Shown here piece after piece: positions 1 to 64,000 of a stretch of DNA of 64,000 nt. The stretch is from the IMG/VR virus record IMGVR_UViG_3300031991_000011, positions 1-64,000 of that record, one strand, 5' to 3'. This DNA is from a virus. Positions within the stretch are counted from its first letter, which is position 1. The number at the start of each line of letters is the position of its first letter. The translations under genes and the position numbers were made by a program. Below the pieces are notes generated by a model that saw nothing but the letters and a program-made list of their open reading frames with translations, did no database searches and was not told the origin of the DNA.

Positions 1-24
1 CGAGTCACAATAGGAGAATCACAC

Positions 25-1761
25 ATGGCAAGAGAAGTTCACACGGGCGACATGGTGGCGCACCTTTGGGCGCACCAATCGCAGGACTCCGCGCGGCGCG
101 GAGATGGTCGACTCAATTTCAGCGGTCGCGCGATCTATTCTTACGGCTCGCATTTTCTGGCGGGCTATATGCTCGGCGAAGGCGATGCACGAGTCGCGCT
201 GATAAATTCGGACTCCTACTCGATAAGCACGAGTCGGCATATGGGAATGATTCGGGGCGCCGTTCGCCACATGACGGCGCACAACGTTCCTAGCCTTTCC
301 GATTTGCGCGACTATTTCAACGTGACGGAATCACGTTACTGGAAAGAAGAGGACTCGACGCGCGAGCGCTGGCGCGTGCGGCTGACTCAGTTTGTCACGC
401 AACACGCGCAAGGGCTGACGCCGGAAGCAACTGCGGCCCTTTTCTCGCCGCTTGCGCTTCCCGCGCGTTCCGTCGCGGCGATCTATAGGAAAGCGCTCGC
501 CGAACGTGTGCGGCTCGACGCCAAGGAAGCCGCAGACTCCAAGCGGGCCGCCGAACAAGAGCGACTCGACTATGCGAAACACGTTGCGCGCATGACGCCG
601 GCGCAATTCGCCGCGACGTTCCCGCGCGATGCGGATTTAGAGCCGCGCGGCTCTAAGCCTTGGGAAGTTCGCCAAGTCGAAAACTTTTCGCGCAAAGTCA
701 ACGCGACGATTCGGCAATCGTCCAAGCTGGGCAAGCGCGACGCCGCGAGCTTGCGCGAGCGTGTGCGCCAATGGCGGGCGCACAAAGCAGGCATGACGGA
801 ACGAGTCCGCGAAGCCTATCGCCAAGAACGGCGCGACGCCTTCGCGGCTTGGGTGCAAGCCGGGAAGCCATACCAAGGGCGCCCGCCTTCATGGAAATAC
901 GGAACGAAGGAACACGGGCCGGCGCCGTTCCCTGGATTCCGTGAAGCTTGGGAAGCGCTCACGCTAAGCGAAGCCGAACAACACGACTCGGAACGCCGCG
1001 CGGCTTTTGACGCATGGCAAGCAGGCGGGCCGCGCCCCTCGCCGAACACATGGGCGGAGGGAACGCCAGAACGCCAAGCAATCGACGCCGCGCGAGTGTT
1101 TGAGCGCGTCGCGCGAGTGTTTGAGCGCGTCGCGCTTGCCCAGCAATGGCGAGACTGGCGCGCCGGTATCATTCCGAATCATCCGCCCGCCTCGCCCTTC
1201 TTTCTGGGGATTGATCACGATGGAATCCCCATACTCGGCGACAAAGAACAAGACCGCGCCGCGTGGTTGATTCTCTGCGATGCGGAAGCCGAAGACTCCC
1301 GGCGCGAGCGTGCGGCGAAAGCGGCCCGCGAAGAGTCGGAACGTGCGGAAAAGCTCGCCGCATGGTTCAACGGCGCGCCGGGCCCCTGCCCAATCCGCAA
1401 GGCGCCTAGCGGCGGGGCGTATCTGCGAATCCGTGGCGATCAAGTCGAAACGTCCGAAGGCGCGCAAGTTCCGCTTGCGCATGCGATTCGTGCGTTCAAG
1501 GTCGCAAAGGCTTTGCGGGAGAAACACTACGACTCCGCGAATCCTGATAGCCCCGCGAACAAGCGCGACGTGTGGAAAAGCAACGGGCGAGTCGTTCGAG
1601 TCGGTCACTTCACGGTTGATGCGATTCAAGCGAACGGATCATTCCGCGCCGGTTGTCACTTTCTGGCGTGGCCTGATATCGAGCGCGCGGCCCTTGCGGC
1701 TGGCGTGTTTGATGAGCCGGGCGATTTGAGCGGAATCGAATCCCGGAACGTAGCAGCATGA
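25..1761 (+). CDS. hypothetical protein (578 aa) with internal tandem duplication
   Basis: long ORF with protein-like composition starting 24 nt into the window after an AGGAGAA RBS-like sequence; no motif recognised. Confidence 0.5.
   Translation: MAREVHTGDMVAHLWAHQSQDSARRGDGRLNFSGRAIYSYGSHFLAGYMLGEGDARVALINSDSYSISTSRHMGMIRGAVRHMTAHNVPSLSDLRDYFNVTESRYWKEEDSTRERWRVRLTQFVTQHAQGLTPEATAALFSPLALPARSVAAIYRKALAERVRLDAKEAADSKRAAEQERLDYAKHVARMTPAQFAATFPRDADLEPRGSKPWEVRQVENFSRKVNATIRQSSKLGKRDAASLRERVRQWRAHKAGMTERVREAYRQERRDAFAAWVQAGKPYQGRPPSWKYGTKEHGPAPFPGFREAWEALTLSEAEQHDSERRAAFDAWQAGGPRPSPNTWAEGTPERQAIDAARVFERVARVFERVALAQQWRDWRAGIIPNHPPASPFFLGIDHDGIPILGDKEQDRAAWLILCDAEAEDSRRERAAKAAREESERAEKLAAWFNGAPGPCPIRKAPSGGAYLRIRGDQVETSEGAQVPLAHAIRAFKVAKALREKHYDSANPDSPANKRDVWKSNGRVVRVGHFTVDAIQANGSFRAGCHFLAWPDIERAALAAGVFDEPGDLSGIESRNVAA
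1090..1131 (+). repeat. perfect 2 x 21-nt tandem repeat inside CDS (ARVFERV ARVFERV)
   Basis: gcgcgagtgtttgagcgcgtc occurs twice back to back. Confidence 0.8.
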
Positions 1762-1910
1762 GCGGGCTAATCGCTCGCGGCGTGCTCGGCGCCGTTATCG
1801 CGGTTTCCGCGATAGCGTGCGCCGTCGCCGCGCTCGCGCAATGGTGGCGTGAAGCCATTATGTGCGGGGCTTTCCTTTCACTTCTCAACACATGGTGGAA
1901 TCGAAAATGA
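1758..1910 (+). CDS. small hydrophobic membrane protein (50 aa)
   Basis: ATGA overlap with upstream stop; translation MSGLIARGVLGAVIAVSAIACAVAALAQWW is one TM helix. Confidence 0.3.
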   Translation: MSGLIARGVLGAVIAVSAIACAVAALAQWWREAIMCGAFLSLLNTWWNRK

Positions 1911-2248
1911 CTCGGACATACTTAGACTCGGACGCCCGCCAATGGCTTACAGTTGCCATTGAGCACGGCGCGAAAATCGGCAAAGCCTCTAACGGGCTTT
2001 TCGTCGTTTTCAATCAGCCGGACTCCTTCCTTTGGGATTCCTATTTTTCCAGGGCCGAAACTGCGGCGCGGGCTTATTGTCGAGTGCACGGACTCACATG
2101 GCCTAACACTGCGGCGAGCCCCGCCGCTCTAGCAGCGGCGCGCGTGTTTCAGCGCGAGCAAGCAGAGCTAGACCTAGCACGGGCGCGCCGGTTCATGCGC
2201 GCCAGCGATGAAGAGGAGGCGCGCAAGCGCCTTGCGGCGTTGTCATGA
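1907..2248 (+). CDS. hypothetical protein
   Basis: ORF 1862..2248 frame; ATG 1907 preceded by GGTGGAA; stop overlaps ligase start; start uncertain (ATG 1892 alternative). Confidence 0.4.
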   Translation: MTRTYLDSDARQWLTVAIEHGAKIGKASNGLFVVFNQPDSFLWDSYFSRAETAARAYCRVHGLTWPNTAASPAALAAARVFQREQAELDLARARRFMRASDEEEARKRLAALS

Positions 2249-3219
2249 GCGGCGCGCAATTTCGCCCCATGCTCGCGACGGCGCCGGAACCGGAGTCGCA
2301 TCCTTTGCGCTTCCCGTTCTATGCCTCGCCCAAGCTAGACGGGATTCGTTGCGTGATCACGCCGCAAGGGGCGAGGACTCGGGCGCTAAAGGAGATTCCA
2401 AACCGGAAGCTTGCGGCCCTGCTTTCCTCGCCCGATCTAGTCGGACTCGACGGCGAACTAATTGCGGGCGATCCGTGCGCCCGCGATGTCATGCAACGCA
2501 CGTCTAGCGCCGTCATGAGCGAAGAGTCGGACGATTGGCGCAACGTTGCCTTTCACGCCTTCGATTGTGTCGATTGCTGGAATGCGCCCGCGACTCCCTT
2601 CAACGTCCGACTCCAGGATGCGCGCCGCGTTGTGCGAAACTGGGCAGGCGGCCCGCCCGACTATGCACGGGACGACTCACGATGGCCGCGCGGCGGGCCC
2701 GTTCGATTCCTAGATCAAACGAGGCTCGATAGCTGGGCAAGCGTTGAAGCGTTCATGACTCCGCTAATGCTGGCGGGCTTTGAAGGCGTCATGTTGCGGG
2801 CGCCGGAAGGGCTTTACAAGTTCGGGCGAAGCACGGCGCGCGAGCAAGGACTCCTAAAGCTGAAACGCTTTGTTGATTCGGAAGCGCGAGTCGTGGGCGT
2901 CTATGAACGGGAGCACAACACAAACGCGCAAGAGCGAAGCGAGCTAGGACTCGCCAAGCGTTCAACACACAAGGCCGGAAAGGTAGCGGCTGGCGATCTA
3001 GGGGGCGTGGTTGTGCAGCTAGGGCCGCCCTGGAAAGCGGACACACTGCGAATCGGGAACGGGTGGACTCTCGCGCAACGCCGCGAGCTATGGGGCGCGG
3101 ATCAAGGCGCGAGCCTGCTAGGACGCTGGGCGAAGTTCAAATATCAGCCGGAAGGCTCTAAGGACGCCCCACGGCTCCCGGTATGGCTTGGCTGGCGTTC
3201 GCCCCTCGATATGAGCTAG
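2245..3219 (+). CDS. lig: ATP-dependent DNA ligase (small phage-type)
   Basis: motif I KLDGIR (SPKLDGIRCV), motif III FHAFDCV, motif IV EGVMLR, motif V GLLKLK; 324 aa. Confidence 0.85.
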   Translation: MSGAQFRPMLATAPEPESHPLRFPFYASPKLDGIRCVITPQGARTRALKEIPNRKLAALLSSPDLVGLDGELIAGDPCARDVMQRTSSAVMSEESDDWRNVAFHAFDCVDCWNAPATPFNVRLQDARRVVRNWAGGPPDYARDDSRWPRGGPVRFLDQTRLDSWASVEAFMTPLMLAGFEGVMLRAPEGLYKFGRSTAREQGLLKLKRFVDSEARVVGVYEREHNTNAQERSELGLAKRSTHKAGKVAAGDLGGVVVQLGPPWKADTLRIGNGWTLAQRRELWGADQGASLLGRWAKFKYQPEGSKDAPRLPVWLGWRSPLDMS

Positions 3220-3260
3220 GCGCGCCCCGCACGCGCTGGCGCCGATCCTGGCGCGATCTA

Positions 3261-3298
3261 GGGCCCGTCGCGGGAGCGGCGGGCCCTTTCCTTTGTCC
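3261..3298 (+). terminator. rho-independent terminator after ligase gene
   Basis: GGGCCCG-12nt loop-CGGGCCC stem followed by TTTCCTTTGTCC. Confidence 0.55.
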
Positions 3299-3357
3299 GG
3301 GCCCTGGCGGGCCCCAGACGGGCGCCCACGGGGCGCGCCGGGCGTCGCCGCATGTCC

Positions 3358-3410
3358 GGGCCCCGCGCCAGCCGGCGCGCACGGGCCCCGCGCCAGCCGG
3401 CGCGCACGGG
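3358..3410. repeat. 2 x 25-nt tandem direct repeat in GC-rich noncoding region
   Basis: gggccccgcgccagccggcgcgcac repeated back to back; surrounding 3220-3845 lacks credible ORF. Confidence 0.6.
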
Positions 3411-3845
3411 CGAGGCTCCTAGGGCCGCTGGCGCATGCGTCCAAGATCGGGCGCGGGGCGCCCGCATCGGCCGGACGTGTCCAAGCGGGCCGCATGTGGC
3501 CGAGTCGAGCCTCGCCAGCCCGCCCAAGCGGCCAAGGGTGGCCGCGCGCCCGTGTTCGGCCGGCCCGACCTAACAGCCGGATAATTCCCAAAATTGGACT
3601 CGGGCGCGCCGGACGGGAATCGAACCGCGCATAGTAGGGCTTGTCGCCTTGCCTCAACCAATTGGCTCCCGGCGCTCCCGAGCCCACCACCTATAGGGCC
3701 GGGGCAGGAATTTTGGAACCCTAACTTGATCCATGGGAATTTCGGACCTTCAAGTTCATCCAAAAATATTTCAGGTCAGCCTCAGATTCAGAATTGACTC
3801 CGGCCGGGCGTTTGGGCACTCCTGTTGGCCTTCGAGAGGGAACCA

Positions 3846-4072
3846 TGAGCATCGAGCCCAGACGAAACGCCGTCCCAGGTCCGGTCAGTGACCTGTTCTT
3901 CAACCTCGACCTCGACCACTGCATCATACGCAACAAGAAGGGCGAGTTCGAGCAGTACGACGAGGACGCCCTGCTCCAGGAAGCCGAGTGGTTCGCCGAT
4001 TGCATCGGCAAGCTCAGCGGCGACCGCCCCCGCACCGACGACATCATCGCTGACTTCTACGGGAGGATTTGA
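3846..4072 (+). CDS. hypothetical protein (75 aa)
   Basis: ATG 3846 after GAGAGGGAACC; ORF track 3794..4072 frame; protein-like composition. Confidence 0.45.
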
Positions 4073-4074
4073 CG

Positions 4075-4457
4075 TGGACAGGTTCGATCTCCAGTGCAAA
4101 GAGTTCGACGCCCTGCGCGATCTCATCCAGGAGTGGGGCAGTCAGCCGGCCATCGTGGACGACTTCTATCCCGAGTGGCGGCACGGCTTCGAGAACAAGA
4201 TGCAGAGCTTCCTCCAGGCGTGCGAAGCCAACGGTCGGTTCCGCCCAACGTCACGTTTCGGCATGCGGCTGCCCGGCGTGGCGCTCCTGCGCGAAGCGGC
4301 AGAGAAGTTCCGGGCCTACGAGAAAGGCCACCGCGCCAAGGCAGACAGTTTCAAAGCCGCAGGTGAGTTCCTGGCCCACAACGGGGCCAACCACAAAGCC
4401 GCGGTCAACGCAGATATCGCCGCGCGAATCGAAGCGCACCTTCAATCGAGAGGTTGA
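4075..4457 (+). CDS. hypothetical protein
   Basis: GTG start immediately after upstream stop; in frame with ORF 3888..4457 whose N-terminal part is low-complexity GC-frame sequence. Confidence 0.4.
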
Positions 4458-4540
4458 AAAACGAATCTCGCAAAACGAAAATCGAAAAATGAATTTCGAT
4501 TTTTGGAATCGGATTTTCTTGAGCGGAAAAGGCTGAGCGA
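4458..4540 (+). promoter_or_regulatory. AT-rich intergenic region with imperfect palindrome
   Basis: aaatcgaaaaatgaatttcgattttt in an otherwise 64% GC genome; lies between gene clusters. Confidence 0.3.
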
Positions 4541-4684
4541 ATGCGCTACCTGTCCAGACTAATCGGAGTGAACCTGATCACGGGCGCCCTGTCGTGGGGG
4601 CTCGACTTCTCGGTGACGCCGACGCTGTTGCTCGGCATTGGCGCCACGCTCCTGCTCCTGGGCTACGAGGGCAAACGGCCGTGA
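4541..4684 (+). CDS. small membrane protein (47 aa)
   Basis: MRYLSRLIGVNLITGALSWGLDFSVTPTLLLGIGATLLLLGYEGKRP; hydrophobic, two predicted TM segments. Confidence 0.4.
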   Translation: MRYLSRLIGVNLITGALSWGLDFSVTPTLLLGIGATLLLLGYEGKRP

Positions 4685-4986
4685 CGACACGGAAGTCTCC
4701 GCTCGATCTCGCGCCCAACTCGGGCGTGCTGAATCTCGTCGAACGGATGGCCCTGCTCAAAATCGCGCTCGAAATGATCGACCGCAACGCCCCGTATGCG
4801 GGCGACGAGTTCCAGGGGGTGCGCGTCGCGCAAAGTCTGGTGAACCACGGCATGGTTGTTGCCTACTACACGGCGTCGCGGACCATCGCCGGCAAGAAGG
4901 ATTTCCACGGCTATCGCCTCACCATGCGGGGCAACGCCGCGGTAGGTGAAATCGCCCGCATCGTTTGCAAGGCCGCCGGCGCCTAG
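4681..4986 (+). CDS. hypothetical protein
   Basis: GTG 4681 overlapping upstream stop (GTGA); C-terminal 100 aa of ORF 4594..4986 is protein-like. Confidence 0.4.
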   Translation: MTTRKSPLDLAPNSGVLNLVERMALLKIALEMIDRNAPYAGDEFQGVRVAQSLVNHGMVVAYYTASRTIAGKKDFHGYRLTMRGNAAVGEIARIVCKAAGA

Positions 4987-5047
4987 ATGCCGAGCGACTA
5001 GACGGAATTAGCCACGGGTATCTAGTGGTGGCTACAAGGAGGTCGGA

Positions 5048-5203
5048 GTGACACAGGACGATATCATCGCCATCGTTCGCGAGAACGAGCGCATGAAGAC
5101 AGCGCTCAAAGCGCTGCTCTCGCTCGCGGAGACCGCGGTGATGGGCGCATGGCGCCAGAAGGTCTACGATCTCGCCCGCACGGGTCTGGGGCTCGGGCGA
5201 TGA
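5048..5203 (+). CDS. hypothetical small protein (51 aa)
   Basis: GTG start after GGAGGTCGGA RBS; first of 5 translationally coupled small ORFs. Confidence 0.35.
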   Translation: MTQDDIIAIVRENERMKTALKALLSLAETAVMGAWRQKVYDLARTGLGLGR

Positions 5204-5397
5204 TGTCCGGTAGCTTCACGAAGGAGTGGTGTCAACGGGCACCTATACGCTCTCTCGTGCCCCATATCACGCCAGAGGCGCGCAAGGCGCTGGATGCGCC
5301 GGCGGCCAGACTTCACGTTTGGATTGACGAGTCCGACTTAACGCTGCATTGGCGCGTAGTCTACGATTCGTCGGCATGGACGGGGCTTGGACGATGA
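5200..5397 (+). CDS. hypothetical small protein
   Basis: ATGA overlap coupling; ORF 5149..5397 frame. Confidence 0.35.
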   Translation: MMSGSFTKEWCQRAPIRSLVPHITPEARKALDAPAARLHVWIDESDLTLHWRVVYDSSAWTGLGR

Positions 5398-5663
5398 GAG
5401 TGATCTATCGCAGCGCTTTCGATCTCATCCGCGCCCGCTTGCTTATGGAAGAGCGCGGGGACGAGACCCTGAGCTTCTACGGCTCGATGCTCGACACCCA
5501 CGGCCCGCGCGTCCTGGAGACCGTCGATGCGTTCGCTGCCAAGTTCCCGTTCGACGCCCTGTGCGAGATGGTGGCCGATGACGAACCGGCCGCCATGCTC
5601 ATGGACGTTGACGCGCCCGAGGAAGTTCACACCTTCCTTTCAGACCTAGAGGACGCACTGTGA
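5394..5663 (+). CDS. hypothetical small acidic protein
   Basis: ATGA overlap coupling; ORF 5349..5663 frame. Confidence 0.4.
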   Translation: MRVIYRSAFDLIRARLLMEERGDETLSFYGSMLDTHGPRVLETVDAFAAKFPFDALCEMVADDEPAAMLMDVDAPEEVHTFLSDLEDAL

Positions 5664-5839
5664 TGGTCACGGAAACCCCACGCTTCCACAACGAAGAGCC
5701 GATCTTCCCTGTGCGCCCTGTCGCCTGGGGCCGCACCGCCGCGTACCTGAGCATCGTGCTCGCGTGCGGTGTCGTGATCGGCGTCGCGATCTTCGTCGCC
5801 GTGATAGAGGGCTCGGTCGTGGCCGGGTGCCTGTCATGA
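5660..5839 (+). CDS. hypothetical small membrane protein
   Basis: GTGATG overlap coupling; C-terminal hydrophobic stretch AAYLSIVLACGVVIGVAIFVAVI. Confidence 0.35.
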   Translation: MMVTETPRFHNEEPIFPVRPVAWGRTAAYLSIVLACGVVIGVAIFVAVIEGSVVAGCLS

Positions 5840-6168
5840 GCAGCGGCGTCGAGTTCATGACCGTGTTCGGCAAGCGCTGCGCAGTGCTGCCGGCCACCGA
5901 GGAGAACGTGATCCGCGCCGCTGCGGTGCTGTTCAATCGCGCCTCGACCTATCCGCAGATCGGCGACGAGGGCGTGATCTACGCCATCAAGCGCGTGCAC
6001 CTGGAGGCCACGCAGAGCATCGACGAGCGCACGATCCCGACATGGCGCTTTATTTGCAAGTACGGCTGCGAACTGCAAGGGCGTCTCGATATCTTCATCC
6101 ACAAGGCCCCGGAAGGGCTCGCGTGGGAAGATGCCGCGAAGCTCGTCGTCGTGATCCCTGAGAAATGA
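5836..6168 (+). CDS. hypothetical protein (110 aa)
   Basis: ATGA overlap; ORF 5764..6168 frame. Confidence 0.45.
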   Translation: MSSGVEFMTVFGKRCAVLPATEENVIRAAAVLFNRASTYPQIGDEGVIYAIKRVHLEATQSIDERTIPTWRFICKYGCELQGRLDIFIHKAPEGLAWEDAAKLVVVIPEK

Positions 6169-6179
6169 AGGAGACTTAG

Positions 6180-6758
6180 GTGTTTTTTAACCCGATCAAA
6201 ATCGGCAGAGGTTTCAAGGCCCTGGCCGACGCCTGGAAATACAACCTCAACGGCGACGCAGAGCGGCTTGCCGTAATCAAAAAGGTGCTCAAGGAACACC
6301 CCGAGATTCAAGAAGCCCTGCTGGTTGAGGGGGCTGTTCGCCTCGTGCCAAAAATCAGGCAAGCGAGAATGGCAACGGTCCAAGCCAAGAGCCCCCTCTC
6401 GCCACACTCGGCGGCGCACGTTGCCCGGAAGGTGTCTGGCGGAACCGGGACCGGCAGAAAACCAATATATGAGCGTGCTGTTGAGCTTCGTCGAATCGAT
6501 GAAGCGAAGATCGAAGCGTTCGACAAGATCGTCGAGATGCTGGATCACTTCAAGGTCGGCGACAAGAAGCTTGGAGACTGCACGAGAAGCGATTTGCTTC
6601 GGGCTGCTCGCGAGCTTGAGTCTCAATCCGAAGAAATGCAGACCCGCGCTGCTTTCTACAAGAGTCTTGCAGATATTGTGGGCAACAAGACCGTGCGCGA
6701 CGCCTCCCACCGCGGCGAAATCGTAGGGCTGCTCACCACGACATTCAAAGCTGCGTAA
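6180..6758 (+). CDS. hypothetical protein, low-GC island gene 1
   Basis: 192-aa ORF; local GC ~55% versus ~65% flanks. Confidence 0.5.
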   Translation: MFFNPIKIGRGFKALADAWKYNLNGDAERLAVIKKVLKEHPEIQEALLVEGAVRLVPKIRQARMATVQAKSPLSPHSAAHVARKVSGGTGTGRKPIYERAVELRRIDEAKIEAFDKIVEMLDHFKVGDKKLGDCTRSDLLRAARELESQSEEMQTRAAFYKSLADIVGNKTVRDASHRGEIVGLLTTTFKAA

Positions 6759-7670
6759 GTGTCCGAGCGCGAAACTCGCCTGCTCGAACGAGCGTTCGCC
6801 GCCGGTGTTCTTGCCTTCCGGGAGGGCAAGGGCATGGAAAACGCTGTCCTCCAACGCACCAAAAACCAAGTCTATGCGTTTAAGGCCGGCTGGCTTGAGG
6901 CAAAAGAAAAATGGAAACCCGGCGTTGAAACTCCGCAGGATTACAGATCGAGGTTTTGCGAAACCTACCCGCCCGACGAGTGCTGCTACTACTTGTGGGC
7001 GGAACTTTTCGAGAAATACTATCCGCGCCGCGCGGGGTTTTTGACGGAGTTCAAGACGCCTTTCGCTGAGATAGAAGACAAGCGTCTAAAACAGCGACGG
7101 GAAGAAGAACGCAAACAAGCCCAGCGAAAAGCAGACACGAAAAACTGGGAGGCTGTGTGGAATGCTGTGCTTCCCAGCGAATTTTACAGCCTGCTCGTGG
7201 AAGCAAAACTCCACGTCACGCAGACCTTTCTCTACCGCGAAGCGGAGGATAAAGCGCCACCGAGCTTGTTTCTGGAGAGCTATTCGGAGTCTTACGTCAG
7301 GTCGGCATCTTCCAACTACGAACCGTACCTAGAAGAAATGGTAGATAACAACCGGCAAAAAGCCATGGGGCGCCGCCGCGCGTGGTTGTGTGATCAGACC
7401 GTCGAACTTCTGGAGGAAGTTCTCCGCAGATATATGATAGACAACGCTTGGATGCTGGCAGAACTGTCGAACGAAACAATAGAGTACGGCCAGGAGCAAG
7501 TCTTATATTACGCTAAAAGCCAGAATCACTATGCGTGGGTGTCCGAACGAAAAGCGTCTTGGTCCTTTGGTGGTCACGCATACTCGGCCGAAAACTTCAA
7601 CACATGGTGGAAGCACGAAAAGCCAACTTCTATCGCTGTACTCCGTCGTGTAGCGCTAGGGTTTTGTTGA
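6759..7670 (+). CDS. hypothetical protein, low-GC island gene 2 (Trp/Tyr-rich, 303 aa)
   Basis: 303-aa ORF with ~50% GC, directly abutting the upstream gene. Confidence 0.5.
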   Translation: MSERETRLLERAFAAGVLAFREGKGMENAVLQRTKNQVYAFKAGWLEAKEKWKPGVETPQDYRSRFCETYPPDECCYYLWAELFEKYYPRRAGFLTEFKTPFAEIEDKRLKQRREEERKQAQRKADTKNWEAVWNAVLPSEFYSLLVEAKLHVTQTFLYREAEDKAPPSLFLESYSESYVRSASSNYEPYLEEMVDNNRQKAMGRRRAWLCDQTVELLEEVLRRYMIDNAWMLAELSNETIEYGQEQVLYYAKSQNHYAWVSERKASWSFGGHAYSAENFNTWWKHEKPTSIAVLRRVALGFC

Positions 7671-7877
7671 ATGATCATCAACCGCCCCGTCTGCTCGCAT
7701 TGCCACAAGCTCGTGCCCGAGCGCTGCGACGGCCGCACGTTTCGGCTGACCGGCAGCTACACCGGCGTCGTCTGCAAGGGCAGAGACGGCGCCGATCTCG
7801 ACATGCAGAACATGCGCTACCTGCTCACGGTCGGACACGGCAACCGATCCTGGGTGCCGATGGAAGAGGAGAAGTGA
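7671..7877 (+). CDS. small Cys-rich (zinc-ribbon-like) protein
   Basis: CSHCHK...ERCDGR...VCKGRDG pattern; 68 aa. Confidence 0.4.
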   Translation: MIINRPVCSHCHKLVPERCDGRTFRLTGSYTGVVCKGRDGADLDMQNMRYLLTVGHGNRSWVPMEEEK

Positions 7878-7878
7878 A

Positions 7879-8082
7879 ATGCGACGCAGAACTCGACGGG
7901 TGAAGCCGAAGCTCTCGGACACCATGCTCAAGCAGTACATCGTGTCGGTGTCTGTCGGCCCGGAAGAGATCGAGATGAAGCTCGACAATGGCGTGACGGT
8001 CACGATCAAGGCAGCGCGCGGCGCCACGCTCGCCGCAACGTTCCGAGCGCCGGCCACCGACGAACCGCTGGTCTGGGCCTGA
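7879..8082 (+). CDS. hypothetical protein
   Basis: 67-aa ORF tightly packed after the previous gene. Confidence 0.35.
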   Translation: MRRRTRRVKPKLSDTMLKQYIVSVSVGPEEIEMKLDNGVTVTIKAARGATLAATFRAPATDEPLVWA

Positions 8083-8086
8083 CACC

Positions 8087-8443
8087 ATGAAACCGACCAT
8101 CCAGATCGTGTTCGTGCTCGACCTGAAACGCCCCTGGCGGACGATCCGGCCCTGGGAGGCAGAAATCAAGAGCGGCCCCAAAATGACGTGGGCCCTGTTC
8201 AACGCTTCTGCGGGGTACTCGTCCGGCCATTGGCTTTTTGGGAAGCGAATGCTGCTGGGCCGTAGTGCCTTTTTCACTTTCCGCGACGCCGGCCTCGCTA
8301 AGATCGGTCGGCTGCGCAAAGAGCGTAAGAAGCTTGAAGGCTTGATGCGGTTGCCGGCTTACATCGCGCCGGGTGCCGACATGACGCTCAAGAAGGTGGT
8401 TGCGCAGATCGAGGCGTTCGACAAAACTGGAATGGTGCACTAG
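8087..8443 (+). CDS. hypothetical protein
   Basis: 118-aa ORF. Confidence 0.4.
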   Translation: MKPTIQIVFVLDLKRPWRTIRPWEAEIKSGPKMTWALFNASAGYSSGHWLFGKRMLLGRSAFFTFRDAGLAKIGRLRKERKKLEGLMRLPAYIAPGADMTLKKVVAQIEAFDKTGMVH

Positions 8444-8491
8444 GGAAAACGAACCTTTTTGGACCGGGAAAAATTCGGAGGGGAATCACCG

Positions 8492-8764
8492 ATGAAACTG
8501 TTGCGAAATCTAGCCGTACTTTTGAACCCGCCGCCACCGATCCCGCCCTTTCACTTCGCCTGCTCCATGGCGACGTTCCAGCGGCTCTCGGCGCAGTTCC
8601 GGCGCGAGACCGGGCCCGGCGTCGGCGACGAGCCCGAGGCCCGCCACCGGGCCGCCAGGGTCGAGGAGGTCTGGGCCGGGTTGCAGATTTTCATTGACGA
8701 CTCGCTGCCGCTTGGCCGATTGGAGAAGCGCGACGGCCGCGGGCCGGCGCCGCGAGGAGCCTGA
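8492..8764 (+). CDS. hypothetical protein
   Basis: ATG 8492 preceded by GGAGGGGAA RBS; ORF 8459..8764 frame. Confidence 0.4.
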   Translation: MKLLRNLAVLLNPPPPIPPFHFACSMATFQRLSAQFRRETGPGVGDEPEARHRAARVEEVWAGLQIFIDDSLPLGRLEKRDGRGPAPRGA

Positions 8765-8765
8765 G

Positions 8766-9503
8766 ATGCCCAGCAACGAGTGCTGCACCGGAAACACGGC
8801 CGCTGAGCCGCAGAACGCCTGCCCTGATTGCCCGCTGCGCAAACCCAAGCCTGCGGAGTCGAGCGACATCCTCGATCCGAAGCGCATCGCCGCCGGCATG
8901 AAGGCCATGGGCCTCAACCGGGACGAGCCCTGGCCCGGCTGGAGCAACGGCCGCAAGCACATCGAGAAGGAGCAGGAGAAGCCCAACGAAACCGACATGA
9001 CGGACTTCATCATAGAAGGGCTCGGCCGCATCTTCGGCATGGACTTCGGCGTCCTGGAAGGCAAGGTGATGGCTCACTTCGCCGCGGGCGGCGCTGTGCA
9101 CGGCGGTCGCGAGTACTGGGTCGGCGGACTCCCGCCGTGGTTCAAATCGGAAGAGTGGGTGTCGATCCCGTTCTCGCAGAAGGTGTTGGAGACGGGCCCG
9201 CGAATCCATGACGAGACCGTGGTGGTCATCAACGCCCACCCCAGCCCGGAACTCACTGAGTCCATCAAGAAGGCCCTCGAAGATTATCGGGCCGGGCCGG
9301 GTCGGGGCGTCGCATCGCACTGGCTGAAACCCCGTCTGATCGAGCGAGAACACCCGCTGGGTGGCACGCAGCGCTTCGAGATCAACGAGGCCCGCGATGC
9401 AGTCAGCCGCGCTCGCGCCCTGTTGAAGTCGCTGCCGCCGGTCGAATCAACGGACGACGAAATCTTCGACTGGTCCGACGACCTGTACGATGGCGAAGAG
9501 TAA
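8766..9503 (+). CDS. hypothetical protein with N-terminal Cys cluster
   Basis: ATG 2 nt after upstream stop; NECCTGNTAAEPQNACPDCPL motif. Confidence 0.45.
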   Translation: MPSNECCTGNTAAEPQNACPDCPLRKPKPAESSDILDPKRIAAGMKAMGLNRDEPWPGWSNGRKHIEKEQEKPNETDMTDFIIEGLGRIFGMDFGVLEGKVMAHFAAGGAVHGGREYWVGGLPPWFKSEEWVSIPFSQKVLETGPRIHDETVVVINAHPSPELTESIKKALEDYRAGPGRGVASHWLKPRLIEREHPLGGTQRFEINEARDAVSRARALLKSLPPVESTDDEIFDWSDDLYDGEE

Positions 9504-9888
9504 GACGCCTAAACTCGATGCGGCCAAGTCATGGCTCTCCCAGGCGAAGAAGGGCGAGCGCTATGAGTTTTGGCGAGGCAACCTCGAACGGGCGTGCAAC
9601 ACGCCCGAACAGAACATGTCGAATCAGGAGCGCCGGGATCATCAAGCCGCAGTGAAGGCGGCGCGCCGGGCGAAGAAACCGCTGCCGCTTCCGCCGGACC
9701 CTTACGCCAAGGTCCGCGCCGACGCCCGTGACCTGCAAGAGTTCGTCGAGCACCAGGAGGTCCGGGGTCTCGTCGAGATCAGAGTCACTGTGCTCACCAA
9801 GTTCGACCAGCGCTACGAAATGGTTTGCCTCGTGCAACGCAACGGGCTATCTGCGGTGCGCGCCAGGGAGGGCGACAAGTGGGGCTGA
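9490..9888 (+). CDS. hypothetical basic protein
   Basis: 132-aa ORF overlapping its neighbours by a few codons. Confidence 0.4.
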   Translation: MAKSKTPKLDAAKSWLSQAKKGERYEFWRGNLERACNTPEQNMSNQERRDHQAAVKAARRAKKPLPLPPDPYAKVRADARDLQEFVEHQEVRGLVEIRVTVLTKFDQRYEMVCLVQRNGLSAVRAREGDKWG

Positions 9889-10817
9889 CCTACGTCTCAG
9901 TGTGCAGCGGCATCGAGGCCGCCACCGTCGCGGTCGAGCCGCTGGGTTGGCGCGCCATTGCGTTCTCGGAAGTGGACGGCGTATGCAATCGCTTCCTTCG
10001 CGCAAAGTATCCGAACGTAGACAACCTTGGCGACATGACCGAGGTCAACTGGAGCCGACCCCGCTTCCATGCCAACGTGTTGATCGGAGGCACGCCATGC
10101 CAGTCGAACTCGACCATGGGCCGCTGGCGCCGAGAGATCACGGCCGACATGGACTTCCGCGGCAAGCTTGCGTTCCGCTATCTTCACATCGCCGACCAGA
10201 TCGGCGCCGACTGGTTCATATGGGAGAATGTTGCCAATGTCCTCTCCGTCCGCAAAGGTGAATTTTTCCGCGATTGGCTCGGGACCGCTGCCGGCCTCGG
10301 GTTTGGTGTCGCGTGGCGTGTGCTCGACACCGAAGATTTCGGCCTTCCGACCTCGCGGTCGCGCCTATTCGCTGTCGGACATCGTGGAGGAGAAGGTCTC
10401 GAAAGCCGAGCACTCCTTCAACCTCGATACACTAACCGGCGTCGTCTACCGACTGCTCCGAAAGCAATTCGTGAAGAACGAACCGACGCTGCGGATGGTG
10501 CATTCGATGCTGGCCTACCTCCATTCAGTATTGGGTTCGATGGGGCTGGTATCGGCCCTCGTGGACGCTATGAAGCGCTCCCAACGCTCACTAAAGGACA
10601 TGCCGGACGGTTTGGACTCGTCACACGGGGAGGCGATGTCCGCAAAATTAGTTGCGTCGAGGCTGAGAGAAGTATGGGATTCCCGGACGGGTACACCGAG
10701 GCGGCCGGGCTATCGTTCCGGGAAAGGCACGCAGTGATCGGCAACAGTTTCTCGCCGCGGATCGTGGGGGCCATCGCCGAGCAGATCGACATGCTCTCTG
10801 ATCCAAGAGGGACTTGA
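9879..10817 (+). CDS. DNA (cytosine-5)-methyltransferase
   Basis: C5-MTase motifs: I-like CSGIEAA, IV GTPCQ, VI ENV, VIII TSRSRLF, X IGNSFSPRIVGAIAEQI; start uncertain (GTG 9879 or ATG 9825). Confidence 0.75.
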   Translation: MGLTYVSVCSGIEAATVAVEPLGWRAIAFSEVDGVCNRFLRAKYPNVDNLGDMTEVNWSRPRFHANVLIGGTPCQSNSTMGRWRREITADMDFRGKLAFRYLHIADQIGADWFIWENVANVLSVRKGEFFRDWLGTAAGLGFGVAWRVLDTEDFGLPTSRSRLFAVGHRGGEGLESRALLQPRYTNRRRLPTAPKAIREERTDAADGAFDAGLPPFSIGFDGAGIGPRGRYEALPTLTKGHAGRFGLVTRGGDVRKISCVEAERSMGFPDGYTEAAGLSFRERHAVIGNSFSPRIVGAIAEQIDMLSDPRGT

Positions 10818-10880
10818 CTTGATAAACGAAAGGTGCATATCTCAAGGCACCCGCTATGGGCGTATGAAAGGAAACCAACC

Positions 10881-12014
10881 ATGATGGACGCACAGTCCGA
10901 GCGCATCTACGCGCTTCTCAACAGCCTCTCGTCAAAAACGACGCGCGACACCTTCTCGGGTGGCCGGCAGGTGACTCGCTTCCTGATCCACACCAGCCGA
11001 GATGTCGTCGAAACCCTCCTGGCCTCGTGCCCGGAGAAAGAACGGCGCAAGATCGACCGGGCGCAAGTCGCCAAGTTCAAGCGCAAAGCCCTGTCGGGTC
11101 GCTGGGCGCCGGAACTGGGCGACATCCTTGTTTCGCGACACCCCAACACGAACATCGAACTCGCGGCCGGCAACCATCGGCTTTCCGGCGTGCTCGAAGC
11201 GTATCTCGCCTCTCCGTTGTTCCGCGGCGTGGACATGTACGTCACGATCACGACCTACCAGCATGCGGCCATTGAGTCGAACGAGGCTCGTTCCGGTTCG
11301 CTCGCCGATCATCTCACGATGTCAGATGATTCCGAGTTCGACGCCGACACGGCCTCTGCTGCTTCCGCTGTGATCCGTATCGTCACGGGGCGCATGTTCA
11401 ACGCCAACGGCATCAACGGGCTGGACACCCACCTGGAGGTCGCACTTGCGAACATGATCGACATCGAGATCAAGGATGCCGACACCTTCATCAAAGCTAA
11501 GACCGGCAAGTTGCTGTCGCGTGCATACCTGCTGTTTACGCACGCCATGATGTCGATGCTTGGCGAGCGTGAGGCTGCCGAGCGTTACGTGTGCGAAGTG
11601 CTCGGCGTCGGCAACGTGCGTGGCGGCTCAGCCGGCCAGTTCGTTGCGAACGTGCTGGCGGGCCGCGGCCGAAAGATACAGGCGGTCACGCTCGAAGACT
11701 CCAAGGATCGTTGCGGGCTTGTGCTCTACGGTGCCTTGAAGGAACTCGAAGGCCGCGGCATCACGCAAATCCGCCTGCCCGAAGGCACGTCGATCCTCAG
11801 CTACTCGCTGACCACATGGCGCAACAAGCTGGAAGCACACCCTGACGGTGCGACCTTCCTTGAAGCGGTGAATGAAGCGGTGCTGTCTTGTCGGTCTACC
11901 AAGATGCGCCCGACGAAACGTCCGCGGCGTCGCGAACGCTCTACCAGTCGGCTTAACGGTTCGGCTGCGAAAGCGCACTCGCGCCCCCTTGACGCGGGCG
12001 AGGGTGCCCACTAG
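10881..12014 (+). CDS. ParB/Srx-like nuclease-domain protein
   Basis: IELAAGNHRLSGVLEAY resembles the ParB-like G-x-H-R core; ATG 10881 after GAAAGGAAACC RBS. Confidence 0.4.
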   Translation: MMDAQSERIYALLNSLSSKTTRDTFSGGRQVTRFLIHTSRDVVETLLASCPEKERRKIDRAQVAKFKRKALSGRWAPELGDILVSRHPNTNIELAAGNHRLSGVLEAYLASPLFRGVDMYVTITTYQHAAIESNEARSGSLADHLTMSDDSEFDADTASAASAVIRIVTGRMFNANGINGLDTHLEVALANMIDIEIKDADTFIKAKTGKLLSRAYLLFTHAMMSMLGEREAAERYVCEVLGVGNVRGGSAGQFVANVLAGRGRKIQAVTLEDSKDRCGLVLYGALKELEGRGITQIRLPEGTSILSYSLTTWRNKLEAHPDGATFLEAVNEAVLSCRSTKMRPTKRPRRRERSTSRLNGSAAKAHSRPLDAGEGAH

Positions 12015-12061
12015 TCTGTTCAAGTTCGTCCTTCGGGGCGTTTCCTCCCTATTGTGACTCA

Positions 12062-12095
12062 GGGGCCCGGCGGCAACGTCGGGCCCTTCCTTTAA
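12062..12095 (+). terminator. rho-independent terminator
   Basis: GGGCCCG-loop-CGGGCCC hairpin followed by TTCCTTTAAG; same stem as the 3261 terminator. Confidence 0.5.
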
Positions 12096-12122
12096 GTAGG
12101 AGACACCTGATCCACAAAGGTC

Positions 12123-12536
12123 TTGGAGAGAAACGTGACGACCGATATCCCTGACCCGGACGACGATCCCTACGCATTCAGCAACGGCCTCATTCCCTAC
12201 GACCGCGTGCACGACGCGCCGGCCCCCCGAGGGTCGCAAGGTCGGAAAGAATCCGGCACTCGCCGCACCCTACGGGAAGCCCGAGCCGGCAGCCATCAAC
12301 CTCTCAGACGAGGAGCAGCTTGCGTGAAGCGCGACCCGATGATGGAGCGGTCAGGAAACGTCACCCGACTGACAGACTTCCGTCGTCGCGTGAAGCCGCT
12401 CAACGATAACCACCGCATCCGGTGGTATCACCATGTCCGGTGGGGGGACGTCGCCACCGTGTTCGGTCTCGGGTGCGGGATCGCGTTCTTCTGGTACTTC
12501 TTCGCCCGCGGTGTGTGGGCGAGCTTCGGAGGGTAA
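12123..12536 (+). CDS. hypothetical protein with C-terminal TM helix
   Basis: 137-aa ORF; VATVFGLGCGIAFFWYFFARGVWASF hydrophobic tail. Confidence 0.4.
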   Translation: MERNVTTDIPDPDDDPYAFSNGLIPYDRVHDAPAPRGSQGRKESGTRRTLREARAGSHQPLRRGAACVKRDPMMERSGNVTRLTDFRRRVKPLNDNHRIRWYHHVRWGDVATVFGLGCGIAFFWYFFARGVWASFGG

Positions 12537-12537
12537 G

Positions 12538-13011
12538 ATGGAATCGAAGAGGGGAATGTTCGGCGCGGCTATGGCTGCCCTGGCGTCTGTGATGGGCCGG
12601 GGCGTCGTGCCGGCCGAAGAGATGATCGAAGTTGTCGGCCCCTCGCCGCGGTTCCGCCAGGGGCGCAAAGGTGCCCGCGCGAAGAGCTATCGCCCGAAGC
12701 CCTTGACCAGAGAACAGGTGCTCAGCCAGCGCATGCGGCGTCGGTTCGACCAAGGGCTCCCGGTGCCCGAGCCCGTGCGTGAAGCCCTCCAGGCGGCCAA
12801 GGATCGTCGCGAAGCCAAGGCCCTGCGCCGGGCATCTCTGCACTTCGTCGAGATCAAGCCGCGCCCGGAGGCGGTGCCCGTCGATCAGCCGAAGCTCGCG
12901 GCGGCCCGAGCGTTGCGTCGCCTTGAGCGCTACGTGCGCAGCGGCCGGCCGATCAACAAGGCCCCCGGCCACATCCAGCTTTTCCATCATATCTTCAACG
13001 AGGCCGTGTGA
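12538..13011 (+). CDS. hypothetical basic protein
   Basis: ATG 12538 directly after upstream TAA; ORF 12433..13011 frame. Confidence 0.4.
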   Translation: MESKRGMFGAAMAALASVMGRGVVPAEEMIEVVGPSPRFRQGRKGARAKSYRPKPLTREQVLSQRMRRRFDQGLPVPEPVREALQAAKDRREAKALRRASLHFVEIKPRPEAVPVDQPKLAAARALRRLERYVRSGRPINKAPGHIQLFHHIFNEAV

Positions 13012-13529
13012 TGCCGGTGTTCCCGACTCTGATCCTGTTCGCGTCGCTGATCCTCACAGCGATCATCGCCGTCAAGCTCGCGTACAAGCGTGGCTATCAG
13101 GCCGGCCACTGTGCCGGGGCAATGGCCGTCACCGGGCGGCGTATCCTGAGCGCATCGCACGGCGGCCCGGCTATCGGCGTCGAGGACTTCGAGCGCCATG
13201 CTCACTCGACCGTGCACAGCGATCTCTACGGCACGCCCGATTGGCTGACACACGTCGCGTTCAAGTTCTTCGGCGAGGCCGGCGAGTTCGCGGAGCACAT
13301 CGGCAAGGCGTCCCGAGACGACGGCTGGTCGATCTTCAAGGGCACGGGCGCGCTAAACCCCGAGCGGCGCATGGCCCTGCTCAAAGAACTCGGCGACGCC
13401 CTTTGGTACATCGTCATGCTCGCCCATGAGCTTGGCTCGAACCTGGGCGAGGTCATGCTGATCAACATCAAGAAGCGCGACGGCCGCAAAGAGCGCGGCA
13501 CGATCCGCGGCGCAGGGGACAATCGATGA
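13008..13529 (+). CDS. MazG-like nucleoside triphosphate pyrophosphohydrolase
   Basis: KFFGEAGEFAEHIGK...LGDALWYIVMLAHELGSNLGEVMLINIKKRDGR matches the MazG/NTP-PPase EEXX(E/D) helix pattern. Confidence 0.65.
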   Translation: MMPVFPTLILFASLILTAIIAVKLAYKRGYQAGHCAGAMAVTGRRILSASHGGPAIGVEDFERHAHSTVHSDLYGTPDWLTHVAFKFFGEAGEFAEHIGKASRDDGWSIFKGTGALNPERRMALLKELGDALWYIVMLAHELGSNLGEVMLINIKKRDGRKERGTIRGAGDNR

Positions 13530-13993
13530 CCGCCCAGAAATACAAGAAGGACCACCCGCCCGAGTTCTGGATGGCGAAGGCTGTCGAGTGGGCCGACGCG
13601 ATCTCAGATGATCCACACACCAAGGTCGGTTGCGTGATCGTGTGGCCGCAGAACTTCTTGCGCGGTGCAAACCGCCTGCCCGCGGGTGTCGCGAAAACCG
13701 ACGCGACTCGGTTTGAGCGACCCGAGAAGTATCTTTGGATCGAGCATGCAGAGCGCGAGGCCATTGCTGCTGCCGCTCGCATCGGTCGTTCGACTGCCGG
13801 CGCCGCGATGTACTTGCCGTGGTTCCCGTGCCCCGGCTGCGCCCGCGCCATCGTCAACGCCGGTATCGCCAAGCTGTTCTGCTACTACCCGACCGCCGAC
13901 GAACTCGCAGACCCGAAGTGGAAGTTCGACCGGTCGCTGGCGACCCTGGTCGAGGGTGGTGTCGAGATCGTCAAGGTGGAGAAGCCGTCTTGA
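13526..13993 (+). CDS. deoxycytidylate (dCMP) deaminase
   Basis: zinc-binding HAEREAI and PCPGCARAI motifs of the CDA/dCMP deaminase family. Confidence 0.75.
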   Translation: MTAQKYKKDHPPEFWMAKAVEWADAISDDPHTKVGCVIVWPQNFLRGANRLPAGVAKTDATRFERPEKYLWIEHAEREAIAAAARIGRSTAGAAMYLPWFPCPGCARAIVNAGIAKLFCYYPTADELADPKWKFDRSLATLVEGGVEIVKVEKPS

Positions 13994-14199
13994 TCAAAGG
14001 CCCTCCATCCAACCCGCGAGGTTTCTACGAATACTGTCGTGGCTACACCGCCTTCGCGGCCGGCCAGCCGCGGCCGGCCGTGGACGCATTCAGCGACTTT
14101 GGGATTTATGGTTTCGAGCGACGCGACGGCTGGGACGCCGCCAAGCGCATGGCCGAGATCGCGGCGAACTGGGAGGCTCAGCGTGCGACGAAGCACTAA
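13990..14199 (+). CDS. hypothetical small protein
   Basis: TTG start overlapping upstream stop; 69 aa. Confidence 0.3.
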   Translation: MIKGPPSNPRGFYEYCRGYTAFAAGQPRPAVDAFSDFGIYGFERRDGWDAAKRMAEIAANWEAQRATKH

Positions 14200-14425
14200 G
14201 CGGGTCGAAGATTGTCAGCTATCGTCAGGCCCGGCGCTCGAAATCGTCAGACCGAATCACCGGTGCGACTTCAAGATCGGCGACCGTGTTCGCATGCGCA
14301 CCGGCCTCCAGGAGTTCACGGTCTATGCGATCACATTCTGTGACTGCAACGGCCGCTATCTGATACAGGCCAAGTTCGGGCCCTGCCATTTCTTCCGGTG
14401 GGCGGAGGATGTTGAGCGTGTCTAA
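14183..14425 (+). CDS. hypothetical small protein
   Basis: GTG 14183; C-terminal 80 aa of ORF 14039..14425 is protein-like. Confidence 0.3.
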   Translation: MRRSTKRVEDCQLSSGPALEIVRPNHRCDFKIGDRVRMRTGLQEFTVYAITFCDCNGRYLIQAKFGPCHFFRWAEDVERV

Positions 14426-14624
14426 GCCCGGCCAAGGCCCCGGCACCTACGTGCACCCCACCCTCCTCGACGACTCGATGGCCAGGAAGGTCACACGACT
14501 CTGCCTGCGGGATGGACAAAGCTTCGCCGTTGTGCGAGACGGCCGAGCGTGGCAAGTATGGTGCCCGGAGCCCGACAAGGCCCGCCTGATCGATTTCATC
14601 GAAGTTGCAAGGGGTGAACCATGA
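14409..14624 (+). CDS. hypothetical small protein
   Basis: 71-aa ORF overlapping neighbours. Confidence 0.35.
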   Translation: MLSVSKPGQGPGTYVHPTLLDDSMARKVTRLCLRDGQSFAVVRDGRAWQVWCPEPDKARLIDFIEVARGEP

Positions 14625-15400
14625 GCGAACCGGTAGGTGGTGGCGACCGCGAGATCGAGAGCGAGCCGCAGGCTGGCCTAAGAGAGGGACGCCGCTACAG
14701 CGATAGCGGACCCAAGGTGTCTTTGTACGACATCGTGGCTTTGAATGTCGGCGCTATGGGCTACACGGCCGGCGAAGAGTTCCAAGTTGTCTCCTTGCGT
14801 CGAGACGGCTTGCTGGTGCAGCCCTTGCGGGCTCCGACGCCCTCGCACCCCGTGGTCCTCAAACCTTCTTCGCTCGTTCTGCGCGAGCGCCGCGCCTGTG
14901 TTGCGGCGGTTCCGTTCGATCCGGTTGTGATCCCCGAGCACGCACGCGGGGCTGGGCAGAAAGCAACCAACCCGAAGGACGCCCTGGCAGGCACCAAGCC
15001 CCGCTGGTTCTCATACCTTCCCGTGCGCGTGTTGCTCAGCGTCGGTGTCGCCATGTACGAGGGTGCACGCAAGTACGGGCGCCACAACTACCGGCCCGCT
15101 GGCGTGCGGGCCTCCGTCTATATGGACGCCGTGACCGAGGGACACCTGACCCCGTGGTGGGAGGGCGAGGACATCGACCCGGACAGCGGCCTCTCGCACA
15201 TCGACAAAGCCATCGCGTCGCTCATGGTGCTTCGCGACTCCATGCTGCAAGGCAACTGGGTGGACGACCGCCCGCCTCGCGCGGAAAACTTCGCTGCGCA
15301 CCGCGCAGAGATGACGAAAGTGTGGGCTGAGATTCAGGCGCGACACCCTGACCCTCAAGAGCCTTGGACACAGCGTCGCATCGACGGATCGAAGGAGTAA
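14621..15400 (+). CDS. putative dATP/dGTP pyrophosphohydrolase-domain protein (DUF5664-like)
   Basis: C-terminal KDALAGTKPRWFSYLPVRVLLSVGVAMYEGARKYG resembles the phage dNTP pyrophosphohydrolase N-domain family; recalled from memory, not verified. Confidence 0.4.
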   Translation: MSEPVGGGDREIESEPQAGLREGRRYSDSGPKVSLYDIVALNVGAMGYTAGEEFQVVSLRRDGLLVQPLRAPTPSHPVVLKPSSLVLRERRACVAAVPFDPVVIPEHARGAGQKATNPKDALAGTKPRWFSYLPVRVLLSVGVAMYEGARKYGRHNYRPAGVRASVYMDAVTEGHLTPWWEGEDIDPDSGLSHIDKAIASLMVLRDSMLQGNWVDDRPPRAENFAAHRAEMTKVWAEIQARHPDPQEPWTQRRIDGSKE

Positions 15401-15406
15401 CACACC

Positions 15407-17266
15407 ATGGCCGAAGTTCGCCCCACAAAGCGAGAGCTTGAAAAGCTCGTCAACGCCCTCAAGCGCCACAAGGGCAACAAGACGAAGGCCGCGCAAGATT
15501 GCGGCATGACTCGCGACGCCTTCGACCGCCGGCTTGGCTGGGCGTCGGAGAAGGGGATCAAAATCCCGGAGTTCGAGCCGGTGAAGTCCGGCCCTGTGAT
15601 CCCGGATGAAGAGCTTCACGCCTGCTGGAGCGTCTACGAACGCTACGCCTACAATGCGTCGGCCGCGGCGGAAGCGTGTGGCTTAAAGCGCCGGACGCTC
15701 GAAGATCGCATCAAGACTGCGGTGCACAAGTTCGGCTACTCGAAGAAGCCCATCGGCGTCACGCACGCCCGCTCTGCTCAGAAGCTCGCGCTGCCGAAGC
15801 GCGGCATCATCAAGCGCTACCTGCTGACATCGCTCCAGAACAACACGAAGCTTCACGACGAGACGTGGGCGTCGCTCATCAACCTCGCGAAATACTGGGA
15901 CGCCGAGATCAAGGTCGCCACCTTCACCTACGCCCCGCAGGACGAGGGTTCTGTGAAGCGCGGCACGGACAAGACGAAGTTCGGTTTCAAGACGGCCGAC
16001 CGCTGGTATGACAAGCGCGCCGAGCCTTACATCTCCGACTCGTTCGAGGCCCTGGCCCCCGGCCTCGTGTGGTGCGGTCACTTCAACATCCTGCCGACCT
16101 CTGCTGATCCTCTGCGCGGCACCGAGAACTTGAACGGCCGCGCGTCCGGCATCTGGCCGCACACTCGCATGGAGATGCGGCCCGTCGCGACGGCGCAGGG
16201 CGAGGCGACGAAGTTCAACTGGACGACCGGGACCATCGGCCTGCGCAACTACATGCAGAAGCGCGCCGGCATCATCGCCGAGTTCTATCACTGCTATGGT
16301 TGCGTGCTCGTCGAAGTGGACAGCGACGGCAACTGGTGGCCGCGTCACTTGAACGCCGACTCCGAGGGCGGCATCTACGACCTCGATCTCTACGCCGACC
16401 CGAAGGGCGTGTGGAGCTACGAGGGCGGCATCCCGGCGCTTGTCTATGGCGACATCCACCATGACTCGCTCGACCCGCGCGTGGACAAGGCGACCTGGGG
16501 CCCGGACGGGCTCGTCGATCTGCTGCAACCGAACATGCAGGTGATCCACGATCTGCTGAACATGAACCCGTCGCACCATAATCGGCGCGACCCGCACATC
16601 ATGTATATGCTGCGCAAGCGGAACAAGGACATCGTGTGGGACGAGATCGCGGCGTCCGGCAACTGGCTCGACGGCATCCATCGGACCTACGAAGATGGCC
16701 GCGAGAGCGAGGAGGTCGTCGTCGACTCCAATCACCATCGGCATCTCGACCGCATGCTGAAAGAAGTCGATTGGCGTGACGATCTCACCAACGCTCGCAC
16801 GATCCTGCGCATGAACGATGCGTGGCTCGACGCCATCGACAACGGCCGCGAAGAAGACTTCCAGGCTTACGAGCACGCGATGCGGGCCTTGGGCTACGGC
16901 GAGCATGCCCGCTTCATGAACCTGACCTCTCGCGACCCCGAGAAGCTTTCGGTCATCGTGTGTCCTGAGCGCGGCGGCGGCATCGAAGTCGGCGCGCACC
17001 ACGGCGACAAGGGCGCCAACGGCGCCCGAGGAACGCCGCGCGGACTCTCGAAGCTCGGCCGGAAGAACGTCATGGCGGACAAGCACGCACCGGGCATCTG
17101 GGGCGGCACGTTCGTGGCCGGCATGAGCGGCGATCTCCGCCAACTCTACAACATCGGGCCGGGCGGCTGGGCCGCGGCGCACGTCCCGATCTACCCGAAC
17201 GGCAAGCGCCAAGTGCTGCTCGGCTGGGTCGTCGGCGACGAGATGCTGTTCCATGCCCCGCGATGA
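15407..17266 (+). CDS. large hypothetical protein with N-terminal HTH (619 aa)
   Basis: N-terminal KTKAAQDCGMTRDAFDRRL Fis-like HTH; His-rich central region (GDIHHD, SHHNRRD, SNHHRH). Confidence 0.5.
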   Translation: MAEVRPTKRELEKLVNALKRHKGNKTKAAQDCGMTRDAFDRRLGWASEKGIKIPEFEPVKSGPVIPDEELHACWSVYERYAYNASAAAEACGLKRRTLEDRIKTAVHKFGYSKKPIGVTHARSAQKLALPKRGIIKRYLLTSLQNNTKLHDETWASLINLAKYWDAEIKVATFTYAPQDEGSVKRGTDKTKFGFKTADRWYDKRAEPYISDSFEALAPGLVWCGHFNILPTSADPLRGTENLNGRASGIWPHTRMEMRPVATAQGEATKFNWTTGTIGLRNYMQKRAGIIAEFYHCYGCVLVEVDSDGNWWPRHLNADSEGGIYDLDLYADPKGVWSYEGGIPALVYGDIHHDSLDPRVDKATWGPDGLVDLLQPNMQVIHDLLNMNPSHHNRRDPHIMYMLRKRNKDIVWDEIAASGNWLDGIHRTYEDGRESEEVVVDSNHHRHLDRMLKEVDWRDDLTNARTILRMNDAWLDAIDNGREEDFQAYEHAMRALGYGEHARFMNLTSRDPEKLSVIVCPERGGGIEVGAHHGDKGANGARGTPRGLSKLGRKNVMADKHAPGIWGGTFVAGMSGDLRQLYNIGPGGWAAAHVPIYPNGKRQVLLGWVVGDEMLFHAPR

Positions 17267-17540
17267 TGAACCCGACCGCACGCACAACCAGTACAAGCTC
17301 GACAAGGAGTCGAAGGAGGCGCTGGTTCGTGCGGTGAACCGCATCGAGAAGCTTGAGCAAGAGCGAATGGAAGTGGGAGAGGACATCCGCGCCGAATATG
17401 CGCACCTGAAAGCGGCCGGCTACGACGCCACGGCCATCCGTGAACTCGTTGGGGAGCGCAAGAAGCGGAAGAAACTGGGCGACAAGTTCGAGGAGCGCGA
17501 ACAAATGCGCGACCTCTACCGGGCCGCCCTGGGAGTTTGA
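17253..17540 (+). CDS. GapR-like DUF2312 DNA-binding protein
   Basis: LVRAVNRIEKLEQERMEVGEDIRAEYAHLKAAGYDATAIRELV...DLYRAALG matches the DUF2312/GapR coiled-coil pattern. Confidence 0.6.
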   Translation: MPRDDEPDRTHNQYKLDKESKEALVRAVNRIEKLEQERMEVGEDIRAEYAHLKAAGYDATAIRELVGERKKRKKLGDKFEEREQMRDLYRAALGV

Positions 17541-18064
17541 CCATGGAATCCATCGTCAGCATTATCCTCTCGAACCTCATGGAGTTGATGCCGTTCCGCA
17601 TCGTCTTCAACTACGAGAAGGGCGTCCGCTGGACGCTCGGGCAGAAACCCGTCGCGCTCGAACCGGGGTTCCACTGGTGTTGGTGGCTGTACCACAGCAT
17701 CGAGAAGCTGACCGTCGTCGAGGAGATGATCGACCTCCCGACGCAGACAGTCGTCACGAAAGACGGGAAGACGGTCGTGTTCTCCGTCAACATCGGGCGC
17801 GTGATCATCGACCCCGTGGCGCACTTCTGCTCGGTCAGCGACTTCGACGAGTCCACCATCGCCCTGGCAATGACGCACCTGCACCAGCGCATCCGCGAGC
17901 GCGACTACGACGATCTGCTCGCCAAGCTTCCCGATCTCGAACGCTCGCTCCGCGGCACGCTCTCGACGCGGTTCGCGAAGTGGGGCGCCGAGGTCACGAC
18001 TGTCGGCTTTACCGACTTCACACAGGCCAGCCAATTCAGGCTGTTCCAAGATCAAGGAAAGTAA
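17537..18064 (+). CDS. SPFH/band-7 domain protein
   Basis: LEPGFHW...IDLPTQTVVTKDGKTVVFSVNIGRVIIDPVAHF...LLAKL...WGAEVTTVGFTDF parallels the prohibitin/HflK core. Confidence 0.55.
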   Translation: MTMESIVSIILSNLMELMPFRIVFNYEKGVRWTLGQKPVALEPGFHWCWWLYHSIEKLTVVEEMIDLPTQTVVTKDGKTVVFSVNIGRVIIDPVAHFCSVSDFDESTIALAMTHLHQRIRERDYDDLLAKLPDLERSLRGTLSTRFAKWGAEVTTVGFTDFTQASQFRLFQDQGK

Positions 18065-18067
18065 CAC

Positions 18068-18451
18068 ATGCCGCACGTCCTTCAATTCGTTCCAGGCAAC
18101 GACGAGTTCCCGGCTTCGGGTGTCCTCACCAGCACCGCGCGCCGCGGCGACAAGTGGTTCAACAAAGCCAAGCCCGGAGAACTTCTCGACCTCATGCTCG
18201 TGAAGAACGACGAGAACGTGCGCCGGCTCGGGCAAGCCGTGGTCATCGGTGTCGAACTCACGTCGCTCGAAGCGATCCTCGAAGACGCCGCGAGCAATCA
18301 CGCAATCCAGGCTGCCGACTTCAACCTCTCGCCGTCTGAGAAGCGCAAGCTGCTCGCCGACGCCCTTGAGCGGGCTTACGGTCCTCTCGAATCTACCGAG
18401 GTCTTCACGAAGCTCTCGTTCATGATCCTCGAAGGCATGGGGACCGCTTGA
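18068..18451 (+). CDS. hypothetical protein
   Basis: 127-aa ORF. Confidence 0.4.
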   Translation: MPHVLQFVPGNDEFPASGVLTSTARRGDKWFNKAKPGELLDLMLVKNDENVRRLGQAVVIGVELTSLEAILEDAASNHAIQAADFNLSPSEKRKLLADALERAYGPLESTEVFTKLSFMILEGMGTA

Positions 18452-18455
18452 CCGG

Positions 18456-19151
18456 ATGAGCCGCAAAAGCTTCCCCCGCACCGGTGACTACGGGCTGATC
18501 CACGCCGACCCGCCGTGGGCCTTCGCCACGCGCGGCGCTGGCGACAAGGTGCCGACGCAGGGCGACCAGCCCTACGCCACGCTGACGATGGAAGACCTGA
18601 TCACGCTGCCCGTCCCCAAGGCCGCGGCGCCAGACTGCGTGCTGGTGATGTGGACGACAAGCTCGCACGTCGTGCAAGCCATCGATCTCGCCCGCGCCTG
18701 GGGGTTCACATACAAGTCGCTCGGGTTCGTGTGGGTGAAGACTCAGAAGGGCGACCCGACCAAGCCGAAGATGGGCATGGGGTTCTGGGTGCGTCAGGAG
18801 TGCGAAACAACGCTGGTGTTCTGCCGCGGCGCGCCGAAGAGAATAGACGCGGGCGTCCGCCAGATGATCTTCGAGCCCGCCCGAGAACACAGCCGCAAGC
18901 CCGAGGAGGGCTACGCCCGCTGCGAGCGCTTGGCCGCCGGGCCCTATCTCGATCTGTTCGGCCGGGCCTCCCGGCCGGGCTGGACGGTCTGGGGAGACGA
19001 AGCCACGAAGTTCGACGCGCCGGCCGGCGCACGCCCCCTCGGCGTCAAGGATGCCTGGGCGGCCGGGGAGCTTGCAGATGTCGGTGATGTGCTCGCCGAC
19101 ATGCTTCCGACTCCTCGACGCCGGTCCCGAGAGGATTTGTTGGGTCTATGA
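18456..19151 (+). CDS. MT-A70 family N6-adenine DNA methyltransferase
   Basis: catalytic DPPW motif (IHADPPWAF) and MT-A70-like fold signature. Confidence 0.8.
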   Translation: MSRKSFPRTGDYGLIHADPPWAFATRGAGDKVPTQGDQPYATLTMEDLITLPVPKAAAPDCVLVMWTTSSHVVQAIDLARAWGFTYKSLGFVWVKTQKGDPTKPKMGMGFWVRQECETTLVFCRGAPKRIDAGVRQMIFEPAREHSRKPEEGYARCERLAAGPYLDLFGRASRPGWTVWGDEATKFDAPAGARPLGVKDAWAAGELADVGDVLADMLPTPRRRSREDLLGL

Positions 19152-19317
19152 TCCCCGAAAACCCTTTCGACGGCCGCGAGGCTGCCACGGCTAGGCCCTT
19201 CGGGCGACCCGCCCGCTACCCTAGTGGCCCAGACCCCTTCGACCGCGCCAGCGGGCTTCCCTGGCAGTTCTCCCCGAACAGGGGAAGTTTAGGAAGATTA
19301 CGACCTGGAGACGTAAC

Positions 19318-19914
19318 ATGACCGAGACCCGCAAGCCCATCACCTGGGGCTACATCCAGACCTACGGCGGCCGGAAGGTGTGGCTGGACGACGAGCACTT
19401 TCACCCCGAGAGCATCAACTTTTGGGACATCTACATCGCTTTGCCCCACATCAACCGATATTCGGGACACACCCGCTACCCCTATTCGGTGGCGCAGCAC
19501 TGCGTCCTCCTGTCCCGCGCCGTCGAGCGCGCCGGCATGGACCTCGATCACCAGAAGTGGGCGCTCATCCACGACTGGCCCGAGGCGTTCATCTCGGACA
19601 TCCCGCGGCCGTTCAAGAAGGCCATGCTGAAGATCACCGAACTCGACAACCGCATCCTCGGAGTCCTGGCGCGGCGCTATGGACTACCCGAGAAAATGCC
19701 GGACGTGCTCGACGAGTGGGACCAGCGGATGTGCCGCAACGAAATGGATGTGTTCGGCAACCAGAAGAACGAACCCTGGTGGCACGCCCTGGCGCCGATC
19801 CCGACACTGGAAGCCAGCGAGTTCCAACCGATGCACCCGGACAACGTGCGCTACGACATGATCGCGCGTTGCGAAGAACTGGACATCGACATCGACGCCG
19901 ATCTCGACCGATGA
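19318..19914 (+). CDS. HD-domain phosphohydrolase (YfbR-like 5'-deoxynucleotidase)
   Basis: H...HD motif (VAQHCVLLS ... LIHDWPEAFISDIP). Confidence 0.6.
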   Translation: MTETRKPITWGYIQTYGGRKVWLDDEHFHPESINFWDIYIALPHINRYSGHTRYPYSVAQHCVLLSRAVERAGMDLDHQKWALIHDWPEAFISDIPRPFKKAMLKITELDNRILGVLARRYGLPEKMPDVLDEWDQRMCRNEMDVFGNQKNEPWWHALAPIPTLEASEFQPMHPDNVRYDMIARCEELDIDIDADLDR

Positions 19915-20267
19915 GCCCGGACATCATCAACGGCTGCTTCGAGCTATTCGGTGGCCTGCTCATGTGGCTTTCGATCCGGCAGATCATCCGGGACAAGCAG
20001 ATCGTGGGCTTCTCGCCGGCGCCGCTGATCTTCTGGACCGCGTGGGGTTTGTGGAACTTGTTCTACTACCCGTCGCTCGACCAGTGGTTCAGCTTCCTCG
20101 GCGGGATCGTGGTCGTGGTCAGCAACGCGATCTACCTCGTGCTGATCTGGCACTTCTCTCGCCGAGCACCGAGAAAGCTGCCGAACGACGCCGTGATCTG
20201 GGACGGCACGTTCGACCCGAGCCACAACCCGAACGACGACTGCTGTAACTGCCCGACATGTCGCTGA
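19911..20267 (+). CDS. membrane protein with C-terminal CCNCPTC cluster
   Basis: three predicted TM helices; ATGA-type overlap. Confidence 0.4.
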   Translation: MSPDIINGCFELFGGLLMWLSIRQIIRDKQIVGFSPAPLIFWTAWGLWNLFYYPSLDQWFSFLGGIVVVVSNAIYLVLIWHFSRRAPRKLPNDAVIWDGTFDPSHNPNDDCCNCPTCR

Positions 20268-20581
20268 TCTTCCGAGTCGCGACCCTGGTCATCGCGTTGT
20301 GCGCCTTCGCCCTGGCTCTGCACAACGCGCCGGCCGTCGAGGAGGAAGAAGAGTTCCTGGACCCTGGGCACCCGACGCACCGGGCAGAGATACTGATCTG
20401 CACCTGGAGCAGGAACAACATGGTCGAGATGGTTTGCCAGGAGTATGAGGCCATCTACGACTACGCCGAGGATTGCGAGATCGGTGGCTGGGAAGAAGTT
20501 CGGCGCCTGACGTTCTGGGATCGCATCAAGGGGCGTCGTGTGTGGGGGCGCGTTGAGTGCATCCGAGAGTACGAAGCATAA
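20258..20581 (+). CDS. hypothetical protein with N-terminal TM helix
   Basis: 107-aa ORF; last gene of the + strand arm. Confidence 0.4.
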   Translation: MSLIFRVATLVIALCAFALALHNAPAVEEEEEFLDPGHPTHRAEILICTWSRNNMVEMVCQEYEAIYDYAEDCEIGGWEEVRRLTFWDRIKGRRVWGRVECIREYEA

Positions 20582-20582
20582 G

Positions 20583-20656
20583 TGGCACTGGTGCTGAGAC
20601 TCGAACTCAGTTTTCGAGGGACACAATCTCGCGTCTTACCCATGGACCACACCAGC
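20583..20656 (-). tRNA. tRNA-like element (possible anticodon GTG, His) at strand-switch point
   Basis: 7-bp acceptor (G1-U72 wobble), GG in D-loop, perfect CTGAG-TTCGAGT-CTCAG T-arm, encoded CCA; D stem only 3 bp and anticodon stem has a mismatch. Confidence 0.4.
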
Positions 20657-20667
20657 GTAAGCCAGGG

Positions 20668-20988
20668 TCAATGCGATCCACCAGAGAAGATCGAGGCGAG
20701 CGCTTCCTTGCCGATTGCGAACAGGACGCCCCACACGAACGCGGCGGCTGCGGCGTAGGTGCCGACCTTCGCCATGATCTTGATACGCCAGCCTTCCAGC
20801 GGCGCGATGCGCTGTTCGAGGCGCTGTTCGAGGCGCTGGTGGATTTCGCGGTCGGTGACGACGTGATCGTCCACCTTCTTTTCGAGCGTTTCCGCGCGCT
20901 GGGCGGCGAGCATGGCGGCGACCTTGGCCTCATCGACCTTATCCTCGATTCGGTTGAGGATCGAAATGATGAGTCCATCGTCGGCCAT
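20668..20988 (-). CDS. coiled-coil protein with C-terminal TM helix (lysis cassette, spanin-like?)
   Basis: 106 aa; TM YAAAAAFVWGVLFAIG near C terminus. Confidence 0.35.
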   Translation of the reverse strand: MADDGLIISILNRIEDKVDEAKVAAMLAAQRAETLEKKVDDHVVTDREIHQRLEQRLEQRIAPLEGWRIKIMAKVGTYAAAAAFVWGVLFAIGKEALASIFSGGSH

Positions 20989-21002
20989 GCTCGCCTCCTG
21001 GG

Positions 21003-21206
21003 TCAGGGCTTGATGATCCCCTGCAACGCGGCGACGGCGGCGTCGTAGGAGGCATCGTTGTCGGAACGGAGCTTCGCGAGTTCCGCCTTCAAGACGGCCT
21101 CGTCAGTCTCCGAGAGGGTTTGCTTCACGGCCGCGATGAGAGCCGGAAGCTGCGGCAGGAGTTGGTTGAGAAGGACCAACGCCTGGATGGCTTGTAGCGT
21201 GTTCAA
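21003..21206 (-). CDS. hypothetical small protein (lysis cassette)
   Basis: 67-aa ORF. Confidence 0.3.
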   Translation of the reverse strand: MNTLQAIQALVLLNQLLPQLPALIAAVKQTLSETDEAVLKAELAKLRSDNDASYDAAVAALQGIIKP

Positions 21207-21598
21207 TTGGGGCTCCCCGCGCGCCGCAGGATCGAGAGTTGCTGAAGGAGGGTCGTCAACGCTGCTACCTGGGCCACCGCGTCCTGCGTCGCGAGGGCCG
21301 CGTCAGCGGCGTTACCGGAGTCGTACAGGGCCCGAGCACGGCGGACGGCCGTGTCGGTCTGGACGAGCACAGGGAGGATTTGAGCGGCGGTGCTCTGATC
21401 GATGGCGCCGATGGCCGCGGCGTCGTTCACAGTTCGGAGAACGAAGCTGTAGGCCAGTTCGACGGTGATCAAAGCTTTCTCGTCGTAGGTCGCGACGCTC
21501 TCGCTCGAAGTGAGGCGCGAGAGAGTCGAGCACGCGGAAAGCGCCGGCACTGCAAGCAGTGCCAGCGCAAGACCGAGTGCAGAGAAGATACGCTTCAT
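21203..21598 (-). CDS. putative lipoprotein (o-spanin-like)
   Basis: MKRIFSALGLALALLAVPALSAC lipobox signal; ATG at 21598. Confidence 0.5.
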   Translation of the reverse strand: MKRIFSALGLALALLAVPALSACSTLSRLTSSESVATYDEKALITVELAYSFVLRTVNDAAAIGAIDQSTAAQILPVLVQTDTAVRRARALYDSGNAADAALATQDAVAQVAALTTLLQQLSILRRAGSPN

Positions 21599-21626
21599 GT
21601 GGGCTGATCCCTCTGCTGGGCTGAAA

Positions 21627-21854
21627 TTACGCGGCGTCGGTGGGCGACGGCGCGGGTGAGGTCTTCTTGAACACGGACGTGTTCGTGAAGAGGCGCAGGA
21701 TGCCGGCGACGGCGAGCGCACCGGTGGCAATGGCTTGCGCCACACCCTGGTCGAGATCGACGGCGCCGAGGTATTCAGCGACGCCGGGAGCCAGACCCAG
21801 CAAGACAACCGCAACGGTGCGGAAGCCCTTCAAGCTGGCGAGGAAGTCGTTCAT
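21627..21854 (-). CDS. holin-like small membrane protein
   Basis: ATG 21854 with AAAGGA RBS; TM helix VAVVLLGLAPGVAEYLG plus AIATGALAVAGIL. Confidence 0.4.
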   Translation of the reverse strand: MNDFLASLKGFRTVAVVLLGLAPGVAEYLGAVDLDQGVAQAIATGALAVAGILRLFTNTSVFKKTSPAPSPTDAA

Positions 21855-21903
21855 GGTCAGTCCTTTCTTGGTGAAGTCAAATTCCAACTGCTCGTCCACT
21901 GAC

Positions 21904-22179
21904 TTAGATCAGCGGCGAGTTCGAGCCGATCACGCCGGCTTCGAGCGTGGCGAGACGAGCGCGCAGCGCGTCGAGTTCGGCCGCGACCGACCGCGTGGCC
22001 TGCGTCGAGTTCGAGTCGTTCGCGGTGTAGTCGATGTTCTCGGCGTTGAAGGTGCCTTGGCCGCCGAGCAGTTCGTCGATCATCTCGAAGCCGCGCTTGA
22101 CGGTGCGTTGCAGCGCGAAGATGCCGAGAACTTTGAGCGGCAACCCGAAGTTCGTGGTTTGGGGATCAGATACGGCCAT
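21904..22179 (-). CDS. hypothetical protein carrying a DSNS motif
   Basis: 91 aa; contains ANDSNSTQA encoded by the exact GAGTTCGAGTC 11-mer. Confidence 0.4.
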   Translation of the reverse strand: MAVSDPQTTNFGLPLKVLGIFALQRTVKRGFEMIDELLGGQGTFNAENIDYTANDSNSTQATRSVAAELDALRARLATLEAGVIGSNSPLI

Positions 22180-22260
22180 GGTGGTCTCTCCTTCGGTCGG
22201 CTTTAGCGCCGCCCATCAACGAGCCGAACCTATGACCAATCGCCTGCCTTTGTCCACACC

Positions 22261-23100
22261 CTAGCTGAGAGCTTGGTCAAGAGGCTGCCAGGGTGCCTCG
22301 GGGATACCCGGTTGCGTTGCACGCACAACCTCGACTCCCATTCCGCGCAAGATCAAGCACATGGGCCCCAGCTTCGCGGCGAATTTCGCGTAGTTGCAGG
22401 TGTTCGTTTTGACCTTGTGCTTGTTGTGCCACTGCGCCTCGCCTTTCGGTCCAACCTGCATGTCGATCCCGAAGAGCACGATCTTCCGGGCTCCCAGAAC
22501 CCAGGCGAGGTTGGTGGCCTGCGTCCCACTGTCCCACCCATGCAATCGACGTCGATCTGTGTTGAACTTGTTCCGGTCTCGCCAGAAGCGCTTGAGCCGC
22601 GGGTGGTAGACCTCGCTCACGTCGCTCGTGGCTGTCGTGATGATCTTCGGCTCCTTCCACTCCTTGAGAACTTTGACGTGATTCCAGCGCCACCACGGGC
22701 AGTCTGCGAAGTGCAGGACTTCCGCCCACGGCGCGATCTCAAACGACTGGTTGACCGCGATGCAGCGGTGTCCCTTCGTCACGGAGATGTCGAACGTCTT
22801 CAAGCTCGGGCCGCCGCCGATGATGCAGACGATCTCGCCGTCGAACATGCGCGGCGCGTCCCACGGGACGATCCCGCGCGGCCCGTGCGGGTTGTGATTT
22901 TCAGGCACCACACGATCTCGATACGGGCGTCGCACCGGCGTGGGTGCGGCTTGTCTCGGTGGCGACGGAGGCGGGGGCAACGCCCGCTTGATCCGCGGCC
23001 TAGGGTCCGGCGGTGGTTGTGTCCGCTGCTTCCGAGCAAGTTCTGCCTGCTGCTGGCGTCGCTCGGCGAGACGCTGGCGCCAGGGCTTGCCGTCCTTCAT
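22261..23100 (-). CDS. Maf/DUF115-like putative glycosyltransferase
   Basis: IVCIIGGGPSLK ... CIAVN ... ATNLAWVLGARKIVLFGIDM resembles the Maf (PF01973-like) GNGPSL / VN signature; paralog of 51891..52505. Confidence 0.5.
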   Translation of the reverse strand: MKDGKPWRQRLAERRQQQAELARKQRTQPPPDPRPRIKRALPPPPSPPRQAAPTPVRRPYRDRVVPENHNPHGPRGIVPWDAPRMFDGEIVCIIGGGPSLKTFDISVTKGHRCIAVNQSFEIAPWAEVLHFADCPWWRWNHVKVLKEWKEPKIITTATSDVSEVYHPRLKRFWRDRNKFNTDRRRLHGWDSGTQATNLAWVLGARKIVLFGIDMQVGPKGEAQWHNKHKVKTNTCNYAKFAAKLGPMCLILRGMGVEVVRATQPGIPEAPWQPLDQALS

Positions 23101-25778
23101 GGCGAGTTCGAGCTTTCCGGGCCGACGCACAGAGCAACGCCGCGAACGGCGGCCGTGTGAACAGCCGAGTAGTTGAGGTTGAAGCCGGTCGAGATGTGCG
23201 AGAACGTGGCGGCGACGGTCCCGAGAGACGTGCCGCGGCCGATCCGAAACTGGTTGGTGCGGGCACCGCACGCGCAGTTCGTCGGGTCGGCGCCGGCTTC
23301 GTTGAACACGGAGAAGCCAACACCGTCCGTGTCGTCGTAAGCGCCGAAGCCGAAGCCGCTGGCCTCCGCGGTGTTGAACACCGACGTGTCCCACGATTCG
23401 TTGCTCGTGCCGATCAACATCGTCAGATCGGGATTGAAGCCGGGCGTGGTGTAGTCCACCGAACCGGTGCTGGTCGGCGTCGTGAACGAGAACACACGCG
23501 CTTGTGCGCCTGGGATGTAGAAGAGGAGTTGATAGGTGTCTGTGTTGCCGAGCGCGGCGCCTGCGGTGTACGTCAGTCCATCGTCAGTCAGCGACCCGAC
23601 CGTGATGTGGTTGTGCGTCGCCGCAGACGGGGATTGTTGAGTCTCAACGCGAGTGTTCGATGCCACGAGGCCCGGCTGGCTGCCGGCGGGTTGCCCGTCC
23701 AATTGCGCAGCACCGAAGCAGCCCTGGTTGCCCGCAGAATCGAAGAAGCCGAGGCCCATACTGTAGACGGCGTTGTCGCCGTCGCCGTTCCCCGCGTTCG
23801 ACGCCTCGCCAAACTGGATGCCGAACGTCGGGTGGAACCCGATTCGATCCACCAAGTTTGCGCCGTTCGCGAAGTCGATCTCTTCGTTGATCCACACTTC
23901 CATCGTGTCGCCGGCCAGGAAGATCGCGACGAACTGGTGCGGGACACCGGACACGTCGTCGTAAGTGATTTCAATGCCGTTGGCGAACCAGTCGGTGACG
24001 CGGCACTGAATCGTCGTGTTCAAGATGGCGACGATCTCGCCGGGCGACGCCATGGAGATCACACGACCTTCGCGCTGTTCGCTGTTGCAGTCTGTCGAGG
24101 CTTGGGCGTCCTCGTGGTTCGCAGAGTACGCCCACTGGTGCCCGTAGCGCGTTGCTGCGCCGACCGCCGTCACGACGCCGTTGAAGTCGGAGCCCGATTG
24201 CGCCCACGTCCCCATGATGATGACGGCTTTGGGTACGCGCCCGCCGAGCTTGCTGGTCGAGATGATTTGCGTTTTCAGGGCCGTGCTGTTCGAGTCCGCT
24301 GTGCTGTTCGAGACCTCGTTCGCAGCATCCGGGCTGGTCGTGAACGGGTGCACGGCAATCGCGTAGTCGTCGGCCTTGTTGAGTTCGATGTAGCCGAACC
24401 CGCCGATTTGATATTGCGCGGTCTGCGCGGTCGCAGTGATGCCGTGAGAACTCGGCACCAGCGCACCAACGGTCTGACTCGAAAACGTGTATCCCTCACC
24501 AGAGTTGATGACACCTGCGTCTTGGCTCTCGGTGTAGTTGTTCGTCCCCGCAACGGCGCCGATGAACACGATGTCGTTCTGCCGAAGGAACACAGGCTCG
24601 GCGAGCGGGATCGTGTTGGCCCCGGTGATGGTCGCCGTGAAAACTTCGGTGAATGCGATCATGTTCGAGGGAACACCCGCACTGTTGGCAGAGTAGACAG
24701 CGGCCTGGAACGTCGTCGTGCCAGCGCCGGCGTCTGAGTTCGAGTCGAACGAGTCCCCGAAATAGCGCGTGACGTGGGTCAGCCACATGTCCTGCGGCAC
24801 TCGGTACTTCCGCATCCGGTAAGTCCCAGTCGTGCCGTTCTGATCTACGGCGATCCCAGGTGCCGTGCGACCGAGGTAAACATCTTCCGCATCAACATGG
24901 CAGCTTATCGAGACACGCCCGTGATTGCCGTTGCTCGGAGACACACCAGAGGTCTGTGCAATCGGAGTGTTCCAGCCGATATCGTCACGACCGCGAGTCC
25001 CGAGCGAGCTATCTTGGAAACTTTCAGACCAGACGTTCGCGCCGTCTTGCTTCGCGAACCCAGAGCCGCCAGCGCCACCACCGCCATTGGCACCGCCAGC
25101 GCCACCGTAGTAGCCGCCGCCGCCGCCGCCGGCATAATCGCCCGTGCCCTGGTCTACGAACCGACTCGTGTCCGTCCACCCACGGCCACCTTGGAATGCC
25201 GCGCCGCTGTTGCCGGCTTCTTCGCTGTTGACACCGCCGGCAATCTGCGAGCCGCCTGTCGTTTCGGTGCCACCTGGGAAGCCACTCTGACCTCCGCCGC
25301 GCCCGCCGTCGCTGTCGGTGAGCGAACCGTCCGAGTCTCCGCCACCACCGCCGGCTGCTCCATAGAGCACGCCGTTGAGGTAGATGCGCGAGCCACCGCC
25401 GCCACCAGAGCCCGCCGTCGCTCCCGCGTATGCCCCGTCTCCGCCGTCAGGCCACCCGCCGGCGCCGCCTTCGGTGTTGTCGGTTCCGTGCAGCCCGCCT
25501 TGCCCTGCATAGATCGCAATGATGTCGCCCGGCACCACGTTCATGATGCCCCGCGCGTGGCCGCCGCCGCCGCCAGTCCGCACCCCGAGATTACCGTTCG
25601 CGGCGGCGGCGCCCCAACAAGACCAGGAGATTGCGTAGCAGCCTTCCGGCACTGCCCGTTCGACGATGGCGCCGGTATAGTCGAAATTGGTGAGCCCGGC
25701 TACAAGCTCTTCGGCGAGGTTCACACGACGTGAACCCGCGACGAGACCCGGAATCTTGATGAGAGGATAAGCGGCCAT
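23097..25778 (-). CDS. tail fiber protein (Gly-rich)
   Basis: 893 aa with long GGxGG runs; several DSNS motifs; lies between the J-like gene and the lysis genes. Confidence 0.55.
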   Translation of the reverse strand: MAAYPLIKIPGLVAGSRRVNLAEELVAGLTNFDYTGAIVERAVPEGCYAISWSCWGAAAANGNLGVRTGGGGGHARGIMNVVPGDIIAIYAGQGGLHGTDNTEGGAGGWPDGGDGAYAGATAGSGGGGGSRIYLNGVLYGAAGGGGGDSDGSLTDSDGGRGGGQSGFPGGTETTGGSQIAGGVNSEEAGNSGAAFQGGRGWTDTSRFVDQGTGDYAGGGGGGYYGGAGGANGGGGAGGSGFAKQDGANVWSESFQDSSLGTRGRDDIGWNTPIAQTSGVSPSNGNHGRVSISCHVDAEDVYLGRTAPGIAVDQNGTTGTYRMRKYRVPQDMWLTHVTRYFGDSFDSNSDAGAGTTTFQAAVYSANSAGVPSNMIAFTEVFTATITGANTIPLAEPVFLRQNDIVFIGAVAGTNNYTESQDAGVINSGEGYTFSSQTVGALVPSSHGITATAQTAQYQIGGFGYIELNKADDYAIAVHPFTTSPDAANEVSNSTADSNSTALKTQIISTSKLGGRVPKAVIIMGTWAQSGSDFNGVVTAVGAATRYGHQWAYSANHEDAQASTDCNSEQREGRVISMASPGEIVAILNTTIQCRVTDWFANGIEITYDDVSGVPHQFVAIFLAGDTMEVWINEEIDFANGANLVDRIGFHPTFGIQFGEASNAGNGDGDNAVYSMGLGFFDSAGNQGCFGAAQLDGQPAGSQPGLVASNTRVETQQSPSAATHNHITVGSLTDDGLTYTAGAALGNTDTYQLLFYIPGAQARVFSFTTPTSTGSVDYTTPGFNPDLTMLIGTSNESWDTSVFNTAEASGFGFGAYDDTDGVGFSVFNEAGADPTNCACGARTNQFRIGRGTSLGTVAATFSHISTGFNLNYSAVHTAAVRGVALCVGPESSNSP

Positions 25779-25789
25779 GTGGTCTTCCT

Positions 25790-26785
25790 TTAGGCGGGAT
25801 CGAGATCGCCGAACACATACCAGCGGTTCGCGACCGAGCCTTTCACGATGCTGATCACAGAACCGTAGCCGCGAGTGAGCGGCGTCATGTCGGCGGGATA
25901 GATCAACTCGACGAGACCCGGAGAGTTCGAGTCCTCGACCGCCACGATCTGCACCTGCATGTCGCCCATCTGCACGAAGCTGACGGTGTAGCCTTTCGGC
26001 AGTGACACGAGCGCTTCTTCCGGCACGCCGACCGAGATGGAGGTCGCCGTCGAGTTCGAGTTGTCTGTGACCTCGAAGAACGAGCGGTTCTGCGCGAGCG
26101 ACAACGTGAAGTCCGCGGTCACTGCGACCGGGAAGTTCATGCGGGCCTGCGCGTAGAGATCGTCGAGGGCGTCGCCGACCGTCGTCTGGATCGAGTTCGA
26201 GTCGCCTTCGTCGGCCGCGTCGTACAACAGGGTGTGCGCTTCTCCGACCGATCCGCTACCGCCGCCCGCGCCGAACGAGTTCGAGTCGTCGTCGCGGTTT
26301 TCGTAGACCAGGATGCGGGCAGCGAGCGAGTTGGTGCGGTGATAGAGGTCGTCGAGCGCGTCGCGGACGTTGGTCTCCTCGGAGTTCGAGTCGCCCTCGG
26401 CGTCGTAGGTCACATCGCCGGCGCCGATTGAAGAACCGGAGAGAGCCGTCCACACGCCGCCGGTGTAGCGGTAGCGGCCACCGTCAGCGACGACGTAGAC
26501 CTCCCACCCTTCGCCGGGCGTGTAATAGACCCATTCCTCCAGGCCCGTGTCGCCCTCCCACAGGATGATCGAGCCGGACGGCCCGCTGTTGGAGTCCTCG
26601 GCCGTGAGGATGTGGGCGTCGCCTGCGCTCGGGGTGTCGGGCAGCGACGAGACGCGCGAGAGCACCACCTTCGTGACGAGCAGCGAGAGCTTGCGCAAGT
26701 CCTCGCTTGCGCGGGTGCCCCAGCCGTCCTCGCCGACCGTGTAGAAGGCTCGAAGCCCGAGCCCAGGGAGATCACGCGCTGCCAT
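25790..26785 (-). CDS. tail fiber / structural protein with 5-6 DSNS motifs
   Basis: 331-aa ORF in the tail fiber region. Confidence 0.5.
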   Translation of the reverse strand: MAARDLPGLGLRAFYTVGEDGWGTRASEDLRKLSLLVTKVVLSRVSSLPDTPSAGDAHILTAEDSNSGPSGSIILWEGDTGLEEWVYYTPGEGWEVYVVADGGRYRYTGGVWTALSGSSIGAGDVTYDAEGDSNSEETNVRDALDDLYHRTNSLAARILVYENRDDDSNSFGAGGGSGSVGEAHTLLYDAADEGDSNSIQTTVGDALDDLYAQARMNFPVAVTADFTLSLAQNRSFFEVTDNSNSTATSISVGVPEEALVSLPKGYTVSFVQMGDMQVQIVAVEDSNSPGLVELIYPADMTPLTRGYGSVISIVKGSVANRWYVFGDLDPA

Positions 26786-26797
26786 TGCCTACGCTCC

Positions 26798-29503
26798 TTA
26801 AGCTCCACCGCCCCACGAATAGCCCCAGTTGAGGCCCCAGCCACCATAGCCGACGCGGACGTACAAGTCATATCCCTGCAAACTCTCGGTCGTGATGGCG
26901 CTGTTGCTGTCCTCGGAGTGCGCCTTCACGTTGATGCGGATGAGGTTCTTCCCCGAATATTCGTAGGGATCGAGCAGGTAGCTCTCGCCCGGAAGATCGA
27001 AGTGTTCCCCGAACATGGTCCCGGCCGCCGTGAAAAGCCGGACCACCGTTTTCACCGTGGTCGGCGGGGTGATCCCCGCCTCGGTCCACAGGAAGACGCG
27101 GGTCTCCTCCATGTCCCGGTTGCGGTTCGCCCACTCGACCGTGAGATCGCCGTCCGCCTCTGCGACGGCCACGAGATCAATCGGGGCACTCGGGTCCGAG
27201 TAACCGAAGCCGTTGATCCGCACGTTCGCCGGGCGGATCGGCCGGTTGGGCCGCAGATCGGCCGTGTAGACGATCTCAGGGGCGTCGTCGAGTTGGAGGG
27301 TGCCCAGGCTCGTCACCGGGAGAAGCTTATACTTGACCGTCTCTGCCTCAGCGCGGGCTATCGTGTCGCCGAAGGGAACGTCGGGCGAGATGAAGAACAC
27401 CTGCGTGCCGGCCGGCCATGCCCGAGGAACCGTGTCGAGCATGCCGCGCTCCACGATCCAGTTGTCGTTCGAGTCGAGATCGGACAGGAAGATGATCTCG
27501 CACTCGGCGTCGGGGTGCGAGGCATCCCCGATGTACGCGAAGCCCTCAAGCTCGGGGCCCACGCCGAGCGTGACGGCGCCGAACGCGATGATGCTCTGCG
27601 CCTCCTGCGCCAGCGGGTCTCCCAGGGTCGTGCGGCCGTTGAGGGTCTGGTTGCTGAGATTCTGATACTCGACCGACCCGCTGAGCGTCACGCCCTCGTT
27701 CCACAGTTCGTAGCGCGCGGTGTCCGTGCCGCCGGTGGATGCGAGAACCGCGGTGAACACTTCGGCGTCGTCGGGGAACGCCCCGGAGAACTGCGCGACC
27801 AGGAAGGCCGGCAAGGTGATCGGCTTCGTGTAGTCCATCGGCGCCGGGAACTCCGCGCCGATCTGGTGCTCGGTGTCCGGCGGCGCGAAGTAAGCGCCGA
27901 CGCGAAGGCCGAAGATGTCCTCCAGGAGCGAGACGCGAATCTTCGCTTCGCCGGTCTTACCGTAGTCCACGTTTCCGACGCGGAACACGACGTTCGAGAA
28001 TCCGAGCTTCGTGTTCGAGACCTTGATCACGCCACCGGGCACGGTGCTGTAGGCGCGTCGATCAACCTCGATGGTGCAGGACGCCAGCGGCGCGGCGGCC
28101 GTGCGCACGTCGCGTTGCGCGATGCGAGCGGCAAGGTCCGCGTTGCGAATGCCGTAATAGTTCCGGCTGTCGCTGACCACCCCGCCCTGCGAGATGACGT
28201 TGCCAAGCTCCTGCACGGAGACCGTGGCTTCGCTCTCGTTCAACGGGTTGGTGTAGGTGACGACGATCTCGTTGACCGTCTCGCCCCAGGACTTGCGCTG
28301 GAAGTCGAACAAACGGCAGTTCGACTCGTCATAGTGCGGCAGGGCGTCCACGTCGTAGTCGTCGCGCAGAAGCTTGATCGTGAACAGACCGGTCTCCGGG
28401 CTGACGAACGCCGTGGCCTGGATGTGGTCGAGGATTTCAGAAACGAACGTCTCGATGCTCGATTGCTGGAACCAGCCCAGCGAGAGACCGAAGCCTTCGT
28501 CGTAGAGCGTTTCTGCGGCGGACAGGAAGCTCGGAATGTCGAGAGCCGTTGCCGGCGCGCCCATGCCCCAATCGCTGTCGGTGAGACACTGGAAGATGAT
28601 GTGCGCAGGGTTCGCGTGCTCCAGGTTGTCCATGACGATGGTGGCGAGATCATCTGGCAACTCGGGCACGAGCACATCGTCCGTGACCATGGCCCAGAAG
28701 GCTTTCAGGTACGGGCTGTTGTGGCCCCAGTTGAAGCCCGAGAGGTTGGCGCCGGCAGTTCCGCGCGGGAAGAGAGCACCGAGTCGGCCGCCGTTGAAAC
28801 CGCCGGTGGGGTTCACGTTGATGGTCGCGACACCGATGATGTTGAACGCACCAGTGCCTTGCGACGTGATGTCCACGAACGGGCCTGCGGTCGCGTTCGC
28901 CTCCGACGTTGCGAACTTGATGTTCGCTTGCGTGGTTGTGCCGCCCTTCCCGCTGCGGCTTTCGCCGCTAATGTTGAGCCAGTAATCGACGCCGGCAGCG
29001 AGCCCGTCCGGCAGCGAGCCGGGCGACACAGCCTCCAACTGCACAGGGCCGTAGCCGGTTTCGATGTTGTAGGCGCTCTGCCAGGATGCGTTCACATGGT
29101 CGCCGGACACGCTGACGCGGGTGTTCGAGTAGACCGTCGTCGAGGCGTCTACGACTCCGGGCGAGGACGCGCCATAGAGGAACACGCTCGCGAGGCCGCG
29201 GAAGCCGGGGCACGTTGCGCTGCTTCGTCCGAGCCGCGATGCAAGATGCGACGGCATTACCTGCTCGGAGTCGCCGGGCAGGAAGGTGACGTTCCCGACA
29301 ACGCCGCCCTCTTTCGCAGGCCCGCCGAACAGGTCTGGCGAGTTCACCGGCACGTTCGCGAGCCCGGCGACGTTTCCGTTCCACACCGGCTTCTCGCCGA
29401 AGAACAACTGCCGCAAGCGCACCGGGCCGTGACAGATGCCGAAGTGAGTCGATAGCCGATACTCGGCCACCTTCATCTTCTGTTTGCCTTTGCCGCCGCC
29501 CAT
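26798..29503 (-). CDS. host-specificity (gpJ-like) central tail protein
   Basis: 901-aa protein at the end of the tail module; size and position typical of lambda J. Confidence 0.45.
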   Translation of the reverse strand: MGGGKGKQKMKVAEYRLSTHFGICHGPVRLRQLFFGEKPVWNGNVAGLANVPVNSPDLFGGPAKEGGVVGNVTFLPGDSEQVMPSHLASRLGRSSATCPGFRGLASVFLYGASSPGVVDASTTVYSNTRVSVSGDHVNASWQSAYNIETGYGPVQLEAVSPGSLPDGLAAGVDYWLNISGESRSGKGGTTTQANIKFATSEANATAGPFVDITSQGTGAFNIIGVATINVNPTGGFNGGRLGALFPRGTAGANLSGFNWGHNSPYLKAFWAMVTDDVLVPELPDDLATIVMDNLEHANPAHIIFQCLTDSDWGMGAPATALDIPSFLSAAETLYDEGFGLSLGWFQQSSIETFVSEILDHIQATAFVSPETGLFTIKLLRDDYDVDALPHYDESNCRLFDFQRKSWGETVNEIVVTYTNPLNESEATVSVQELGNVISQGGVVSDSRNYYGIRNADLAARIAQRDVRTAAAPLASCTIEVDRRAYSTVPGGVIKVSNTKLGFSNVVFRVGNVDYGKTGEAKIRVSLLEDIFGLRVGAYFAPPDTEHQIGAEFPAPMDYTKPITLPAFLVAQFSGAFPDDAEVFTAVLASTGGTDTARYELWNEGVTLSGSVEYQNLSNQTLNGRTTLGDPLAQEAQSIIAFGAVTLGVGPELEGFAYIGDASHPDAECEIIFLSDLDSNDNWIVERGMLDTVPRAWPAGTQVFFISPDVPFGDTIARAEAETVKYKLLPVTSLGTLQLDDAPEIVYTADLRPNRPIRPANVRINGFGYSDPSAPIDLVAVAEADGDLTVEWANRNRDMEETRVFLWTEAGITPPTTVKTVVRLFTAAGTMFGEHFDLPGESYLLDPYEYSGKNLIRINVKAHSEDSNSAITTESLQGYDLYVRVGYGGWGLNWGYSWGGGA

Positions 29504-29506
29504 GGC

Positions 29507-29722
29507 TTAGCCCTTTCGACGCTTGAGCGTTTCGCTCACGACCCGCTGCGCCAGTGCATCACCCGTCGCGAGCAGCACCGACGCCGGCAGACCTTCGTGA
29601 AGGAACCGCTTGAACTGCTTGTCTCCAAGCCCGTTCAATTTGAACCATGCGCGAGCGCCTTTCACACAGTGACCGGTCTCGCGGATGTCGTTGATGCGGA
29701 TGATCGGGTCGTCGGCCATCAC
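29507..29722 (-). CDS. hypothetical small tail protein
   Basis: 71-aa ORF. Confidence 0.35.
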   Translation of the reverse strand: MMADDPIIRINDIRETGHCVKGARAWFKLNGLGDKQFKRFLHEGLPASVLLATGDALAQRVVSETLKRRKG

Positions 29723-29964
29723 TTCTTCCCCGACCCGACTTTGATCTCGTACTCGCGGATCGACTTCTCGCCGTACCAGAGCACGTTCACGCCTTTGATG
29801 ATCATCGTGCCGAACACCTTCGGGATCGGCTTGCCTGCTTCTGCGACCGGGTTCTCCAGGTCTTTCGCCGTCGTGCTCGGCTGCTTCGGCTTGGGCGCAA
29901 TCAGGTAGCTCACCACCGCGAGCGCGATGGCGATGATCAGTTGGACTACCCAGTTATAGATCAT
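29719..29964 (-). CDS. small membrane protein
   Basis: N-terminal TM VVQLIIAIALAVVSYLIAP. Confidence 0.4.
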   Translation of the reverse strand: MIYNWVVQLIIAIALAVVSYLIAPKPKQPSTTAKDLENPVAEAGKPIPKVFGTMIIKGVNVLWYGEKSIREYEIKVGSGKK

Positions 29965-29973
29965 CTCAGAGCC

Positions 29974-30822
29974 TCAGTAGAACGTGTTGTAGAACGTGCC
30001 GAACGGGTGGTTGATCGGAATCCAGGGCTGCCCTCCGAAATTCAGGATGTTGTCGTGCAGGTCGCCACAGTCCGACATTTGGTGATTGCATCCGAGCGAA
30101 ATACGCACGGTCTGCGACGTGAGTCCAGTCGTGGGCCCGGTCATGTGAATCCGCGTCCCGCTCTCCACGTCGAGCACGGTGCGGATTTCCAGGTTGCCCT
30201 CGACCGTCGTCCACTCGATGACGCCGCCAGTGTACTTGTCGATCCTCGCGGGTGTGTCCCACCCTGCGGGCACGTCCACGTAGTTGCTGCCGATTGCGGT
30301 GGGGAGCACGGTGATCGTCGCGGCGCCGCGCGACGCCCTGCATTGCGTTCCGTAGAGAACGTGCGGGCACATGAACTGATAGTTCCGCCGCAGGCCGTTG
30401 CGCCGCATTGCAGTGACGATGGGCTCGCAAGAAAGTTCGCAGACGTGCGACCCGTCGCCGGCCTGCTTGCCGTTGAGCACTCGACCGGTCCACACCACGA
30501 CCCACTGCCGGTTGTCGTCGCTGAGATGCCCGCGGAATATCGTCAGCGTCACCGGATAGCTCGGCGGGTACGCGCGATAGAGTTGCGCGATCTCCGTCGA
30601 ACTCGGGAGTCGGACGACAAGCGTCTTCCGGTCAAGTGTTCCGCTGGATTGGATGTTGTCAGCCTCTACCGGAATTGGCGCGTAGACGCGGCTGTCGCGG
30701 ATGATCGGCTGCTCGGCGTTGGTGTAGGTGTAGATGGCCGTTGCCGCCAGCCCGTATCGGAACAGGAGCAGGTTGACCGGAACGGCGTCCTCGCGGGACT
30801 CTTCGCGTGATTGATAGCTCAT
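29974..30822 (-). CDS. tail protein
   Basis: ATG 30822 overlaps upstream stop (ATGA); rest of ORF 29974..30981 is GC-frame extension. Confidence 0.45.
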   Translation of the reverse strand: MSYQSREESREDAVPVNLLLFRYGLAATAIYTYTNAEQPIIRDSRVYAPIPVEADNIQSSGTLDRKTLVVRLPSSTEIAQLYRAYPPSYPVTLTIFRGHLSDDNRQWVVVWTGRVLNGKQAGDGSHVCELSCEPIVTAMRRNGLRRNYQFMCPHVLYGTQCRASRGAATITVLPTAIGSNYVDVPAGWDTPARIDKYTGGVIEWTTVEGNLEIRTVLDVESGTRIHMTGPTTGLTSQTVRISLGCNHQMSDCGDLHDNILNFGGQPWIPINHPFGTFYNTFY

Positions 30823-32628
30823 GACGTGCTCCCCGAGCCGCTTGCGCTGTCGCTGTTGCTGTCGTCGTCCGGCCCGTTGTAGGGCAGGGTTTCCATCGTG
30901 AGCGCCATCGTTGCAACGTCGCTGGTCTCCCAGCGGATCGTGAGCGTGTCGGTGGACATCCGCCAGAGCGGCATCCAGCAAACGTAGGCGATCTCGTCGA
31001 GGTCTGCGGTGACTCCCATCGGCTCGAAGAACTCGATGTAGCTGAAACCGCTCTCGCCGGTGATGTCGGAAATGCGCCGGTACAACACCGTGCCGTTGTT
31101 GAGGACGATTGCGACGCCGGCCGACGACCGTACCGCGTCTTGCACCCAGGCAACCGCGAAGTCGAGTCCGTCAATCCCGATGCGAGTGTCGAACTCATCG
31201 AACCCGTGCGCGAGAGGGATGTCGTCGCACCAAGTCGGCATGAAGAACTCGTGGCACCGACCGGCGCAGCGGAAGAAAAACTTCCGCAATTCGTCCGCGT
31301 CTTCCTGGTTCCGGCCGACATAGCTCAACGTGACACGCTGCGTGTGGTGCTCCACGTCTTGCAGGCGGTTGACCCGGCCGACGCCGAAGTCGATGAAGAC
31401 GGTCGGCTGCGCGTTGATCGCTTGCGCGCCTTCGGCCCAGTTCGGTTTGCGCAAGAAGACCTCACGCTGGTCGAAGAACACGCTCGGACTCGACGCCGGC
31501 TCGGCCGCCTCGAACCCCGGAACCGCCAGGAACTTCGCCGTGTAGGTCGCGACCGCGTTCGTCAGATACGTTCCGCTGATCTCGTCGGCCATCCACATGC
31601 GCAGCGCCGGGTAAATCTTAGTTCCGGCCGGCCACGCGAACTCGTCGTCCGATTTGTAGTTGACCGAGAACTCATCCGAGTTCGACTCGGTCCCGGTGTA
31701 AGGGCCGACCTTGCGCAACGAGATTTGGTCTCGGTGTTCAAGGATGACGTAGTTGTCCTCTTCCTTGAGCCACCACGGCGGCTCTTCTTCGAGGACCGAC
31801 ACGATGGCCTCCGCCGGCATGTCCGCCGCCGTTGTCGCGTATCGAGTTCTCTCGGGCACGTAGAACACGCCGCCTTGATTCGCCACCACGACCCGGTTGA
31901 GTTCGGAGCGGCTGACGCCGCGGAGCGCGACCGGCTGAGTGATAGTCTTGCGCGGCGTCTGCCGGTCCCGGATACGCTGCTCGGCCCCGTTCGCACTGGT
32001 GATGATGTTGGTCTTGAACTCGTACTCGATTTCGTAGGGTTGCGACCACTGCGGTTTGAACTCCCACACGAGGTCCGTCAGCGCAGGGACGCGGAAGCCC
32101 GTGACCGGAAGGAAGAACGTGTCGTCCGCAAAGTTGTCGGTGTCGAAGGTGAGCGTGAACAAGTCCGAGAGCACCGTCCCGCCATCGCCCTCTGCGGTGA
32201 ACGAGAAGAACTTGTACTCCAGGCCACGGAAGTTCGTCGGCAAGCCGCTGGCTTGGTCGAACACAACTTCGTCGCCGAAGTCCGGCGTCACCGTTTCGAG
32301 GGTGGTGTCGCCGAAGTATGCGTTCCAGATTCGGATCGAGATCGTCTTGTCCGCGGAGAAAGTTCCGAACGCGAGTGTTTCGACGTTGATGTAGATTCGG
32401 AAATAGAAGTCGTCGATCATCGAATACTGGCGAAGGCCGTCCTTCAACTCCCACGAGGTCTGCTGCATGTGGAAGTCGGTGTCGTGGCCGGCGTCGATGT
32501 CGTCCTCGCCCGCGTCCCAGGCGTGCGTGATCAAACCCGGAAGCACGAGGCCCGGAACACCCGTAGCCTCGTTGTTCGGGTAGGTGAAGCGCTCGTGAAG
32601 CGGAAGGATAACCCCTAGAGCCATCATG
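30819..32628 (-). CDS. tail protein (603 aa)
   Basis: ATG 32628 overlaps upstream TGA; C-terminal DDDSNSDSASGSGS tail. Confidence 0.45.
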
Positions 32629-33688
32629 CACCCAGAGAGTTGGAGTCTTCGACATCGACGGCGTAGGCATAGCCGACCCACAGCGAAGTCTCGTAGTCGC
32701 GGTAGGTGGAGCCAGAGCCCGTCCGTGTCATCGTCGATTCGCTTCGCCGCGAATGCGACGGGAAGCATCGATAGAGCTTACCGCCAACAATGATCTCTTG
32801 CTCGGGCGCGATGTCCTGCATGTTCACGAGGCGAACACCAGCCGGCCGCCCGATGGGGTGATAGATGGTGTCGCCGACGATTGACTCGCTGACATAGAGG
32901 TTGATCGGCACGAGGATGTTCTGACCCGAGAACGGGGACCGCGCTCGCGCGAGATAGCCGTCGTTGATCGAGTCCCCGTAACCGCCCAGGCAAACCTCGT
33001 CAGGCATAGCCGCGTGCGGCGTGAGGTCGCTCGTGCCTCGGAATTGAATCCACTCCGCCGCAAGCTCTGCGTGCTGGACGTGGACGCCGCCCGTGTTGAG
33101 GTTGCCCGTCTTCCGGCCGCTTCGGCCTTGGAAGAGGTACTTCATGGATGAATAGTCTTTGAACCCAATAGAGGACGACGCGCTTCCTTGCGGCCCGTCC
33201 GTCGCGGAGATGACCTCGCCGCCTTCGTAGTTCCCGATCTTCTCCATGTTCCCGATATACATGTGACGGTAATAAGCGCCCGACTGCACCACGATTGCGA
33301 TGTACGGGCGCGGGCTGAGCGACCCGATCAAGTGAAGGTCTGTCGGGACTTGCGCAACACCGGGGTTCCCGATGATGGGCATGACGAAATCCGCATAACT
33401 GAGGATCGCGTTGTTCACCAGGGAGTTCGAGTTCGCGTCGGGCTCGTAAGACTGCACGACGAGTTGGTGAAACACGCTCGCGACCGACGCCGACACGCGC
33501 CACATGATCGCGTCGTCCGTGAACAACAGAGAGTTCGAGGTCGAGTTCGACCCAAAGCCCTGCGGGTTTCGGATGATCGGCTGTGTCGGCGTGGACAAGT
33601 CCGTCTCGAAGCCGAGGCTCGCGGCGAACGTACCGACGAGGGCCGGCACGTCCGTGATCGCGGTGATGGTGTGGTGTTCGTAGGCCAT
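32624..33688 (-). CDS. tail protein with C-terminal EDSNSLGA
   Basis: 354-aa ORF in the tail module. Confidence 0.45.
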   Translation of the reverse strand: MAYEHHTITAITDVPALVGTFAASLGFETDLSTPTQPIIRNPQGFGSNSTSNSLLFTDDAIMWRVSASVASVFHQLVVQSYEPDANSNSLVNNAILSYADFVMPIIGNPGVAQVPTDLHLIGSLSPRPYIAIVVQSGAYYRHMYIGNMEKIGNYEGGEVISATDGPQGSASSSIGFKDYSSMKYLFQGRSGRKTGNLNTGGVHVQHAELAAEWIQFRGTSDLTPHAAMPDEVCLGGYGDSINDGYLARARSPFSGQNILVPINLYVSESIVGDTIYHPIGRPAGVRLVNMQDIAPEQEIIVGGKLYRCFPSHSRRSESTMTRTGSGSTYRDYETSLWVGYAYAVDVEDSNSLGA

Positions 33689-34737
33689 TAGCTGTTGGAC
33701 TCCTCGCTGGAGATGAACGCTGAGTTCGAGTCTTCCGGCCCGAGCGTGACGGCGTACCAGTTTCCGAGCGCGGTGCGGAACGTGTTCTGAAACACGATGT
33801 GCACTGCGTTGTCCGCCTGAATTACATTCTCGATGCTCTGCCCACGTCCCGTGATTCGATAGACGCCATCCAGGGCTCCGAAGGTTTGATCTTGCGGTGA
33901 TGCTTGCGTCAGTGTGAACGGGGTCAGCGCGAAGCCCGCGCCGTAGCTCTCGCCCTGTCGAATATCCACGGAATTGTAGCCGTAGTTGTCAGAGTCAAAG
34001 TCTCTGTCGATGTGTGCGCCGATCCCCAGGCCCATCCCGAAATATGAGGGTCCAATGTAGGCGTTCGATGCCGTGGTGTTGGTAGAGCAGCGCAGCCACG
34101 CGCCGTCCGGCCCGAGCATCCAGGCGCTCGGGTTGTAGCCCGTCGCAGGGTTGCTGTCGTAATTCGAGAACATGTAGGCCGTGTGATCGTCGCGAACACT
34201 AGACCACGAGGACGCCTCGCTCGGGCCGCCGCTGCCGCTCGAACCACCGATGAACATCGGGTAGGTGTAGACCTCGGGGTCTGCGTAGGGGAGGAAGAAG
34301 CCGGCGTACAGCGTTTCATAGACCGTGCCGATCTGCACGACGACGATGAACCGGCGGCCGTTGGCGACAAACCAATAGTCCATCGAGTTCGGGCGCAGGA
34401 ACATCTTCACCGGGTTCGGGGTCACGTTGACGTGCAGGTGATATTGATCGGCGCTGTTGATGACCCCGGTCGCGCCGCGCATGTAAATCGTGCTCAGGTC
34501 GCTCGCAACGTCGTCAACACGACGAAGCGCGACGTAGATGCTGTCCTGGTCTGCGAGTCCGGGGCCGCGCAACACGATGTCCGTGTCGTTCGGGTTCCCG
34601 GAGTTCGAATCGTCCGCGAGCCAAGCCACTTCCCAGTTTTGATTGAGCGCGACAAGTTGCGCGTCGGTCGTGAGGAACGCGAGCAGCTTGTTCCACAAAT
34701 CCTCGTGGTCCGAGGCGGTGCCGGTTTGATAAGCCAT
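33688..34737 (-). CDS. distal tail protein with C-terminal EDSNSAFISSEESNS
   Basis: 349 aa immediately downstream of the tape measure. Confidence 0.45.
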   Translation of the reverse strand: MAYQTGTASDHEDLWNKLLAFLTTDAQLVALNQNWEVAWLADDSNSGNPNDTDIVLRGPGLADQDSIYVALRRVDDVASDLSTIYMRGATGVINSADQYHLHVNVTPNPVKMFLRPNSMDYWFVANGRRFIVVVQIGTVYETLYAGFFLPYADPEVYTYPMFIGGSSGSGGPSEASSWSSVRDDHTAYMFSNYDSNPATGYNPSAWMLGPDGAWLRCSTNTTASNAYIGPSYFGMGLGIGAHIDRDFDSDNYGYNSVDIRQGESYGAGFALTPFTLTQASPQDQTFGALDGVYRITGRGQSIENVIQADNAVHIVFQNTFRTALGNWYAVTLGPEDSNSAFISSEESNS

Positions 34738-37700
34738 TACGCTAGCGCTCCGTTAATCGCTACCCGGTTCGACCGGATTACGTTCATGAGTGTTTGGAAG
34801 CCTTGCACGGTCTCCAGCCCTTTAGCAACGAACTCGCCGGAGTCAATCGTGTTGACGATTCGGACGCCGACTTGGGGTGCAGCCCCGCCTCCGTTTGCCG
34901 CGTGCCGCGGGTCGTTGTTCGCGATGATCTCCTCGCCGCGCTGCAAGATCGCCGGCACTTCATCGCGCCGAAGCCCGGCGAAACCGCCGGTGTGATAGCG
35001 TGCTGCCGCGGCGAACGCGGCCATGTTGACGCGCTTCTTCGGGCCCATGTGCATGCCGGCGATGCCGCCGCGGTGCGCCGTTCCGGCTTCGGCCACGGTT
35101 CCGCCGATGAGACCGCCGAGACCGGACGACTGGATGGCTTTCAAGATCAAAGCCTGGATGATCATCTGTGCGATCTGACGCAGGAAGTCCGCCGCGAACT
35201 GCCGGAACGCATCGCCCACGTTCTCCAAGGCTTCGCCCCACGACGTGGTTCCGGCGATGGCCGCCCCGATGGCGTCGGTCGCGTTCAAGATCGCGTCGGT
35301 CGCGCCTTGCGCGAACATCTCGTTCACGCGGGTGGCGATCTCGCGGACCTTCTGTTCCTGTTCCGTGAGCACCGAGTTCATGCGCTCAAGACGAGCGATG
35401 GCAGCCTCGTCGCCAAGGGCGCGTGCGAGTTCGAGCGCGGCCTGCCGGGCGGCCTCGATCTGTTGGCGCATCAACTCGATCTGCGCGAGTTGAGCTTGTT
35501 GTTCCGCGCCGTTGAGTTCGCCGGCTGCCCGTGCCGCCTCGAACTCACGGATCATCTCTTGCCGCTGGCGCTCCAGGGCTGTGACCTCTTCGACCTGACG
35601 CTTGAGTTCCTGTTCGGCGCGGGTGCGCTCGATAACCTGCCGTGTGACCTCTGCCCACGCTTGGCCTTCGGCGGTAGCGAGGTCGATGCCCTGGCGGGCG
35701 GCCTCCTCGGTGATCTCTTGCTGCACGCTGACCACTTGCCCGAGCAGTTCGCGCAACCGGACTTGCTGCTCCAGCACGAGATTGCGCACGCGCTCTGCCT
35801 CGGTCGCGTCGAAGATCGCCGCAGTCGTCGCCCGAACCTCAGCTTCTTGATCCGGCGAGAACGTAACGCCGCGGTCGTTTGCCCGAGTGCGCGCCTCGAA
35901 CACAGCGGCCTCGATCTCGCGCTCGCGGTTCGAGCGCTGCAACTGCTCAAGCTCGAAGCGGCGAAGGTCGTTGGTGCGTTGAATTTCTTCGTTGAACTCT
36001 CGCTGCTCGTTCCGGCTGTTGCGGGAACCCCGACGAGAGTCGCGTGCATCTTCCTCGCGGAACTGCCGCTCGACGGCAGAACGACGCTCCTCCACGAGGT
36101 CGAGCAGTTCCTTTTGTCGGTCTGCGGTTATGTCGAGGGCGCGGATTTGCCGCTCTTGTTCGTCAACGGCCTCGCGAGCCGCGTTTCGCTCTGCTTCCCG
36201 CGCCCGTGCCGGGATGCCCTGGATCAACGCCTGCTCGATGGACGCAGCTTCCGCGGCGGCCTGACGCTGCTCGTCGAGGGCATCCGTGAACGAGCGGATG
36301 GCGCCCGTGGCTTGGTCAACCTCGATGCCGACCGCGCGATAGAACTGCGTGAGGTCTCCCAGGTCTCCGCCGAGTCGTTGCACCACGGCTGCCTGCGTGC
36401 CCAACGCTTGTTCGGTTGCGCGAAGCTCGTCTTGTTGCGCGTGCAGTCGGGCGATCAGACCCGTGATCGAGATGGCGGCCGGGCCCTCCAACTCGTCGGC
36501 CATTTCCCGCAGTCGTTCTTGGTAGCTCTTGACCGAGAGCGTGCCGTCTTGGAGTTGCTTCGTGAGCCGCTGAATTTCGCGGACGGCCGCGTTGTCGCGG
36601 AACTCTTCGTTCTGCCGACGCCAATCTCCAATGATGTCCCGCGCCGCTTCGGTCGAAGCTTTGCGCGTGTCGGTGTAAGCCGCGGCGAGTTGTTCGAGAT
36701 TCGCGCGAGCCTCGAACGCGGTGGTCTCCACGAGAGAGGCGTTGAATGCACGACCGGCGCGCTCTGCTTCGCGAACTTCCGTTTCGTACTGATCGAGGAT
36801 TCGGTTGTGCTCGTCGAGAGCGCGGCTCGTGTCAACAATCGCATCTTGCGTCTGGCCGAACACGCTGATCAGCGCTGTGATCGCCAGTGCGACAATTGCG
36901 ACTGGTCCGAGGGCCGCGATCAACCCGCGGATCGCGACCCCGGCCAGCGCGGCGCCCGCGGCGAGACGACCCATGGCTGCGGCCGTCGCCGTGGACGCAG
37001 CACCCGTCGTTACGATGGAGACGGCGGCCGTTGCCGCGGAGCCGATCAAAGCACGCAATGCGACGCCCGTCGCCGCGACCCGCACCGCGAGCGTGGACTC
37101 CGTGAGGATTTGTTTCTGCTGCGCTGCGTCCAGGGCAAGGAATGACTGTGCGGCTTGAACAGCCACTACGGAACTCGCGCGCAGCGCCGTGACGATGCCG
37201 ACCACGGCTTGGCTGATTCGAACGGTGACGAACGCCTGGAAGACAGCCACGAGCAGATCGAAGTTCGCCACCACGAAGTCGAGGACGCGGACCACCTGCC
37301 CGAGCAGCGAGCCCAATTCCAGGAAGAAGTCTCGGCCTTCTCGGGACTTGAAGAACTCGTTCAATCGACGCAGGGAATCTTCCAGCGCGTCCGTGAAGCC
37401 GCCTGCGCCGATGCGCGCCTGCGCCTCGAAGATGTTGTTCTGGAAGCGGTCGATCTGTGTGGTGACAGTTTCAAGCGACGCCGGCAGGGAGCCACCAAAG
37501 CGCCGCTCCAGTTCGTCGGCGAATTTGAGCAGCGTGTCTTGGCTCGCCACGACCTCGCCTTGGCGGATCATACGGTCAAGTTCGGCCGTCGTGACGCCCA
37601 GAGCTTCGGCGAAGATGTTGAACGCGCCCGGCAGTCGGTCGCCCAACTGACGCCGAAGTTCTTCCATCGAGACCGTGCCTTTGGACACGATCTGTTGCAG

Positions 37701-39479
37701 AGCCAGGAAGATGCCGGAAAGCTCTTCGGTCGATGCTTTGTTGACGCGGGCCGCTTCTGCCACGGAGATGAAGATGCGGCGCGTTGCCTCGTTCGTGAAG
37801 TTGGCGGCGTCCGTCGCGATGGCGAAGCGACCGTACTCTTGCGAGAGCACGCGGAAGCTCAGACCGAGGCGGTCTGCTTCCTGCGAGAGGAACCGAAGCT
37901 CGCCGCGCACACGCCCGGAGTCATTCTCGAACACTGCGTTGAGTCGAGACTGCGCAGCTTCGATGTTTCGAATCGCTTCGATCACGCCGCCGATCTGCGT
38001 GATGGCCGCGTAGAGACCGACGAACTGCGTTGCCAGTGAGAGCACTTCGCCGCGGAAGCGCTGCATCAAGGACAACGCGCGTCGCGACTGGTCCGCGAAC
38101 TGGGTAACACCCTGGGCCGCTTGACCCGCCGCGGCACCCGTCTGGCGCAGCCCGTTGTTGAGCGTGGTGATGTCCCGGCCGAGCAGCCCGGCGGCGATGG
38201 CGGCGCGGTTCTGGGCCGCGGCGGCCTGGGCCGCGGCGTCGGCGGCGGCCAGGGCGGCGATCTGCGACTCGCGGTCTGCCGTGATCTTGAGCCGTTGCTG
38301 GTTGGCCGCGTCGCGCAGCGCGCCGCGCAGTTGCGTCAACGCTTCCGTCTGGGCCCGCCATGCGACGCCGGCCGCGGATGCGTTGGCTCGCGCCGCTTCG
38401 AGTTCGGCGCGCAGCGCGGCGCTCGGGGCTGTCGTGGCAGAGAACTCAGCTTTGAGCCTCGCCAGTTCTTCTCGGGCGGCGCGGAACGCGAGCCGCGCCT
38501 GATCGACGGCTTGCTGTTGCGCCTTGAAGGCCGCGCTCGTGGCCTGCGTGCCCGCAGAGCCGCCGGCCGCAGTTGCCGCCCTGGTCGCCTGTTGCTGCCG
38601 AAGCAGCGCATCGGAGACCTTCTGGATCGCGACGGCGACGCGCTCGGATTCTTGCTTGAGCGCTTCCTGCTTGACCTCAACGCCGCCCAGGGCTTGGGCT
38701 GCGCCGCCAGCCACGTTTCGGATTTCGGACAGGGCTGTCTTGGCTTCGTCTACGGCCGCGGTCTCTGCGCGAGCCGCGATGGCGGCGCGCTCGAACTCGA
38801 TGTTCGCGGCGCGTAGATCGGCGCCCGCCGTTTTGACCTGAGCCGAGAGGGTAGAGAACGCTTGCCCCGCCGCCCGCACCGCGGTTCGCTGCGCGTTGAC
38901 GGCCGCGTTCTGACGAGTCTGGGCTTCGATGAGCGAGATGAGCGTCGCTTGCTGCTGTCGCACCGCTTCTCGCGCAGCATCGCTGGCGCCCTTTTGGTTG
39001 CGCAGCGCGACGATGAGATTCTGGTATCGTTCCTTGGCAGCGGCGACCTCGCCGTTGAGACGAGCTTGTTCCGCCCTGGCCTGCGCCAGCGACGCCCGCT
39101 CTCGATCAAGGGCTTGGCCGGCGCGCGTCGCCGCCTCTTGCAGTTGGAGGAAGACGAGCGACGCCTGCCGCACCACGCCCGAGATCGCGCCGAGGCGCGA
39201 CTGGGCCTCGCGCAACGACTTCTCCAGGCGGTCGGTCTCGCCGGACGCGCGGTCGAGATCGCGGGCCACGCGGCTGAGTGCCGTGAGCCCCGCCGCGTTC
39301 TTCTGGAGAGTCTGAAACTCGGTGCCCAGGCGCGAGAGCGTCGTGTTCGCCGCGGCGCCGGACTTGCTTAGGTTGCCCTGCTGCTCCACAAGCTCCTGGA
39401 GCGATTTCGTGATTCCGTCAACCGCCGCCTTCGCCTGATCTCGGGCGCGGATGACAAGCTCGACTTCACGCTTTGCCAT
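34737..39479 (-). CDS. tail tape measure protein
   Basis: 1580 aa, Ala/Gln/Arg-rich coiled coil; follows the chaperone genes. Confidence 0.8.
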   Translation of the reverse strand: MAKREVELVIRARDQAKAAVDGITKSLQELVEQQGNLSKSGAAANTTLSRLGTEFQTLQKNAAGLTALSRVARDLDRASGETDRLEKSLREAQSRLGAISGVVRQASLVFLQLQEAATRAGQALDRERASLAQARAEQARLNGEVAAAKERYQNLIVALRNQKGASDAAREAVRQQQATLISLIEAQTRQNAAVNAQRTAVRAAGQAFSTLSAQVKTAGADLRAANIEFERAAIAARAETAAVDEAKTALSEIRNVAGGAAQALGGVEVKQEALKQESERVAVAIQKVSDALLRQQQATRAATAAGGSAGTQATSAAFKAQQQAVDQARLAFRAAREELARLKAEFSATTAPSAALRAELEAARANASAAGVAWRAQTEALTQLRGALRDAANQQRLKITADRESQIAALAAADAAAQAAAAQNRAAIAAGLLGRDITTLNNGLRQTGAAAGQAAQGVTQFADQSRRALSLMQRFRGEVLSLATQFVGLYAAITQIGGVIEAIRNIEAAQSRLNAVFENDSGRVRGELRFLSQEADRLGLSFRVLSQEYGRFAIATDAANFTNEATRRIFISVAEAARVNKASTEELSGIFLALQQIVSKGTVSMEELRRQLGDRLPGAFNIFAEALGVTTAELDRMIRQGEVVASQDTLLKFADELERRFGGSLPASLETVTTQIDRFQNNIFEAQARIGAGGFTDALEDSLRRLNEFFKSREGRDFFLELGSLLGQVVRVLDFVVANFDLLVAVFQAFVTVRISQAVVGIVTALRASSVVAVQAAQSFLALDAAQQKQILTESTLAVRVAATGVALRALIGSAATAAVSIVTTGAASTATAAAMGRLAAGAALAGVAIRGLIAALGPVAIVALAITALISVFGQTQDAIVDTSRALDEHNRILDQYETEVREAERAGRAFNASLVETTAFEARANLEQLAAAYTDTRKASTEAARDIIGDWRRQNEEFRDNAAVREIQRLTKQLQDGTLSVKSYQERLREMADELEGPAAISITGLIARLHAQQDELRATEQALGTQAAVVQRLGGDLGDLTQFYRAVGIEVDQATGAIRSFTDALDEQRQAAAEAASIEQALIQGIPARAREAERNAAREAVDEQERQIRALDITADRQKELLDLVEERRSAVERQFREEDARDSRRGSRNSRNEQREFNEEIQRTNDLRRFELEQLQRSNREREIEAAVFEARTRANDRGVTFSPDQEAEVRATTAAIFDATEAERVRNLVLEQQVRLRELLGQVVSVQQEITEEAARQGIDLATAEGQAWAEVTRQVIERTRAEQELKRQVEEVTALERQRQEMIREFEAARAAGELNGAEQQAQLAQIELMRQQIEAARQAALELARALGDEAAIARLERMNSVLTEQEQKVREIATRVNEMFAQGATDAILNATDAIGAAIAGTTSWGEALENVGDAFRQFAADFLRQIAQMIIQALILKAIQSSGLGGLIGGTVAEAGTAHRGGIAGMHMGPKKRVNMAAFAAAARYHTGGFAGLRRDEVPAILQRGEEIIANNDPRHAANGGGAAPQVGVRIVNTIDSGEFVAKGLETVQGFQTLMNVIRSNRVAINGALA

Positions 39480-39526
39480 GGGTCAGTCCTGCGCTCGGGT
39501 GGGGCTTTGTCCCTTATGCGGCCAAA

Positions 39527-39909
39527 TCATTCCCCGAGCAAATCCTTGTCCGAGCGCCGGCGTCTTTGGCCACGGGGCGGGGCTCCAGTCTTTGCCCGGT
39601 CGGGCCGATCCGGGATGCGGCTGTCTGCTTGGCCTCTCGGGGTCGGCGTTTCCCTCGGGACCGCCACGGTCGCGCCCTGGCCTCGTGGCCGACGATCCAC
39701 CTTCTTTTTGTCGCCCCCGAGAGAGCCTATGAGCTTCTGGAAAGCTTTGTTGCCCTGCTTGTCGAGCACAGAGATGATGGCCCCCTGCGTGAGCAGGGCG
39801 GCCGTCACAGCCGCGTCGTTCAGCCGGGCCACCACAATCCGCTCTTCCGCGTAAACGGCCCACAGCGGCCACCGGCTGGCGTCTGGATAGCCGTTCCCCC
39901 GGAGGAGGC
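39527..39909 (-). CDS. putative -1 frameshift extension of the tail assembly chaperone (T-like)
   Basis: frame -1 relative to 39910..40410 stays open for at least 24 codons before the chaperone stop and continues to 39527. Confidence 0.3.
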
Positions 39910-40410
39910 TTACGGTGCGTCGGATGCCAGAAAGCCAGCCTGCGAAGCTCGGAGCTTCGTCAGGAGACCGTTCACGCCGCCGAACATCCGCGTGATGGTC
40001 TCCAGAAACTCCCCCAGGCCGCCATGCTCCTCGAAGGTCAGGCGGGCGATCTCTTCGACGGCGCGCACCTGGACGGGCAGCGGCAGCCGGCGGGCGATGT
40101 TGTGGGCGTCGGAGGTCTTCACCGAGTCGGTCGCGAGCACGATGATGTCGGCCAGAAGCTCGGGGGCTTGCTCGGCTGCCGCGAGCACCACCTGGGCGCC
40201 GTCAGAGAAGTCGGCCTTTCCTTTTTCGGTGGTCGCGGTGGTGAGCTTGTCGAACAGCTTCACCAGATCGGGGCCGTGAAGCATCACCAGCTTCATGATG
40301 TCTTCCAGCGCGATACCCCGAACCGTGATGAACTGGGCGGGCCGGTCGCCTTTGGCGGCGCGGACCTGGATGTCGGTTGTCTCGAATGTGATCTCGGTAA
40401 GCTGACCCAT
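39910..40410 (-). CDS. tail assembly chaperone (gpG-like)
   Basis: 166-aa acidic protein between the major tail and tape measure genes. Confidence 0.5.
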   Translation of the reverse strand: MGQLTEITFETTDIQVRAAKGDRPAQFITVRGIALEDIMKLVMLHGPDLVKLFDKLTTATTEKGKADFSDGAQVVLAAAEQAPELLADIIVLATDSVKTSDAHNIARRLPLPVQVRAVEEIARLTFEEHGGLGEFLETITRMFGGVNGLLTKLRASQAGFLASDAP

Positions 40411-40519
40411 GTTTCCCTCTCGTCTTAAGACGGCGGGACACTACCCCAGGTCTGATCCAAACGCAAACGGGCCGCCCCGAAGGGCGGCCCGCTGTGATCC
40501 AGGGTGTCGGGGCCAGCGC

Positions 40520-41365
40520 TTAGGTGTACGCGGGCCGCTTGTCCATGTAGATCGCTTCCCGGTCGGTGCGCTTGAGCACTTCGATGGTGAAGGGGATCGA
40601 CTGCCACTCGTCGGCCTTGAGGTTGTAGTCGCCGTTCGGCGACACCTTGACCCACGGGAAGTAGTAATCGATGTCGTCGCCCGCCGGGTTGAACGCGATG
40701 TAGCGCATCGCGCCTTCGACCGGCTGCGAGCCCGAGATGACGCGCGTGTAGGTGGACGCGCGGATCGAGTAATCGACTTCGAGTTGCGTGCCGTTCGCGA
40801 TGCCGCCGCCGATGACGACGTACAGGCGACCGAGTTCGTAGTCGATGGTGTAGTCGGTGCCTTCGACATAGGCTTCGACCAGCGAGTTCGAGTTGTCGCG
40901 GTCGTAGACCACCGGGTTGACGCCGCCCGAGTTCGACGTGTCAGGGCCACCAGCGATGCCCTTGGCGCCGGCGGGCCGCGTGGTCGAAACGCCGAGTTGA
41001 TAGTGATAGCCCTGCGTGACGCCGTTGGTCGCGGCGAGAACTTCGTTGGTGATCGCGCCACCGGCCTCGACGATGCTCGACGCCGAGCCGAAGAAGAACA
41101 GCGCAACGTTCTCGGGATCGATGTCGTCGCAGACCATCGAGCCGGTGCGGTTGACTTGGAGAGCAATGCTCTCGTCCTTCTCGCGAATGCCGTGGTCAGA
41201 CGAGAAGTGATCGAGCACTTCCTGCTCGATGGTCAGCGAGAACTCGGGGGTGTTCCCGATGTAGCGTTCGTCGGGCGCGTCGAACGTGCCGGTGACGAAC
41301 CGCGCAAAGTGGACTTCGCCGCGGCCCAGCGTGTAGTTGGCCGTCTTGGTCGCTTGGGTAGCCAT
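40520..41365 (-). CDS. major tail protein
   Basis: 281 aa, position upstream of the chaperone pair; contains DTSNSGG and DNSNSLVE. Confidence 0.5.
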   Translation of the reverse strand: MATQATKTANYTLGRGEVHFARFVTGTFDAPDERYIGNTPEFSLTIEQEVLDHFSSDHGIREKDESIALQVNRTGSMVCDDIDPENVALFFFGSASSIVEAGGAITNEVLAATNGVTQGYHYQLGVSTTRPAGAKGIAGGPDTSNSGGVNPVVYDRDNSNSLVEAYVEGTDYTIDYELGRLYVVIGGGIANGTQLEVDYSIRASTYTRVISGSQPVEGAMRYIAFNPAGDDIDYYFPWVKVSPNGDYNLKADEWQSIPFTIEVLKRTDREAIYMDKRPAYT

Positions 41366-41416
41366 GGTCGGGTCTCCTTGAGCATTCTTTGGTGCCGGTT
41401 ATCCGGCCACGAGACT

Positions 41417-41456
41417 GATCTACAGCCTCAGCGGGGACGAAAGTCAACGGGTCGGG
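41417..41456 (-). promoter_or_regulatory. conserved 40-bp element upstream of major tail gene (promoter-like, TTGACT...TAGATC)
   Basis: 34/40 identical to 45637..45676; lies ~50-90 nt upstream of ATG 41365. Confidence 0.35.
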
Positions 41457-41488
41457 GGCCTAAGAAAATCCCAGCGGATGTCAACAGG

Positions 41489-42058
41489 TCAGTCGTAAGG
41501 TCGTTCCAGGTCTTCCACCAGTTTGATCGTGACCTGGAGCCAGAAGTATGCCTTCCCCGAGATTTCGTCCGGCGGCCGGCACACCGGGCTCCCGATGATT
41601 ATGTCGGTCACGGCACCCTTGCCGTTTGCCCCATAGACACCCAGCAACGGCGTCATCACACGGCCGTATCGTTTCCGTTCTGCGGCGGGTCGTTCTTTCT
41701 CCGCTGCGAGTGCCATGATCACGTCGGCCGCCAGGAGGTAGGCGGGATCAGTGGGGTTGATCTTGTCTTCCTTGCAGAAGCCTTGGATCGAGATGTCCCA
41801 CGGGCCGCTAGATTCCTGCGACTCCTCGGGCGGCGGAATCTGATCGTTCGCAATCGGCGTCTCCAGGATTGCGATCATCGGCACGGGGTCGCCGTCGCCG
41901 AAGAGGTTTCGTCCGCGGAAGACGCGCCCTGAGAGATCGTTCTGATACTGCGGCGCGTCGGGCGCACTGTTGCTGTCAACCGAGATCGCTTCGAGCAGCG
42001 AGGTCAGCGCCATCATGACACGAAGCCGAAGCGGGTATTGCCATGTCGTCGTCATCAC
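41489..42058 (-). CDS. tail completion / head-tail protein
   Basis: 189-aa ORF in the head-tail region; contains VDSNSAPD. Confidence 0.4.
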   Translation of the reverse strand: MMTTTWQYPLRLRVMMALTSLLEAISVDSNSAPDAPQYQNDLSGRVFRGRNLFGDGDPVPMIAILETPIANDQIPPPEESQESSGPWDISIQGFCKEDKINPTDPAYLLAADVIMALAAEKERPAAERKRYGRVMTPLLGVYGANGKGAVTDIIIGSPVCRPPDEISGKAYFWLQVTIKLVEDLERPYD

Positions 42059-42660
42059 AAGCCCTCGACCTTCATCTGGCGCAAGAACTCGCGCTCCAGC
42101 GCGGACGCCACGTCATCTTCTATCTCCACCCATATGCCCTGGCGTTCGTCTCGGTGCAACAGAGCTTGTGACACGCTCGGGCCGTAGAGGGACCACAGAT
42201 TCTTGCCGATCTTCCGCGGCCGGAACGCGCCGGTTGGCTTCGTCGGCGAGCGAACCGCGAGCAGCGTGTTCTCGCCGCCGGCCCGGCCCGAGACCGAGAG
42301 CAAGAAGGCGCCGGGCAGAGAACGCACGCCGCCGGGCGCGACCTCGACCTTCACTTTGCCTTTGCCGCGCGCACTGCCGCTGACGAAGCGAGCCAGGGAT
42401 CGCGGATCGCTCGACGCTGAGAGTCGGCCCTCAAGGCGGCCCGCCGACGCCGGCCGCAGTGCGATCTTTCCATCTTGGCTCACCAGATAGCGGGCCGGGA
42501 AGTTCACCTGCTGGCGGAGCAGCCTCGACGACTGCGTGCGCGAGTTTCGGAGGATTTGATTGATGGCGCGGGACGCGATCTGCGCCGTCTGGCGCGGCAG
42601 CGACTCCAGGTCATCGAGCGAACGCAGTCCGCGAATCGTGACGGTGAACTCGTTTGCCAT
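42055..42660 (-). CDS. head-tail joining / minor tail protein
   Basis: 201-aa ORF with ATGA-type coupling. Confidence 0.4.
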   Translation of the reverse strand: MANEFTVTIRGLRSLDDLESLPRQTAQIASRAINQILRNSRTQSSRLLRQQVNFPARYLVSQDGKIALRPASAGRLEGRLSASSDPRSLARFVSGSARGKGKVKVEVAPGGVRSLPGAFLLSVSGRAGGENTLLAVRSPTKPTGAFRPRKIGKNLWSLYGPSVSQALLHRDERQGIWVEIEDDVASALEREFLRQMKVEGL

Positions 42661-43076
42661 TATTCATCCTCGGGCACCGGGAGCCCGGCAGCGTCGGCAG
42701 CGTCGAGCCGCGTGATGCGCGCCTTGATGGTTTCCTGGTCGTGTGGCTCGATCACGTCGAGCGAATACGCCTCGCCGACGCCGAGCGAGATGACTGCGTT
42801 GCGCACCAGTGTGATGCCTTTTTCCGTCAGTTCGCTGCGCCAGAAGATCGCTTGCGGGATAGGCTCGAACCGCTCGGCGCTGTTCAAGCTCGTGCCGGCT
42901 TGGTCGCCGAGCTTCGTCTGGTTCTCGTGGACCCTGACTTCAAGTTCGGGGATGTCACCGGCCGAGTTCGAGCCGGCCTCGACATACGGGATGCCATCGG
43001 CGAGATAGAGGCAGCGCGTCTTCATCGTCTGGTGGACGACGTTCCGCGCTGCCCGCTTGGTGTCTCGCCAGGACAT
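42660..43076 (-). CDS. head-tail connector protein
   Basis: 138-aa ORF. Confidence 0.4.
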   Translation of the reverse strand: MSWRDTKRAARNVVHQTMKTRCLYLADGIPYVEAGSNSAGDIPELEVRVHENQTKLGDQAGTSLNSAERFEPIPQAIFWRSELTEKGITLVRNAVISLGVGEAYSLDVIEPHDQETIKARITRLDAADAAGLPVPEDE

Positions 43077-43081
43077 GGCGG

Positions 43082-43453
43082 TCAGGCGTCGGCGTCAGCG
43101 ACCACCGGGCCGTTCAACTCCGTGCCAAGCAGCGCCGTCTTGGAGCGCGGCCCGACCTTGCGGCCTTCGAGCGGAAGGCCGTCCATGCCGAGGCCCTTGA
43201 TCGCGAGACGAGCCCGCAGGCCGGGTGTCTCGGCCTCCAGGTCTTGGCGGCGCGTGCGGGGGTTGATGTCGGCCTGGATGGCCGCGGCCACCGCCTTCGT
43301 GTCGCGGTCGTTCGGGCGACCGGCGAAGCCCTGCTCGATGAGGTACTTGGCTTCGGCGTCCACGATGTCCTCGGTCTCGCCGCCGTAGAAGCGCGTGGGC
43401 TTCTTGTCGCCGACTTTGGTGCTCGTGCAGCCAGTCAGAAATGTGATCTTCAT
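43082..43453 (-). CDS. hypothetical protein, possible lipoprotein
   Basis: ATG 43453 after AAGAGGGAAG RBS; MKITFLTGCTS (lipobox-like LTGC with very short signal peptide). Confidence 0.35.
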   Translation of the reverse strand: MKITFLTGCTSTKVGDKKPTRFYGGETEDIVDAEAKYLIEQGFAGRPNDRDTKAVAAAIQADINPRTRRQDLEAETPGLRARLAIKGLGMDGLPLEGRKVGPRSKTALLGTELNGPVVADADA

Positions 43454-43519
43454 GCTTCCCTCTTGGTATGCGGAAATCCGGGCCGGCGAACTGCCGGCCC
43501 GGTTCCTTGTCAGCACCTA

Positions 43520-44614
43520 TCAGGGTGCCGAGTTCGAGTCTTCCAGAACCACTCGGGCGTGGAACGTCCGGTTGGGCTGGGTAAGAATCGGGAGCGGCGC
43601 GGATTGCGTCATGATGTTGAGGGCGGACGGGTCTTCCGCTTCCCACATCTTCGGGAACACCGCTTGCGGGCGCAGGCCGGCCTTCGCGTCGAGGATGGCG
43701 CCGAAGGCCATGACACCGCCGACATCGGGGGTGGAGATCACGAGATCGCGGGGATTCATGATGTCCACTTGGACGCCGCTGTTGTCCACGTAGAAGTCCT
43801 CGTAGAGGACGAACGTGAGATTGCCGTTGGTGCCGCTCAGCGTGCCCACAACCTGCCAGGGCTGGTCGGGGGTGCTGGACGCGATCAGCGCACGGGCGAT
43901 GCTGTTGCCTTCGCCGCCGCGAACGTTCGTGTCCATGAGTTCGAGCAGCGAAGTGTTCTTGCGCATCACGCGCCAGACTTCGCGGCCGAGAGTCACGACC
44001 GAGCCACGGCCGCCGCGTTCGGCGTTCGCCATCGCGTCGAGATATTCCTGGAACGCAGCCACGATGTCCGTGCTGGTCGTCCAGAAGCCGCTCGACTTGA
44101 TGTCTTCCAGCGCCGTGTCGCGGGCGTAGTCAACTTGCTGCGTCGGGCCGTCCTCGTACTCGACGAGAACCTTGCCGTAGATCATGGCCTGGGCGGCCAT
44201 GACTTCCCAGCGGCGCTCGATGATGTTGCGGTGATGGCGCAGGATCGCCTCGACCTCGGCGTCCCAGTTCTGGGCCGGCGTGCGCGGGGTATCGTCGAAC
44301 AGGTTGCCCGGCCGGCGGGTGAACTGCTCGGACGGGATCACCGGGTCGCGCGGCTTGATATAGGCCGGCGTGAAGCTCTTCGCCTTCGAGCCGCGACGCC
44401 GATAGGACGGCTTGCCGGGGACGGACGGCAGAACGAACGCAGCGACCTCGCGCGAGAAGTCGTTGATCTCCTCGAAGATGATCGACTGGCGATCCGACTG
44501 GAACACGTTGTTCGTGAACCCGCCGAGGTTGCGCCAATAGTTCGTGACCGTCTCCAGCCGCTGGTCGCGGTAGACGCCGAGCAGGGCTCGGGGGGAGATG
44601 ATTTCCAGAGACAT
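43520..44614 (-). CDS. major capsid protein (lambda gpE-like position)
   Basis: 364 aa downstream of the decoration and protease genes; C-terminal VVLEDSNSAP. Confidence 0.55.
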   Translation of the reverse strand: MSLEIISPRALLGVYRDQRLETVTNYWRNLGGFTNNVFQSDRQSIIFEEINDFSREVAAFVLPSVPGKPSYRRRGSKAKSFTPAYIKPRDPVIPSEQFTRRPGNLFDDTPRTPAQNWDAEVEAILRHHRNIIERRWEVMAAQAMIYGKVLVEYEDGPTQQVDYARDTALEDIKSSGFWTTSTDIVAAFQEYLDAMANAERGGRGSVVTLGREVWRVMRKNTSLLELMDTNVRGGEGNSIARALIASSTPDQPWQVVGTLSGTNGNLTFVLYEDFYVDNSGVQVDIMNPRDLVISTPDVGGVMAFGAILDAKAGLRPQAVFPKMWEAEDPSALNIMTQSAPLPILTQPNRTFHARVVLEDSNSAP

Positions 44615-44653
44615 TTTCGTCTACCTTTCGTGCGTTTGTGGTTGGGCCTTGGC

Positions 44654-45109
44654 TTAGCTCGGGGTGCCGGGCGACGCCGTGGCGATCTGATCCACCGTGA
44701 AGTTCGCGCCCGACGTTTCGAGCGACGTGCGCAGGGACGCGAGCGTCCAAGAGCCGTGCTTGTTGATCACGTCGAAGTTGAACACGCCGTTGAGATAGAA
44801 CTCAACGTCCTGGTTGTCGGCGCCGAGCAGCGAGTTCGAGTCCGCGAGACCCGAGTTCGAGTCGTTGTTCACGACCGCGTTGGCCGTGACGCCGACCGGG
44901 ACTTGCGAGCCATCGGCGGCGGCCGGGTTCGAGAGAACGAGCAGGCCCGTGCCGGTCACGCGACCGACCAGGGACAGGACCGGAAGGTCGGCCGAGGTTT
45001 CGCCGACCGAGGTCATCGTCGGCGCATGGAACCATGCGGCGTTGACCTGGGTGAACGTGTCGCTGTCTTGAGCAGCGAGACCCGGCGTGAAGGTCGGAAG
45101 AGCAGTCAT
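44654..45109 (-). CDS. head decoration protein (gpD-like position)
   Basis: 151 aa between protease/scaffold and capsid; two DSNS copies. Confidence 0.45.
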   Translation of the reverse strand: MTALPTFTPGLAAQDSDTFTQVNAAWFHAPTMTSVGETSADLPVLSLVGRVTGTGLLVLSNPAAADGSQVPVGVTANAVVNNDSNSGLADSNSLLGADNQDVEFYLNGVFNFDVINKHGSWTLASLRTSLETSGANFTVDQIATASPGTPS

Positions 45110-45139
45110 GGCATCGTCTCCTTAGAGGGGTCTCGTGTT

Positions 45140-46450
45140 TCAGTTCGCCTTGGCCGCGGAGCCGTAGGCAGATGCGAGGATTCGCGCGGCCGTCGCGGCA
45201 TCGCGAGCTTCTTCGCTCAGTTCTTCTTTCTTCTCGCCGCCGCCGGCGCCGGGGCCCGGCGTCTGACCGGCCATGGCCTTCTCGAAGGCCGGGTTGCCGG
45301 CGTTCGACTCGGTGGTCGTCGCGGCGGCCTTCTCGACCGGGAGCTTGCCGAGCATGGTCTTGACCTGTTCGAGCGGGAGGTCGGTGTCCATCGCGAACGC
45401 TTCCGCCGCGGCCGGGCGCTCCTTGGCTTCGTCGAGAGCCTTGATGGCAACGATTCGAGCCTTCGCGTCTTTTGCCGCCTGGGCCGCCGCGTTGCGGACA
45501 GCTTCGTCGTGGGCGGCTTGGTCGATGCCAGCCTTGGGTTCTTGGGTCGCCATGGTCACGTCTCCGTCGCTCAAGAGGCAGACCGAAAAGTCCGCCAGGG
45601 CTTCATCCAGGGGGCCTACCTTGTCGGCCAGTCCCCGATCTACAGCCTCGGCAGAGACAAAAGTCAACGCCTCGGTCTTGCGAATCTGTGCTTCGGGCAG
45701 TTTCCGGTTGCGCGCGACCGCGCCGACGAACACGTCGTAGGTCGCGTCGATGCGCGCCTGCATGCGCTTCTGCGCATCCTCCGAAAGAGCTTGATACGGG
45801 TTGCCGTCGATCTTGTGCTTGCCGGCATAGACGAAGGTGATCTCGACACCAGCCTGCTCCAGGGCGCCGGCCCAACTCATGTGCATGGTCACGACGCCGA
45901 TGGAACCGACACCGCCAGTGCGGGAAACGGTGATCCGCGAAGCTGCGCTCGCGATGGCGTAGGCCGCCGAGTATGCGTGCTCGTGCGCGAACGCAGCAAT
46001 CGGCTTCTGCGAGCGCCATTCGTAGATGCGGTCCACCAACTCGAAGCAGCCGGCGACGTGACCGCCGGGGCTGTCGCACACGAGCGCGATGCCGCGAACG
46101 TCGGGGTCGCCGAGGCCGCGTTCGATTGCCTTCTGGATGTAGTAATATCCGGTGGCGTAAGAGCCGACCGAATAGGGGAAGTTGTGCAGGAGAACGCCTT
46201 TCACTGGGACGTGAAGAACGCCTTGCTTCACGACATACGGCTTGAGCGACGCCTGCCACGAGTCGGCCGCGGGCCAATAGTCGTCATGGCCTGCGTTGGT
46301 GATCGTCTCGGTACTCGCGAAGATTTCGTTCGCGTTCGGGTGCGCAGCGAGCGCACGCAGACACGCAGTCACGCGGTTGTTTTGGTCCGGCGACATGAGA
46401 ACGGCGTCGAAATCGCCGAACCCTGCGAAGCTCGCGAGCACGTTATTCAT
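45140..46450 (-). CDS. S49-family prohead protease with C-terminal scaffold domain (gpC-like)
   Basis: DSPGGHVAG ... TGGVGSIGV SppA/S49 signature; Ala/Lys-rich helical C-terminal half. Confidence 0.75.
   Translation of the reverse strand: MNNVLASFAGFGDFDAVLMSPDQNNRVTACLRALAAHPNANEIFASTETITNAGHDDYWPAADSWQASLKPYVVKQGVLHVPVKGVLLHNFPYSVGSYATGYYYIQKAIERGLGDPDVRGIALVCDSPGGHVAGCFELVDRIYEWRSQKPIAAFAHEHAYSAAYAIASAASRITVSRTGGVGSIGVVTMHMSWAGALEQAGVEITFVYAGKHKIDGNPYQALSEDAQKRMQARIDATYDVFVGAVARNRKLPEAQIRKTEALTFVSAEAVDRGLADKVGPLDEALADFSVCLLSDGDVTMATQEPKAGIDQAAHDEAVRNAAAQAAKDAKARIVAIKALDEAKERPAAAEAFAMDTDLPLEQVKTMLGKLPVEKAAATTTESNAGNPAFEKAMAGQTPGPGAGGGEKKEELSEEARDAATAARILASAYGSAAKAN
45637..45676 (-). repeat. 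second copy of 40-bp conserved element inside protease/scaffold gene
   Basis: 34/40 identical to 41417..41456. Confidence 0.5.
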
Positions 46451-48161
46451 CGGTCACGTCCTTCTTCTTTTCCTTCGGCTCGCCGTCTTCTCCCGGCTCT
46501 CTCGGGCTGCCGGACAGCGCATTCTCCATGTTGGGATCGACGACCGGCGCAAGTCCGAGTTCGTCCACCATCGTCTTCTCTCGTGCTTTCTGCTTGAGAA
46601 CTGCGCGCCAGTCCAGCCCGTGTGCCCGTGCAAGCTCGATCTCAAGGGTCGAGAGGTTGTTGTTGATGCGGAGAACCGCGGCCTGGGTCTCCTTCAACTC
46701 GTCGATCTGTCCGCGGCCGGCGCCCAGCCAGTCGCACTGGGTGTAGGCGTCCTTGTTCATGCCCTCGTAGAAGTCGGGGCGGCCTTTGAGTGTGGTGATG
46801 ATTCCGGCGTTGACCGCTTCCTCGAACCACAGGCGATAGATGTGCGTGGCGAAGCGGTCGGCGACCATCTTCTTGCGCGCCTGCATGAACTTCCAGGTCT
46901 GGATCATCGCCGCGCGCATCGAGGAGTAATTCGACTGCGAATAGTCGCGGCTAAGCTCCTCGTAAGAGACCCCCAGGTTCGCAGCGATGTAGCGCAAAAG
47001 CGACGCCTCGAACTCCGTCCCGAGAGGCCCGCCCTGGCCGGCCGGGCGAAGCTGGAGCTTCTGACCGGGGAACAGGTGCGGGATGCGCACGCCGTCAATC
47101 GTCAGGCTCTTGGAGCCCCCCGAGAAATCGTTGACCGCGCCCAGGTAGTTTTCGGCCCAGGACACGAGGTCTGTGTCGTCCCCGTTGCCCAGCACGCCTT
47201 CGTGCTGTCCCGGCAATTCAGCTTCGATGCTGGCCGCCACGGATGCGTTCAAGACCGCGTTTTGGAGCACGATGTCGCGGAACCGCTTCGTGACCCGCAT
47301 CTCTTTGAGCGCGGTCGTCAGGTCGGAGATGCCGCGAGTCTGATCGACCCGCGCTTGCTCGAAGATATGGATGACACGCTGCCGGCCCCACGCCATTCGC
47401 GCCGGGTAGTTCTTCCAGTTGAGGCTGTTCACCTGATAGTCGGACGGGTGGCTCTCGCGAATCCAGTAGGACACGGGTGCGCCATAGCGGTCGCGCTCGA
47501 CGCCGCCGCGCAGCGTCCCAGCCGAGATCGTGCCGTAGGGGTTCGAGAGGCGGTCGCTCTCGATCATCTGGATCGCAGTCCGATACGGCCGGGCGGCCGT
47601 CGCACGAATCCACTCGCACGATGCGAGCACTTCACCGCTGGCGAGATAGACTCCGATGGCGAGACGAACGAGCCCGGTGAGTGTGTTCATGCGCGACGCA
47701 TCGGGCCAGTTGTCGGGGCTCTCTGCCCACAGCGTGAACAGGGCTTCGACTTCTTCCTGGAACTCCTGTTCCCAGGTGCCGTCTTTGTCCTCGATCCCGA
47801 GAGCGCGAGTGTTCGGTTTCGCGTTGAGCAGAAAATACGAACCGACAACGCCGTCTCGGTGCAGGTGTTCGCCGCTCTGCACGTAGGCGTCGTTGCGCAT
47901 GACATCGCGGGCTCGCGCCGTCGCGTTGTCGCGCTCGTAGAGCATGTCCGCGTCGGCGCTGCGCAGCGGCGGCGACCACAGCGCGAGGTCGCGGTTCGTG
48001 TTGCTGGCGCCTTCATAGGCGCCGCCAACAAGAGCGAGGTCGCGGCCCCGGCCAGCGCGGAGGGGGAGCGCGCCTTCCGGCCGGGGCCGCTCTTCGTCGG
48101 CGCCGCCGGGGGTGTGCAGGCCGAGAAGGTCAGAGATCGAGCGACGAGTCATTTGAGCCAC
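46443..48161 (-). CDS. portal protein (lambda family)
   Basis: 572 aa between gpW-like and protease genes. Confidence 0.6.
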   Translation of the reverse strand: MAQMTRRSISDLLGLHTPGGADEERPRPEGALPLRAGRGRDLALVGGAYEGASNTNRDLALWSPPLRSADADMLYERDNATARARDVMRNDAYVQSGEHLHRDGVVGSYFLLNAKPNTRALGIEDKDGTWEQEFQEEVEALFTLWAESPDNWPDASRMNTLTGLVRLAIGVYLASGEVLASCEWIRATAARPYRTAIQMIESDRLSNPYGTISAGTLRGGVERDRYGAPVSYWIRESHPSDYQVNSLNWKNYPARMAWGRQRVIHIFEQARVDQTRGISDLTTALKEMRVTKRFRDIVLQNAVLNASVAASIEAELPGQHEGVLGNGDDTDLVSWAENYLGAVNDFSGGSKSLTIDGVRIPHLFPGQKLQLRPAGQGGPLGTEFEASLLRYIAANLGVSYEELSRDYSQSNYSSMRAAMIQTWKFMQARKKMVADRFATHIYRLWFEEAVNAGIITTLKGRPDFYEGMNKDAYTQCDWLGAGRGQIDELKETQAAVLRINNNLSTLEIELARAHGLDWRAVLKQKAREKTMVDELGLAPVVDPNMENALSGSPREPGEDGEPKEKKKDVTDE

Positions 48162-48367
48162 GTCTTGGTTGGCCCGCTCCGGTAGGTGGTGCCGGCGATC
48201 TCGGCCTCCAGGCGGGCGATGTACTGGGCGAGGGCGGAGCGGTTGGCCGTCGTGTACTCGACGCGCTCGCCGTTCTGATCGACGACCACGCGCGCCGACC
48301 GACCGACGAGGAGTTCGTGGTAGGCCGCCTGGGCGTCAGCTAGTTTCTGGGCGAGCGTCAACGCCAT
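48149..48367 (-). CDS. gpW-like head-tail joining protein
   Basis: 72 aa; ALTLAQKLADAQAAYHELLVG...VEYTTANRSALAQYIARLEAEIAG resembles the gpW family. Confidence 0.55.
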   Translation of the reverse strand: MALTLAQKLADAQAAYHELLVGRSARVVVDQNGERVEYTTANRSALAQYIARLEAEIAGTTYRSGPTKTWLK

Positions 48368-48430
48368 TTCCGGGCCCTCGGGTAAGACTAGCTCCCAGCA
48401 TTAAGGCAGGGGAACCGGGAAGGCAACGGG

Positions 48431-50524
48431 TCAGGCCATGCTCTCCCCAAGCTCCTTGAGCGAGCGCCGGCTGCGCTTGCCCGAGAACCCGGCCTTGTCT
48501 GGTCCCGAGATCACCATGTCGTTCTTGTCCCAGACGTTGGCCCAGCCCGGCGGCTCGTCCCAGTCAATGGTCTCGGCCTTGATCCGCGCGTCGAGTCCGA
48601 GCGACACCGCGTAGTACAGGAGGTCGAACGATTCGTTGCGCTTCGAGCCGGTGTTTTCCCAACCCTTCGGCGTCCGCACTTCCGCGGTCAACTGCATGTA
48701 GAGCCAGTCTTCCGCCCAGACGGGGAAGTGGATCATGCCCCCGTTCGGTTCGGTGCGACCGAGCATCGCGAACACGGTGTCCTTCTGGAGGTTCGAGTTG
48801 ATGAAGCCGACCGGCACGTCCCCTCGCGACGCCGCCATGCGGTCCTTCTTTTGCGCGTCCGGGAAATACCGTTTGTATCGCGGCGCGGTTTTCGACGGCT
48901 CGCCTTTGAGCAACTGAAAGCGGTTGTGCAAGCTCTGCCCCGCCAAGCCTTCGGCGTCGCGGAGATGTCGCCAGAAGCCGTAGGCGTTCGTGGTCACACC
49001 CTCTCGTCCGCCGGAGTCGCAACCGGTGAGCTTGATCTGCATGTGCCGGCCGGAATCGTCTGCGAGAGGGTACGTCTTTCGTATGACCTGATCGATCAGC
49101 AAGTTCCAGTCTTCTGGGTAAGCCGCGGGGTCGATAAGCTCGTGATCTCCGCTCTCGTCCACACGTTCTGATTTGCGGATTTTGAACATGTCTACGAGCC
49201 ACACGTCGCCGCCGACACCGAAGCCGTGGACGTGGCAGACGAACGCATGCTTTTGCACGTCAACGGTCGCTACGAGATATCGAACGCCATCCGGCACCAC
49301 CGGGTCTCGCTGCGTTCCGCCCCAGTCTTCTGCGCGGTTCTTCAACTCTTCCGGCAGCCTCGCGGCCTCAAGCGCTTTCGGTGTGTACGGCTCGCCGCGG
49401 TCTGCGTTGACGGTCGCGCGCAGCGCTTCTTCGCTGCCTGTTTTATCGAACTCGTCGGATGCCTTGATGTACTTCATCACAAGCTCGCTCCAGTCGGCGA
49501 ACGCGGCTGCGACGCCCTTGAGCCAGAAGCTTGCGATGTCGGAGCGCAACGGGGCCCCGGTGATGGTGCCGTCCTTGTTCCAGCGCTGCCCGTCTTTGAT
49601 CCACCGGCCGGTGAGGTTCAACTGATATTTTTGCTGGTGCTTGATCGGCACGTAGCAGTGAGGGCAGTTCATCACCGCGTTCTCTGCACGGAACACGTCG
49701 TCGCCCTCGTCGGGATAGTCGAGATGCTTGAAGTCGGGCTCGAACGGCTCGAAGCAGTGTGGACACTTCCAATACCACCGGCGGCGGTCGCCGCGGTTGT
49801 AGAGGGATAGGATGCCGCTCGTGGGCTCGGCCTCGTGTTTCGTTGATCCGATCCAGCGCGGGTCGAGCACGTCGCGGCCCGGCGAGGATTCTGCAACGCA
49901 CATTCCGAAGCGGCGGAAGGTCCGGGCCCGCACCCGAGCGAGGTCGAACGGCGCACCTTCTCCGTCCACGTTCTCAGGCATGGCGTCGTAGTCGGTCAAC
50001 CAGAGGCGCGGGATCGGTTTGCCTCGAAGCTCTGCCACTGACGGGTGCGAGATCGAGAGGAACATGCCGTTTTTGTAGCGCACGTCGAACACGTTCTGCG
50101 AGTTCCGGCCGGGCAGAAGAAACTCCTTCATGATCGGCGTGTCTCGGTGTAGGCGCGCAAGTCGAGTCTTCGAGAAATAGCGGGCGGCGTCTTTGGTTGG
50201 CGACACCAACATCATGTCGGCCGGGTCGCACACCACACTGTGCACGATCCACGACGGGAACAGTTCGGTCTTGCCGCTCTGTGCTGGGCCGACGAACACC
50301 ATTGCGGTGTACTCGTGTGAGGTCAGAACCTCGCCCGGCTCCACCATGTACGGGGTCTTGTCGAATTTGAAGTCGCCGACATAGCCGCCGCCCTCGTTCT
50401 TGAGTTGGCGGTGCTTCTCGGCGGCCTCGGGCACGGTCAGGCGATCCGGCGGCCGGATCACGTCGGCGGCTGCGGCTGCAATGTGTTCGAGGCTGTCGAA
50501 AGCAGGAGGCTTATGTCGCTTCAT
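48431..50524 (-). CDS. terminase large subunit (gpA-like)
   Basis: ~700 aa with Walker A-like GPAQSGKT; ATG 50524 preferred over upstream extension. Confidence 0.7.
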   Translation of the reverse strand: MKRHKPPAFDSLEHIAAAAADVIRPPDRLTVPEAAEKHRQLKNEGGGYVGDFKFDKTPYMVEPGEVLTSHEYTAMVFVGPAQSGKTELFPSWIVHSVVCDPADMMLVSPTKDAARYFSKTRLARLHRDTPIMKEFLLPGRNSQNVFDVRYKNGMFLSISHPSVAELRGKPIPRLWLTDYDAMPENVDGEGAPFDLARVRARTFRRFGMCVAESSPGRDVLDPRWIGSTKHEAEPTSGILSLYNRGDRRRWYWKCPHCFEPFEPDFKHLDYPDEGDDVFRAENAVMNCPHCYVPIKHQQKYQLNLTGRWIKDGQRWNKDGTITGAPLRSDIASFWLKGVAAAFADWSELVMKYIKASDEFDKTGSEEALRATVNADRGEPYTPKALEAARLPEELKNRAEDWGGTQRDPVVPDGVRYLVATVDVQKHAFVCHVHGFGVGGDVWLVDMFKIRKSERVDESGDHELIDPAAYPEDWNLLIDQVIRKTYPLADDSGRHMQIKLTGCDSGGREGVTTNAYGFWRHLRDAEGLAGQSLHNRFQLLKGEPSKTAPRYKRYFPDAQKKDRMAASRGDVPVGFINSNLQKDTVFAMLGRTEPNGGMIHFPVWAEDWLYMQLTAEVRTPKGWENTGSKRNESFDLLYYAVSLGLDARIKAETIDWDEPPGWANVWDKNDMVISGPDKAGFSGKRSRRSLKELGESMA

Positions 50525-51122
50525 CGTCGAGCGCTCGTTCTTCGAGGACGCTGCCGTTATGGGCCAGCTTGGGCATCTCAACGAAGATCGAATGCAGTGC
50601 GACCCGGAGCGCGTCAACGCGCGCCGCCAGGGCTTTGTGTTGCTCCTTGGTCAAGCCGACCTCCCGCTCAACCTCGTCCGGCCACAACTGCATCTGGTTT
50701 TTGAGTTGCACGAACGCTTCTGCGAAAACCGCCATGACGCGCTCGGTCGCCCACAACTCGCCGGCCCTCTCTTCGTAGTTGAGGCGCTTGTTTTCCGCGT
50801 CCCAGAACTCCTTCCGCAACACCGGCGGAAGCTCCATCGGGTTCATGTTGCGGATGTACTCGCCAACGTCGAAGCGCGGCTTCACGAGATACGACGCCGC
50901 CATCTCCAGGTCGTAGAGTGGCCGGTTCGACCCTTTGGACTTCGGAGCCAGCGGCGCGAGCCGCTTCTTCACGGTCTTGGGGTCCATGCGGAATGCGCCG
51001 GCCAGCCAAGCGATGGTGACGCCTTGGCGTAGCTTGGCCCAGTCCATCTCGGGCTGTTCCACTGGTGCCTCGTCGGTAGTGCCGAGGAGGTCCGCGTCTG
51101 ATCTTTTCCGGGGCGAAGTCAT
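50511..51122 (-). CDS. terminase small subunit
   Basis: 203-aa protein immediately upstream of TerL with overlap. Confidence 0.5.
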   Translation of the reverse strand: MTSPRKRSDADLLGTTDEAPVEQPEMDWAKLRQGVTIAWLAGAFRMDPKTVKKRLAPLAPKSKGSNRPLYDLEMAASYLVKPRFDVGEYIRNMNPMELPPVLRKEFWDAENKRLNYEERAGELWATERVMAVFAEAFVQLKNQMQLWPDEVEREVGLTKEQHKALAARVDALRVALHSIFVEMPKLAHNGSVLEERALDDEAT

Positions 51123-51136
51123 ACTTTTGTTATGCC

Positions 51137-51898
51137 CTATCCCCAGAATTTCTCAACCCACGGGGAGAGTTCGCGGATTCTGGGGAGCCACGGGGAGTGC
51201 GGCCCGTTCATCTGAATCAGCCTCGCTCCCGAAGGGAGCGGCCCGCCGGTCGGCTCGTGCTTGAGCGGCCCTATGAGGTTCCGCTGCACCCACGACTCGT
51301 AGGCCCACTCGTTGCGCGGCCGAATGTCGTCGCGGTAGCAGAACAGCCCGTCGTCGCGTGTGATCTTGGTGATCTTGTCGTTGGCCTTGATGGCGATCCA
51401 CGCTTGATCGCTGCCGCCGTACCGGAGCCCTCGACCCTTCACGTTGGCTTGCCAGCGTGCGCGGCTGTACTCGGTGTAGATTTCCGGGGCCACGCCGTGA
51501 TCCGCGATCACGAGCGAGCCGTTCACCGGCTGAGGCGGAAGCTCGACGCCCGACATCAAGAAGGGCTCGGTGCGCGTGAAGATCGGCGTGATGTCGTCCA
51601 CAGCCACCATGTCGATGTCCAACCAAGCCCAGCGCGGCTCGGGGATGATCTGGCGGAAGCTCGGGTCGAAACACTTGAGCCTGACGAGACACTTCCCCTC
51701 CGCCCGCAACTCCGACCACAGCGGGACGACTTGGGCTTGGTCTTTGAAGTGCTCTCGCGTTTCTTTTGAATCGGAGATGACGACGAACCGGTGTGGTGCG
51801 CGCAGAAAGCGTTTCACCATGTCCATCGTGCGCTGGAGATATTGGTCTGGGAACTTGTTCCCCCACGACCACAGGATGATTGGCAGGGCGCTACTCAC
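51137..51898 (-). CDS. putative glycosyltransferase (DxD-containing)
   Basis: 253 aa; WLDIDMVAVDD DxD-like motif; last gene of a 4-gene coupled operon. Confidence 0.35.
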   Translation of the reverse strand: MSSALPIILWSWGNKFPDQYLQRTMDMVKRFLRAPHRFVVISDSKETREHFKDQAQVVPLWSELRAEGKCLVRLKCFDPSFRQIIPEPRWAWLDIDMVAVDDITPIFTRTEPFLMSGVELPPQPVNGSLVIADHGVAPEIYTEYSRARWQANVKGRGLRYGGSDQAWIAIKANDKITKITRDDGLFCYRDDIRPRNEWAYESWVQRNLIGPLKHEPTGGPLPSGARLIQMNGPHSPWLPRIRELSPWVEKFWG

Positions 51899-52505
51899 GT
51901 TCTTTTCCTTCCGGTAAAAAGGGGAACTCTTTCACTGCGGATTTCGGGTTGAGGTTGAACACTTGCACGCCCAGGCGACGGAAGTCGCGCGGGAGTCTGC
52001 TATACCCCCACCGCTGCCTCTCGTATCGCATGTGCCAGTCTTCCTTGTGCTCGCCGACGAAATACTTCGTCCCGTCTGGCGCCGCTTTTCCATCGACGCC
52101 GATGAGCAAGACTTTTCGGGCACCGCGCAGCACCGCGTAGTTGATAGCCAGGGCCGTCGTCGTGAAGGAGCCTCGCAGTTCGCGTGGGTTCTCGGAGAGG
52201 CCGCCGCCGGCCACCTTCGGGATGAACTCGATTCGCGAGTCGAACAGTTTCTCGGGCAACGGCACCGGGTCTGTGTAGAGGATCAACGGCCCGAGGTACT
52301 GTGACAGGTCTGGGTTCCGGCGCGCGTAGCGGTGGTCTCCGATCAGGAGCACGTCGGCACTCGGCACCGCGTGATACCCATCCTTCACAGCGATTGTTTT
52401 GAGCTCTTTGATTCGACGAAATTTGAACTCCGCGACGCTCGGACCCGAGGCCACGATGGCGACGACCTCGCCAACCCAATCGCGAGGAACGACATGGCTC
52501 TTCAT
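51891..52505 (-). CDS. Maf/DUF115-like putative glycosyltransferase
   Basis: VVAIVASGPSV ... IAVKDGY ... TTTALAINYAVLRGARKVLLIGVDGK; paralog of 22261..23100; ATG 52505 overlaps upstream stop. Confidence 0.5.
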   Translation of the reverse strand: MKSHVVPRDWVGEVVAIVASGPSVAEFKFRRIKELKTIAVKDGYHAVPSADVLLIGDHRYARRNPDLSQYLGPLILYTDPVPLPEKLFDSRIEFIPKVAGGGLSENPRELRGSFTTTALAINYAVLRGARKVLLIGVDGKAAPDGTKYFVGEHKEDWHMRYERQRWGYSRLPRDFRRLGVQVFNLNPKSAVKEFPFLPEGKERE

Positions 52506-53086
52506 CACGCGGCGTCGGCGACCTGGACTTTCGGACGCACCAGCACCGCAAGCTCGATCCCGACACGGGCCGGCTTGATCGGATCGACCTCGACGATCTC
52601 GCCGAAGTGCACGGCGAGCCGTTTCATCCACCATGGGGTGGGTTTGACGATCAGGTGGGCGTTGCGGCCGTCTGCGAGGCGTTTGTTCGCAAGACGCTGG
52701 GAGATCACCAGGAGGCCGCGCTTGTTGATCAGCGAGGCGATATGCGCGAGCACGTTGTCGAGCAGTTCGGGTTCGATGTGTTCGAGCACGTCGTTGCACG
52801 TCAAGAAGTCAGCCGGCTCGGGCATCTTCGGCATCGTCACCGGGTCGTAGCCCGCGCAAGTAATGCACTCGGAGGCAGGGCCCTTGGAGCGAGTGCGCTC
52901 TTCGATCTCGCGAAGCAAGTTGCCCTTGCCGCAGCCGTAGTCGAGGTACGACCCCGGCGGAAGGCCCTCGTCCGCCATGTAGCCGAGAACGCGGTCGGTC
53001 CAGGCGTCGCCCTTGCCGCCGTACTTCTTGTTGCGGCTGTGAAGCTCTGCGTTGAGGGCGCGGTAACTGTCGCTGATCAGCTTCAT
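52505..53086 (-). CDS. class I SAM-dependent methyltransferase
   Basis: motif I LDYGCGKGNL, post-I acidic residue, motif II DVLEH; ATG 53086. Confidence 0.65.
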   Translation of the reverse strand: MKLISDSYRALNAELHSRNKKYGGKGDAWTDRVLGYMADEGLPPGSYLDYGCGKGNLLREIEERTRSKGPASECITCAGYDPVTMPKMPEPADFLTCNDVLEHIEPELLDNVLAHIASLINKRGLLVISQRLANKRLADGRNAHLIVKPTPWWMKRLAVHFGEIVEVDPIKPARVGIELAVLVRPKVQVADAA

Positions 53087-53766
53087 TGTCCTTGCCTCGC
53101 TCTGATCTCGGCCAGGGCATGCACCCAGAGGTCGCCGAAGCGAACCCCTTTGTGATTGGTGTGCCACGGGCCGCCGTTGGTGAAGTGGATCGCCGCGGGA
53201 GTCGTGTCGTCGTGCGGCCAGTCGTATTCGCCTTCGAGCCAGTTCCACTCCTGGGGAAGCTCGCCGATTTTCTCTTCGGCCCACACGAAGCGGTGTAGAA
53301 TTTGAGGGTCGGCGTCGTTGACGAATTGCGGGGTGAGACGCCGGCAGCGCTCGTTGTTGAAGACCATGAGCGAGGACCAGTTCTTCCGCGGGTAGGCGAC
53401 TTGCGGGTGCCCGTCCATCTTCCATTTTGCCTTCGGCACATAGTCGTGCTTCACGACGTTCACGAACGCGCCTGGATCGACGTGGCGGCCGAGTTGGAGG
53501 ATATCGCGGGTGAAGAGGAAGTCGCAGTCCACGAACAACGCCTGACCTGCGTAGTTGCACAGGTGCGGCACGAGGAACCGAGTGTGCGCGAACTCGGTGG
53601 ACGCCGGTTCGTCCTCGGGCCGCGTGTAGAGGCCGCGGGCGCGGAGCCGGTCTTGCTTGAGCGCCGTGATGGCCAGGGGCACAGACGAGTGCTTCCGCAG
53701 CGAATCGGCACAGACCTCGTAGGCGTCTGGCTCGCGGCTGTCGTAGCCTATGAACACTCTCAGCAT
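53083..53766 (-). CDS. GT-A fold glycosyltransferase
   Basis: 227 aa; FVDCDF DxD motif in a nucleotide-sugar transferase-like context. Confidence 0.45.
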   Translation of the reverse strand: MLRVFIGYDSREPDAYEVCADSLRKHSSVPLAITALKQDRLRARGLYTRPEDEPASTEFAHTRFLVPHLCNYAGQALFVDCDFLFTRDILQLGRHVDPGAFVNVVKHDYVPKAKWKMDGHPQVAYPRKNWSSLMVFNNERCRRLTPQFVNDADPQILHRFVWAEEKIGELPQEWNWLEGEYDWPHDDTTPAAIHFTNGGPWHTNHKGVRFGDLWVHALAEIRARQGQ

Positions 53767-53792
53767 GGGAACCCTCTTTCAGCCCTTGTAGC

Positions 53793-55256
53793 TCAACCGT
53801 CGAGCCGCCGCAACTTGCGTTCGACATCCTCTTTTGTGACCCGGACGGCGGCCCGGACGGTAGCCTCTCGGGCGGCCTTGTACTCCTGGCTGTTGATCAC
53901 GTCCTCATCCTTCGTTCCGCGCGCCAGGATGTGTCTCTCGTAGCACCGGAGGGCCGGTTGGCCGGGCCGCGGCAGTCGCATGTTAAATTGGCTGTAGGTC
54001 TCACCTGAGTGCTGCAACCCGTACCAGATCGTGTTGTGTCCGCCGAATTGCAGATTGGTGCCGTGTGAGATCGAGAGCGGGTGCGTGGCGAGGTTCCTGA
54101 TCTTGCCGGCGTTCCAGTCCTTGATCACGTTCTTCCCCGCTTCGTCGAAGAACGTGATCCGCTTTCCGAAGCGCCGACGCATTGCTGCTTTGTCGAATTT
54201 GTAGCTCCATGCGATCAGCGCGTGGTGTCCGTCGAGCGAGTCGAGCAAAGCTTCGAGCGCATCGAGTTTGCATTCGTGGATCGGGATCGCGTTGCCTTTC
54301 TCGCGGTACATCGAGCCGTTTGCGAACTGGAGCAGCTTGTTGGTGAGGACGCCGGAAGTGATGGCCTCCACGTCGTACTTCTCAGAGTAAAGCTCCCGCT
54401 CGAACTTGTTGTACTCGCGCATCACGTCCGGCGGGAGATCGACCCAGATGGTGGTGTCCGGGTGCGAGACGATGGGCGGTAGCTGCAAGTGATCTTCGGC
54501 CCGGAGCGAGATCATCAAGTCTGTGCATCGTTCGATGATCTCCGCCTCAGCACCGGGCCGCGGGTCCATGTCATATCCCATGAAGCCGGTATCGAACCAG
54601 CGTTGCGTGAACGACTCCTTGGAGTGCCCCAGGCGCTCGCCGCCGTCGAGCACATACATGAGGCCCCACAAGTTGTGGACGCCCTCGGGTGACGGGGTTC
54701 CGGTCATTTCGATGATGCGCCAGGACAGCTTGCGAGCGCGAGCCAAGATGCCGAATCGCGAGAGCGGCATCGAACCTGTCCCGCCGCCCGCGCGTTTTGT
54801 GCGTTTCTTTCCGTCCTTGAGCATCGACGCCTCGTCGATGACGATGATGTCCCAGAACCAGCCGGCTTCTCCGCCGACCTCTTTCCAGAGCCATTGCAGG
54901 TTTTCTTTGTTGATGATGTAGAGGAACACGTTGCGGCTCAACTCTCGCCGCCGTTGGGCCGGTGTTCCAACGAGCACCGCGAACTGCTTTCGCAGCGGAC
55001 GAAGGTGACGCCACAGCTTGATCTCGCTCGGCCACGTTTCCGTGGCGACGAGCTTGGGCGCGACGATGAGCACCTTCACTTTTTTGAAGCGCTCGAAGAT
55101 TCGCATGAGGAATGTGAGGACCGCCACGGTCTTTCCGAGCGACATATCGACGGCTACGAGCAGCATCTTAAGCTCGTCGCACATCTCAGTGACGTAGCGC
55201 TGGTAGCCTCGCATCTCGAAATCGAAGCGGACGTGGGGGATGTAGTTCCGCGCCAT
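53793..55256 (-). CDS. SNF2-family helicase
   Basis: motif I DMSLGKT, motif II DEAS, TGTP motif III. Confidence 0.7.
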   Translation of the reverse strand: MARNYIPHVRFDFEMRGYQRYVTEMCDELKMLLVAVDMSLGKTVAVLTFLMRIFERFKKVKVLIVAPKLVATETWPSEIKLWRHLRPLRKQFAVLVGTPAQRRRELSRNVFLYIINKENLQWLWKEVGGEAGWFWDIIVIDEASMLKDGKKRTKRAGGGTGSMPLSRFGILARARKLSWRIIEMTGTPSPEGVHNLWGLMYVLDGGERLGHSKESFTQRWFDTGFMGYDMDPRPGAEAEIIERCTDLMISLRAEDHLQLPPIVSHPDTTIWVDLPPDVMREYNKFERELYSEKYDVEAITSGVLTNKLLQFANGSMYREKGNAIPIHECKLDALEALLDSLDGHHALIAWSYKFDKAAMRRRFGKRITFFDEAGKNVIKDWNAGKIRNLATHPLSISHGTNLQFGGHNTIWYGLQHSGETYSQFNMRLPRPGQPALRCYERHILARGTKDEDVINSQEYKAAREATVRAAVRVTKEDVERKLRRLDG

Positions 55257-55552
55257 TATGCGGCGTACTCTCCGATCTTCAACGCCCGCCGCGCCTCGTC
55301 GTGCGTCTCGCAGACGTGCACCTTGTGGCCGTGCTCGCGGTATTCCTTGATCCGCTTCACTTGGTTTCCGCTGAGCGGTTCACCGATCTTCTTGTACTCG
55401 ATGATCACGACCTCTCCGCGCCGGAAGTGCCACCGGTCAGGGTTTCCGCGTTTGCCGGCGATGATGAGCTTGTGAACGAGATAGCCCGCCCGCTCTGCTT
55501 CGCCACCGGGGCCCGAGATGTCCTCTTCGAGTACGATTTCTTTCTGTGCCAT
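55256..55552 (-). CDS. VRR-NUC domain nuclease
   Basis: IIEYKKIGEPLSGNQVKRIKEYREHGHKVHVCE PD-(D/E)xK pattern; ATG 55552. Confidence 0.55.
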   Translation of the reverse strand: MAQKEIVLEEDISGPGGEAERAGYLVHKLIIAGKRGNPDRWHFRRGEVVIIEYKKIGEPLSGNQVKRIKEYREHGHKVHVCETHDEARRALKIGEYAA

Positions 55553-55554
55553 TA

Positions 55555-57774
55555 TCAATCCTTGATCCACACTTTGCCGATGCTCCCGGCGGCGCCGAGA
55601 GGTAGTTCCTTTTCGGACGCCCATTCCATGGGTTCCGACATGCACTCGATGAGCACCTTAAGCAAGCGCTCCGCTTCCTTCTCCCGCACGACGGCGACGA
55701 TTTCGTCGTGGACGTGGAGCCTGATCTTGCCCTCGCTGCGCGGCACCCGCCGACGAAACCTGCGCATGCCCGTGGCGAGCAGATCGCGCGAAATCGCTTG
55801 GTCCGCGTTCTCGGTGAGTTTGCCGGGGTGCGTCTGGATGCGCGTCCATTTGTTTCGTTCGTCGAGCCCTTCGTAAGTGATCGAATCCTTGATCTTCACC
55901 TTGTCGTAGTTCGGCCGCTTGCAGAGATAGACCGGAAGATATTTCTTCTTGACCTCGCACCACACAAGCTCGACCTCTTCGAGCCGCGGCCGGCAGTAGT
56001 GGAGCGCTCGACCGGAGGGCAACCACATGCGCATGAACGGGCCGCTCTTGTCGAAATAGACTGGCCCGGCGTCGGATTCCTTGCCGGTGCGTAGAGTCCT
56101 CTTCGCGGCCTTCTCGATCTCCCACCAATATTTCACTGCGTCCTGGTATGTGCTGCGCCACACATCGACTGACAGCTTCGCATCTTCGAGCGTGAATTGA
56201 CGGACGCCCATGTTCCATGCGTAGCCGAGCAGCCCGGTCGCCTCGATCTCGCCGGTCTTCTTGTTCTCGTGTTCTTCGCCTGCGGACAGCATGTAGCCAC
56301 AGCCGAGCACGCCCGGCTTCGCGATTGTACGATGGTCCTTTTTGCCTTCGCCCTCTGCGGGCTTGAACCGCTCCCACTCCGTCTCATAGTCCGTGTCGTA
56401 CATGTAGCCGGCGAAGTCGATGTATGGGTCTCGGCCTTTTCGGAAAACGTCGAGGATTCGTTGATCGTCTGCGAGATATCCGAGCACACGGTTTTCGATG
56501 GCGTTCAAATCCGCCGAGATCATCAAGTACCCGTCAGGGGCCTGAATGGTCGGGCGGATCGCAGACGCCAGCATGTCGATGGCGCCGGCGCGGCTGGAGT
56601 ACACTCCGCTGGGTTTGTCGTAGGTCCGCTCCAGTTCACGGTTCGACATTCGCTCAAGAGCGCGAACGAGATCGGGCTGCTCCTTCTCGAAGTCCGGGTG
56701 TGGACGCGAAAGGTTCTGCGGCTGGATGATGCGCCCGCTCCAACGCCATGTGCGCTGCGCGCCCGCGAACTGGAGGCACCCCTGGATGATGTCTTCATTG
56801 AGGTCGCAAGCGCGCTCCATTGCGTAGTATTTGTCTGTGCTGGTGCGCGCAACTTCTGCCCGTAGAGTCAGGACTTCTCGGCACACCTTCGACATGTGCG
56901 GGTCTTCCGCCGCCCGCTTTACGTGACCGGCTTTGAGGTCGTCGAAGCGATAGCCGTGCGCCTGCAACCAGTCGAGCAGTTGCGGGCCCGAGCGCGGGTT
57001 TTCGATGCCGGTGATCTCGCGCATGCGCGCATATCGCTTAGTGCGAATGTATTCGGTGAACTCGATGGCGCGCTCGACGACGCGCATGTTGACCGGGATT
57101 CCGTCTCGGTTGATTTCCTGGTCGAGCGCCCACAGTTCCCACTCGTGTGCAGGCAAATCCCACTTTCGTATGCGCCGGTAGATCGCGCGCTCCGCCACGA
57201 TGTCCTGGCGGTTGTACTCTTTGAACTCTTCCCACTCCTCGGGGTGCGTGTCGAAAGTGTTCCACTCCCACGGCATCGTTTTCGTGGGCTTGCGCGGCTG
57301 ACAGAACCGGCGGATCAACTGCTTGCCGCGACCGTCTTTCAACTTGTCCATCGGCAGATCGACAATGGGGCCGGCGTGTTCGAGCTTGCCGGGGAAGGAT
57401 AGCGTCATGCCGTGCACCATCGTGCACCGCCATTCGTCGAAGAAGACCTCTTCTTCGAGCACGTCTTCCCAGATCGCCAACTCGAATGCTGCGTTCCACG
57501 AGCGCTTGATCACCTTGGGGTCGCGCAGGCCGTCGATCAAATCGCGCGGCATCTTCTGCCGCTCGGCCGGCACCCACTGCTCGACCGGGCCGTCGTCGAA
57601 AGCGTAAGCGTTCATAAGGACGCGGGTGCTGGGGTCTCGGGCATAACGACGCCCACCGACCTTTCGGATGTCGGCGCGAGATCGAGTCTCGAAGTCGTTG
57701 AATAGGATCGTCACCGCACGCGCCCCGTGCTCGGCGGGTATTTCCGAATCGGTCTGCCGGCCGCGGCCTGCCAT
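55555..57774 (-). CDS. DNA polymerase I-like (family A) with 3'-5' exonuclease
   Basis: Exo I FNDFETRS; motif A SADLNAIENRVL; motif B RTIAKPGVLGCGY; motif C VHDEIVAVV; start uncertain (57774 / 57867 / GTG 57933). Confidence 0.75.
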   Translation of the reverse strand: MAGRGRQTDSEIPAEHGARAVTILFNDFETRSRADIRKVGGRRYARDPSTRVLMNAYAFDDGPVEQWVPAERQKMPRDLIDGLRDPKVIKRSWNAAFELAIWEDVLEEEVFFDEWRCTMVHGMTLSFPGKLEHAGPIVDLPMDKLKDGRGKQLIRRFCQPRKPTKTMPWEWNTFDTHPEEWEEFKEYNRQDIVAERAIYRRIRKWDLPAHEWELWALDQEINRDGIPVNMRVVERAIEFTEYIRTKRYARMREITGIENPRSGPQLLDWLQAHGYRFDDLKAGHVKRAAEDPHMSKVCREVLTLRAEVARTSTDKYYAMERACDLNEDIIQGCLQFAGAQRTWRWSGRIIQPQNLSRPHPDFEKEQPDLVRALERMSNRELERTYDKPSGVYSSRAGAIDMLASAIRPTIQAPDGYLMISADLNAIENRVLGYLADDQRILDVFRKGRDPYIDFAGYMYDTDYETEWERFKPAEGEGKKDHRTIAKPGVLGCGYMLSAGEEHENKKTGEIEATGLLGYAWNMGVRQFTLEDAKLSVDVWRSTYQDAVKYWWEIEKAAKRTLRTGKESDAGPVYFDKSGPFMRMWLPSGRALHYCRPRLEEVELVWCEVKKKYLPVYLCKRPNYDKVKIKDSITYEGLDERNKWTRIQTHPGKLTENADQAISRDLLATGMRRFRRRVPRSEGKIRLHVHDEIVAVVREKEAERLLKVLIECMSEPMEWASEKELPLGAAGSIGKVWIKD

Positions 57775-57960
57775 TGTCGCCGCTGTAGCGAATAGCGCCG
57801 TTGTTTCGGGCTCATCTCGATCAGTTTGATGAAGTCGTCGTAGGTCATTTCTTTGAGCAACCACCATCCGCTGGGCGGGGTCAGCGCGTGCGCTGCAAGG
57901 CCGATGAACCACCGGCTTACGCCGGTGGTCCACCGCACCACTGTGTTTGCTAGATCGCTA

Positions 57961-58740
57961 TTAGTCGTCATCGCGCGAACGACGCCGGCGCGAGCCACCG
58001 TCATCGTCGTCGCGAGACCGGCCGCGCGCCGGGCGATCATCTTCCTCGTCGTCGCGACCGCGAGCACGAGAGCGCGCCGTGGGCTCGTCCTCGTCGGCAT
58101 CGCGCGAACGACGGCTGGAGCGAGCGGGACGCTCCTCCTCGTCGTCGTCGCGCGAACGACGGCTGGAGCGAGCGGGACGCTCCTCCTCGTCGTCGTCGCC
58201 GTAGTCCTTGAAGTGCGAGTCGTAGTCCACCGGCGCAGGGCCGAAGGCGTCGCCTTCACGGAAGAACTGCACAGCTTCGAGCGAGGCGTTGACCTGATCC
58301 TGGTAGGAATCATAGGCGTAGACGCGCACGATAGCGTTGACGAAGCACCCGCCATAGGGTTTGCCCGACTTCGCCGTCAGCGGACGCTTGTTGCGCCCGA
58401 TGACAACAGGAGGCTTGTTTTCCGGCGCGGCGGCCTTCAAGACCATGCAGCCTTGATATTCGTCCTTGTCGGTATCGTCGCCGTCGATGAAGCAGAGGTT
58501 GTCGTCCTTGATCTTGATCTTCTTGCCCCACTTCGCGACCATCGCGGCGTCGATGGCGTCCCACACGGCGTCGATGAGATCGGCGTGCTTCTTCTTGTCG
58601 AGAATGAACGCGGCCGTGAATCGGGGCTTGGAGGTCTTGTCGCGCTGGAAGGCGCGGGGCTCGAACAGGTGAGGGTGAGAGAGGCGAACATCTTCGAGCG
58701 TAACTTCGATGTTGCCGTTGTCGTTGGCTTTCTTGGCCAT
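57961..58740 (-). CDS. DUF2815-family ssDNA-binding protein with acidic/RS-rich C-terminal repeats
   Basis: EVTLEDVRLSHPHLFEPRAFQ...KPRFTAAFILDKK matches the DUF2815 N-terminus; ATG 58740 after GGAGA RBS. Confidence 0.6.
   Translation of the reverse strand: MAKKANDNGNIEVTLEDVRLSHPHLFEPRAFQRDKTSKPRFTAAFILDKKKHADLIDAVWDAIDAAMVAKWGKKIKIKDDNLCFIDGDDTDKDEYQGCMVLKAAAPENKPPVVIGRNKRPLTAKSGKPYGGCFVNAIVRVYAYDSYQDQVNASLEAVQFFREGDAFGPAPVDYDSHFKDYGDDDEEERPARSSRRSRDDDEEERPARSSRRSRDADEDEPTARSRARGRDDEEDDRPARGRSRDDDDGGSRRRRSRDDD
58101..58196. repeat. perfect 2 x 48-nt tandem repeat in SSB C-terminal tail
   Basis: cgcgcgaacgacggctggagcgagcgggacgctcctcctcgtcgtcgt twice; encodes DDDEEERPARSSRRSR x2. Confidence 0.8.
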
Positions 58741-58825
58741 CTTACAGTCTCCAGTTTGCGGTTTTACGGTTTCAGTCCCTTTCGGGATTCGCACCATCAG
58801 CCCGTGCGTCGGCCTTGTCAACGGG

Positions 58826-60103
58826 TCAGTCCTCCTCGTCCTCGAACTCGTCGAATCTCTCTTGATACGACGCCAATGCGGGCCTCGGGTCCGTGTCCGG
58901 CACGAGCACCGGCTTCCCGTCTTTTTGCACTATGATGGGGCAGATCAGCGGCGGCTTCTTCGGTTTGCGCTTCCGCGGCGGTGGTTCCGTCTCGTAGATT
59001 TTTCGTCCAAGCAACTTTTCTGCGGCGGCCGGCGAGATCAGCTTCCGCGGGGCCCACAAGCTCGCGCCTGCGGGCAGAACGTCGTCGAGCCAGTCTTCCG
59101 CGGCCTCTTCGTCGCGCCAGCCCCGTATGCCTGCGCGCCCTTGCACCGCCTTCTTGCCGCCGCCAGGGAGGCCGCGCATGCAATCGTTGATGTGGTCGGC
59201 GTGCAGCCTGTTGAGCCACTGTTTCAGCGCCGGTGCTTGATCGAGAATCCGGGCCCGTGTTTCTGGGTCCATGCGCATCGGGTCGGGCAGCTTCGGCGGC
59301 GGCGAGTCGTCCTCGTAGTCCTTGAACTTCGCGCCGTACTTCGCGAGATTCCATTCGTCGTAAGCGCGGCAATGTCCGTTGATCGCGGCCTTGCAGTATC
59401 CGCATTGCTTGTCGCCCGGCGTCCGCTTTGCGTCGCGCTCGTAGGTACGCTCGCCTCGGTCGGCGACCTCTTCCATCCAGTCCATGAGATCACGGAAGGT
59501 GATCTCAAACTCTCCGCCGCCGCCTTCGTTGCGCGGCTGGTCGATGATGATGCGGAACGTCGGTTTCTCGCCTCGGGGCCAAATAGCCTTGGCGACCGTC
59601 TCCCAGAAGCCGGCGGCGTAGATTTTCAGTTGCGCGTTGTCCTCGGCGCGCACGGGCAAACCCTTGCCGTACTTGAGGTCGCGGATGATGATGAGATTCT
59701 GTTGCGGGAGCAGGATTCCAACGTCGAGCGTGCCGAACTGCTTCGGCAGCCACCGGTCGAGCTTCACGCGCGTTTCGTAGAATTGCTGGCCGCCGGTGTC
59801 GAGGATTTCGTCGATGATCGGCTGCAAGAACTCCACCATCTCGTCGTTGACGGTGATCTCGAACTTCTTGCCGTCGCGAACCCGACGCCCTTGCTTGTCC
59901 TCTTCGTAGATCGTGAACACGCGACCGTGGAAGTCTGCGGCGTCGAATCCGTAGGTCAAGCACAACTCTTGCACCTTGTGCGCTACAGTGCCTTCCGCGG
60001 ACCACAGGCTCAGATCGTCGGGCTCGTCGGCCTCCGCGGCTACGCTGCCGGCGCAGCGCATCCAGCGGTCGGCAGAGGATGGTGCGAGGCGTGCGTGAGC
60101 CAT
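58826..60103 (-). CDS. DUF2800-family PD-(D/E)xK nuclease (Cas4-like)
   Basis: IIIRDLKYGKG catalytic D-x-K context, C-terminal CGYCKAAINGHC Cys cluster. Confidence 0.65.
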   Translation of the reverse strand: MAHARLAPSSADRWMRCAGSVAAEADEPDDLSLWSAEGTVAHKVQELCLTYGFDAADFHGRVFTIYEEDKQGRRVRDGKKFEITVNDEMVEFLQPIIDEILDTGGQQFYETRVKLDRWLPKQFGTLDVGILLPQQNLIIIRDLKYGKGLPVRAEDNAQLKIYAAGFWETVAKAIWPRGEKPTFRIIIDQPRNEGGGGEFEITFRDLMDWMEEVADRGERTYERDAKRTPGDKQCGYCKAAINGHCRAYDEWNLAKYGAKFKDYEDDSPPPKLPDPMRMDPETRARILDQAPALKQWLNRLHADHINDCMRGLPGGGKKAVQGRAGIRGWRDEEAAEDWLDDVLPAGASLWAPRKLISPAAAEKLLGRKIYETEPPPRKRKPKKPPLICPIIVQKDGKPVLVPDTDPRPALASYQERFDEFEDEED

Positions 60104-60232
60104 TGTGTTCCTCTTGAAGGACGCCCGCCGGTGTTCGCGGCACCGGCGGGGTCCGAGTGCCCGCGCCTGGGCACTCTAGTGGGCGTGCAGCTTAATGCGA
60201 GGGCCCGGTCAAGCCCACCGCACGCCCGGTGA

Positions 60233-60787
60233 TCAAGCGCCGAAGTTGACTTTCTTGCCGGCCTTCTTGTCGGCCAGCCAGTCGAGGACTTGCTGGTAGT
60301 CCTCTTCCTTGATGTCGGTCAGCTTGTCGGCGCCGAGTTCGTCGTACATCGAGTCGAGGAAGTCGCGACGCTCCTCCTCTTCCTGCGAGTCGTCCGTCTG
60401 GATGAAGGTCGTGACGGCGGCGCGGATGTCGGCGAGCTTCGGTTCTTTCTTCTTCGCCGGCTTGTCGTCGGCGGCAGCGCGGCGGCTGCTGCGGCGCGGC
60501 TCGTCGGCTTCCTTCTCGTCAGCCTTCTCCTCGCGACGGCCGCGGCGCGGTGCGGGTTCCTCGGCCTCGTCAGCCTTGCGGTCGCGCGAACGGCGCGGCG
60601 CAGGCTCTTCGGCGTCGTCGGCCTTCTCGTCGCGCGAGCGGCGGGAGGTCCGGGGTTCCGCCTCGTCGGCTTCCTTGGTCTCGATGGCTTTGAGGGCCTT
60701 GCCTTGGGCCGCGGCGATCTTTTCGAGCGCCGCAGTATTGGCCTCGACCGCCGCATGGAGGTCGAGAATTGCTTTTTCAAGTGACAT
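60233..60787 (-). CDS. hypothetical protein with acidic/Arg-Ser repeats
   Basis: EEPAPRRSRDRKADEAEEPAPRRGRREEKADE imperfect repeats. Confidence 0.4.
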   Translation of the reverse strand: MSLEKAILDLHAAVEANTAALEKIAAAQGKALKAIETKEADEAEPRTSRRSRDEKADDAEEPAPRRSRDRKADEAEEPAPRRGRREEKADEKEADEPRRSSRRAAADDKPAKKKEPKLADIRAAVTTFIQTDDSQEEEERRDFLDSMYDELGADKLTDIKEEDYQQVLDWLADKKAGKKVNFGA

Positions 60788-60957
60788 GGGGTCTCCTGTG
60801 TGGCGCTCGGGTTATGAGATGCGCTCGATGTTTGTGACTGTCGTTTATTCTCAAGTCAACCGGTCGTTGGACTAAAATTCTTTGGATGGCGCTGACCCGT
60901 TGACTCTCCAAAGTTGTCCTGCCATCGATTGGTTCCGTTTTCAAGAGGAGCCCCCGA
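60788..60957. promoter_or_regulatory. divergent promoter/operator region
   Basis: 170-bp gap between divergent genes; several GTTGAC-like boxes (gtcaaccggtcgttggac, ccgttgactctcc). Confidence 0.4.
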
Positions 60958-61236
60958 ATGGCCACCAAGAGAAAGCCTGCTGCTGGGAAACACCGTTTTT
61001 CCGAACCAAAGGGCAAGCTCCACGTTCTTCTGGCTCGCGCGTTCCCGGAACACCGGACGGCGACCTACGACCTCTTCGACATCGCATGGCTTGCGCAAAA
61101 GCTCAAGGTCACGGATGAAGCAGTCTATGTGTGGCTGCGCAACGACAAGCTGCCCTCGCTGGCGCGTGCTCGCGACATCCTCAAAATCCGCGGCTGCCGT
61201 GTTGATATCGACGACCTCCTGCCGTTTGTGCCCTGA
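60958..61236 (+). CDS. small DNA-binding protein (regulator/excisionase-like)
   Basis: 92-aa basic protein as first gene of the rightward operon. Confidence 0.4.
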   Translation: MATKRKPAAGKHRFSEPKGKLHVLLARAFPEHRTATYDLFDIAWLAQKLKVTDEAVYVWLRNDKLPSLARARDILKIRGCRVDIDDLLPFVP

Positions 61237-61259
61237 CCACAAGACCTAGGGGTCTCTCC

Positions 61260-63779
61260 TTGTCACACCCACAATGGGGGCCGCCTCGGCGGTCAACGCC
61301 CAAGCTGTCCCTCATGCTAGAAGAAGCGCTCGATCTCGTATCCCGCGGCGTCGCATGCCATTGGCTTCGTCACCACCAGAAGGCGCCGATTGACGAGGGT
61401 TGGCAGAAGGCGCCGATACCGAAGCCGGCCGCGCTGCGCGCCGCCTATCGAGACGGCTACAACCTCGGCTTCCGGCCGGGCGAGTTCTCGGAGGTCGCGG
61501 ACGGCCTGTTCCTCTACGTCATCGACGTGGACGTGAAGGGCGGGCCCGAGGACGAGGACGAAGCCTATGACGAACTTGCCCGCATTTTGCCGGATTGGAA
61601 GAAATTCCCCTTCGTCAACAGCGGAAGAGGGGGCGGTTCTGCCCACATCTACGTCGTTTCGGCAAAATCCTACCCATCGAAGATTCTGGCAAAGAGCGGA
61701 CGGAAGGTTAAGTGGACCGATGGCTCGGGCAAGGTCCGCGAATCGAACGCCTGGGAGATCGAACGCCTGGGCACCGGCAAGAATTGCGTGCTCCCGCCCT
61801 CGATCCACCCAGACACCGGCCGCGCCTACCAGTGGGGTCGAGAGATCGACTGGGACGCCCTCGACGCTATCGAGGTAGACGACGAGATCGATGACCCGGA
61901 TGACGACGGGGGCGGGGGCGGTGGTGCCGATATCCAGTTCCCCGACCGGCGCCGGCGCGGGGACGACGACACCGCCTCGCTCTCCGAGATCAATCAGCGC
62001 AAGAAGTGCAACCTCGGGCTCGACGAGGCGTGGGAATACCTGCTCGATCTCCCGCTCAGCAAGTGGTGCTTCAATCGCGAGGGCTGGCTCGACGTGGGCA
62101 TGGCGCTCCACCATGAGTTCGACGGCTCGCAGGAAGGTCTCGAACTATGGCACGCCTTCTCGAAGCTCGAACCTGACAAGTATTGGGAGGGCGGGCCCGA
62201 ATATCTCGACGAGCGGTGGGTGAAGTTCGGCACCGACCGGTCCCGGCGTCCGGTGACAATGCGCACCATCATCAACGGCGGCGCGCACACTCGGCTCAGG
62301 CGGGACCACAACGGTGCCGAGCCCGACGATCCGATGACGGAGACCGAGGACGACGATGCGTGGCTCTCTCGGCTGACTTTGAACGACAAGGGCGAAGTCC
62401 GGCCCACCAGCGACAACATCGAACTGATCCTCGCGAACGACGTGCGCTTCCGCAGCACCTTCGCGAAAAACCGCTTCATTGAAGACGTTTGCGTGCGAAA
62501 CGAGCCCCCGATGAAGATGGCGCGCTCGGAGAAGCGCCAGGGGCAGATGCGACAACTCGACTCGTGGCTTTGGAAGCTTTCGGAGATCGAGCAGCGCGAG
62601 GGCCGGCCGATAGAGGACGATCATCTCGACGAACTGCGGGTGCTCATCGAATCGCCGGTGAAGCGCGGCGGCTATGGCGTCCGTGTGAGTGATCGAGACC
62701 TCCGCGCCGCGCTGGCGATGCAGGCCAACAAGAACGCCTTCCACCCGGTGCAGGATTTCCTCAACACGCTGGAGTGGGACGGAAAGAAGCGCCTCGACTA
62801 CGTTTTCATCGACTATCTGGGCTGCGACGACGACGCCTACCATCGTCAAACCTGTCGCCTGCTTTTTCTCGCCGCGGTGACGCGCGCCTTCCAGCATGGG
62901 CACAAGTTCGACTACGTGCCGATTCTCGAAGGCCCGCAGGGCATTCGCAAGTCGAGCTTCGTGAAGGTGATCGGGCGCGATTGGTATGTCGAGCTTGACT
63001 GCCCGTTCGATGATCCGAAGCGCGTCGTCGAGACCTTGGTCGGCCAGTGGGTCGCCGAGATTCCCGAACTCCAGCAATTCAGCCGCGCCGAGGTCGCCGC
63101 GATCAAGGCGTTCTTCTCGAAGGGCGAGGAGAAGGTGCGTGAGGCTTACGGCCGCAAGGCCAAGCGCTTCCTGCGCCAGAGCGTCTACGTCGGCACCACG
63201 AACGACCGCGAATATCTGCGAGACCCGACCGGCAACCGGCGGTTCTGGCCGATCCAGTGCCGCGTTGCTCAGATCGACACCGACCGGCTCGAACGCAACA
63301 TCAAGCAGATTTGGGCCGAGGCCGTCGCGCGCTATCGCGAACTGGCGTCGGACTACCCGCCCGGCAAGCTGCCGCTCTTCCTCACCGGCGAGGCCAAGAC
63401 CACGGCGCTCACCCTCCAGGAATCTCGGGTCGTCGAGACCCAGACCCAGGGCTGGGCCGGCGAGATCATGGCCTGGGCCGACACCCGCGTGCGGCTCTCG
63501 GAGGTCGAAGGTCTCGGGGAGGATTTCAAGCGCGCGGACGGCCCGGACCCCCTCGTGAAAAGGGAAATGATCTGCGGCTATCAGGTCTGGCTCGAAGTCA
63601 TGAAAGGCACCCGCGAAGCCTACGGCCGCGGCAACTCGCTCAAGGTGATCGAGGCCATCCGGGCGACCGGGGCGTGGGAGGACGCAGGGCGTCAGCGCAT
63701 GCCGGTGTACGGGTTGCAGCGCGTATTCGTTCGGGCGAAAAGGCCGCGTCGAAGCACGGCCGATCTGCTCGGAGAGTGA
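61260..63779 (+). CDS. primase-polymerase (PrimPol N-domain) fused to VirE/P4-type primase C-terminal domain
   Basis: CVLPPSIHPDTGRAYQW PrimPol-like motif; C-terminal ...GTTNDREYLRDPTGNRRFWPI VirE signature. Confidence 0.6.
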   Translation: MSHPQWGPPRRSTPKLSLMLEEALDLVSRGVACHWLRHHQKAPIDEGWQKAPIPKPAALRAAYRDGYNLGFRPGEFSEVADGLFLYVIDVDVKGGPEDEDEAYDELARILPDWKKFPFVNSGRGGGSAHIYVVSAKSYPSKILAKSGRKVKWTDGSGKVRESNAWEIERLGTGKNCVLPPSIHPDTGRAYQWGREIDWDALDAIEVDDEIDDPDDDGGGGGGADIQFPDRRRRGDDDTASLSEINQRKKCNLGLDEAWEYLLDLPLSKWCFNREGWLDVGMALHHEFDGSQEGLELWHAFSKLEPDKYWEGGPEYLDERWVKFGTDRSRRPVTMRTIINGGAHTRLRRDHNGAEPDDPMTETEDDDAWLSRLTLNDKGEVRPTSDNIELILANDVRFRSTFAKNRFIEDVCVRNEPPMKMARSEKRQGQMRQLDSWLWKLSEIEQREGRPIEDDHLDELRVLIESPVKRGGYGVRVSDRDLRAALAMQANKNAFHPVQDFLNTLEWDGKKRLDYVFIDYLGCDDDAYHRQTCRLLFLAAVTRAFQHGHKFDYVPILEGPQGIRKSSFVKVIGRDWYVELDCPFDDPKRVVETLVGQWVAEIPELQQFSRAEVAAIKAFFSKGEEKVREAYGRKAKRFLRQSVYVGTTNDREYLRDPTGNRRFWPIQCRVAQIDTDRLERNIKQIWAEAVARYRELASDYPPGKLPLFLTGEAKTTALTLQESRVVETQTQGWAGEIMAWADTRVRLSEVEGLGEDFKRADGPDPLVKREMICGYQVWLEVMKGTREAYGRGNSLKVIEAIRATGAWEDAGRQRMPVYGLQRVFVRAKRPRRSTADLLGE

Positions 63780-64000
63780 TCCAAGCGAAAAACGTGTGAC
63801 AGAGAATCATTTTCTGTCCGCGCGTCTGTCACACGTTTCGGTCACACACAAAAACCCAATGAAATCGCGGTTTTCCATTGCGCGAAGGCGGTTTTGTGAC
63901 CGAGTGACAGACAGAACCCTGCATATAGGGAAAATAAGGCTGGAGAGGGCCGGGCACTTCATCCAAATCTGCTCTCTCACTCCTTTTTTATCTACCAGGG

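What the first reader, a model, noticed from the sequence alone, without database searches (positions are those of the whole stretch)
21904..45109. Recurrent D-S-N-S tetrapeptide, often the exact 11-mer GAGTTCGAGTC, embedded in-frame in about 12 virion genes and often as a C-terminal EDSNS tag
Seen directly in the sequence.
- The + strand 11-mer GAGTTCGAGTC (antisense to the - strand genes, encoding Asp-Ser-Asn-Ser) occurs exactly at 22007, 24736, 25923, 26203, 26277, 26383, 33722, 43530, 44831 and 44852.
- One-base variants occur at 24287, 26052, 31678, 33423, 33531/33543, 34601 and 40894.
- An exact 11-mer is expected ~0.03 times in 64 kb.
- All copies lie in the same frame and orientation, inside tail fiber, J-like, distal tail, major tail, capsid, decoration and other virion genes. 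None lies in the + strand non-structural genes.
- At protein level about 25 DSNS/ESNS occurrences are seen, against an expectation of ~0.1.
- Capsid (VVLEDSNSAP*), 32624..33688 (VDVEDSNSLGA*), 33688..34737 (PEDSNSAFISSEESNS*), 30819..32628 (DDDSNSDSASGSGSTS*) and the fiber 23097..25778 (ESSNSP*) all end with this tag.

Inference: this is a shared modification or recognition tag on virion proteins. Candidates are an O- or N-linked glycosylation site for the co-encoded Maf-like/GT enzymes, a protease or crosslinking site, or a decoration-binding motif.

The strong reuse of identical codons could alternatively reflect a DNA-level role. The motif contains the GANTC site GAGTC.
Basis: partly seen in the sequence, partly recalled or inferred. 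Interest (0 to 1): 0.85.

Follow-up and report, generated by a model that had tools for sequence, protein, structure and literature searches.

The report
Virion-wide D-S-N-S tag, likely glycosylation site
A small group of bacteriophages has inserted the four-residue peptide Asp-Ser-Asn-Ser into loops and onto the tail ends of almost all of its exposed virion proteins, and only these phages carry a matching set of sugar-transferase genes, so the peptide is most likely a compact attachment site for a sugar coat on the virus particle.

Summary
GAGTTCGAGTC occurs 10 times on the + strand between 21.9 and 45.1 kb, against 0.16 expected. It encodes Asp-Ser-Asn-Ser in minus-strand virion genes.

At protein level there are 29 in-frame S-N-S sites (17 D-S-N-S) in 12 virion proteins, against about 1.7 expected. 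No credible gene elsewhere has one. Eight sites lie within 11 residues of a C-terminus.

The signal is a peptide, not DNA. Related metagenomic phages keep the motif in the same alignment columns and as the same C-terminal tags, with different codons.

Outside this clade, homologues end before the tags or lack the motif-bearing loops.

Only the clade carries the enzyme set:
- a cassette before the small terminase with a GT-A-like gene, a methyltransferase, a second Maf-like gene and a GT8-fold gene.

The closest motif-free sister lacks the cassette.

Best explanation (about 0.6): D-S-N-S is the acceptor tag of a phage-encoded virion glycosylation system. No modification was observed; enzyme and motif share a single clade; the cassette could instead modify DNA.

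The parts
21904..22179 (-). 91-aa small fibre-like protein with two tag sites: NDSNST (22006-22017) and C-terminal GSNSPLI* (21916-21927).
   Evidence: Orthologous 65-73-aa proteins in relatives share the fibre N-terminal anchor motif and end in DSNS tags.
22261..23100 (-). Maf-like transferase 1, 279 aa. Its ATG overlaps the stop codon of the fibre gene.
   Evidence: - Pfam PF01973 E 1.6e-5, below the curated cut-off; phrog_4603 E 1e-30.
- Start context.
- 42 homologues, mostly on 58-70 kb phage contigs.
23097..25778 (-). 893-aa glycine-rich tail fibre with four sites: 24735-24746, 24303-24314, 24285-24296, and C-terminal ESSNSP* (23103-23114).
25790..26785 (-). 331-aa DUF2793 fibre protein with six sites: 26585-26596, 26381-26392, 26276-26287, 26192-26203, 26051-26062, 25922-25933.
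   Evidence: Four of the sites are invariant columns in orthologues only 44-46% identical.
26798..29503 (-). 901-aa J-like host-specificity protein with one site, EDSNSA (26900-26911).
30819..32627 (-). 602-aa tail hub or assembly protein (phrog_1082) with two sites: TESNSD (31677-31688) and the C-terminal tail DDDSNSDSASGSGSTS* (30852-30863).
   Evidence: Non-clade homologues end about 20 residues earlier, at ...TLEDLPxE*.
32624..33688 (-). 354-aa baseplate protein (phrog_687) with four sites: 33542-33553, 33530-33541, 33422-33433, and C-terminal EDSNSLGA* (32636-32647).
33688..34737 (-). 349-aa baseplate protein (phrog_687 paralogue) with three sites: 34600-34611, and a double C-terminal tag EDSNSAFISSEESNS* (33721-33732, 33691-33702).
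   Evidence: Non-clade homologues stop at query residue 332, at ...YWALALE*.
40520..41365 (-). 281-aa major tail protein with two sites in a variable loop or insertion: 40928-40939 and 40883-40894.
41489..42058 (-). 189-aa head-tail joining or tail-completion protein with one site, VDSNSA (41966-41977), encoded GAC AGC AAC AGT.
   Evidence: The orthologue in L104 carries EDSNST.
42660..43076 (-). 138-aa head-tail connector-region protein (phrog_4858) with one site, AGSNSA (42963-42974).
43520..44614 (-). Major capsid protein (lambda gpE family) with the C-terminal extension ...ARVVLEDSNSAP* (43529-43540).
   Evidence: All capsid homologues at 52% identity or more carry the tag; nearly all at 49% or less end at ...RARVLA*.
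44654..45109 (-). gpD-like head decoration protein with two sites (44852-44863, 44831-44842) inside an insertion of about 16 residues.
   Evidence: The insertion is absent from the motif-free sister L105.
51137..51898 (-). 253-aa GT8-fold glycosyltransferase, directly upstream of the small terminase gene.
   Evidence: - Invariant DxD (D94, D96) in 40 homologues.
- AF2 model pLDDT 92.
- Orthologues in motif phages L104 and L106; none in the sister L105.
51891..52505 (-). Maf-like transferase 2, 204 aa.
   Evidence: - HMM of the Maf-1 family E 3e-18; phrog_4603 E 3e-13.
- Orthologues in L104 and L106 at 56-62% identity; none in L105.
- 39 homologues on the same set of contig lengths as Maf-1.
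52505..53086 (-). 193-aa SAM-dependent methyltransferase inside the cassette.
   Evidence: tblastn to the methyltransferases of L104 and L106. Pfam Methyltransf_23 E 1.9e-14.
53083..53766 (-). 227-aa GT-A-like nucleotide-sugar transferase (phrog_28018).
   Evidence: - Weak Pfam GT8 match; phrog_28018 E 2e-58.
- tblastn homologues annotated galT-like or nucleotide-diphospho-sugar transferase. They include CcrColossus gp129, which lies 2 kb from that phage's Maf-like gene.
- Orthologues in L104 and L106; none in L105.

Best explanation
[D/E/N/G]-S-N-S is a short linear acceptor tag (a sequon) for a phage-encoded protein glycosylation system that works in the cytoplasm.

**Proposed steps (all inferred)**
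- During late gene expression, one enzyme recognises exposed D-S-N-S peptides on virion subunits and attaches a sugar, most likely O-linked to one of the two serines.
- The candidate initiators are the fibre-module Maf-like transferase (22261-23100) or one of the two GT-A/GT8-type transferases.
- The other transferases (Maf-like 2, GT8-fold, GT-A-like) and the methyltransferase extend and tailor the glycan.
- Donors come from the host, because no nucleotide-sugar synthesis genes were found among the genes scanned. UDP-hexoses would serve the GT8-type enzymes. A CMP-activated ulosonic or nonulosonic acid (Kdo, pseudaminic or legionaminic acid) would serve the Maf-like enzymes.
- The result would be a glycan coat on capsid, decoration protein, tail tube, baseplate and fibres.

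**Shown here**
- The motif is selected at the peptide level.
- It is confined to virion proteins.
- It sits in appended termini and inserted loops.
- It is conserved across the clade.
- It shares its distribution with the enzyme genes.
- The enzyme folds are as stated.

**Inferred**
That a glycan is attached at all, which residue carries it, which enzyme reads the motif, and which sugars are used.
For: 1. **Peptide-level selection.** There are 29 sites against about 1.7 expected. The same columns are invariant in orthologues only 44-46% identical and in paralogues only 24% identical. Codons turn over: GAC AGC AAC TCC dominates in the L100 fibre, which has 18 GDSNST repeats.
2. **Tag-like placement.** The C-terminal tails are appendages. 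Capsid homologues at 52% identity or more all end ...ARVV-(E/Q)EDSNS(xx), while nearly all at 49% or less end at ...RARVLA*. The same holds for three baseplate proteins compared with dozens of non-clade homologues. Internal sites lie in an insertion (decoration protein) or a variable loop (tail tube).
3. **Only some virion proteins carry it.** Sites are on capsid, decoration protein, tail tube, baseplate and fibres. There are none in the 1580-aa tape measure, chaperones, portal, protease, terminase or any non-structural gene.
5. **Shared distribution.**
   - Of 80 related tail modules from IMG/VR, only the one with the close Maf-like gene (L020) is clearly enriched. L021, a 4.8-kb fragment of the same clade, has 2 SNS sites including 1 [DE]SNS.
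   - Among the rest, SNS counts are 0-3 (about expectation) and the only [DE]SNS is one site in L040. About 25 of these loci have full 10-kb flanks.
   - All 7 further motif-clade phage contigs examined are enriched: L001, L002, L004/L020, L100, L102, L103/L104 and L106. Six carry a Maf-1 orthologue at 43-65% identity. L106 covers only the head region and carries the cassette.
   - The closest motif-free sister (L105, capsid 48% identical) lacks the cassette and every site.
   - Maf-2, Maf-1 and tagged capsids occur on contigs of identical lengths in at least 10 cases.
6. **Precedent.** Maf enzymes O-glycosylate exposed Ser/Thr, and one accepts CMP-Kdo as well as Neu5Ac (PMC11339370). Phage-encoded glycosyltransferases are reported to glycosylate mycobacteriophage capsid proteins (doi 10.1016/j.chom.2023.05.028 as described in PMC11256854; the paper itself was not readable here).
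Against: - No chemical evidence of any modification exists.
- Motif and enzymes are both traits of a single clade, so their co-occurrence is one evolutionary event, not many.
- More distant Maf-like genes are not accompanied by the motif. These are the Caulobacter jumbo phage CcrColossus, L101, L043/L044 and 13 MAG loci.
- Characterised Maf enzymes have no known short sequon and use extra N- and C-terminal domains that are missing here.
- The terminase-proximal GT cassette could instead glycosylate DNA, as shown for other phage GT-A and GT-B enzymes (bioRxiv 10.1101/2023.12.21.572611). The window does encode a C5 cytosine methylase and nucleotide-pool enzymes.
- The MptE-like fold also covers pyrophosphokinases, so the chemistry could differ.
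Confidence: 0.6

Rival explanations
1. D-S-N-S is an unmodified functional peptide. It could be a docking or adhesion motif, for example a divalent-cation site, a contact for a clade-specific accessory protein, or a ligand for a host surface structure. Under this reading the glycosyltransferase genes act on something else: phage DNA, host envelope glycans or the host flagellum.
For: - The peptide-level conservation and exposed placement fit a binding motif as well as a sequon.
- Acidic residues often precede the motif: E or D at position -2 in 14 of 27 sites counted. This gives [DE]-x-S-x-S, which resembles a metal-binding D-x-S-x-S signature (from my own knowledge).
- Phage GT-A and GT-B enzymes near terminase or structural genes can be DNA-hypermodifying. 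The window has a C5 methylase followed by an uncharacterised 393-aa gene.
Against: - A binding motif would not be expected on twelve unrelated proteins at very different places in the particle, including capsid, tail tube and connector proteins.
- A four-residue tag at a free C-terminus cannot form a MIDAS-type metal site by itself.
- No clade-specific candidate binding partner was identified.
- No thymidylate-synthase-like or TET/JBP-like gene was detected among the genes scanned.
- Maf-like 1 is embedded in, and translationally coupled to, the fibre genes.
Confidence: 0.2
2. D-S-N-S is the target of a different covalent modification made by the same gene set. Examples are phosphoryl or pyrophosphoryl transfer by the MptE-like enzymes, or methylation by the cassette methyltransferase. 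Glycosylation would then be absent or secondary.
For: - A SAM methyltransferase is a conserved cassette member, present in one or two copies.
Against: - Two GT8/GT-A-type enzymes in the same cassette point to sugar chemistry.
Confidence: 0.1
3. D-S-N-S is a processing or crosslinking site: cleavage by the S49 prohead protease, autocleavage at Asn, or isopeptide formation through Asn.
For: - Asn-Ser bonds are chemically labile (from my own knowledge).
- The module encodes an S49 protease.
- Several sites lie close to C-termini.
Against: - The sites are on tail fibres, baseplate and tail tube, which a prohead protease does not meet.
- Some tags end exactly at ...SNS*, leaving nothing to remove.
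- Eighteen repeats in one fibre would fragment it.
- There is no conserved partner lysine.
Confidence: 0.05
4. The signal acts at the DNA or RNA level. The 11-mer would be a methylation site (GANTC), a recombination or packaging-orienting site, or an RNA element complementary to the T-arm of the phage tRNA-His.
For: - The exact 11-mer is used about three times more often than codon usage predicts: 10 of 17 DSNS sites against 3.5 expected, P = 6e-4.
- It contains GAGTC.
- It is the perfect complement of 11 nt of the T-arm of the phage tRNA-His.
Against: - All copies are in one reading frame, and none is intergenic apart from the tRNA itself.
- Relatives keep the peptide but not the nucleotides. 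L100 has 0 exact 11-mers in about 25 sites, mostly AGC at the first Ser.
- GANTC is depleted in the window: 261 observed against 360 expected.
- Seven of the eleven positions are fixed in any tRNA T-arm, so the tRNA match is plausibly chance.
Confidence: 0.03

Closest known systems
Virion glycosylation in mycobacteriophages (Che8 and other cluster F1 phages; Freeman et al. 2023, doi 10.1016/j.chom.2023.05.028)
   Same: Phage-encoded glycosyltransferases are reported to decorate major capsid proteins made in the bacterial cytoplasm (as described in PMC11256854). From my recollection of the paper, C-terminal extensions of capsid and tail-tube subunits serve as acceptors. Here the capsid also carries a clade-specific C-terminal extension.
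   Different: - The host type differs: these are phages with alphaproteobacterial signatures (GapR, Caulobacter and Brevundimonas phage homologues), not actinobacteriophages.
- The enzyme types are Maf/MptE-like plus GT8-type.
- A sharply defined four-residue motif is present.
- The motif is spread over 12 virion proteins, including fibres, baseplate, connector and decoration proteins.
- Homology between the enzyme sets was not tested, and the paper could not be read here.
Maf flagellin glycosyltransferases (Pfam PF01973; Magnetospirillum Maf, PDB 5mu5; Campylobacter, Aeromonas and Clostridium Maf)
   Different: - The phage proteins are 204-279 aa and consist of the central domain only. Maf-1 adds a short clade-specific N-terminal helix and the HNPHxPRG segment. 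They lack the N- and C-terminal domains of the roughly 600-aa Maf proteins.
- The presumed acceptors are virion proteins, not flagellin.
- A strict short motif is not known for Maf enzymes.
Bacterial N-glycosylation sequon D/E-X-N-X-S/T (PglB)
   Same: Both are short linear motifs with an acidic residue two positions before an Asn. D-S-N-S-T, as in the L100 fibre repeats, formally matches it.
   Different: - Most sites lack S or T at position +2. Several tags end at ...SNS*.
- PglB acts in the periplasm, whereas virions assemble in the cytoplasm.
- No oligosaccharyltransferase was found among the genes scanned.
Phage DNA-hypermodifying glycosyltransferase clusters (bioRxiv 10.1101/2023.12.21.572611)
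   Same: Those clusters also hold several phage GT genes, sometimes with methyltransferases, and sometimes lie next to terminase or structural genes.
   Different: - Those clusters sit next to a C5 methylase with a 5mYOX enzyme, or next to a thymidylate-synthase homologue, and use JGT/TarP-like GT-A or T4 beta-GT-like GT-B enzymes.
- Here the cassette is 40 kb from the C5 methylase.
- No 5mYOX or ThyS homologue was detected.
- The folds here are Maf-like and GT8-like.
- The cassette tracks a peptide motif.
Maf-like plus GT-A gene cluster after the tail genes of Caulobacter and Brevundimonas jumbo phages (CcrColossus gp126-gp131)
   Same: Homologues of both Maf-like 1 (34-37% identity) and the GT-A-like gene (36-38% identity) lie together immediately after the last tail gene, with a methyltransferase and another GT.
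   Different: The CcrColossus tail proteins in that locus show no S-N-S enrichment: one site in about 5000 residues. If those enzymes modify virion proteins, they use another acceptor.

Membership tests
Maf flagellin nonulosonic-acid glycosyltransferases (PF01973) | Central MptE/Maf_flag10 catalytic domain | tested here: met
   - The Pfam match is below the curated cut-off (25.2 bits against 34.6). Precomputed PF01973 is listed for most homologues.
- phrog_4603 E 1e-30 and 3e-13.
Maf flagellin nonulosonic-acid glycosyltransferases (PF01973) | Three-domain architecture of about 600 aa, with N-terminal Rossmann-like and C-terminal helical domains (PMC11339370) | tested here: not met
   The proteins are 279 and 204 aa. 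The model shows one globular domain plus an N-terminal helix and linker.
Maf flagellin nonulosonic-acid glycosyltransferases (PF01973) | Flagellin acceptor and CMP-nonulosonic acid donor | not testable with these tools
   The window has no flagellin gene. Donor and acceptor need biochemistry.
GT8 retaining glycosyltransferases (LgtC, glycogenin, GlyE) | GT-A fold with a DxD metal and nucleotide-sugar motif | tested here: met
GT8 retaining glycosyltransferases (LgtC, glycogenin, GlyE) | Match to Pfam PF01501 above the curated threshold | tested here: not met
   The window protein has no Pfam hit. Three of 40 homologues give weak hits (best E 4e-4). Gene 53083-53766 scores 18.8 bits against a cut-off of 24.3.
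Phage virion glycosylation of the mycobacteriophage Che8 type | Phage-encoded glycosyltransferases together with acceptor extensions on capsid or tail-tube subunits | tested here: met
   Four GT-like genes are present. The capsid carries a clade-specific C-terminal extension. The tail tube carries loop sites rather than a terminal tag.
Phage virion glycosylation of the mycobacteriophage Che8 type | Glycan demonstrably attached to virion proteins | not testable with these tools
   This needs mass spectrometry or glycan staining of virions.
PglB-type N-glycosylation sequon D/E-X-N-X-S/T | Ser or Thr at position +2 from the Asn | tested here: not met
   The residue after S-N-S is T in only 5 of 27 sites counted. 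It is A, L, G or P in most, and some tags end at SNS*.
DNA sequence motif (GANTC methylation site or another site-specific element) | Conservation of the nucleotide string independent of reading frame and codon choice | tested here: not met
   All copies are in one frame. Relatives keep the peptide with other codons. GANTC is depleted: 261 against 360 expected.
Phage DNA-hypermodifying GT clusters (C5-MT/5mYOX or ThyS plus GT) | GT genes adjacent to a 5-methylpyrimidine dioxygenase or a thymidylate-synthase homologue | tested here: inconclusive
   No such Pfam domain was found in the genes scanned. The cassette is 40 kb from the C5 methylase. The 393-aa gene next to the methylase has no detectable family.

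The most novel reading that the evidence does not exclude
A phage lineage has evolved a minimal four-residue sequon, D-S-N-S, that it grafts onto loops and C-termini of every exposed virion protein. A self-encoded cytoplasmic pathway would then coat the whole particle (capsid, decoration protein, tail tube, baseplate and fibres) with a glycan containing an ulosonic or nonulosonic acid built from host nucleotide sugars. The pathway would consist of two single-domain Maf-like transferases, two GT8/GT-A enzymes and a methyltransferase. This would be the first defined short sequon for Maf-type enzymes, and the first whole-virion glycan coat in a phage of Gram-negative bacteria.
Probability: 0.45. 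Interest if true: 0.88.

Novelty: new variant of a known kind. Interest (0 to 1): 0.78.

Why it matters
- **A rare kind of motif.** If D-S-N-S is an acceptor tag, it is a very short, portable, position-tolerant sequon for cytoplasmic protein glycosylation in bacteria. It works in loops, in repeats and at free C-termini. Known Maf and most bacterial O-glycosylation systems lack such a motif, and glyco-engineering would want one.
- **Wider reach for virion glycosylation.** It would extend phage virion glycosylation from actinobacteriophages to phages of Gram-negative (probably alphaproteobacterial) hosts, and from capsid and tail tube to the whole particle.
- **Consequences for phage biology.** A glycan coat would bear on adsorption, particle stability, grazing, and recognition by immune or defence systems.
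- **Directly testable.** A tagged reporter plus five small genes is enough for a test.
- **Value even if wrong.** If the tag is not glycosylated, a four-residue peptide under strong selection on twelve unrelated virion proteins still lacks any known explanation.

Tried and rejected
**Searches that gave nothing useful**
- Megablast of the 23-kb module against 50,697 phage records found no match. No isolated close relative exists in that collection.
- Single-protein locus searches in IMG/VR with Maf-1 and with the capsid found nothing. Alignments were needed.
- The one scan of GTDB genomes with the Maf-1 alignment found only remote homologues (28-34% identity) in MAGs, none with the motif. There is therefore no prophage and no host assignment.
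- PDB sequence searches for the GT-A-like, GT8-fold and 393-aa proteins gave nothing useful. NCBIfam gave nothing for any of the enzymes.
- Literature searches for DSNS, sequon plus phage, and Caulobacter phage plus sialyltransferase found no description of this motif. The Freeman 2023 paper is not held.

**Hypotheses tested and rejected**
- Independent-lineage test: the Caulobacter jumbo phage CcrColossus has homologues of Maf-1 and the GT-A-like gene, but its tail proteins show no SNS enrichment. The motif is therefore not a general property of this enzyme family.
- DNA-level motif: rejected.
- PglB sequon: rejected.
- A single repeated domain as the source of the motif: rejected. A 40-residue fibre repeat carries it, but the other ten proteins are unrelated to that repeat.
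- Complementarity to the tRNA-His T-arm: judged coincidental.

**Correction of my own work**
My first automatic gene call missed Maf-like 2 and the methyltransferase because of their low GC3. They were recovered by HMM search and tblastn.

Full report
**What the window is**

The window is most of a siphovirus genome of about 68.5 kb with 63% GC. The capsid protein is 100% identical to one on a 68,549-bp metagenomic contig.

Minus-strand genes from 50.6 to 21.9 kb form a lambda-like virion module:
- gpA-type large terminase, 48431-50617
- portal, 46443-48161
- S49 protease, 45140-46450
- gpD-like decoration protein, 44654-45109
- gpE-like capsid, 43520-44614
- connector proteins
- major tail protein, 40520-41365
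- chaperones
- 1580-aa tape measure, 34737-39479
- baseplate proteins
- a J-like protein and two fibres

No isolated phage is close at the DNA level. A GapR-like gene and best hits to Caulobacter and Brevundimonas phage proteins suggest an alphaproteobacterial host. This is inference only.

**Checking the observation**

The 11-mer occurs 10 times on the + strand in the stated interval, against 0.16 expected. A few coordinates were off by 1-10 nt. An eleventh copy on the other strand is the T-arm of a phage tRNA-His.

In frame, the module has 29 S-N-S sites in 12 genes, 17 of them D-S-N-S. A first tally of 27 sites (one gene boundary was mis-set) compared with 1.7 ± 1.3 in residue shuffles. SNS and DSNS are the top tri- and tetrapeptide outliers.

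There are no sites in the tape measure, chaperones, portal, protease, terminases or the non-structural genes. Eight sites lie within 11 residues of a C-terminus (P about 1e-6).

**Peptide or DNA?**

Within the window, seven sites already use other serine codons, for example GAC AGC AAC AGC.

Seven further contigs of the same phage clade were examined. Six were retrieved through the Maf-like protein and one (L106) through its capsid. Maf-1 identity is 43-65%, capsid identity 46-77% and GC 56-64%.
- They carry the same motif at the same alignment columns and as the same C-terminal tags, with free codon turnover.
- One fibre has 18 GDSNST repeats, mostly GAC AGC AAC TCC, with no copy of the 11-mer.
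- GANTC is depleted in the window.

The signal is therefore a peptide under purifying selection. The recurrent 11-mer is that peptide seen through strong codon bias. There is also a window-specific excess of TCG at the first serine (10 of 17 exact copies against 3.5 expected). I cannot explain that excess, and relatives do not share it.

**Anatomy of the tags**

In two fibre proteins the motif sits in a repeat of about 40 residues, (V/I)xYDxxDxG-DSNS-TxTTVxxALDDLYxR.

Elsewhere it is an add-on:
- All 23 capsid homologues at 52% identity or more end ...ARVV-x-E-D-S-N-S plus 0-3 residues. One variant reads DSNT.
- All but one at 49% identity or less end at ...RARVLA*.
- Three baseplate proteins carry 8-20-residue tails with one or two copies. 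Dozens of non-clade homologues lack these tails.
- The decoration protein carries two copies in a 16-residue insertion.
- The tail-tube sites lie in a variable loop with a window-specific extra insertion.
- Small 65-91-aa fibre-like proteins downstream of the fibres are little more than an anchor, a helix and a DSNS tail.

Independent grafting of one tetrapeptide onto unrelated, exposed parts of the particle argues for a common reader.

**Candidate readers**

An HMM of this family found a second, shorter paralogue at 51891-52505. That gene lies in a tightly packed cassette just upstream of the small terminase gene:
- a GT-A-like gene, 53083-53766
- a SAM methyltransferase, 52505-53086
- Maf-like 2

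No nucleotide-sugar synthesis genes were seen among the genes scanned. Donors would have to come from the host. One characterised Maf accepts CMP-Kdo, which any Gram-negative host makes (PMC11339370).

**Distribution**

Eighty related tail modules came from IMG/VR, with 37-56% identity in a conserved baseplate protein.
- Only the locus with the close Maf-like gene (L020) is clearly enriched. L021, a 4.8-kb fragment of the same clade, has 2 SNS sites including 1 [DE]SNS.
- Among the rest, SNS counts are 0-3 (about expectation) and the only [DE]SNS is one site in L040. About 25 of these loci have complete 10-kb flanks.

The most divergent member examined is a 58-kb contig with 56% GC. It has Maf-1, the cassette (with two methyltransferases) and the motif on decoration, connector, tail-tube, baseplate and fibre proteins, although its capsid lacks the tag.

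The nearest motif-free sister (capsid 48% identical) has unrelated genes in the cassette position and no site in 19 head and tail proteins.

Maf-1, Maf-2 and tagged capsids occur on contigs of identical lengths in at least ten cases.

More distant Maf-like genes come without the motif. These are 41% identity or less, lack the N-terminal MKDGxPWR...HNPHxPRG extension, and occur in CcrColossus, in MAGs and in L101, L043 and L044.

**Interpretation**

The best-supported mechanism is that D-S-N-S is the acceptor tag of a phage-encoded, cytoplasmic virion-protein glycosylation pathway (confidence about 0.6).

Four things are not resolved: which enzyme reads the motif, which residue is modified, which sugars are used, and whether all cassette enzymes act on protein.

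There are three main caveats:
1. There are no chemical data.
2. The enzyme-motif association is one clade, hence one evolutionary event.
3. Phage GT clusters near terminase genes can glycosylate DNA (bioRxiv 10.1101/2023.12.21.572611). This phage has a C5 methylase next to an unidentifiable 393-aa gene, plus dCMP deaminase, MazG and a dATP/dGTP diphosphohydrolase-like gene.

The rivals are an unmodified binding motif (0.2), a different modification by the same enzymes (0.1), a processing or crosslink site (0.05) and a nucleic-acid-level signal (0.03).

**Comparison with known systems**

The closest functional analogue is virion glycosylation in cluster F1 mycobacteriophages. The closest enzyme relatives are Maf flagellin glycosyltransferases and GT8 enzymes.

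The system is not a member of the Maf family in the strict sense, because it lacks the three-domain architecture and the flagellin acceptor. It fails the PglB sequon test.

I found no description of this motif in the searchable literature.

I rate it a new variant of a known kind, namely phage-encoded virion glycosylation. Two features are unusual: a defined four-residue tag, and its spread over the whole particle.

Noticed in passing
window 20583-20656 (- strand): A phage tRNA-His (GTG) has a T-arm that is exactly GAGTTCGAGTC. The virion mRNAs therefore carry ten perfect 11-nt complements of it. This is probably chance, because seven of the eleven positions are fixed in any T-arm.
   Followed up: partly
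window 9825-10817 and 10833-12014 (+ strand): A C5 cytosine DNA methylase is followed directly by a 393-aa gene with no Pfam, NCBIfam or PDB match (weak phrog_5931 only). In other phages the gene next to such a methylase is a 5-methylpyrimidine dioxygenase that feeds DNA glycosylation. This bears on what the GT cassette modifies.
   Followed up: partly
window 13008-17266 and 18456-19151 (+ strand): A block of nucleotide-pool and DNA-modification genes: MazG, dCMP deaminase, a protein with a dATP/dGTP diphosphohydrolase N-terminal domain (PF18909), a 619-aa HTH_8/phrog_1745 protein, and an MT-A70 methyltransferase. The block is conserved in relatives (L001, L002, L004, L102) and hints at non-canonical DNA bases.
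   Followed up: no
window 17253-17540 (+ strand); also L001, L002, L004, L102, L103: A GapR-like DNA-binding protein (PF10073, E 1e-16) and a neighbouring Band_7/SPFH protein are conserved across the clade. GapR is typical of Alphaproteobacteria and their phages, which gives a hint about the host.
   Followed up: no
window, all 27 SNS sites counted: The first serine of S-N-S is TCG in 22 of 27 sites against 41% background (P = 2e-5). The second serine follows background. Relatives do not show this, and it is unexplained.
   Followed up: partly
window, whole sequence: GANTC sites are under-represented: 261 observed against 360 expected from a first-order Markov model. This fits a host or phage with a GANTC-specific methyltransferase or restriction pressure.
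   Followed up: no
L100:10951-13545: An 864-aa fibre in a related phage is built from 18 tandem modules of about 40 residues, each starting with DSNS(T) followed by TTVxxALDDLYxR. In this phage the Maf-like gene sits between the J-like gene and this fibre.
   Followed up: partly
window 52505-53086; L104:1058-2115; L106:1902-2432: The methyltransferase slot of the cassette varies. There is one copy in the window and in L106, and two diverged copies in L104. This suggests lineage-specific tailoring of the product.
   Followed up: no
L006 (CcrColossus 98832-103385): Caulobacter jumbo phages carry a Maf-like gene, a GT-A-like gene, a methyltransferase and a GT9-like gene directly after the last tail gene. 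They show no S-N-S enrichment in the tail proteins. Their target is unknown and might be a different recurrent peptide.
   Followed up: partly

Follow-up and report, generated by a model that had tools for sequence, protein, structure and literature searches.

The window, by which we mean the whole 64,000-nucleotide stretch that was analysed (positions 1 to 64,000 of IMG/VR virus record IMGVR_UViG_3300031991_000011), carries four overlapping minus-strand genes, A to D, between the SNF2 helicase gene and the small terminase gene, and a fifth gene, E, beside a tail fibre gene (Table 1). All five open reading frames were present at the tabulated coordinates on the minus strand, and their third-position GC of 0.74–0.83 matches that of real genes of this 63% GC genome. 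The junctions, read from the sequence, showed that A and B have a common ATGA (B start at 53086, A stop at 53083–53085), that B and C overlap by 1 nt in a TGATG at 52505, and that C and D overlap by 8 nt (GTGAGTAG), with GTG at 51898 as the start codon of D. A gap of 26 nt containing a GAGGG Shine-Dalgarno-like site separates the SNF2 stop from the A start; between the D stop and the small terminase start the gap is 14 nt. The A–D operon showed no internal promoter-like or terminator-like site on the minus strand. The first-pass annotation had described a translationally coupled four-gene operon between terminase and replication genes, and this gene anatomy is now shown, with both the reading frames and the overlaps confirmed. 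The operon lies at the replication/packaging boundary, outside the structural module; the five enzymes and the head and tail genes belong to one common minus-strand gene block. Transmembrane-like segments were not seen in A, B, C, D or E, so all five products appear to be soluble.

Table 1. Enzyme genes and tag-bearing virion-module genes of the window.
Feature	Position	Strand	Size or basis
Gene A, GT8-like DxD glycosyltransferase	53083..53766	-	227 aa, soluble
Gene B, class I SAM-dependent methyltransferase	52505..53086	-	193 aa
Gene C, single-domain Maf-fold (MptE-like/DUF115, sialyltransferase-like) protein	51891..52505	-	204 aa
Gene D, GT8-fold DxD glycosyltransferase, rare family	51137..51898	-	253 aa
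Lambda gpD-like head decoration protein, two DSNS in inserted loop	44654..45109	-	Pfam HDPD
Major capsid protein, lambda gpE type, end ...VVLEDSNSAP	43520..44614	-	Pfam Phage_cap_E 2.7e-42
Head-tail module protein, GSNS variant tag	42660..43076	-	Tag scan
Head-tail or tail protein, DSNS at residue 28, kept in relatives	41489..42058	-	
Probable tail tube protein, two xSNS variants (TSNSG, NSNSL)	40520..41365	-	Homologues with UCP028589 match
Distal tail protein, two DSNS and C-terminal ESNS	33688..34737	-	
Distal tail protein, end ...VEDSNSLGA, plus three xSNS	32624..33688	-	
Tail protein, DSNS 10 residues before C-terminus	30819..32768	-	Weak DUF2460 match
Phage-tail_3 (gpJ-like) central tail protein, one DSNS	26798..29503	-	
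DUF2793 tail fibre-like protein, five DSNS and one NSNS	25790..26785	-	
Glycine-rich tail fibre, two DSNS, one VSNS, C-terminus ...PESSNSP	23097..25778	-	
Gene E, Maf-fold paralog of C, Pro-rich N-terminal extension	22261..23100	-	279 aa
Small protein downstream of E, DSNS and near-C-terminal GSNS	21904..22179	-	91 aa

The earlier reading of A as a GT-A-like DxD transferase, of B as a class I SAM methyltransferase and of D as a further DxD protein held in each case, with support of different kinds. B is a class I SAM methyltransferase, matching Pfam Methyltransf_23 (E-value 1.9e-14, 54.2 bits) over the 27-bit cut-off and phrog_24759 'methyltransferase' at 2.2e-23; its motif I (GxGxG) reads DYGCGKG, and its motifs are of the small-molecule type, not the DNA methyltransferase type. 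A matched Pfam Glyco_transf_8 (PF01501) weakly (E-value 1.3e-3, 18.8 bits), under the 24.3-bit curated cut-off, and phrog_28018 at 1.7e-58. More than 3600 homologues of A were found, several with a precomputed PF01501 match, and D80-C-D82 is invariant. Its closest cellular homologues carry the name lipopolysaccharide glycosyltransferases, and one bacterial homologue adjoins dTDP-rhamnose synthesis genes (RmlA/B/C/D-type Pfam matches), GT4-type glycosyltransferase genes and a capsule synthesis gene. D gave no sequence-family match, PF01501 included; its D94-I-D96 is invariant. The GT8 membership test was met for the fold (a GT-A fold nearest to GT8 structures) and, in both A and D, for the conserved DxD metal and nucleotide-sugar binding motif, and it was failed by both for a sequence match over the curated cut-off. 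Structure matches to D in BFVD included uncultured-phage proteins of 685–700 aa named MptE-like and one 714-aa protein named methyltransferase-domain protein. These matches suggest that a D-like fold is joined, in some phage proteins, to an MptE-like (Maf-type) domain or to a methyltransferase domain. Homology between A and D is not claimed, since an hhalign profile comparison of the two DxD proteins gave a probability of 2%. Neither A, D and E themselves nor the A profile found a match when searched against PDB sequences, and an NCBIfam search of A–E returned nothing useful.

C and E are paralogous (29% identity, E-value 8e-16), and both matched phrog_4603 'alpha-2,3-sialyltransferase' (8.5e-14 for C, 9.8e-31 for E). 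C had been called Maf/DUF115-like in the first-pass annotation, and this held at the level of fold and motif: matches of C and E to MptE-like/DUF115 (PF01973) were weak, at 14.6 and 26.5 bits respectively, under the 34.6-bit curated cut-off, and one C orthologue (P0055) carries a precomputed PF01973 match. The fold of the C/E catalytic core is sialyltransferase-like, as in the Maf central domain, and with the GxGPS and GxD motifs present the corresponding membership test was met. This fold is also common to pyrophosphokinases; the best structural match was Maf, ranking above the pyrophosphokinases, and it is with Maf that the GxGPS and GxD motifs align. The profile of C searched against the PDB yielded only sub-threshold motif matches to 5mu5. 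The three-domain test for Maf (at least about 600 aa, including an N-terminal Rossmann-like domain and a helical one at the C-terminus), an architecture described in PMC11339370, was failed by both proteins. C is the central domain alone, and E adds just the Pro-rich extension. No flagellin or CMP-nonulosonic-acid synthesis genes were found among the window proteins scanned, and a nonulosonic acid as the sugar, as earlier proposed, rests on analogy with Maf only. The placing of a second Maf-like paralog beside the tail fibre gene held as well: the E start ATG overlaps the TGA of the fibre gene (ccATGA), giving start/stop coupling, and the product of that fibre gene ends in ...SSNSP. Orthologues of E with 56–62% identity lie in the tail modules of the DSNS-rich relatives L212 and L213.

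The tetrapeptide DSNS, noted earlier as a recurring tag, is real and far beyond chance. It is the commonest tetrapeptide of the proteome, with 17 occurrences observed against 0.12 expected (~140-fold), a count reached in none of 2000 shuffles. The virion module (8,451 aa) has 29 copies of the SNS core, and the non-structural proteins (9,922 aa) have none. Within the virion module the 2,928 aa of interior and assembly proteins (the gpW-like protein, portal, protease/scaffold, tape measure and chaperones) contained none, and all 29 fell in the remaining 5,523 aa. The 17 tags are encoded by ten different 12-mers that use both serine codon families. This indicates selection on the peptide, not on the DNA, and for the same reason a DNA-level repeat was rejected as the origin of the tags. 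The consensus is (E/D)-D-S-N-S-(A/G), with S-N-S as the core. Among 79 distinct contexts of the tag, 20 are no more than 12 residues away from a C-terminus and four are ...DSNS-stop; the residue after DSNS (Asn +2) is A in 24, G in 17 and T in 7.

At least 12 proteins of the virion module carry tags, among them the fibres and the decoration protein (Table 1). Alignment placed the tag pair of the decoration protein within an insertion of ~15 residues that is missing in cassette-less relatives, and showed the tag of the major capsid protein to be a C-terminal extension likewise missing in those relatives.

In the loci of the cassette-bearing clade we counted 85 DSNS in 47,312 aa. A further 108 related loci, among them syntenic relatives in which nothing A–D-like was found up to 10 kb from the large terminase gene, gave 5 in 438,291 aa. 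The tail regions of relatives were reached by alignment walking; locus searches queried by E alone or by a 901-aa tail protein alone found no relatives. Tags and cassette thus co-occur in one clade, and both are missing from syntenic relatives. Because the tagged, cassette-bearing phages form one clade only, their co-occurrence is essentially a single evolutionary event, and co-inheritance is possible. A scan of IMG/VR with a degenerate DNA pattern for paired tags recovered same-clade members only, plus one low-complexity repeat. The present phage lineage has alphaproteobacterial affinities.

Related cassettes were found inside or beside the structural modules of unrelated phages. The one in Tetraselmis viridis virus S20 lies among head genes, flanked by those for the maturation protease and for head closure, that of L205 lies between the probable capsid and connector genes, and that of Caulobacter phage CcrSC comes directly after the tail fibre genes. 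There was no DSNS in the whole S20 genome, in the tail/cassette region of CcrSC or in the region of podovirus MW202512, and the two DSNS in L205 do not amount to an enrichment. The tag is therefore clade-specific, and no independent replicate of the link between tag and enzymes was found.

The closest known likeness of function is in mycobacteriophages, which glycosylate capsid and tail tube subunits via their own glycosyltransferases (PMC12363180, PMC12619734), with Che8, Corndog and Myrna as examples (Freeman et al. 2023, cited in both). In both cases the particles are of siphovirus type, and the phage presumably encodes the glycosyltransferases that decorate its own capsid and tail proteins; the mycobacteriophage glycans are reported at the C-termini of the capsid and tail tube subunits. 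The first-pass remark that such a system would be unusual for a siphovirus is weakened by these phages. The present phage differs from them in host phylum, as its affinities are alphaproteobacterial, in its enzyme set (Maf-fold, GT8-type and methyltransferase; enzyme homology between the two was not tested) and in its defined four-residue tag over this many virion-module proteins. In the A064R protein of chlorovirus PBCV-1, two glycosyltransferases, one of them of the DXD type, are joined to a class I SAM methyltransferase, which adds O-methyl groups to the capsid glycan (PMC9614988). That virus is a eukaryotic giant virus whose glycan is N-linked at NTXT or NIPG sites (A064R, A061L; PMC9614988), and the domains are fused in a single protein without a Maf-fold component, unlike the separate genes here. 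Compared to the Maf transferases of nonulosonic acid to flagellin (PF01973 MAF_flag10; 5mu5), C and E at 204 and 279 aa are without the Maf N- and C-terminal domains, score under the Pfam cut-off and are not set among flagellar or nonulosonic-acid synthesis genes; a short sequon is not known for Maf proteins.

The tags resemble the PglB sequon (D/E-X-N-X-S/T) in being a short motif with an acidic residue two positions before Asn on many different proteins, and the reaction would resemble that of NGT/HMW1C (N-X-S/T) in being cytoplasmic with soluble enzymes. In contrast to these systems, Asn +2 is in most cases occupied by A or G instead of S/T, some tags finish at N-S-stop, and no oligosaccharyltransferase or GT41 homologue is present. 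The classical sequon D/E-X-N-X-S/T was rejected for the tags on the grounds of the mostly A/G residue at Asn +2 and the four DSNS-stop tags. Literature text searches for DSNS in phages and for phage sequon glycosylation returned nothing relevant.

On balance, and with moderate confidence, we favour tag-directed cytoplasmic glycosylation, probably with methylation, of exposed virion proteins by the phage enzymes; there is neither biochemical evidence nor an isolate. The virion glycosylation and methylation proposed in the first-pass annotation are supported by the comparative data, without biochemical proof, because tags and cassette co-occur in the clade and exposed virion proteins carry the tags as insertions or as C-terminal extensions. 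In this view, the exposed proteins (capsid, decoration, tail tube, distal tail and fibres) would carry short encoded tags in inserted loops or at C-termini, and one enzyme would read the tag and put the first sugar on a tag residue, with an O-link to Ser favoured and an Asn link possible. The remaining enzymes would lengthen the glycan, and B would methylate it. A and D, as GT8-type DxD transferases, would use nucleotide sugars, and the stand-alone Maf-fold C and E may, by analogy, use ulosonic acids supplied by the host in CMP-activated form, for example pseudaminic acid or Kdo. That the tags are acceptor sites is inferred, as are the enzyme order, the sugars and the methyl target, all without biochemical evidence. 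Several observations speak against this reading: related cassettes elsewhere come without DSNS enrichment and the tagged phages are one clade only; C and E score under the MptE-like cut-off and have a fold in common with pyrophosphokinases; and the GT8 assignment of A is weak by sequence, with the operon outside the structural module. Phage GT-A enzymes can also glycosylate DNA (bioRxiv 10.1101/2023.12.21.572611).

During infection the cassette might instead make or alter a glycan on the host surface (LPS, capsule or flagellin), for instance to block superinfection or to change receptors, with DSNS as an unrelated trait of the virion proteins. The lipopolysaccharide glycosyltransferase names of the closest cellular homologues of A, the dTDP-rhamnose, GT4-type and capsule genes beside one of them, the modification of flagellin by true Maf proteins (PMC11339370) and the possible co-inheritance of tags and cassette in a single clade are all compatible with this. 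We nevertheless consider it unlikely: all five products are soluble, with neither a flippase nor a polymerase nor a membrane partner of the Gtr type seen, recurring cassettes within structural modules and the coupling of E to the fibre gene would be unexpected, and the ~140-fold tag enrichment limited to exposed virion proteins would be left unexplained. The tags could also be functional without being glycan acceptors, as metal-binding or adhesive patches, succinimide- or isopeptide-prone cross-linking sites or targets of host enzymes, and C and E could then be pyrophosphokinase-like. Asn-Ser and Asp-Ser are hot-spots of deamidation and isomerisation in general protein chemistry, and other cassette-bearing phages lack DSNS. 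This too seems improbable, as Maf outranks the kinases structurally and the GxGPS and GxD motifs align to it, the tags co-occur with two clear glycosyltransferase-type proteins, and ...DSNS-stop tags are easier to explain as an appendage recognised by an enzyme than as a structural metal site.

Least likely, and in our view remote, is that the cassette hypermodifies phage DNA with sugars for restriction evasion, like other phage GT-A/GT-B enzymes. For it, the operon directly follows the replication genes (DNA polymerase, a VRR-NUC-like gene and the SNF2 helicase), the window contains a nucleotide-metabolism block, and phage GT-A enzymes that are similar to LPS transferases and to PBCV-1 A064R add sugars, even Kdo, to 5-hydroxymethylcytosine (bioRxiv 10.1101/2023.12.21.572611). 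The same work describes a DNA sugar-hypermodification cluster as a glycosyltransferase beside a C5-cytosine methyltransferase and a 5mC dioxygenase, or beside a thymidylate-synthase-like hydroxymethylase. The cassette fails this criterion: neither the window proteins scanned nor the records for the 3.7 kb beyond the window start yielded a C5-cytosine methyltransferase, a TET/JBP-type dioxygenase or a thymidylate-synthase-like hydroxymethylase. The small-molecule type of the B motifs also speaks against this alternative, as do the related cassettes within structural modules, and the co-variation of the tags is left unexplained.

A bolder form of the glycosylation reading is possible. DSNS, or its SNS core, would be a minimal portable sequon served by soluble cytoplasmic machinery; the stand-alone Maf-fold C or E would initiate by placing a host-derived ulosonic acid or other sugar on a defined Ser or Asn, and the GT8-type enzymes and the methyltransferase would finish the glycan. 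If so, C or E would be the first sequon-specific member of the Maf fold, every exposed virion protein could be coated just by encoding a four-residue tag, and the system could be transferred to other proteins as a genetically encoded glyco-tag.

In the literature we searched, experimental proof of virion glycosylation by phage-encoded enzymes is confined to mycobacteriophages. Tag-directed glycosylation, if true, would extend the phenomenon to phages with alphaproteobacterial affinities and a different enzyme set. It would also provide a short, countable peptide tag that predicts both the modified proteins and the sites, which was unreported for phages in that literature. Thanks to the tag, a reporter that carries it and five small soluble enzymes would allow a direct test of the hypothesis, and the system may offer a compact cytoplasmic glyco-tagging tool. 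The tags would serve as a sequence-only means to map the exposed virion surface, and a testable function would be available for the many cassettes of Maf-like 'sialyltransferase', methyltransferase and glycosyltransferase genes in the structural modules of other phages.

The four overlapping minus-strand genes A–D, which the first-pass annotation had read as a translationally coupled operon of putative sugar-transfer enzymes, were present as described. They lie between the SNF2 helicase and small terminase genes in a window of 63% GC, whose minus strand runs from replication through packaging and head to tail genes. Third-position GC of the four ORFs was high, as in real genes. Their junctions are ATGA, TGATG and GTGAGTAG overlaps, and no promoter-like or terminator-like sites were found within the operon on the coding strand. 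The annotation's claim of a Maf-like paralog beside the tail fibre gene also held: E and C are true paralogs (29% identical, E-value 8e-16), and the ATG start of E shares bases with the stop codon of the glycine-rich fibre gene. This gene anatomy and the folds of the products are shown.

Features of the window and of two comparison phages
Feature	Position	Strand	Assignment or remark
A	53083-53766	-	GT8-like DxD transferase
B	52505-53086	-	class I SAM methyltransferase
C	51891-52505	-	Maf-fold protein
D	51137-51898	-	GT8-fold DxD transferase
E	22261-23100	-	Maf-fold protein
SNF2 helicase gene	53793-55256		operon flank
Small terminase gene	50511-51122		operon flank
Tail fibre gene	23097-25778	-	glycine-rich
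Nucleotide-metabolism block	13008-15400 and 18456-19914	+	
MazG-like pyrophosphohydrolase	13008-13529	+	
dCMP deaminase	13526-13993	+	
Diphosphohydrolase-domain protein	14621-15400	+	dATP/dGTP type, N-terminal domain
MT-A70 DNA methyltransferase	18456-19151	+	
HD-type deoxynucleotidase	19318-19914	+	weak match
Replication set	61260-63779; 2245-3219	+	
Replication set	58826-60103; 57961-58821	-	
Overlap of tail ORFs 30819-32768 and 29974-30981	30819-30981	-	163 nt
Overlap of tail ORFs 32624-33688 and 30819-32768	32624-32768	-	145 nt
Caulobacter phage CcrSC (NC_048048.2) cluster	118481-122967		six genes
Tetraselmis viridis virus S20 (NC_020840.1) cassette	26950-32533		nine genes

B matched Methyltransf_23 at 54 bits against a cut-off of 27. 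A gave a weak GT8 match with an invariant D-C-D; its family exceeds 3600 proteins, with GT8 matches recorded for some, and a homologue in a methylotrophic alphaproteobacterium adjoins genes for dTDP-rhamnose synthesis together with other glycosyltransferase and capsule genes. D had no sequence-family match, and only 37 homologues were found among 5.8 billion proteins. None of the five proteins A–E contains a transmembrane-like segment. As a separate observation, the N-terminal region of the tail fibre matches the ALK/LTK glycine-rich domain (PF12810, E 7.7e-7), which is unusual for a phage fibre.

DSNS was the commonest tetrapeptide among the 65 predicted proteins of the window, occurring 17 times against 0.12 expected (no shuffle in 2000 came near), and every copy fell within ten virion-module proteins. 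Of the SNS core, the virion module (8,451 aa) contained 29 copies and the non-structural proteins (9,922 aa) none. Within the module, the interior or assembly proteins (2,928 aa: gpW-like protein, portal, protease/scaffold, 1580-aa tape measure and chaperones) lacked it too, and 12 of the remaining 17 proteins had at least one copy. Ten different 12-mers using both serine codon families encode the tags, which indicates that the constraint acts on the peptide. Among 79 distinct contexts across the whole clade, the preceding residue was E, D or N in 51 and the following one A or G in 41; 20 tags lay within 12 residues of the C-terminus and four formed it. These statistics are shown; that the tags are acceptor sites is inferred. 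The classical D/E-X-N-X-S/T sequon was rejected since the tags do not meet it, a mismatch that favours O-linkage to serine or non-canonical linkage to Asn.

With the large terminase, the tail tube protein and one distal tail protein as probes, homologous loci were gathered from IMG/VR and further assemblies. The A-B-C-D core was present in every fully covered SNF2-to-small-terminase interval (eight relatives examined), in some accompanied by a further methyltransferase and an additional ORF. DSNS density was 85 in 47,312 aa for clade loci and 5 in 438,291 aa for 108 other related loci; the latter include syntenic relatives (~50% terminase identity) in which no A–D-like genes were found within 10 kb of the terminase gene. 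Alignments place both tags of the lambda gpD-like decoration protein within a ~15-residue insertion and show the capsid tag to be a C-terminal extension, each absent from cassette-less homologues. Tag positions vary between clade members and one cassette-bearing relative lacks the capsid tag, so gain and loss of tags is ongoing. Two DSNS-rich relatives, one of them a contig shown to bear the cassette, have E orthologues in their tail modules. Two more distant tail-module relatives (IMG/VR contigs 3300046460_000148 and 3300046648_000141) carry an E-like gene (25-31% identity) but no DSNS. The co-variation is shown. Its main weakness is that the tagged phages form one clade, and the co-occurrence counts as a single evolutionary event.

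We lean, by a modest margin, towards cytoplasmic, tag-directed glycosylation of exposed virion proteins. One enzyme would recognise the tag and add the first sugar, the remaining transferases would lengthen the glycan, and B would methylate it. A and D would draw on host nucleotide sugars and C and E, by analogy with Maf, on CMP-activated ulosonic acids; the sugars that Maf enzymes can transfer extend beyond their native ones to Neu5Ac or Kdo (PMC11339370; bioRxiv 10.1101/2020.06.03.131540). Enzyme order, acceptor atom, sugars and methyl target are all inferred.

Remodelling of host-surface glycans by the cassette would agree with A's cellular relatives, but is at odds with the soluble enzymes, the structural-module context and the tags, and we consider it unlikely. 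Sugar hypermodification of DNA, a real alternative for phage GT-A enzymes, appears more improbable still, as the window proteins scanned yielded no partner of the cytosine methyltransferase, dioxygenase or hydroxymethylase kind. That the tags have a non-glycan role, or that C and E are kinase-like enzymes, cannot be excluded, though we doubt either. The nucleotide-metabolism block may hint at dNTP-pool manipulation or a non-canonical base; neither a PurZ-like gene nor one for a hydroxymethylase turned up among the scanned proteins.

Elsewhere in the window, the replication set includes a primase-polymerase/VapE-like protein, a DUF2800 protein, an Enc34-type ssDNA-binding protein and an ATP-dependent DNA ligase. 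Third-position GC is lower in ORFs of the first ~3.7 kb. The ORFs of the large and small terminases share ~100 nt and tail ORFs also overlap; the true starts of these ORFs probably lie downstream of those given by the longest reading frames.

Structural modules of unrelated phages repeatedly contain or adjoin cassettes that combine Maf-like and methyltransferase genes with D-like or A-like ones. In Caulobacter giant phages they directly follow the tail fibre genes. The CcrSC cluster, with tail fibre genes on one side and an endolysin gene on the other, encodes a Maf-like 'sialyltransferase', three unnamed proteins (one A-like), a methyltransferase and one further unnamed protein; it could be a cassette for modifying the virion whose acceptor motif is another one, as yet unrecognised. 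In S20, whose genome is typical of a tailed phage, the cassette lies among head genes, between those for the maturation protease and head closure; it comprises two glycosyltransferase genes (one of them D-like), two 'sialyltransferase' genes, a methyltransferase gene and four ORFs without a name. The cassette of L205, an HK97-like phage contig, is flanked by a probable capsid gene and a connector gene, and in many IMG/VR contigs one precedes the tail tube gene by a few kb. No DSNS enrichment was found in the other cassette-bearing phages checked, including CcrSC, S20 and L205, and a paired-tag pattern scan matched only the same clade. A BFVD structure search found the D-like fold in MptE-like-named proteins of uncultured phages (685-700 aa) and in one 714-aa protein named for a methyltransferase domain. 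In the BFVD entries A0A6J7XC21, A0A6J5PVH5 and A0A6J7X5Q0 (uncultured Caudovirales, 685-714 aa, with MptE-like or methyltransferase-domain names), this GT-A fold covers only part of the length. These proteins likely represent natural fusions of activities encoded separately in the window; inferred from names and a partial fold match, they might tie D-like and MptE-like/methyltransferase activities to one pathway.

The window system would work like virion glycosylation in mycobacteriophages (cited in PMC12363180, PMC12619734) and capsid glycosylation in chloroviruses (PMC9614988), where the single protein A064R combines two glycosyltransferases, one of them of DXD type, with a glycan O-methyltransferase. 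It differs from both in enzyme families and host affinity, and in having a defined four-residue tag on at least 12 virion-module proteins. We consider its interest high because a tagged reporter together with the five enzymes, all small and soluble, would allow a direct test of the hypothesis.
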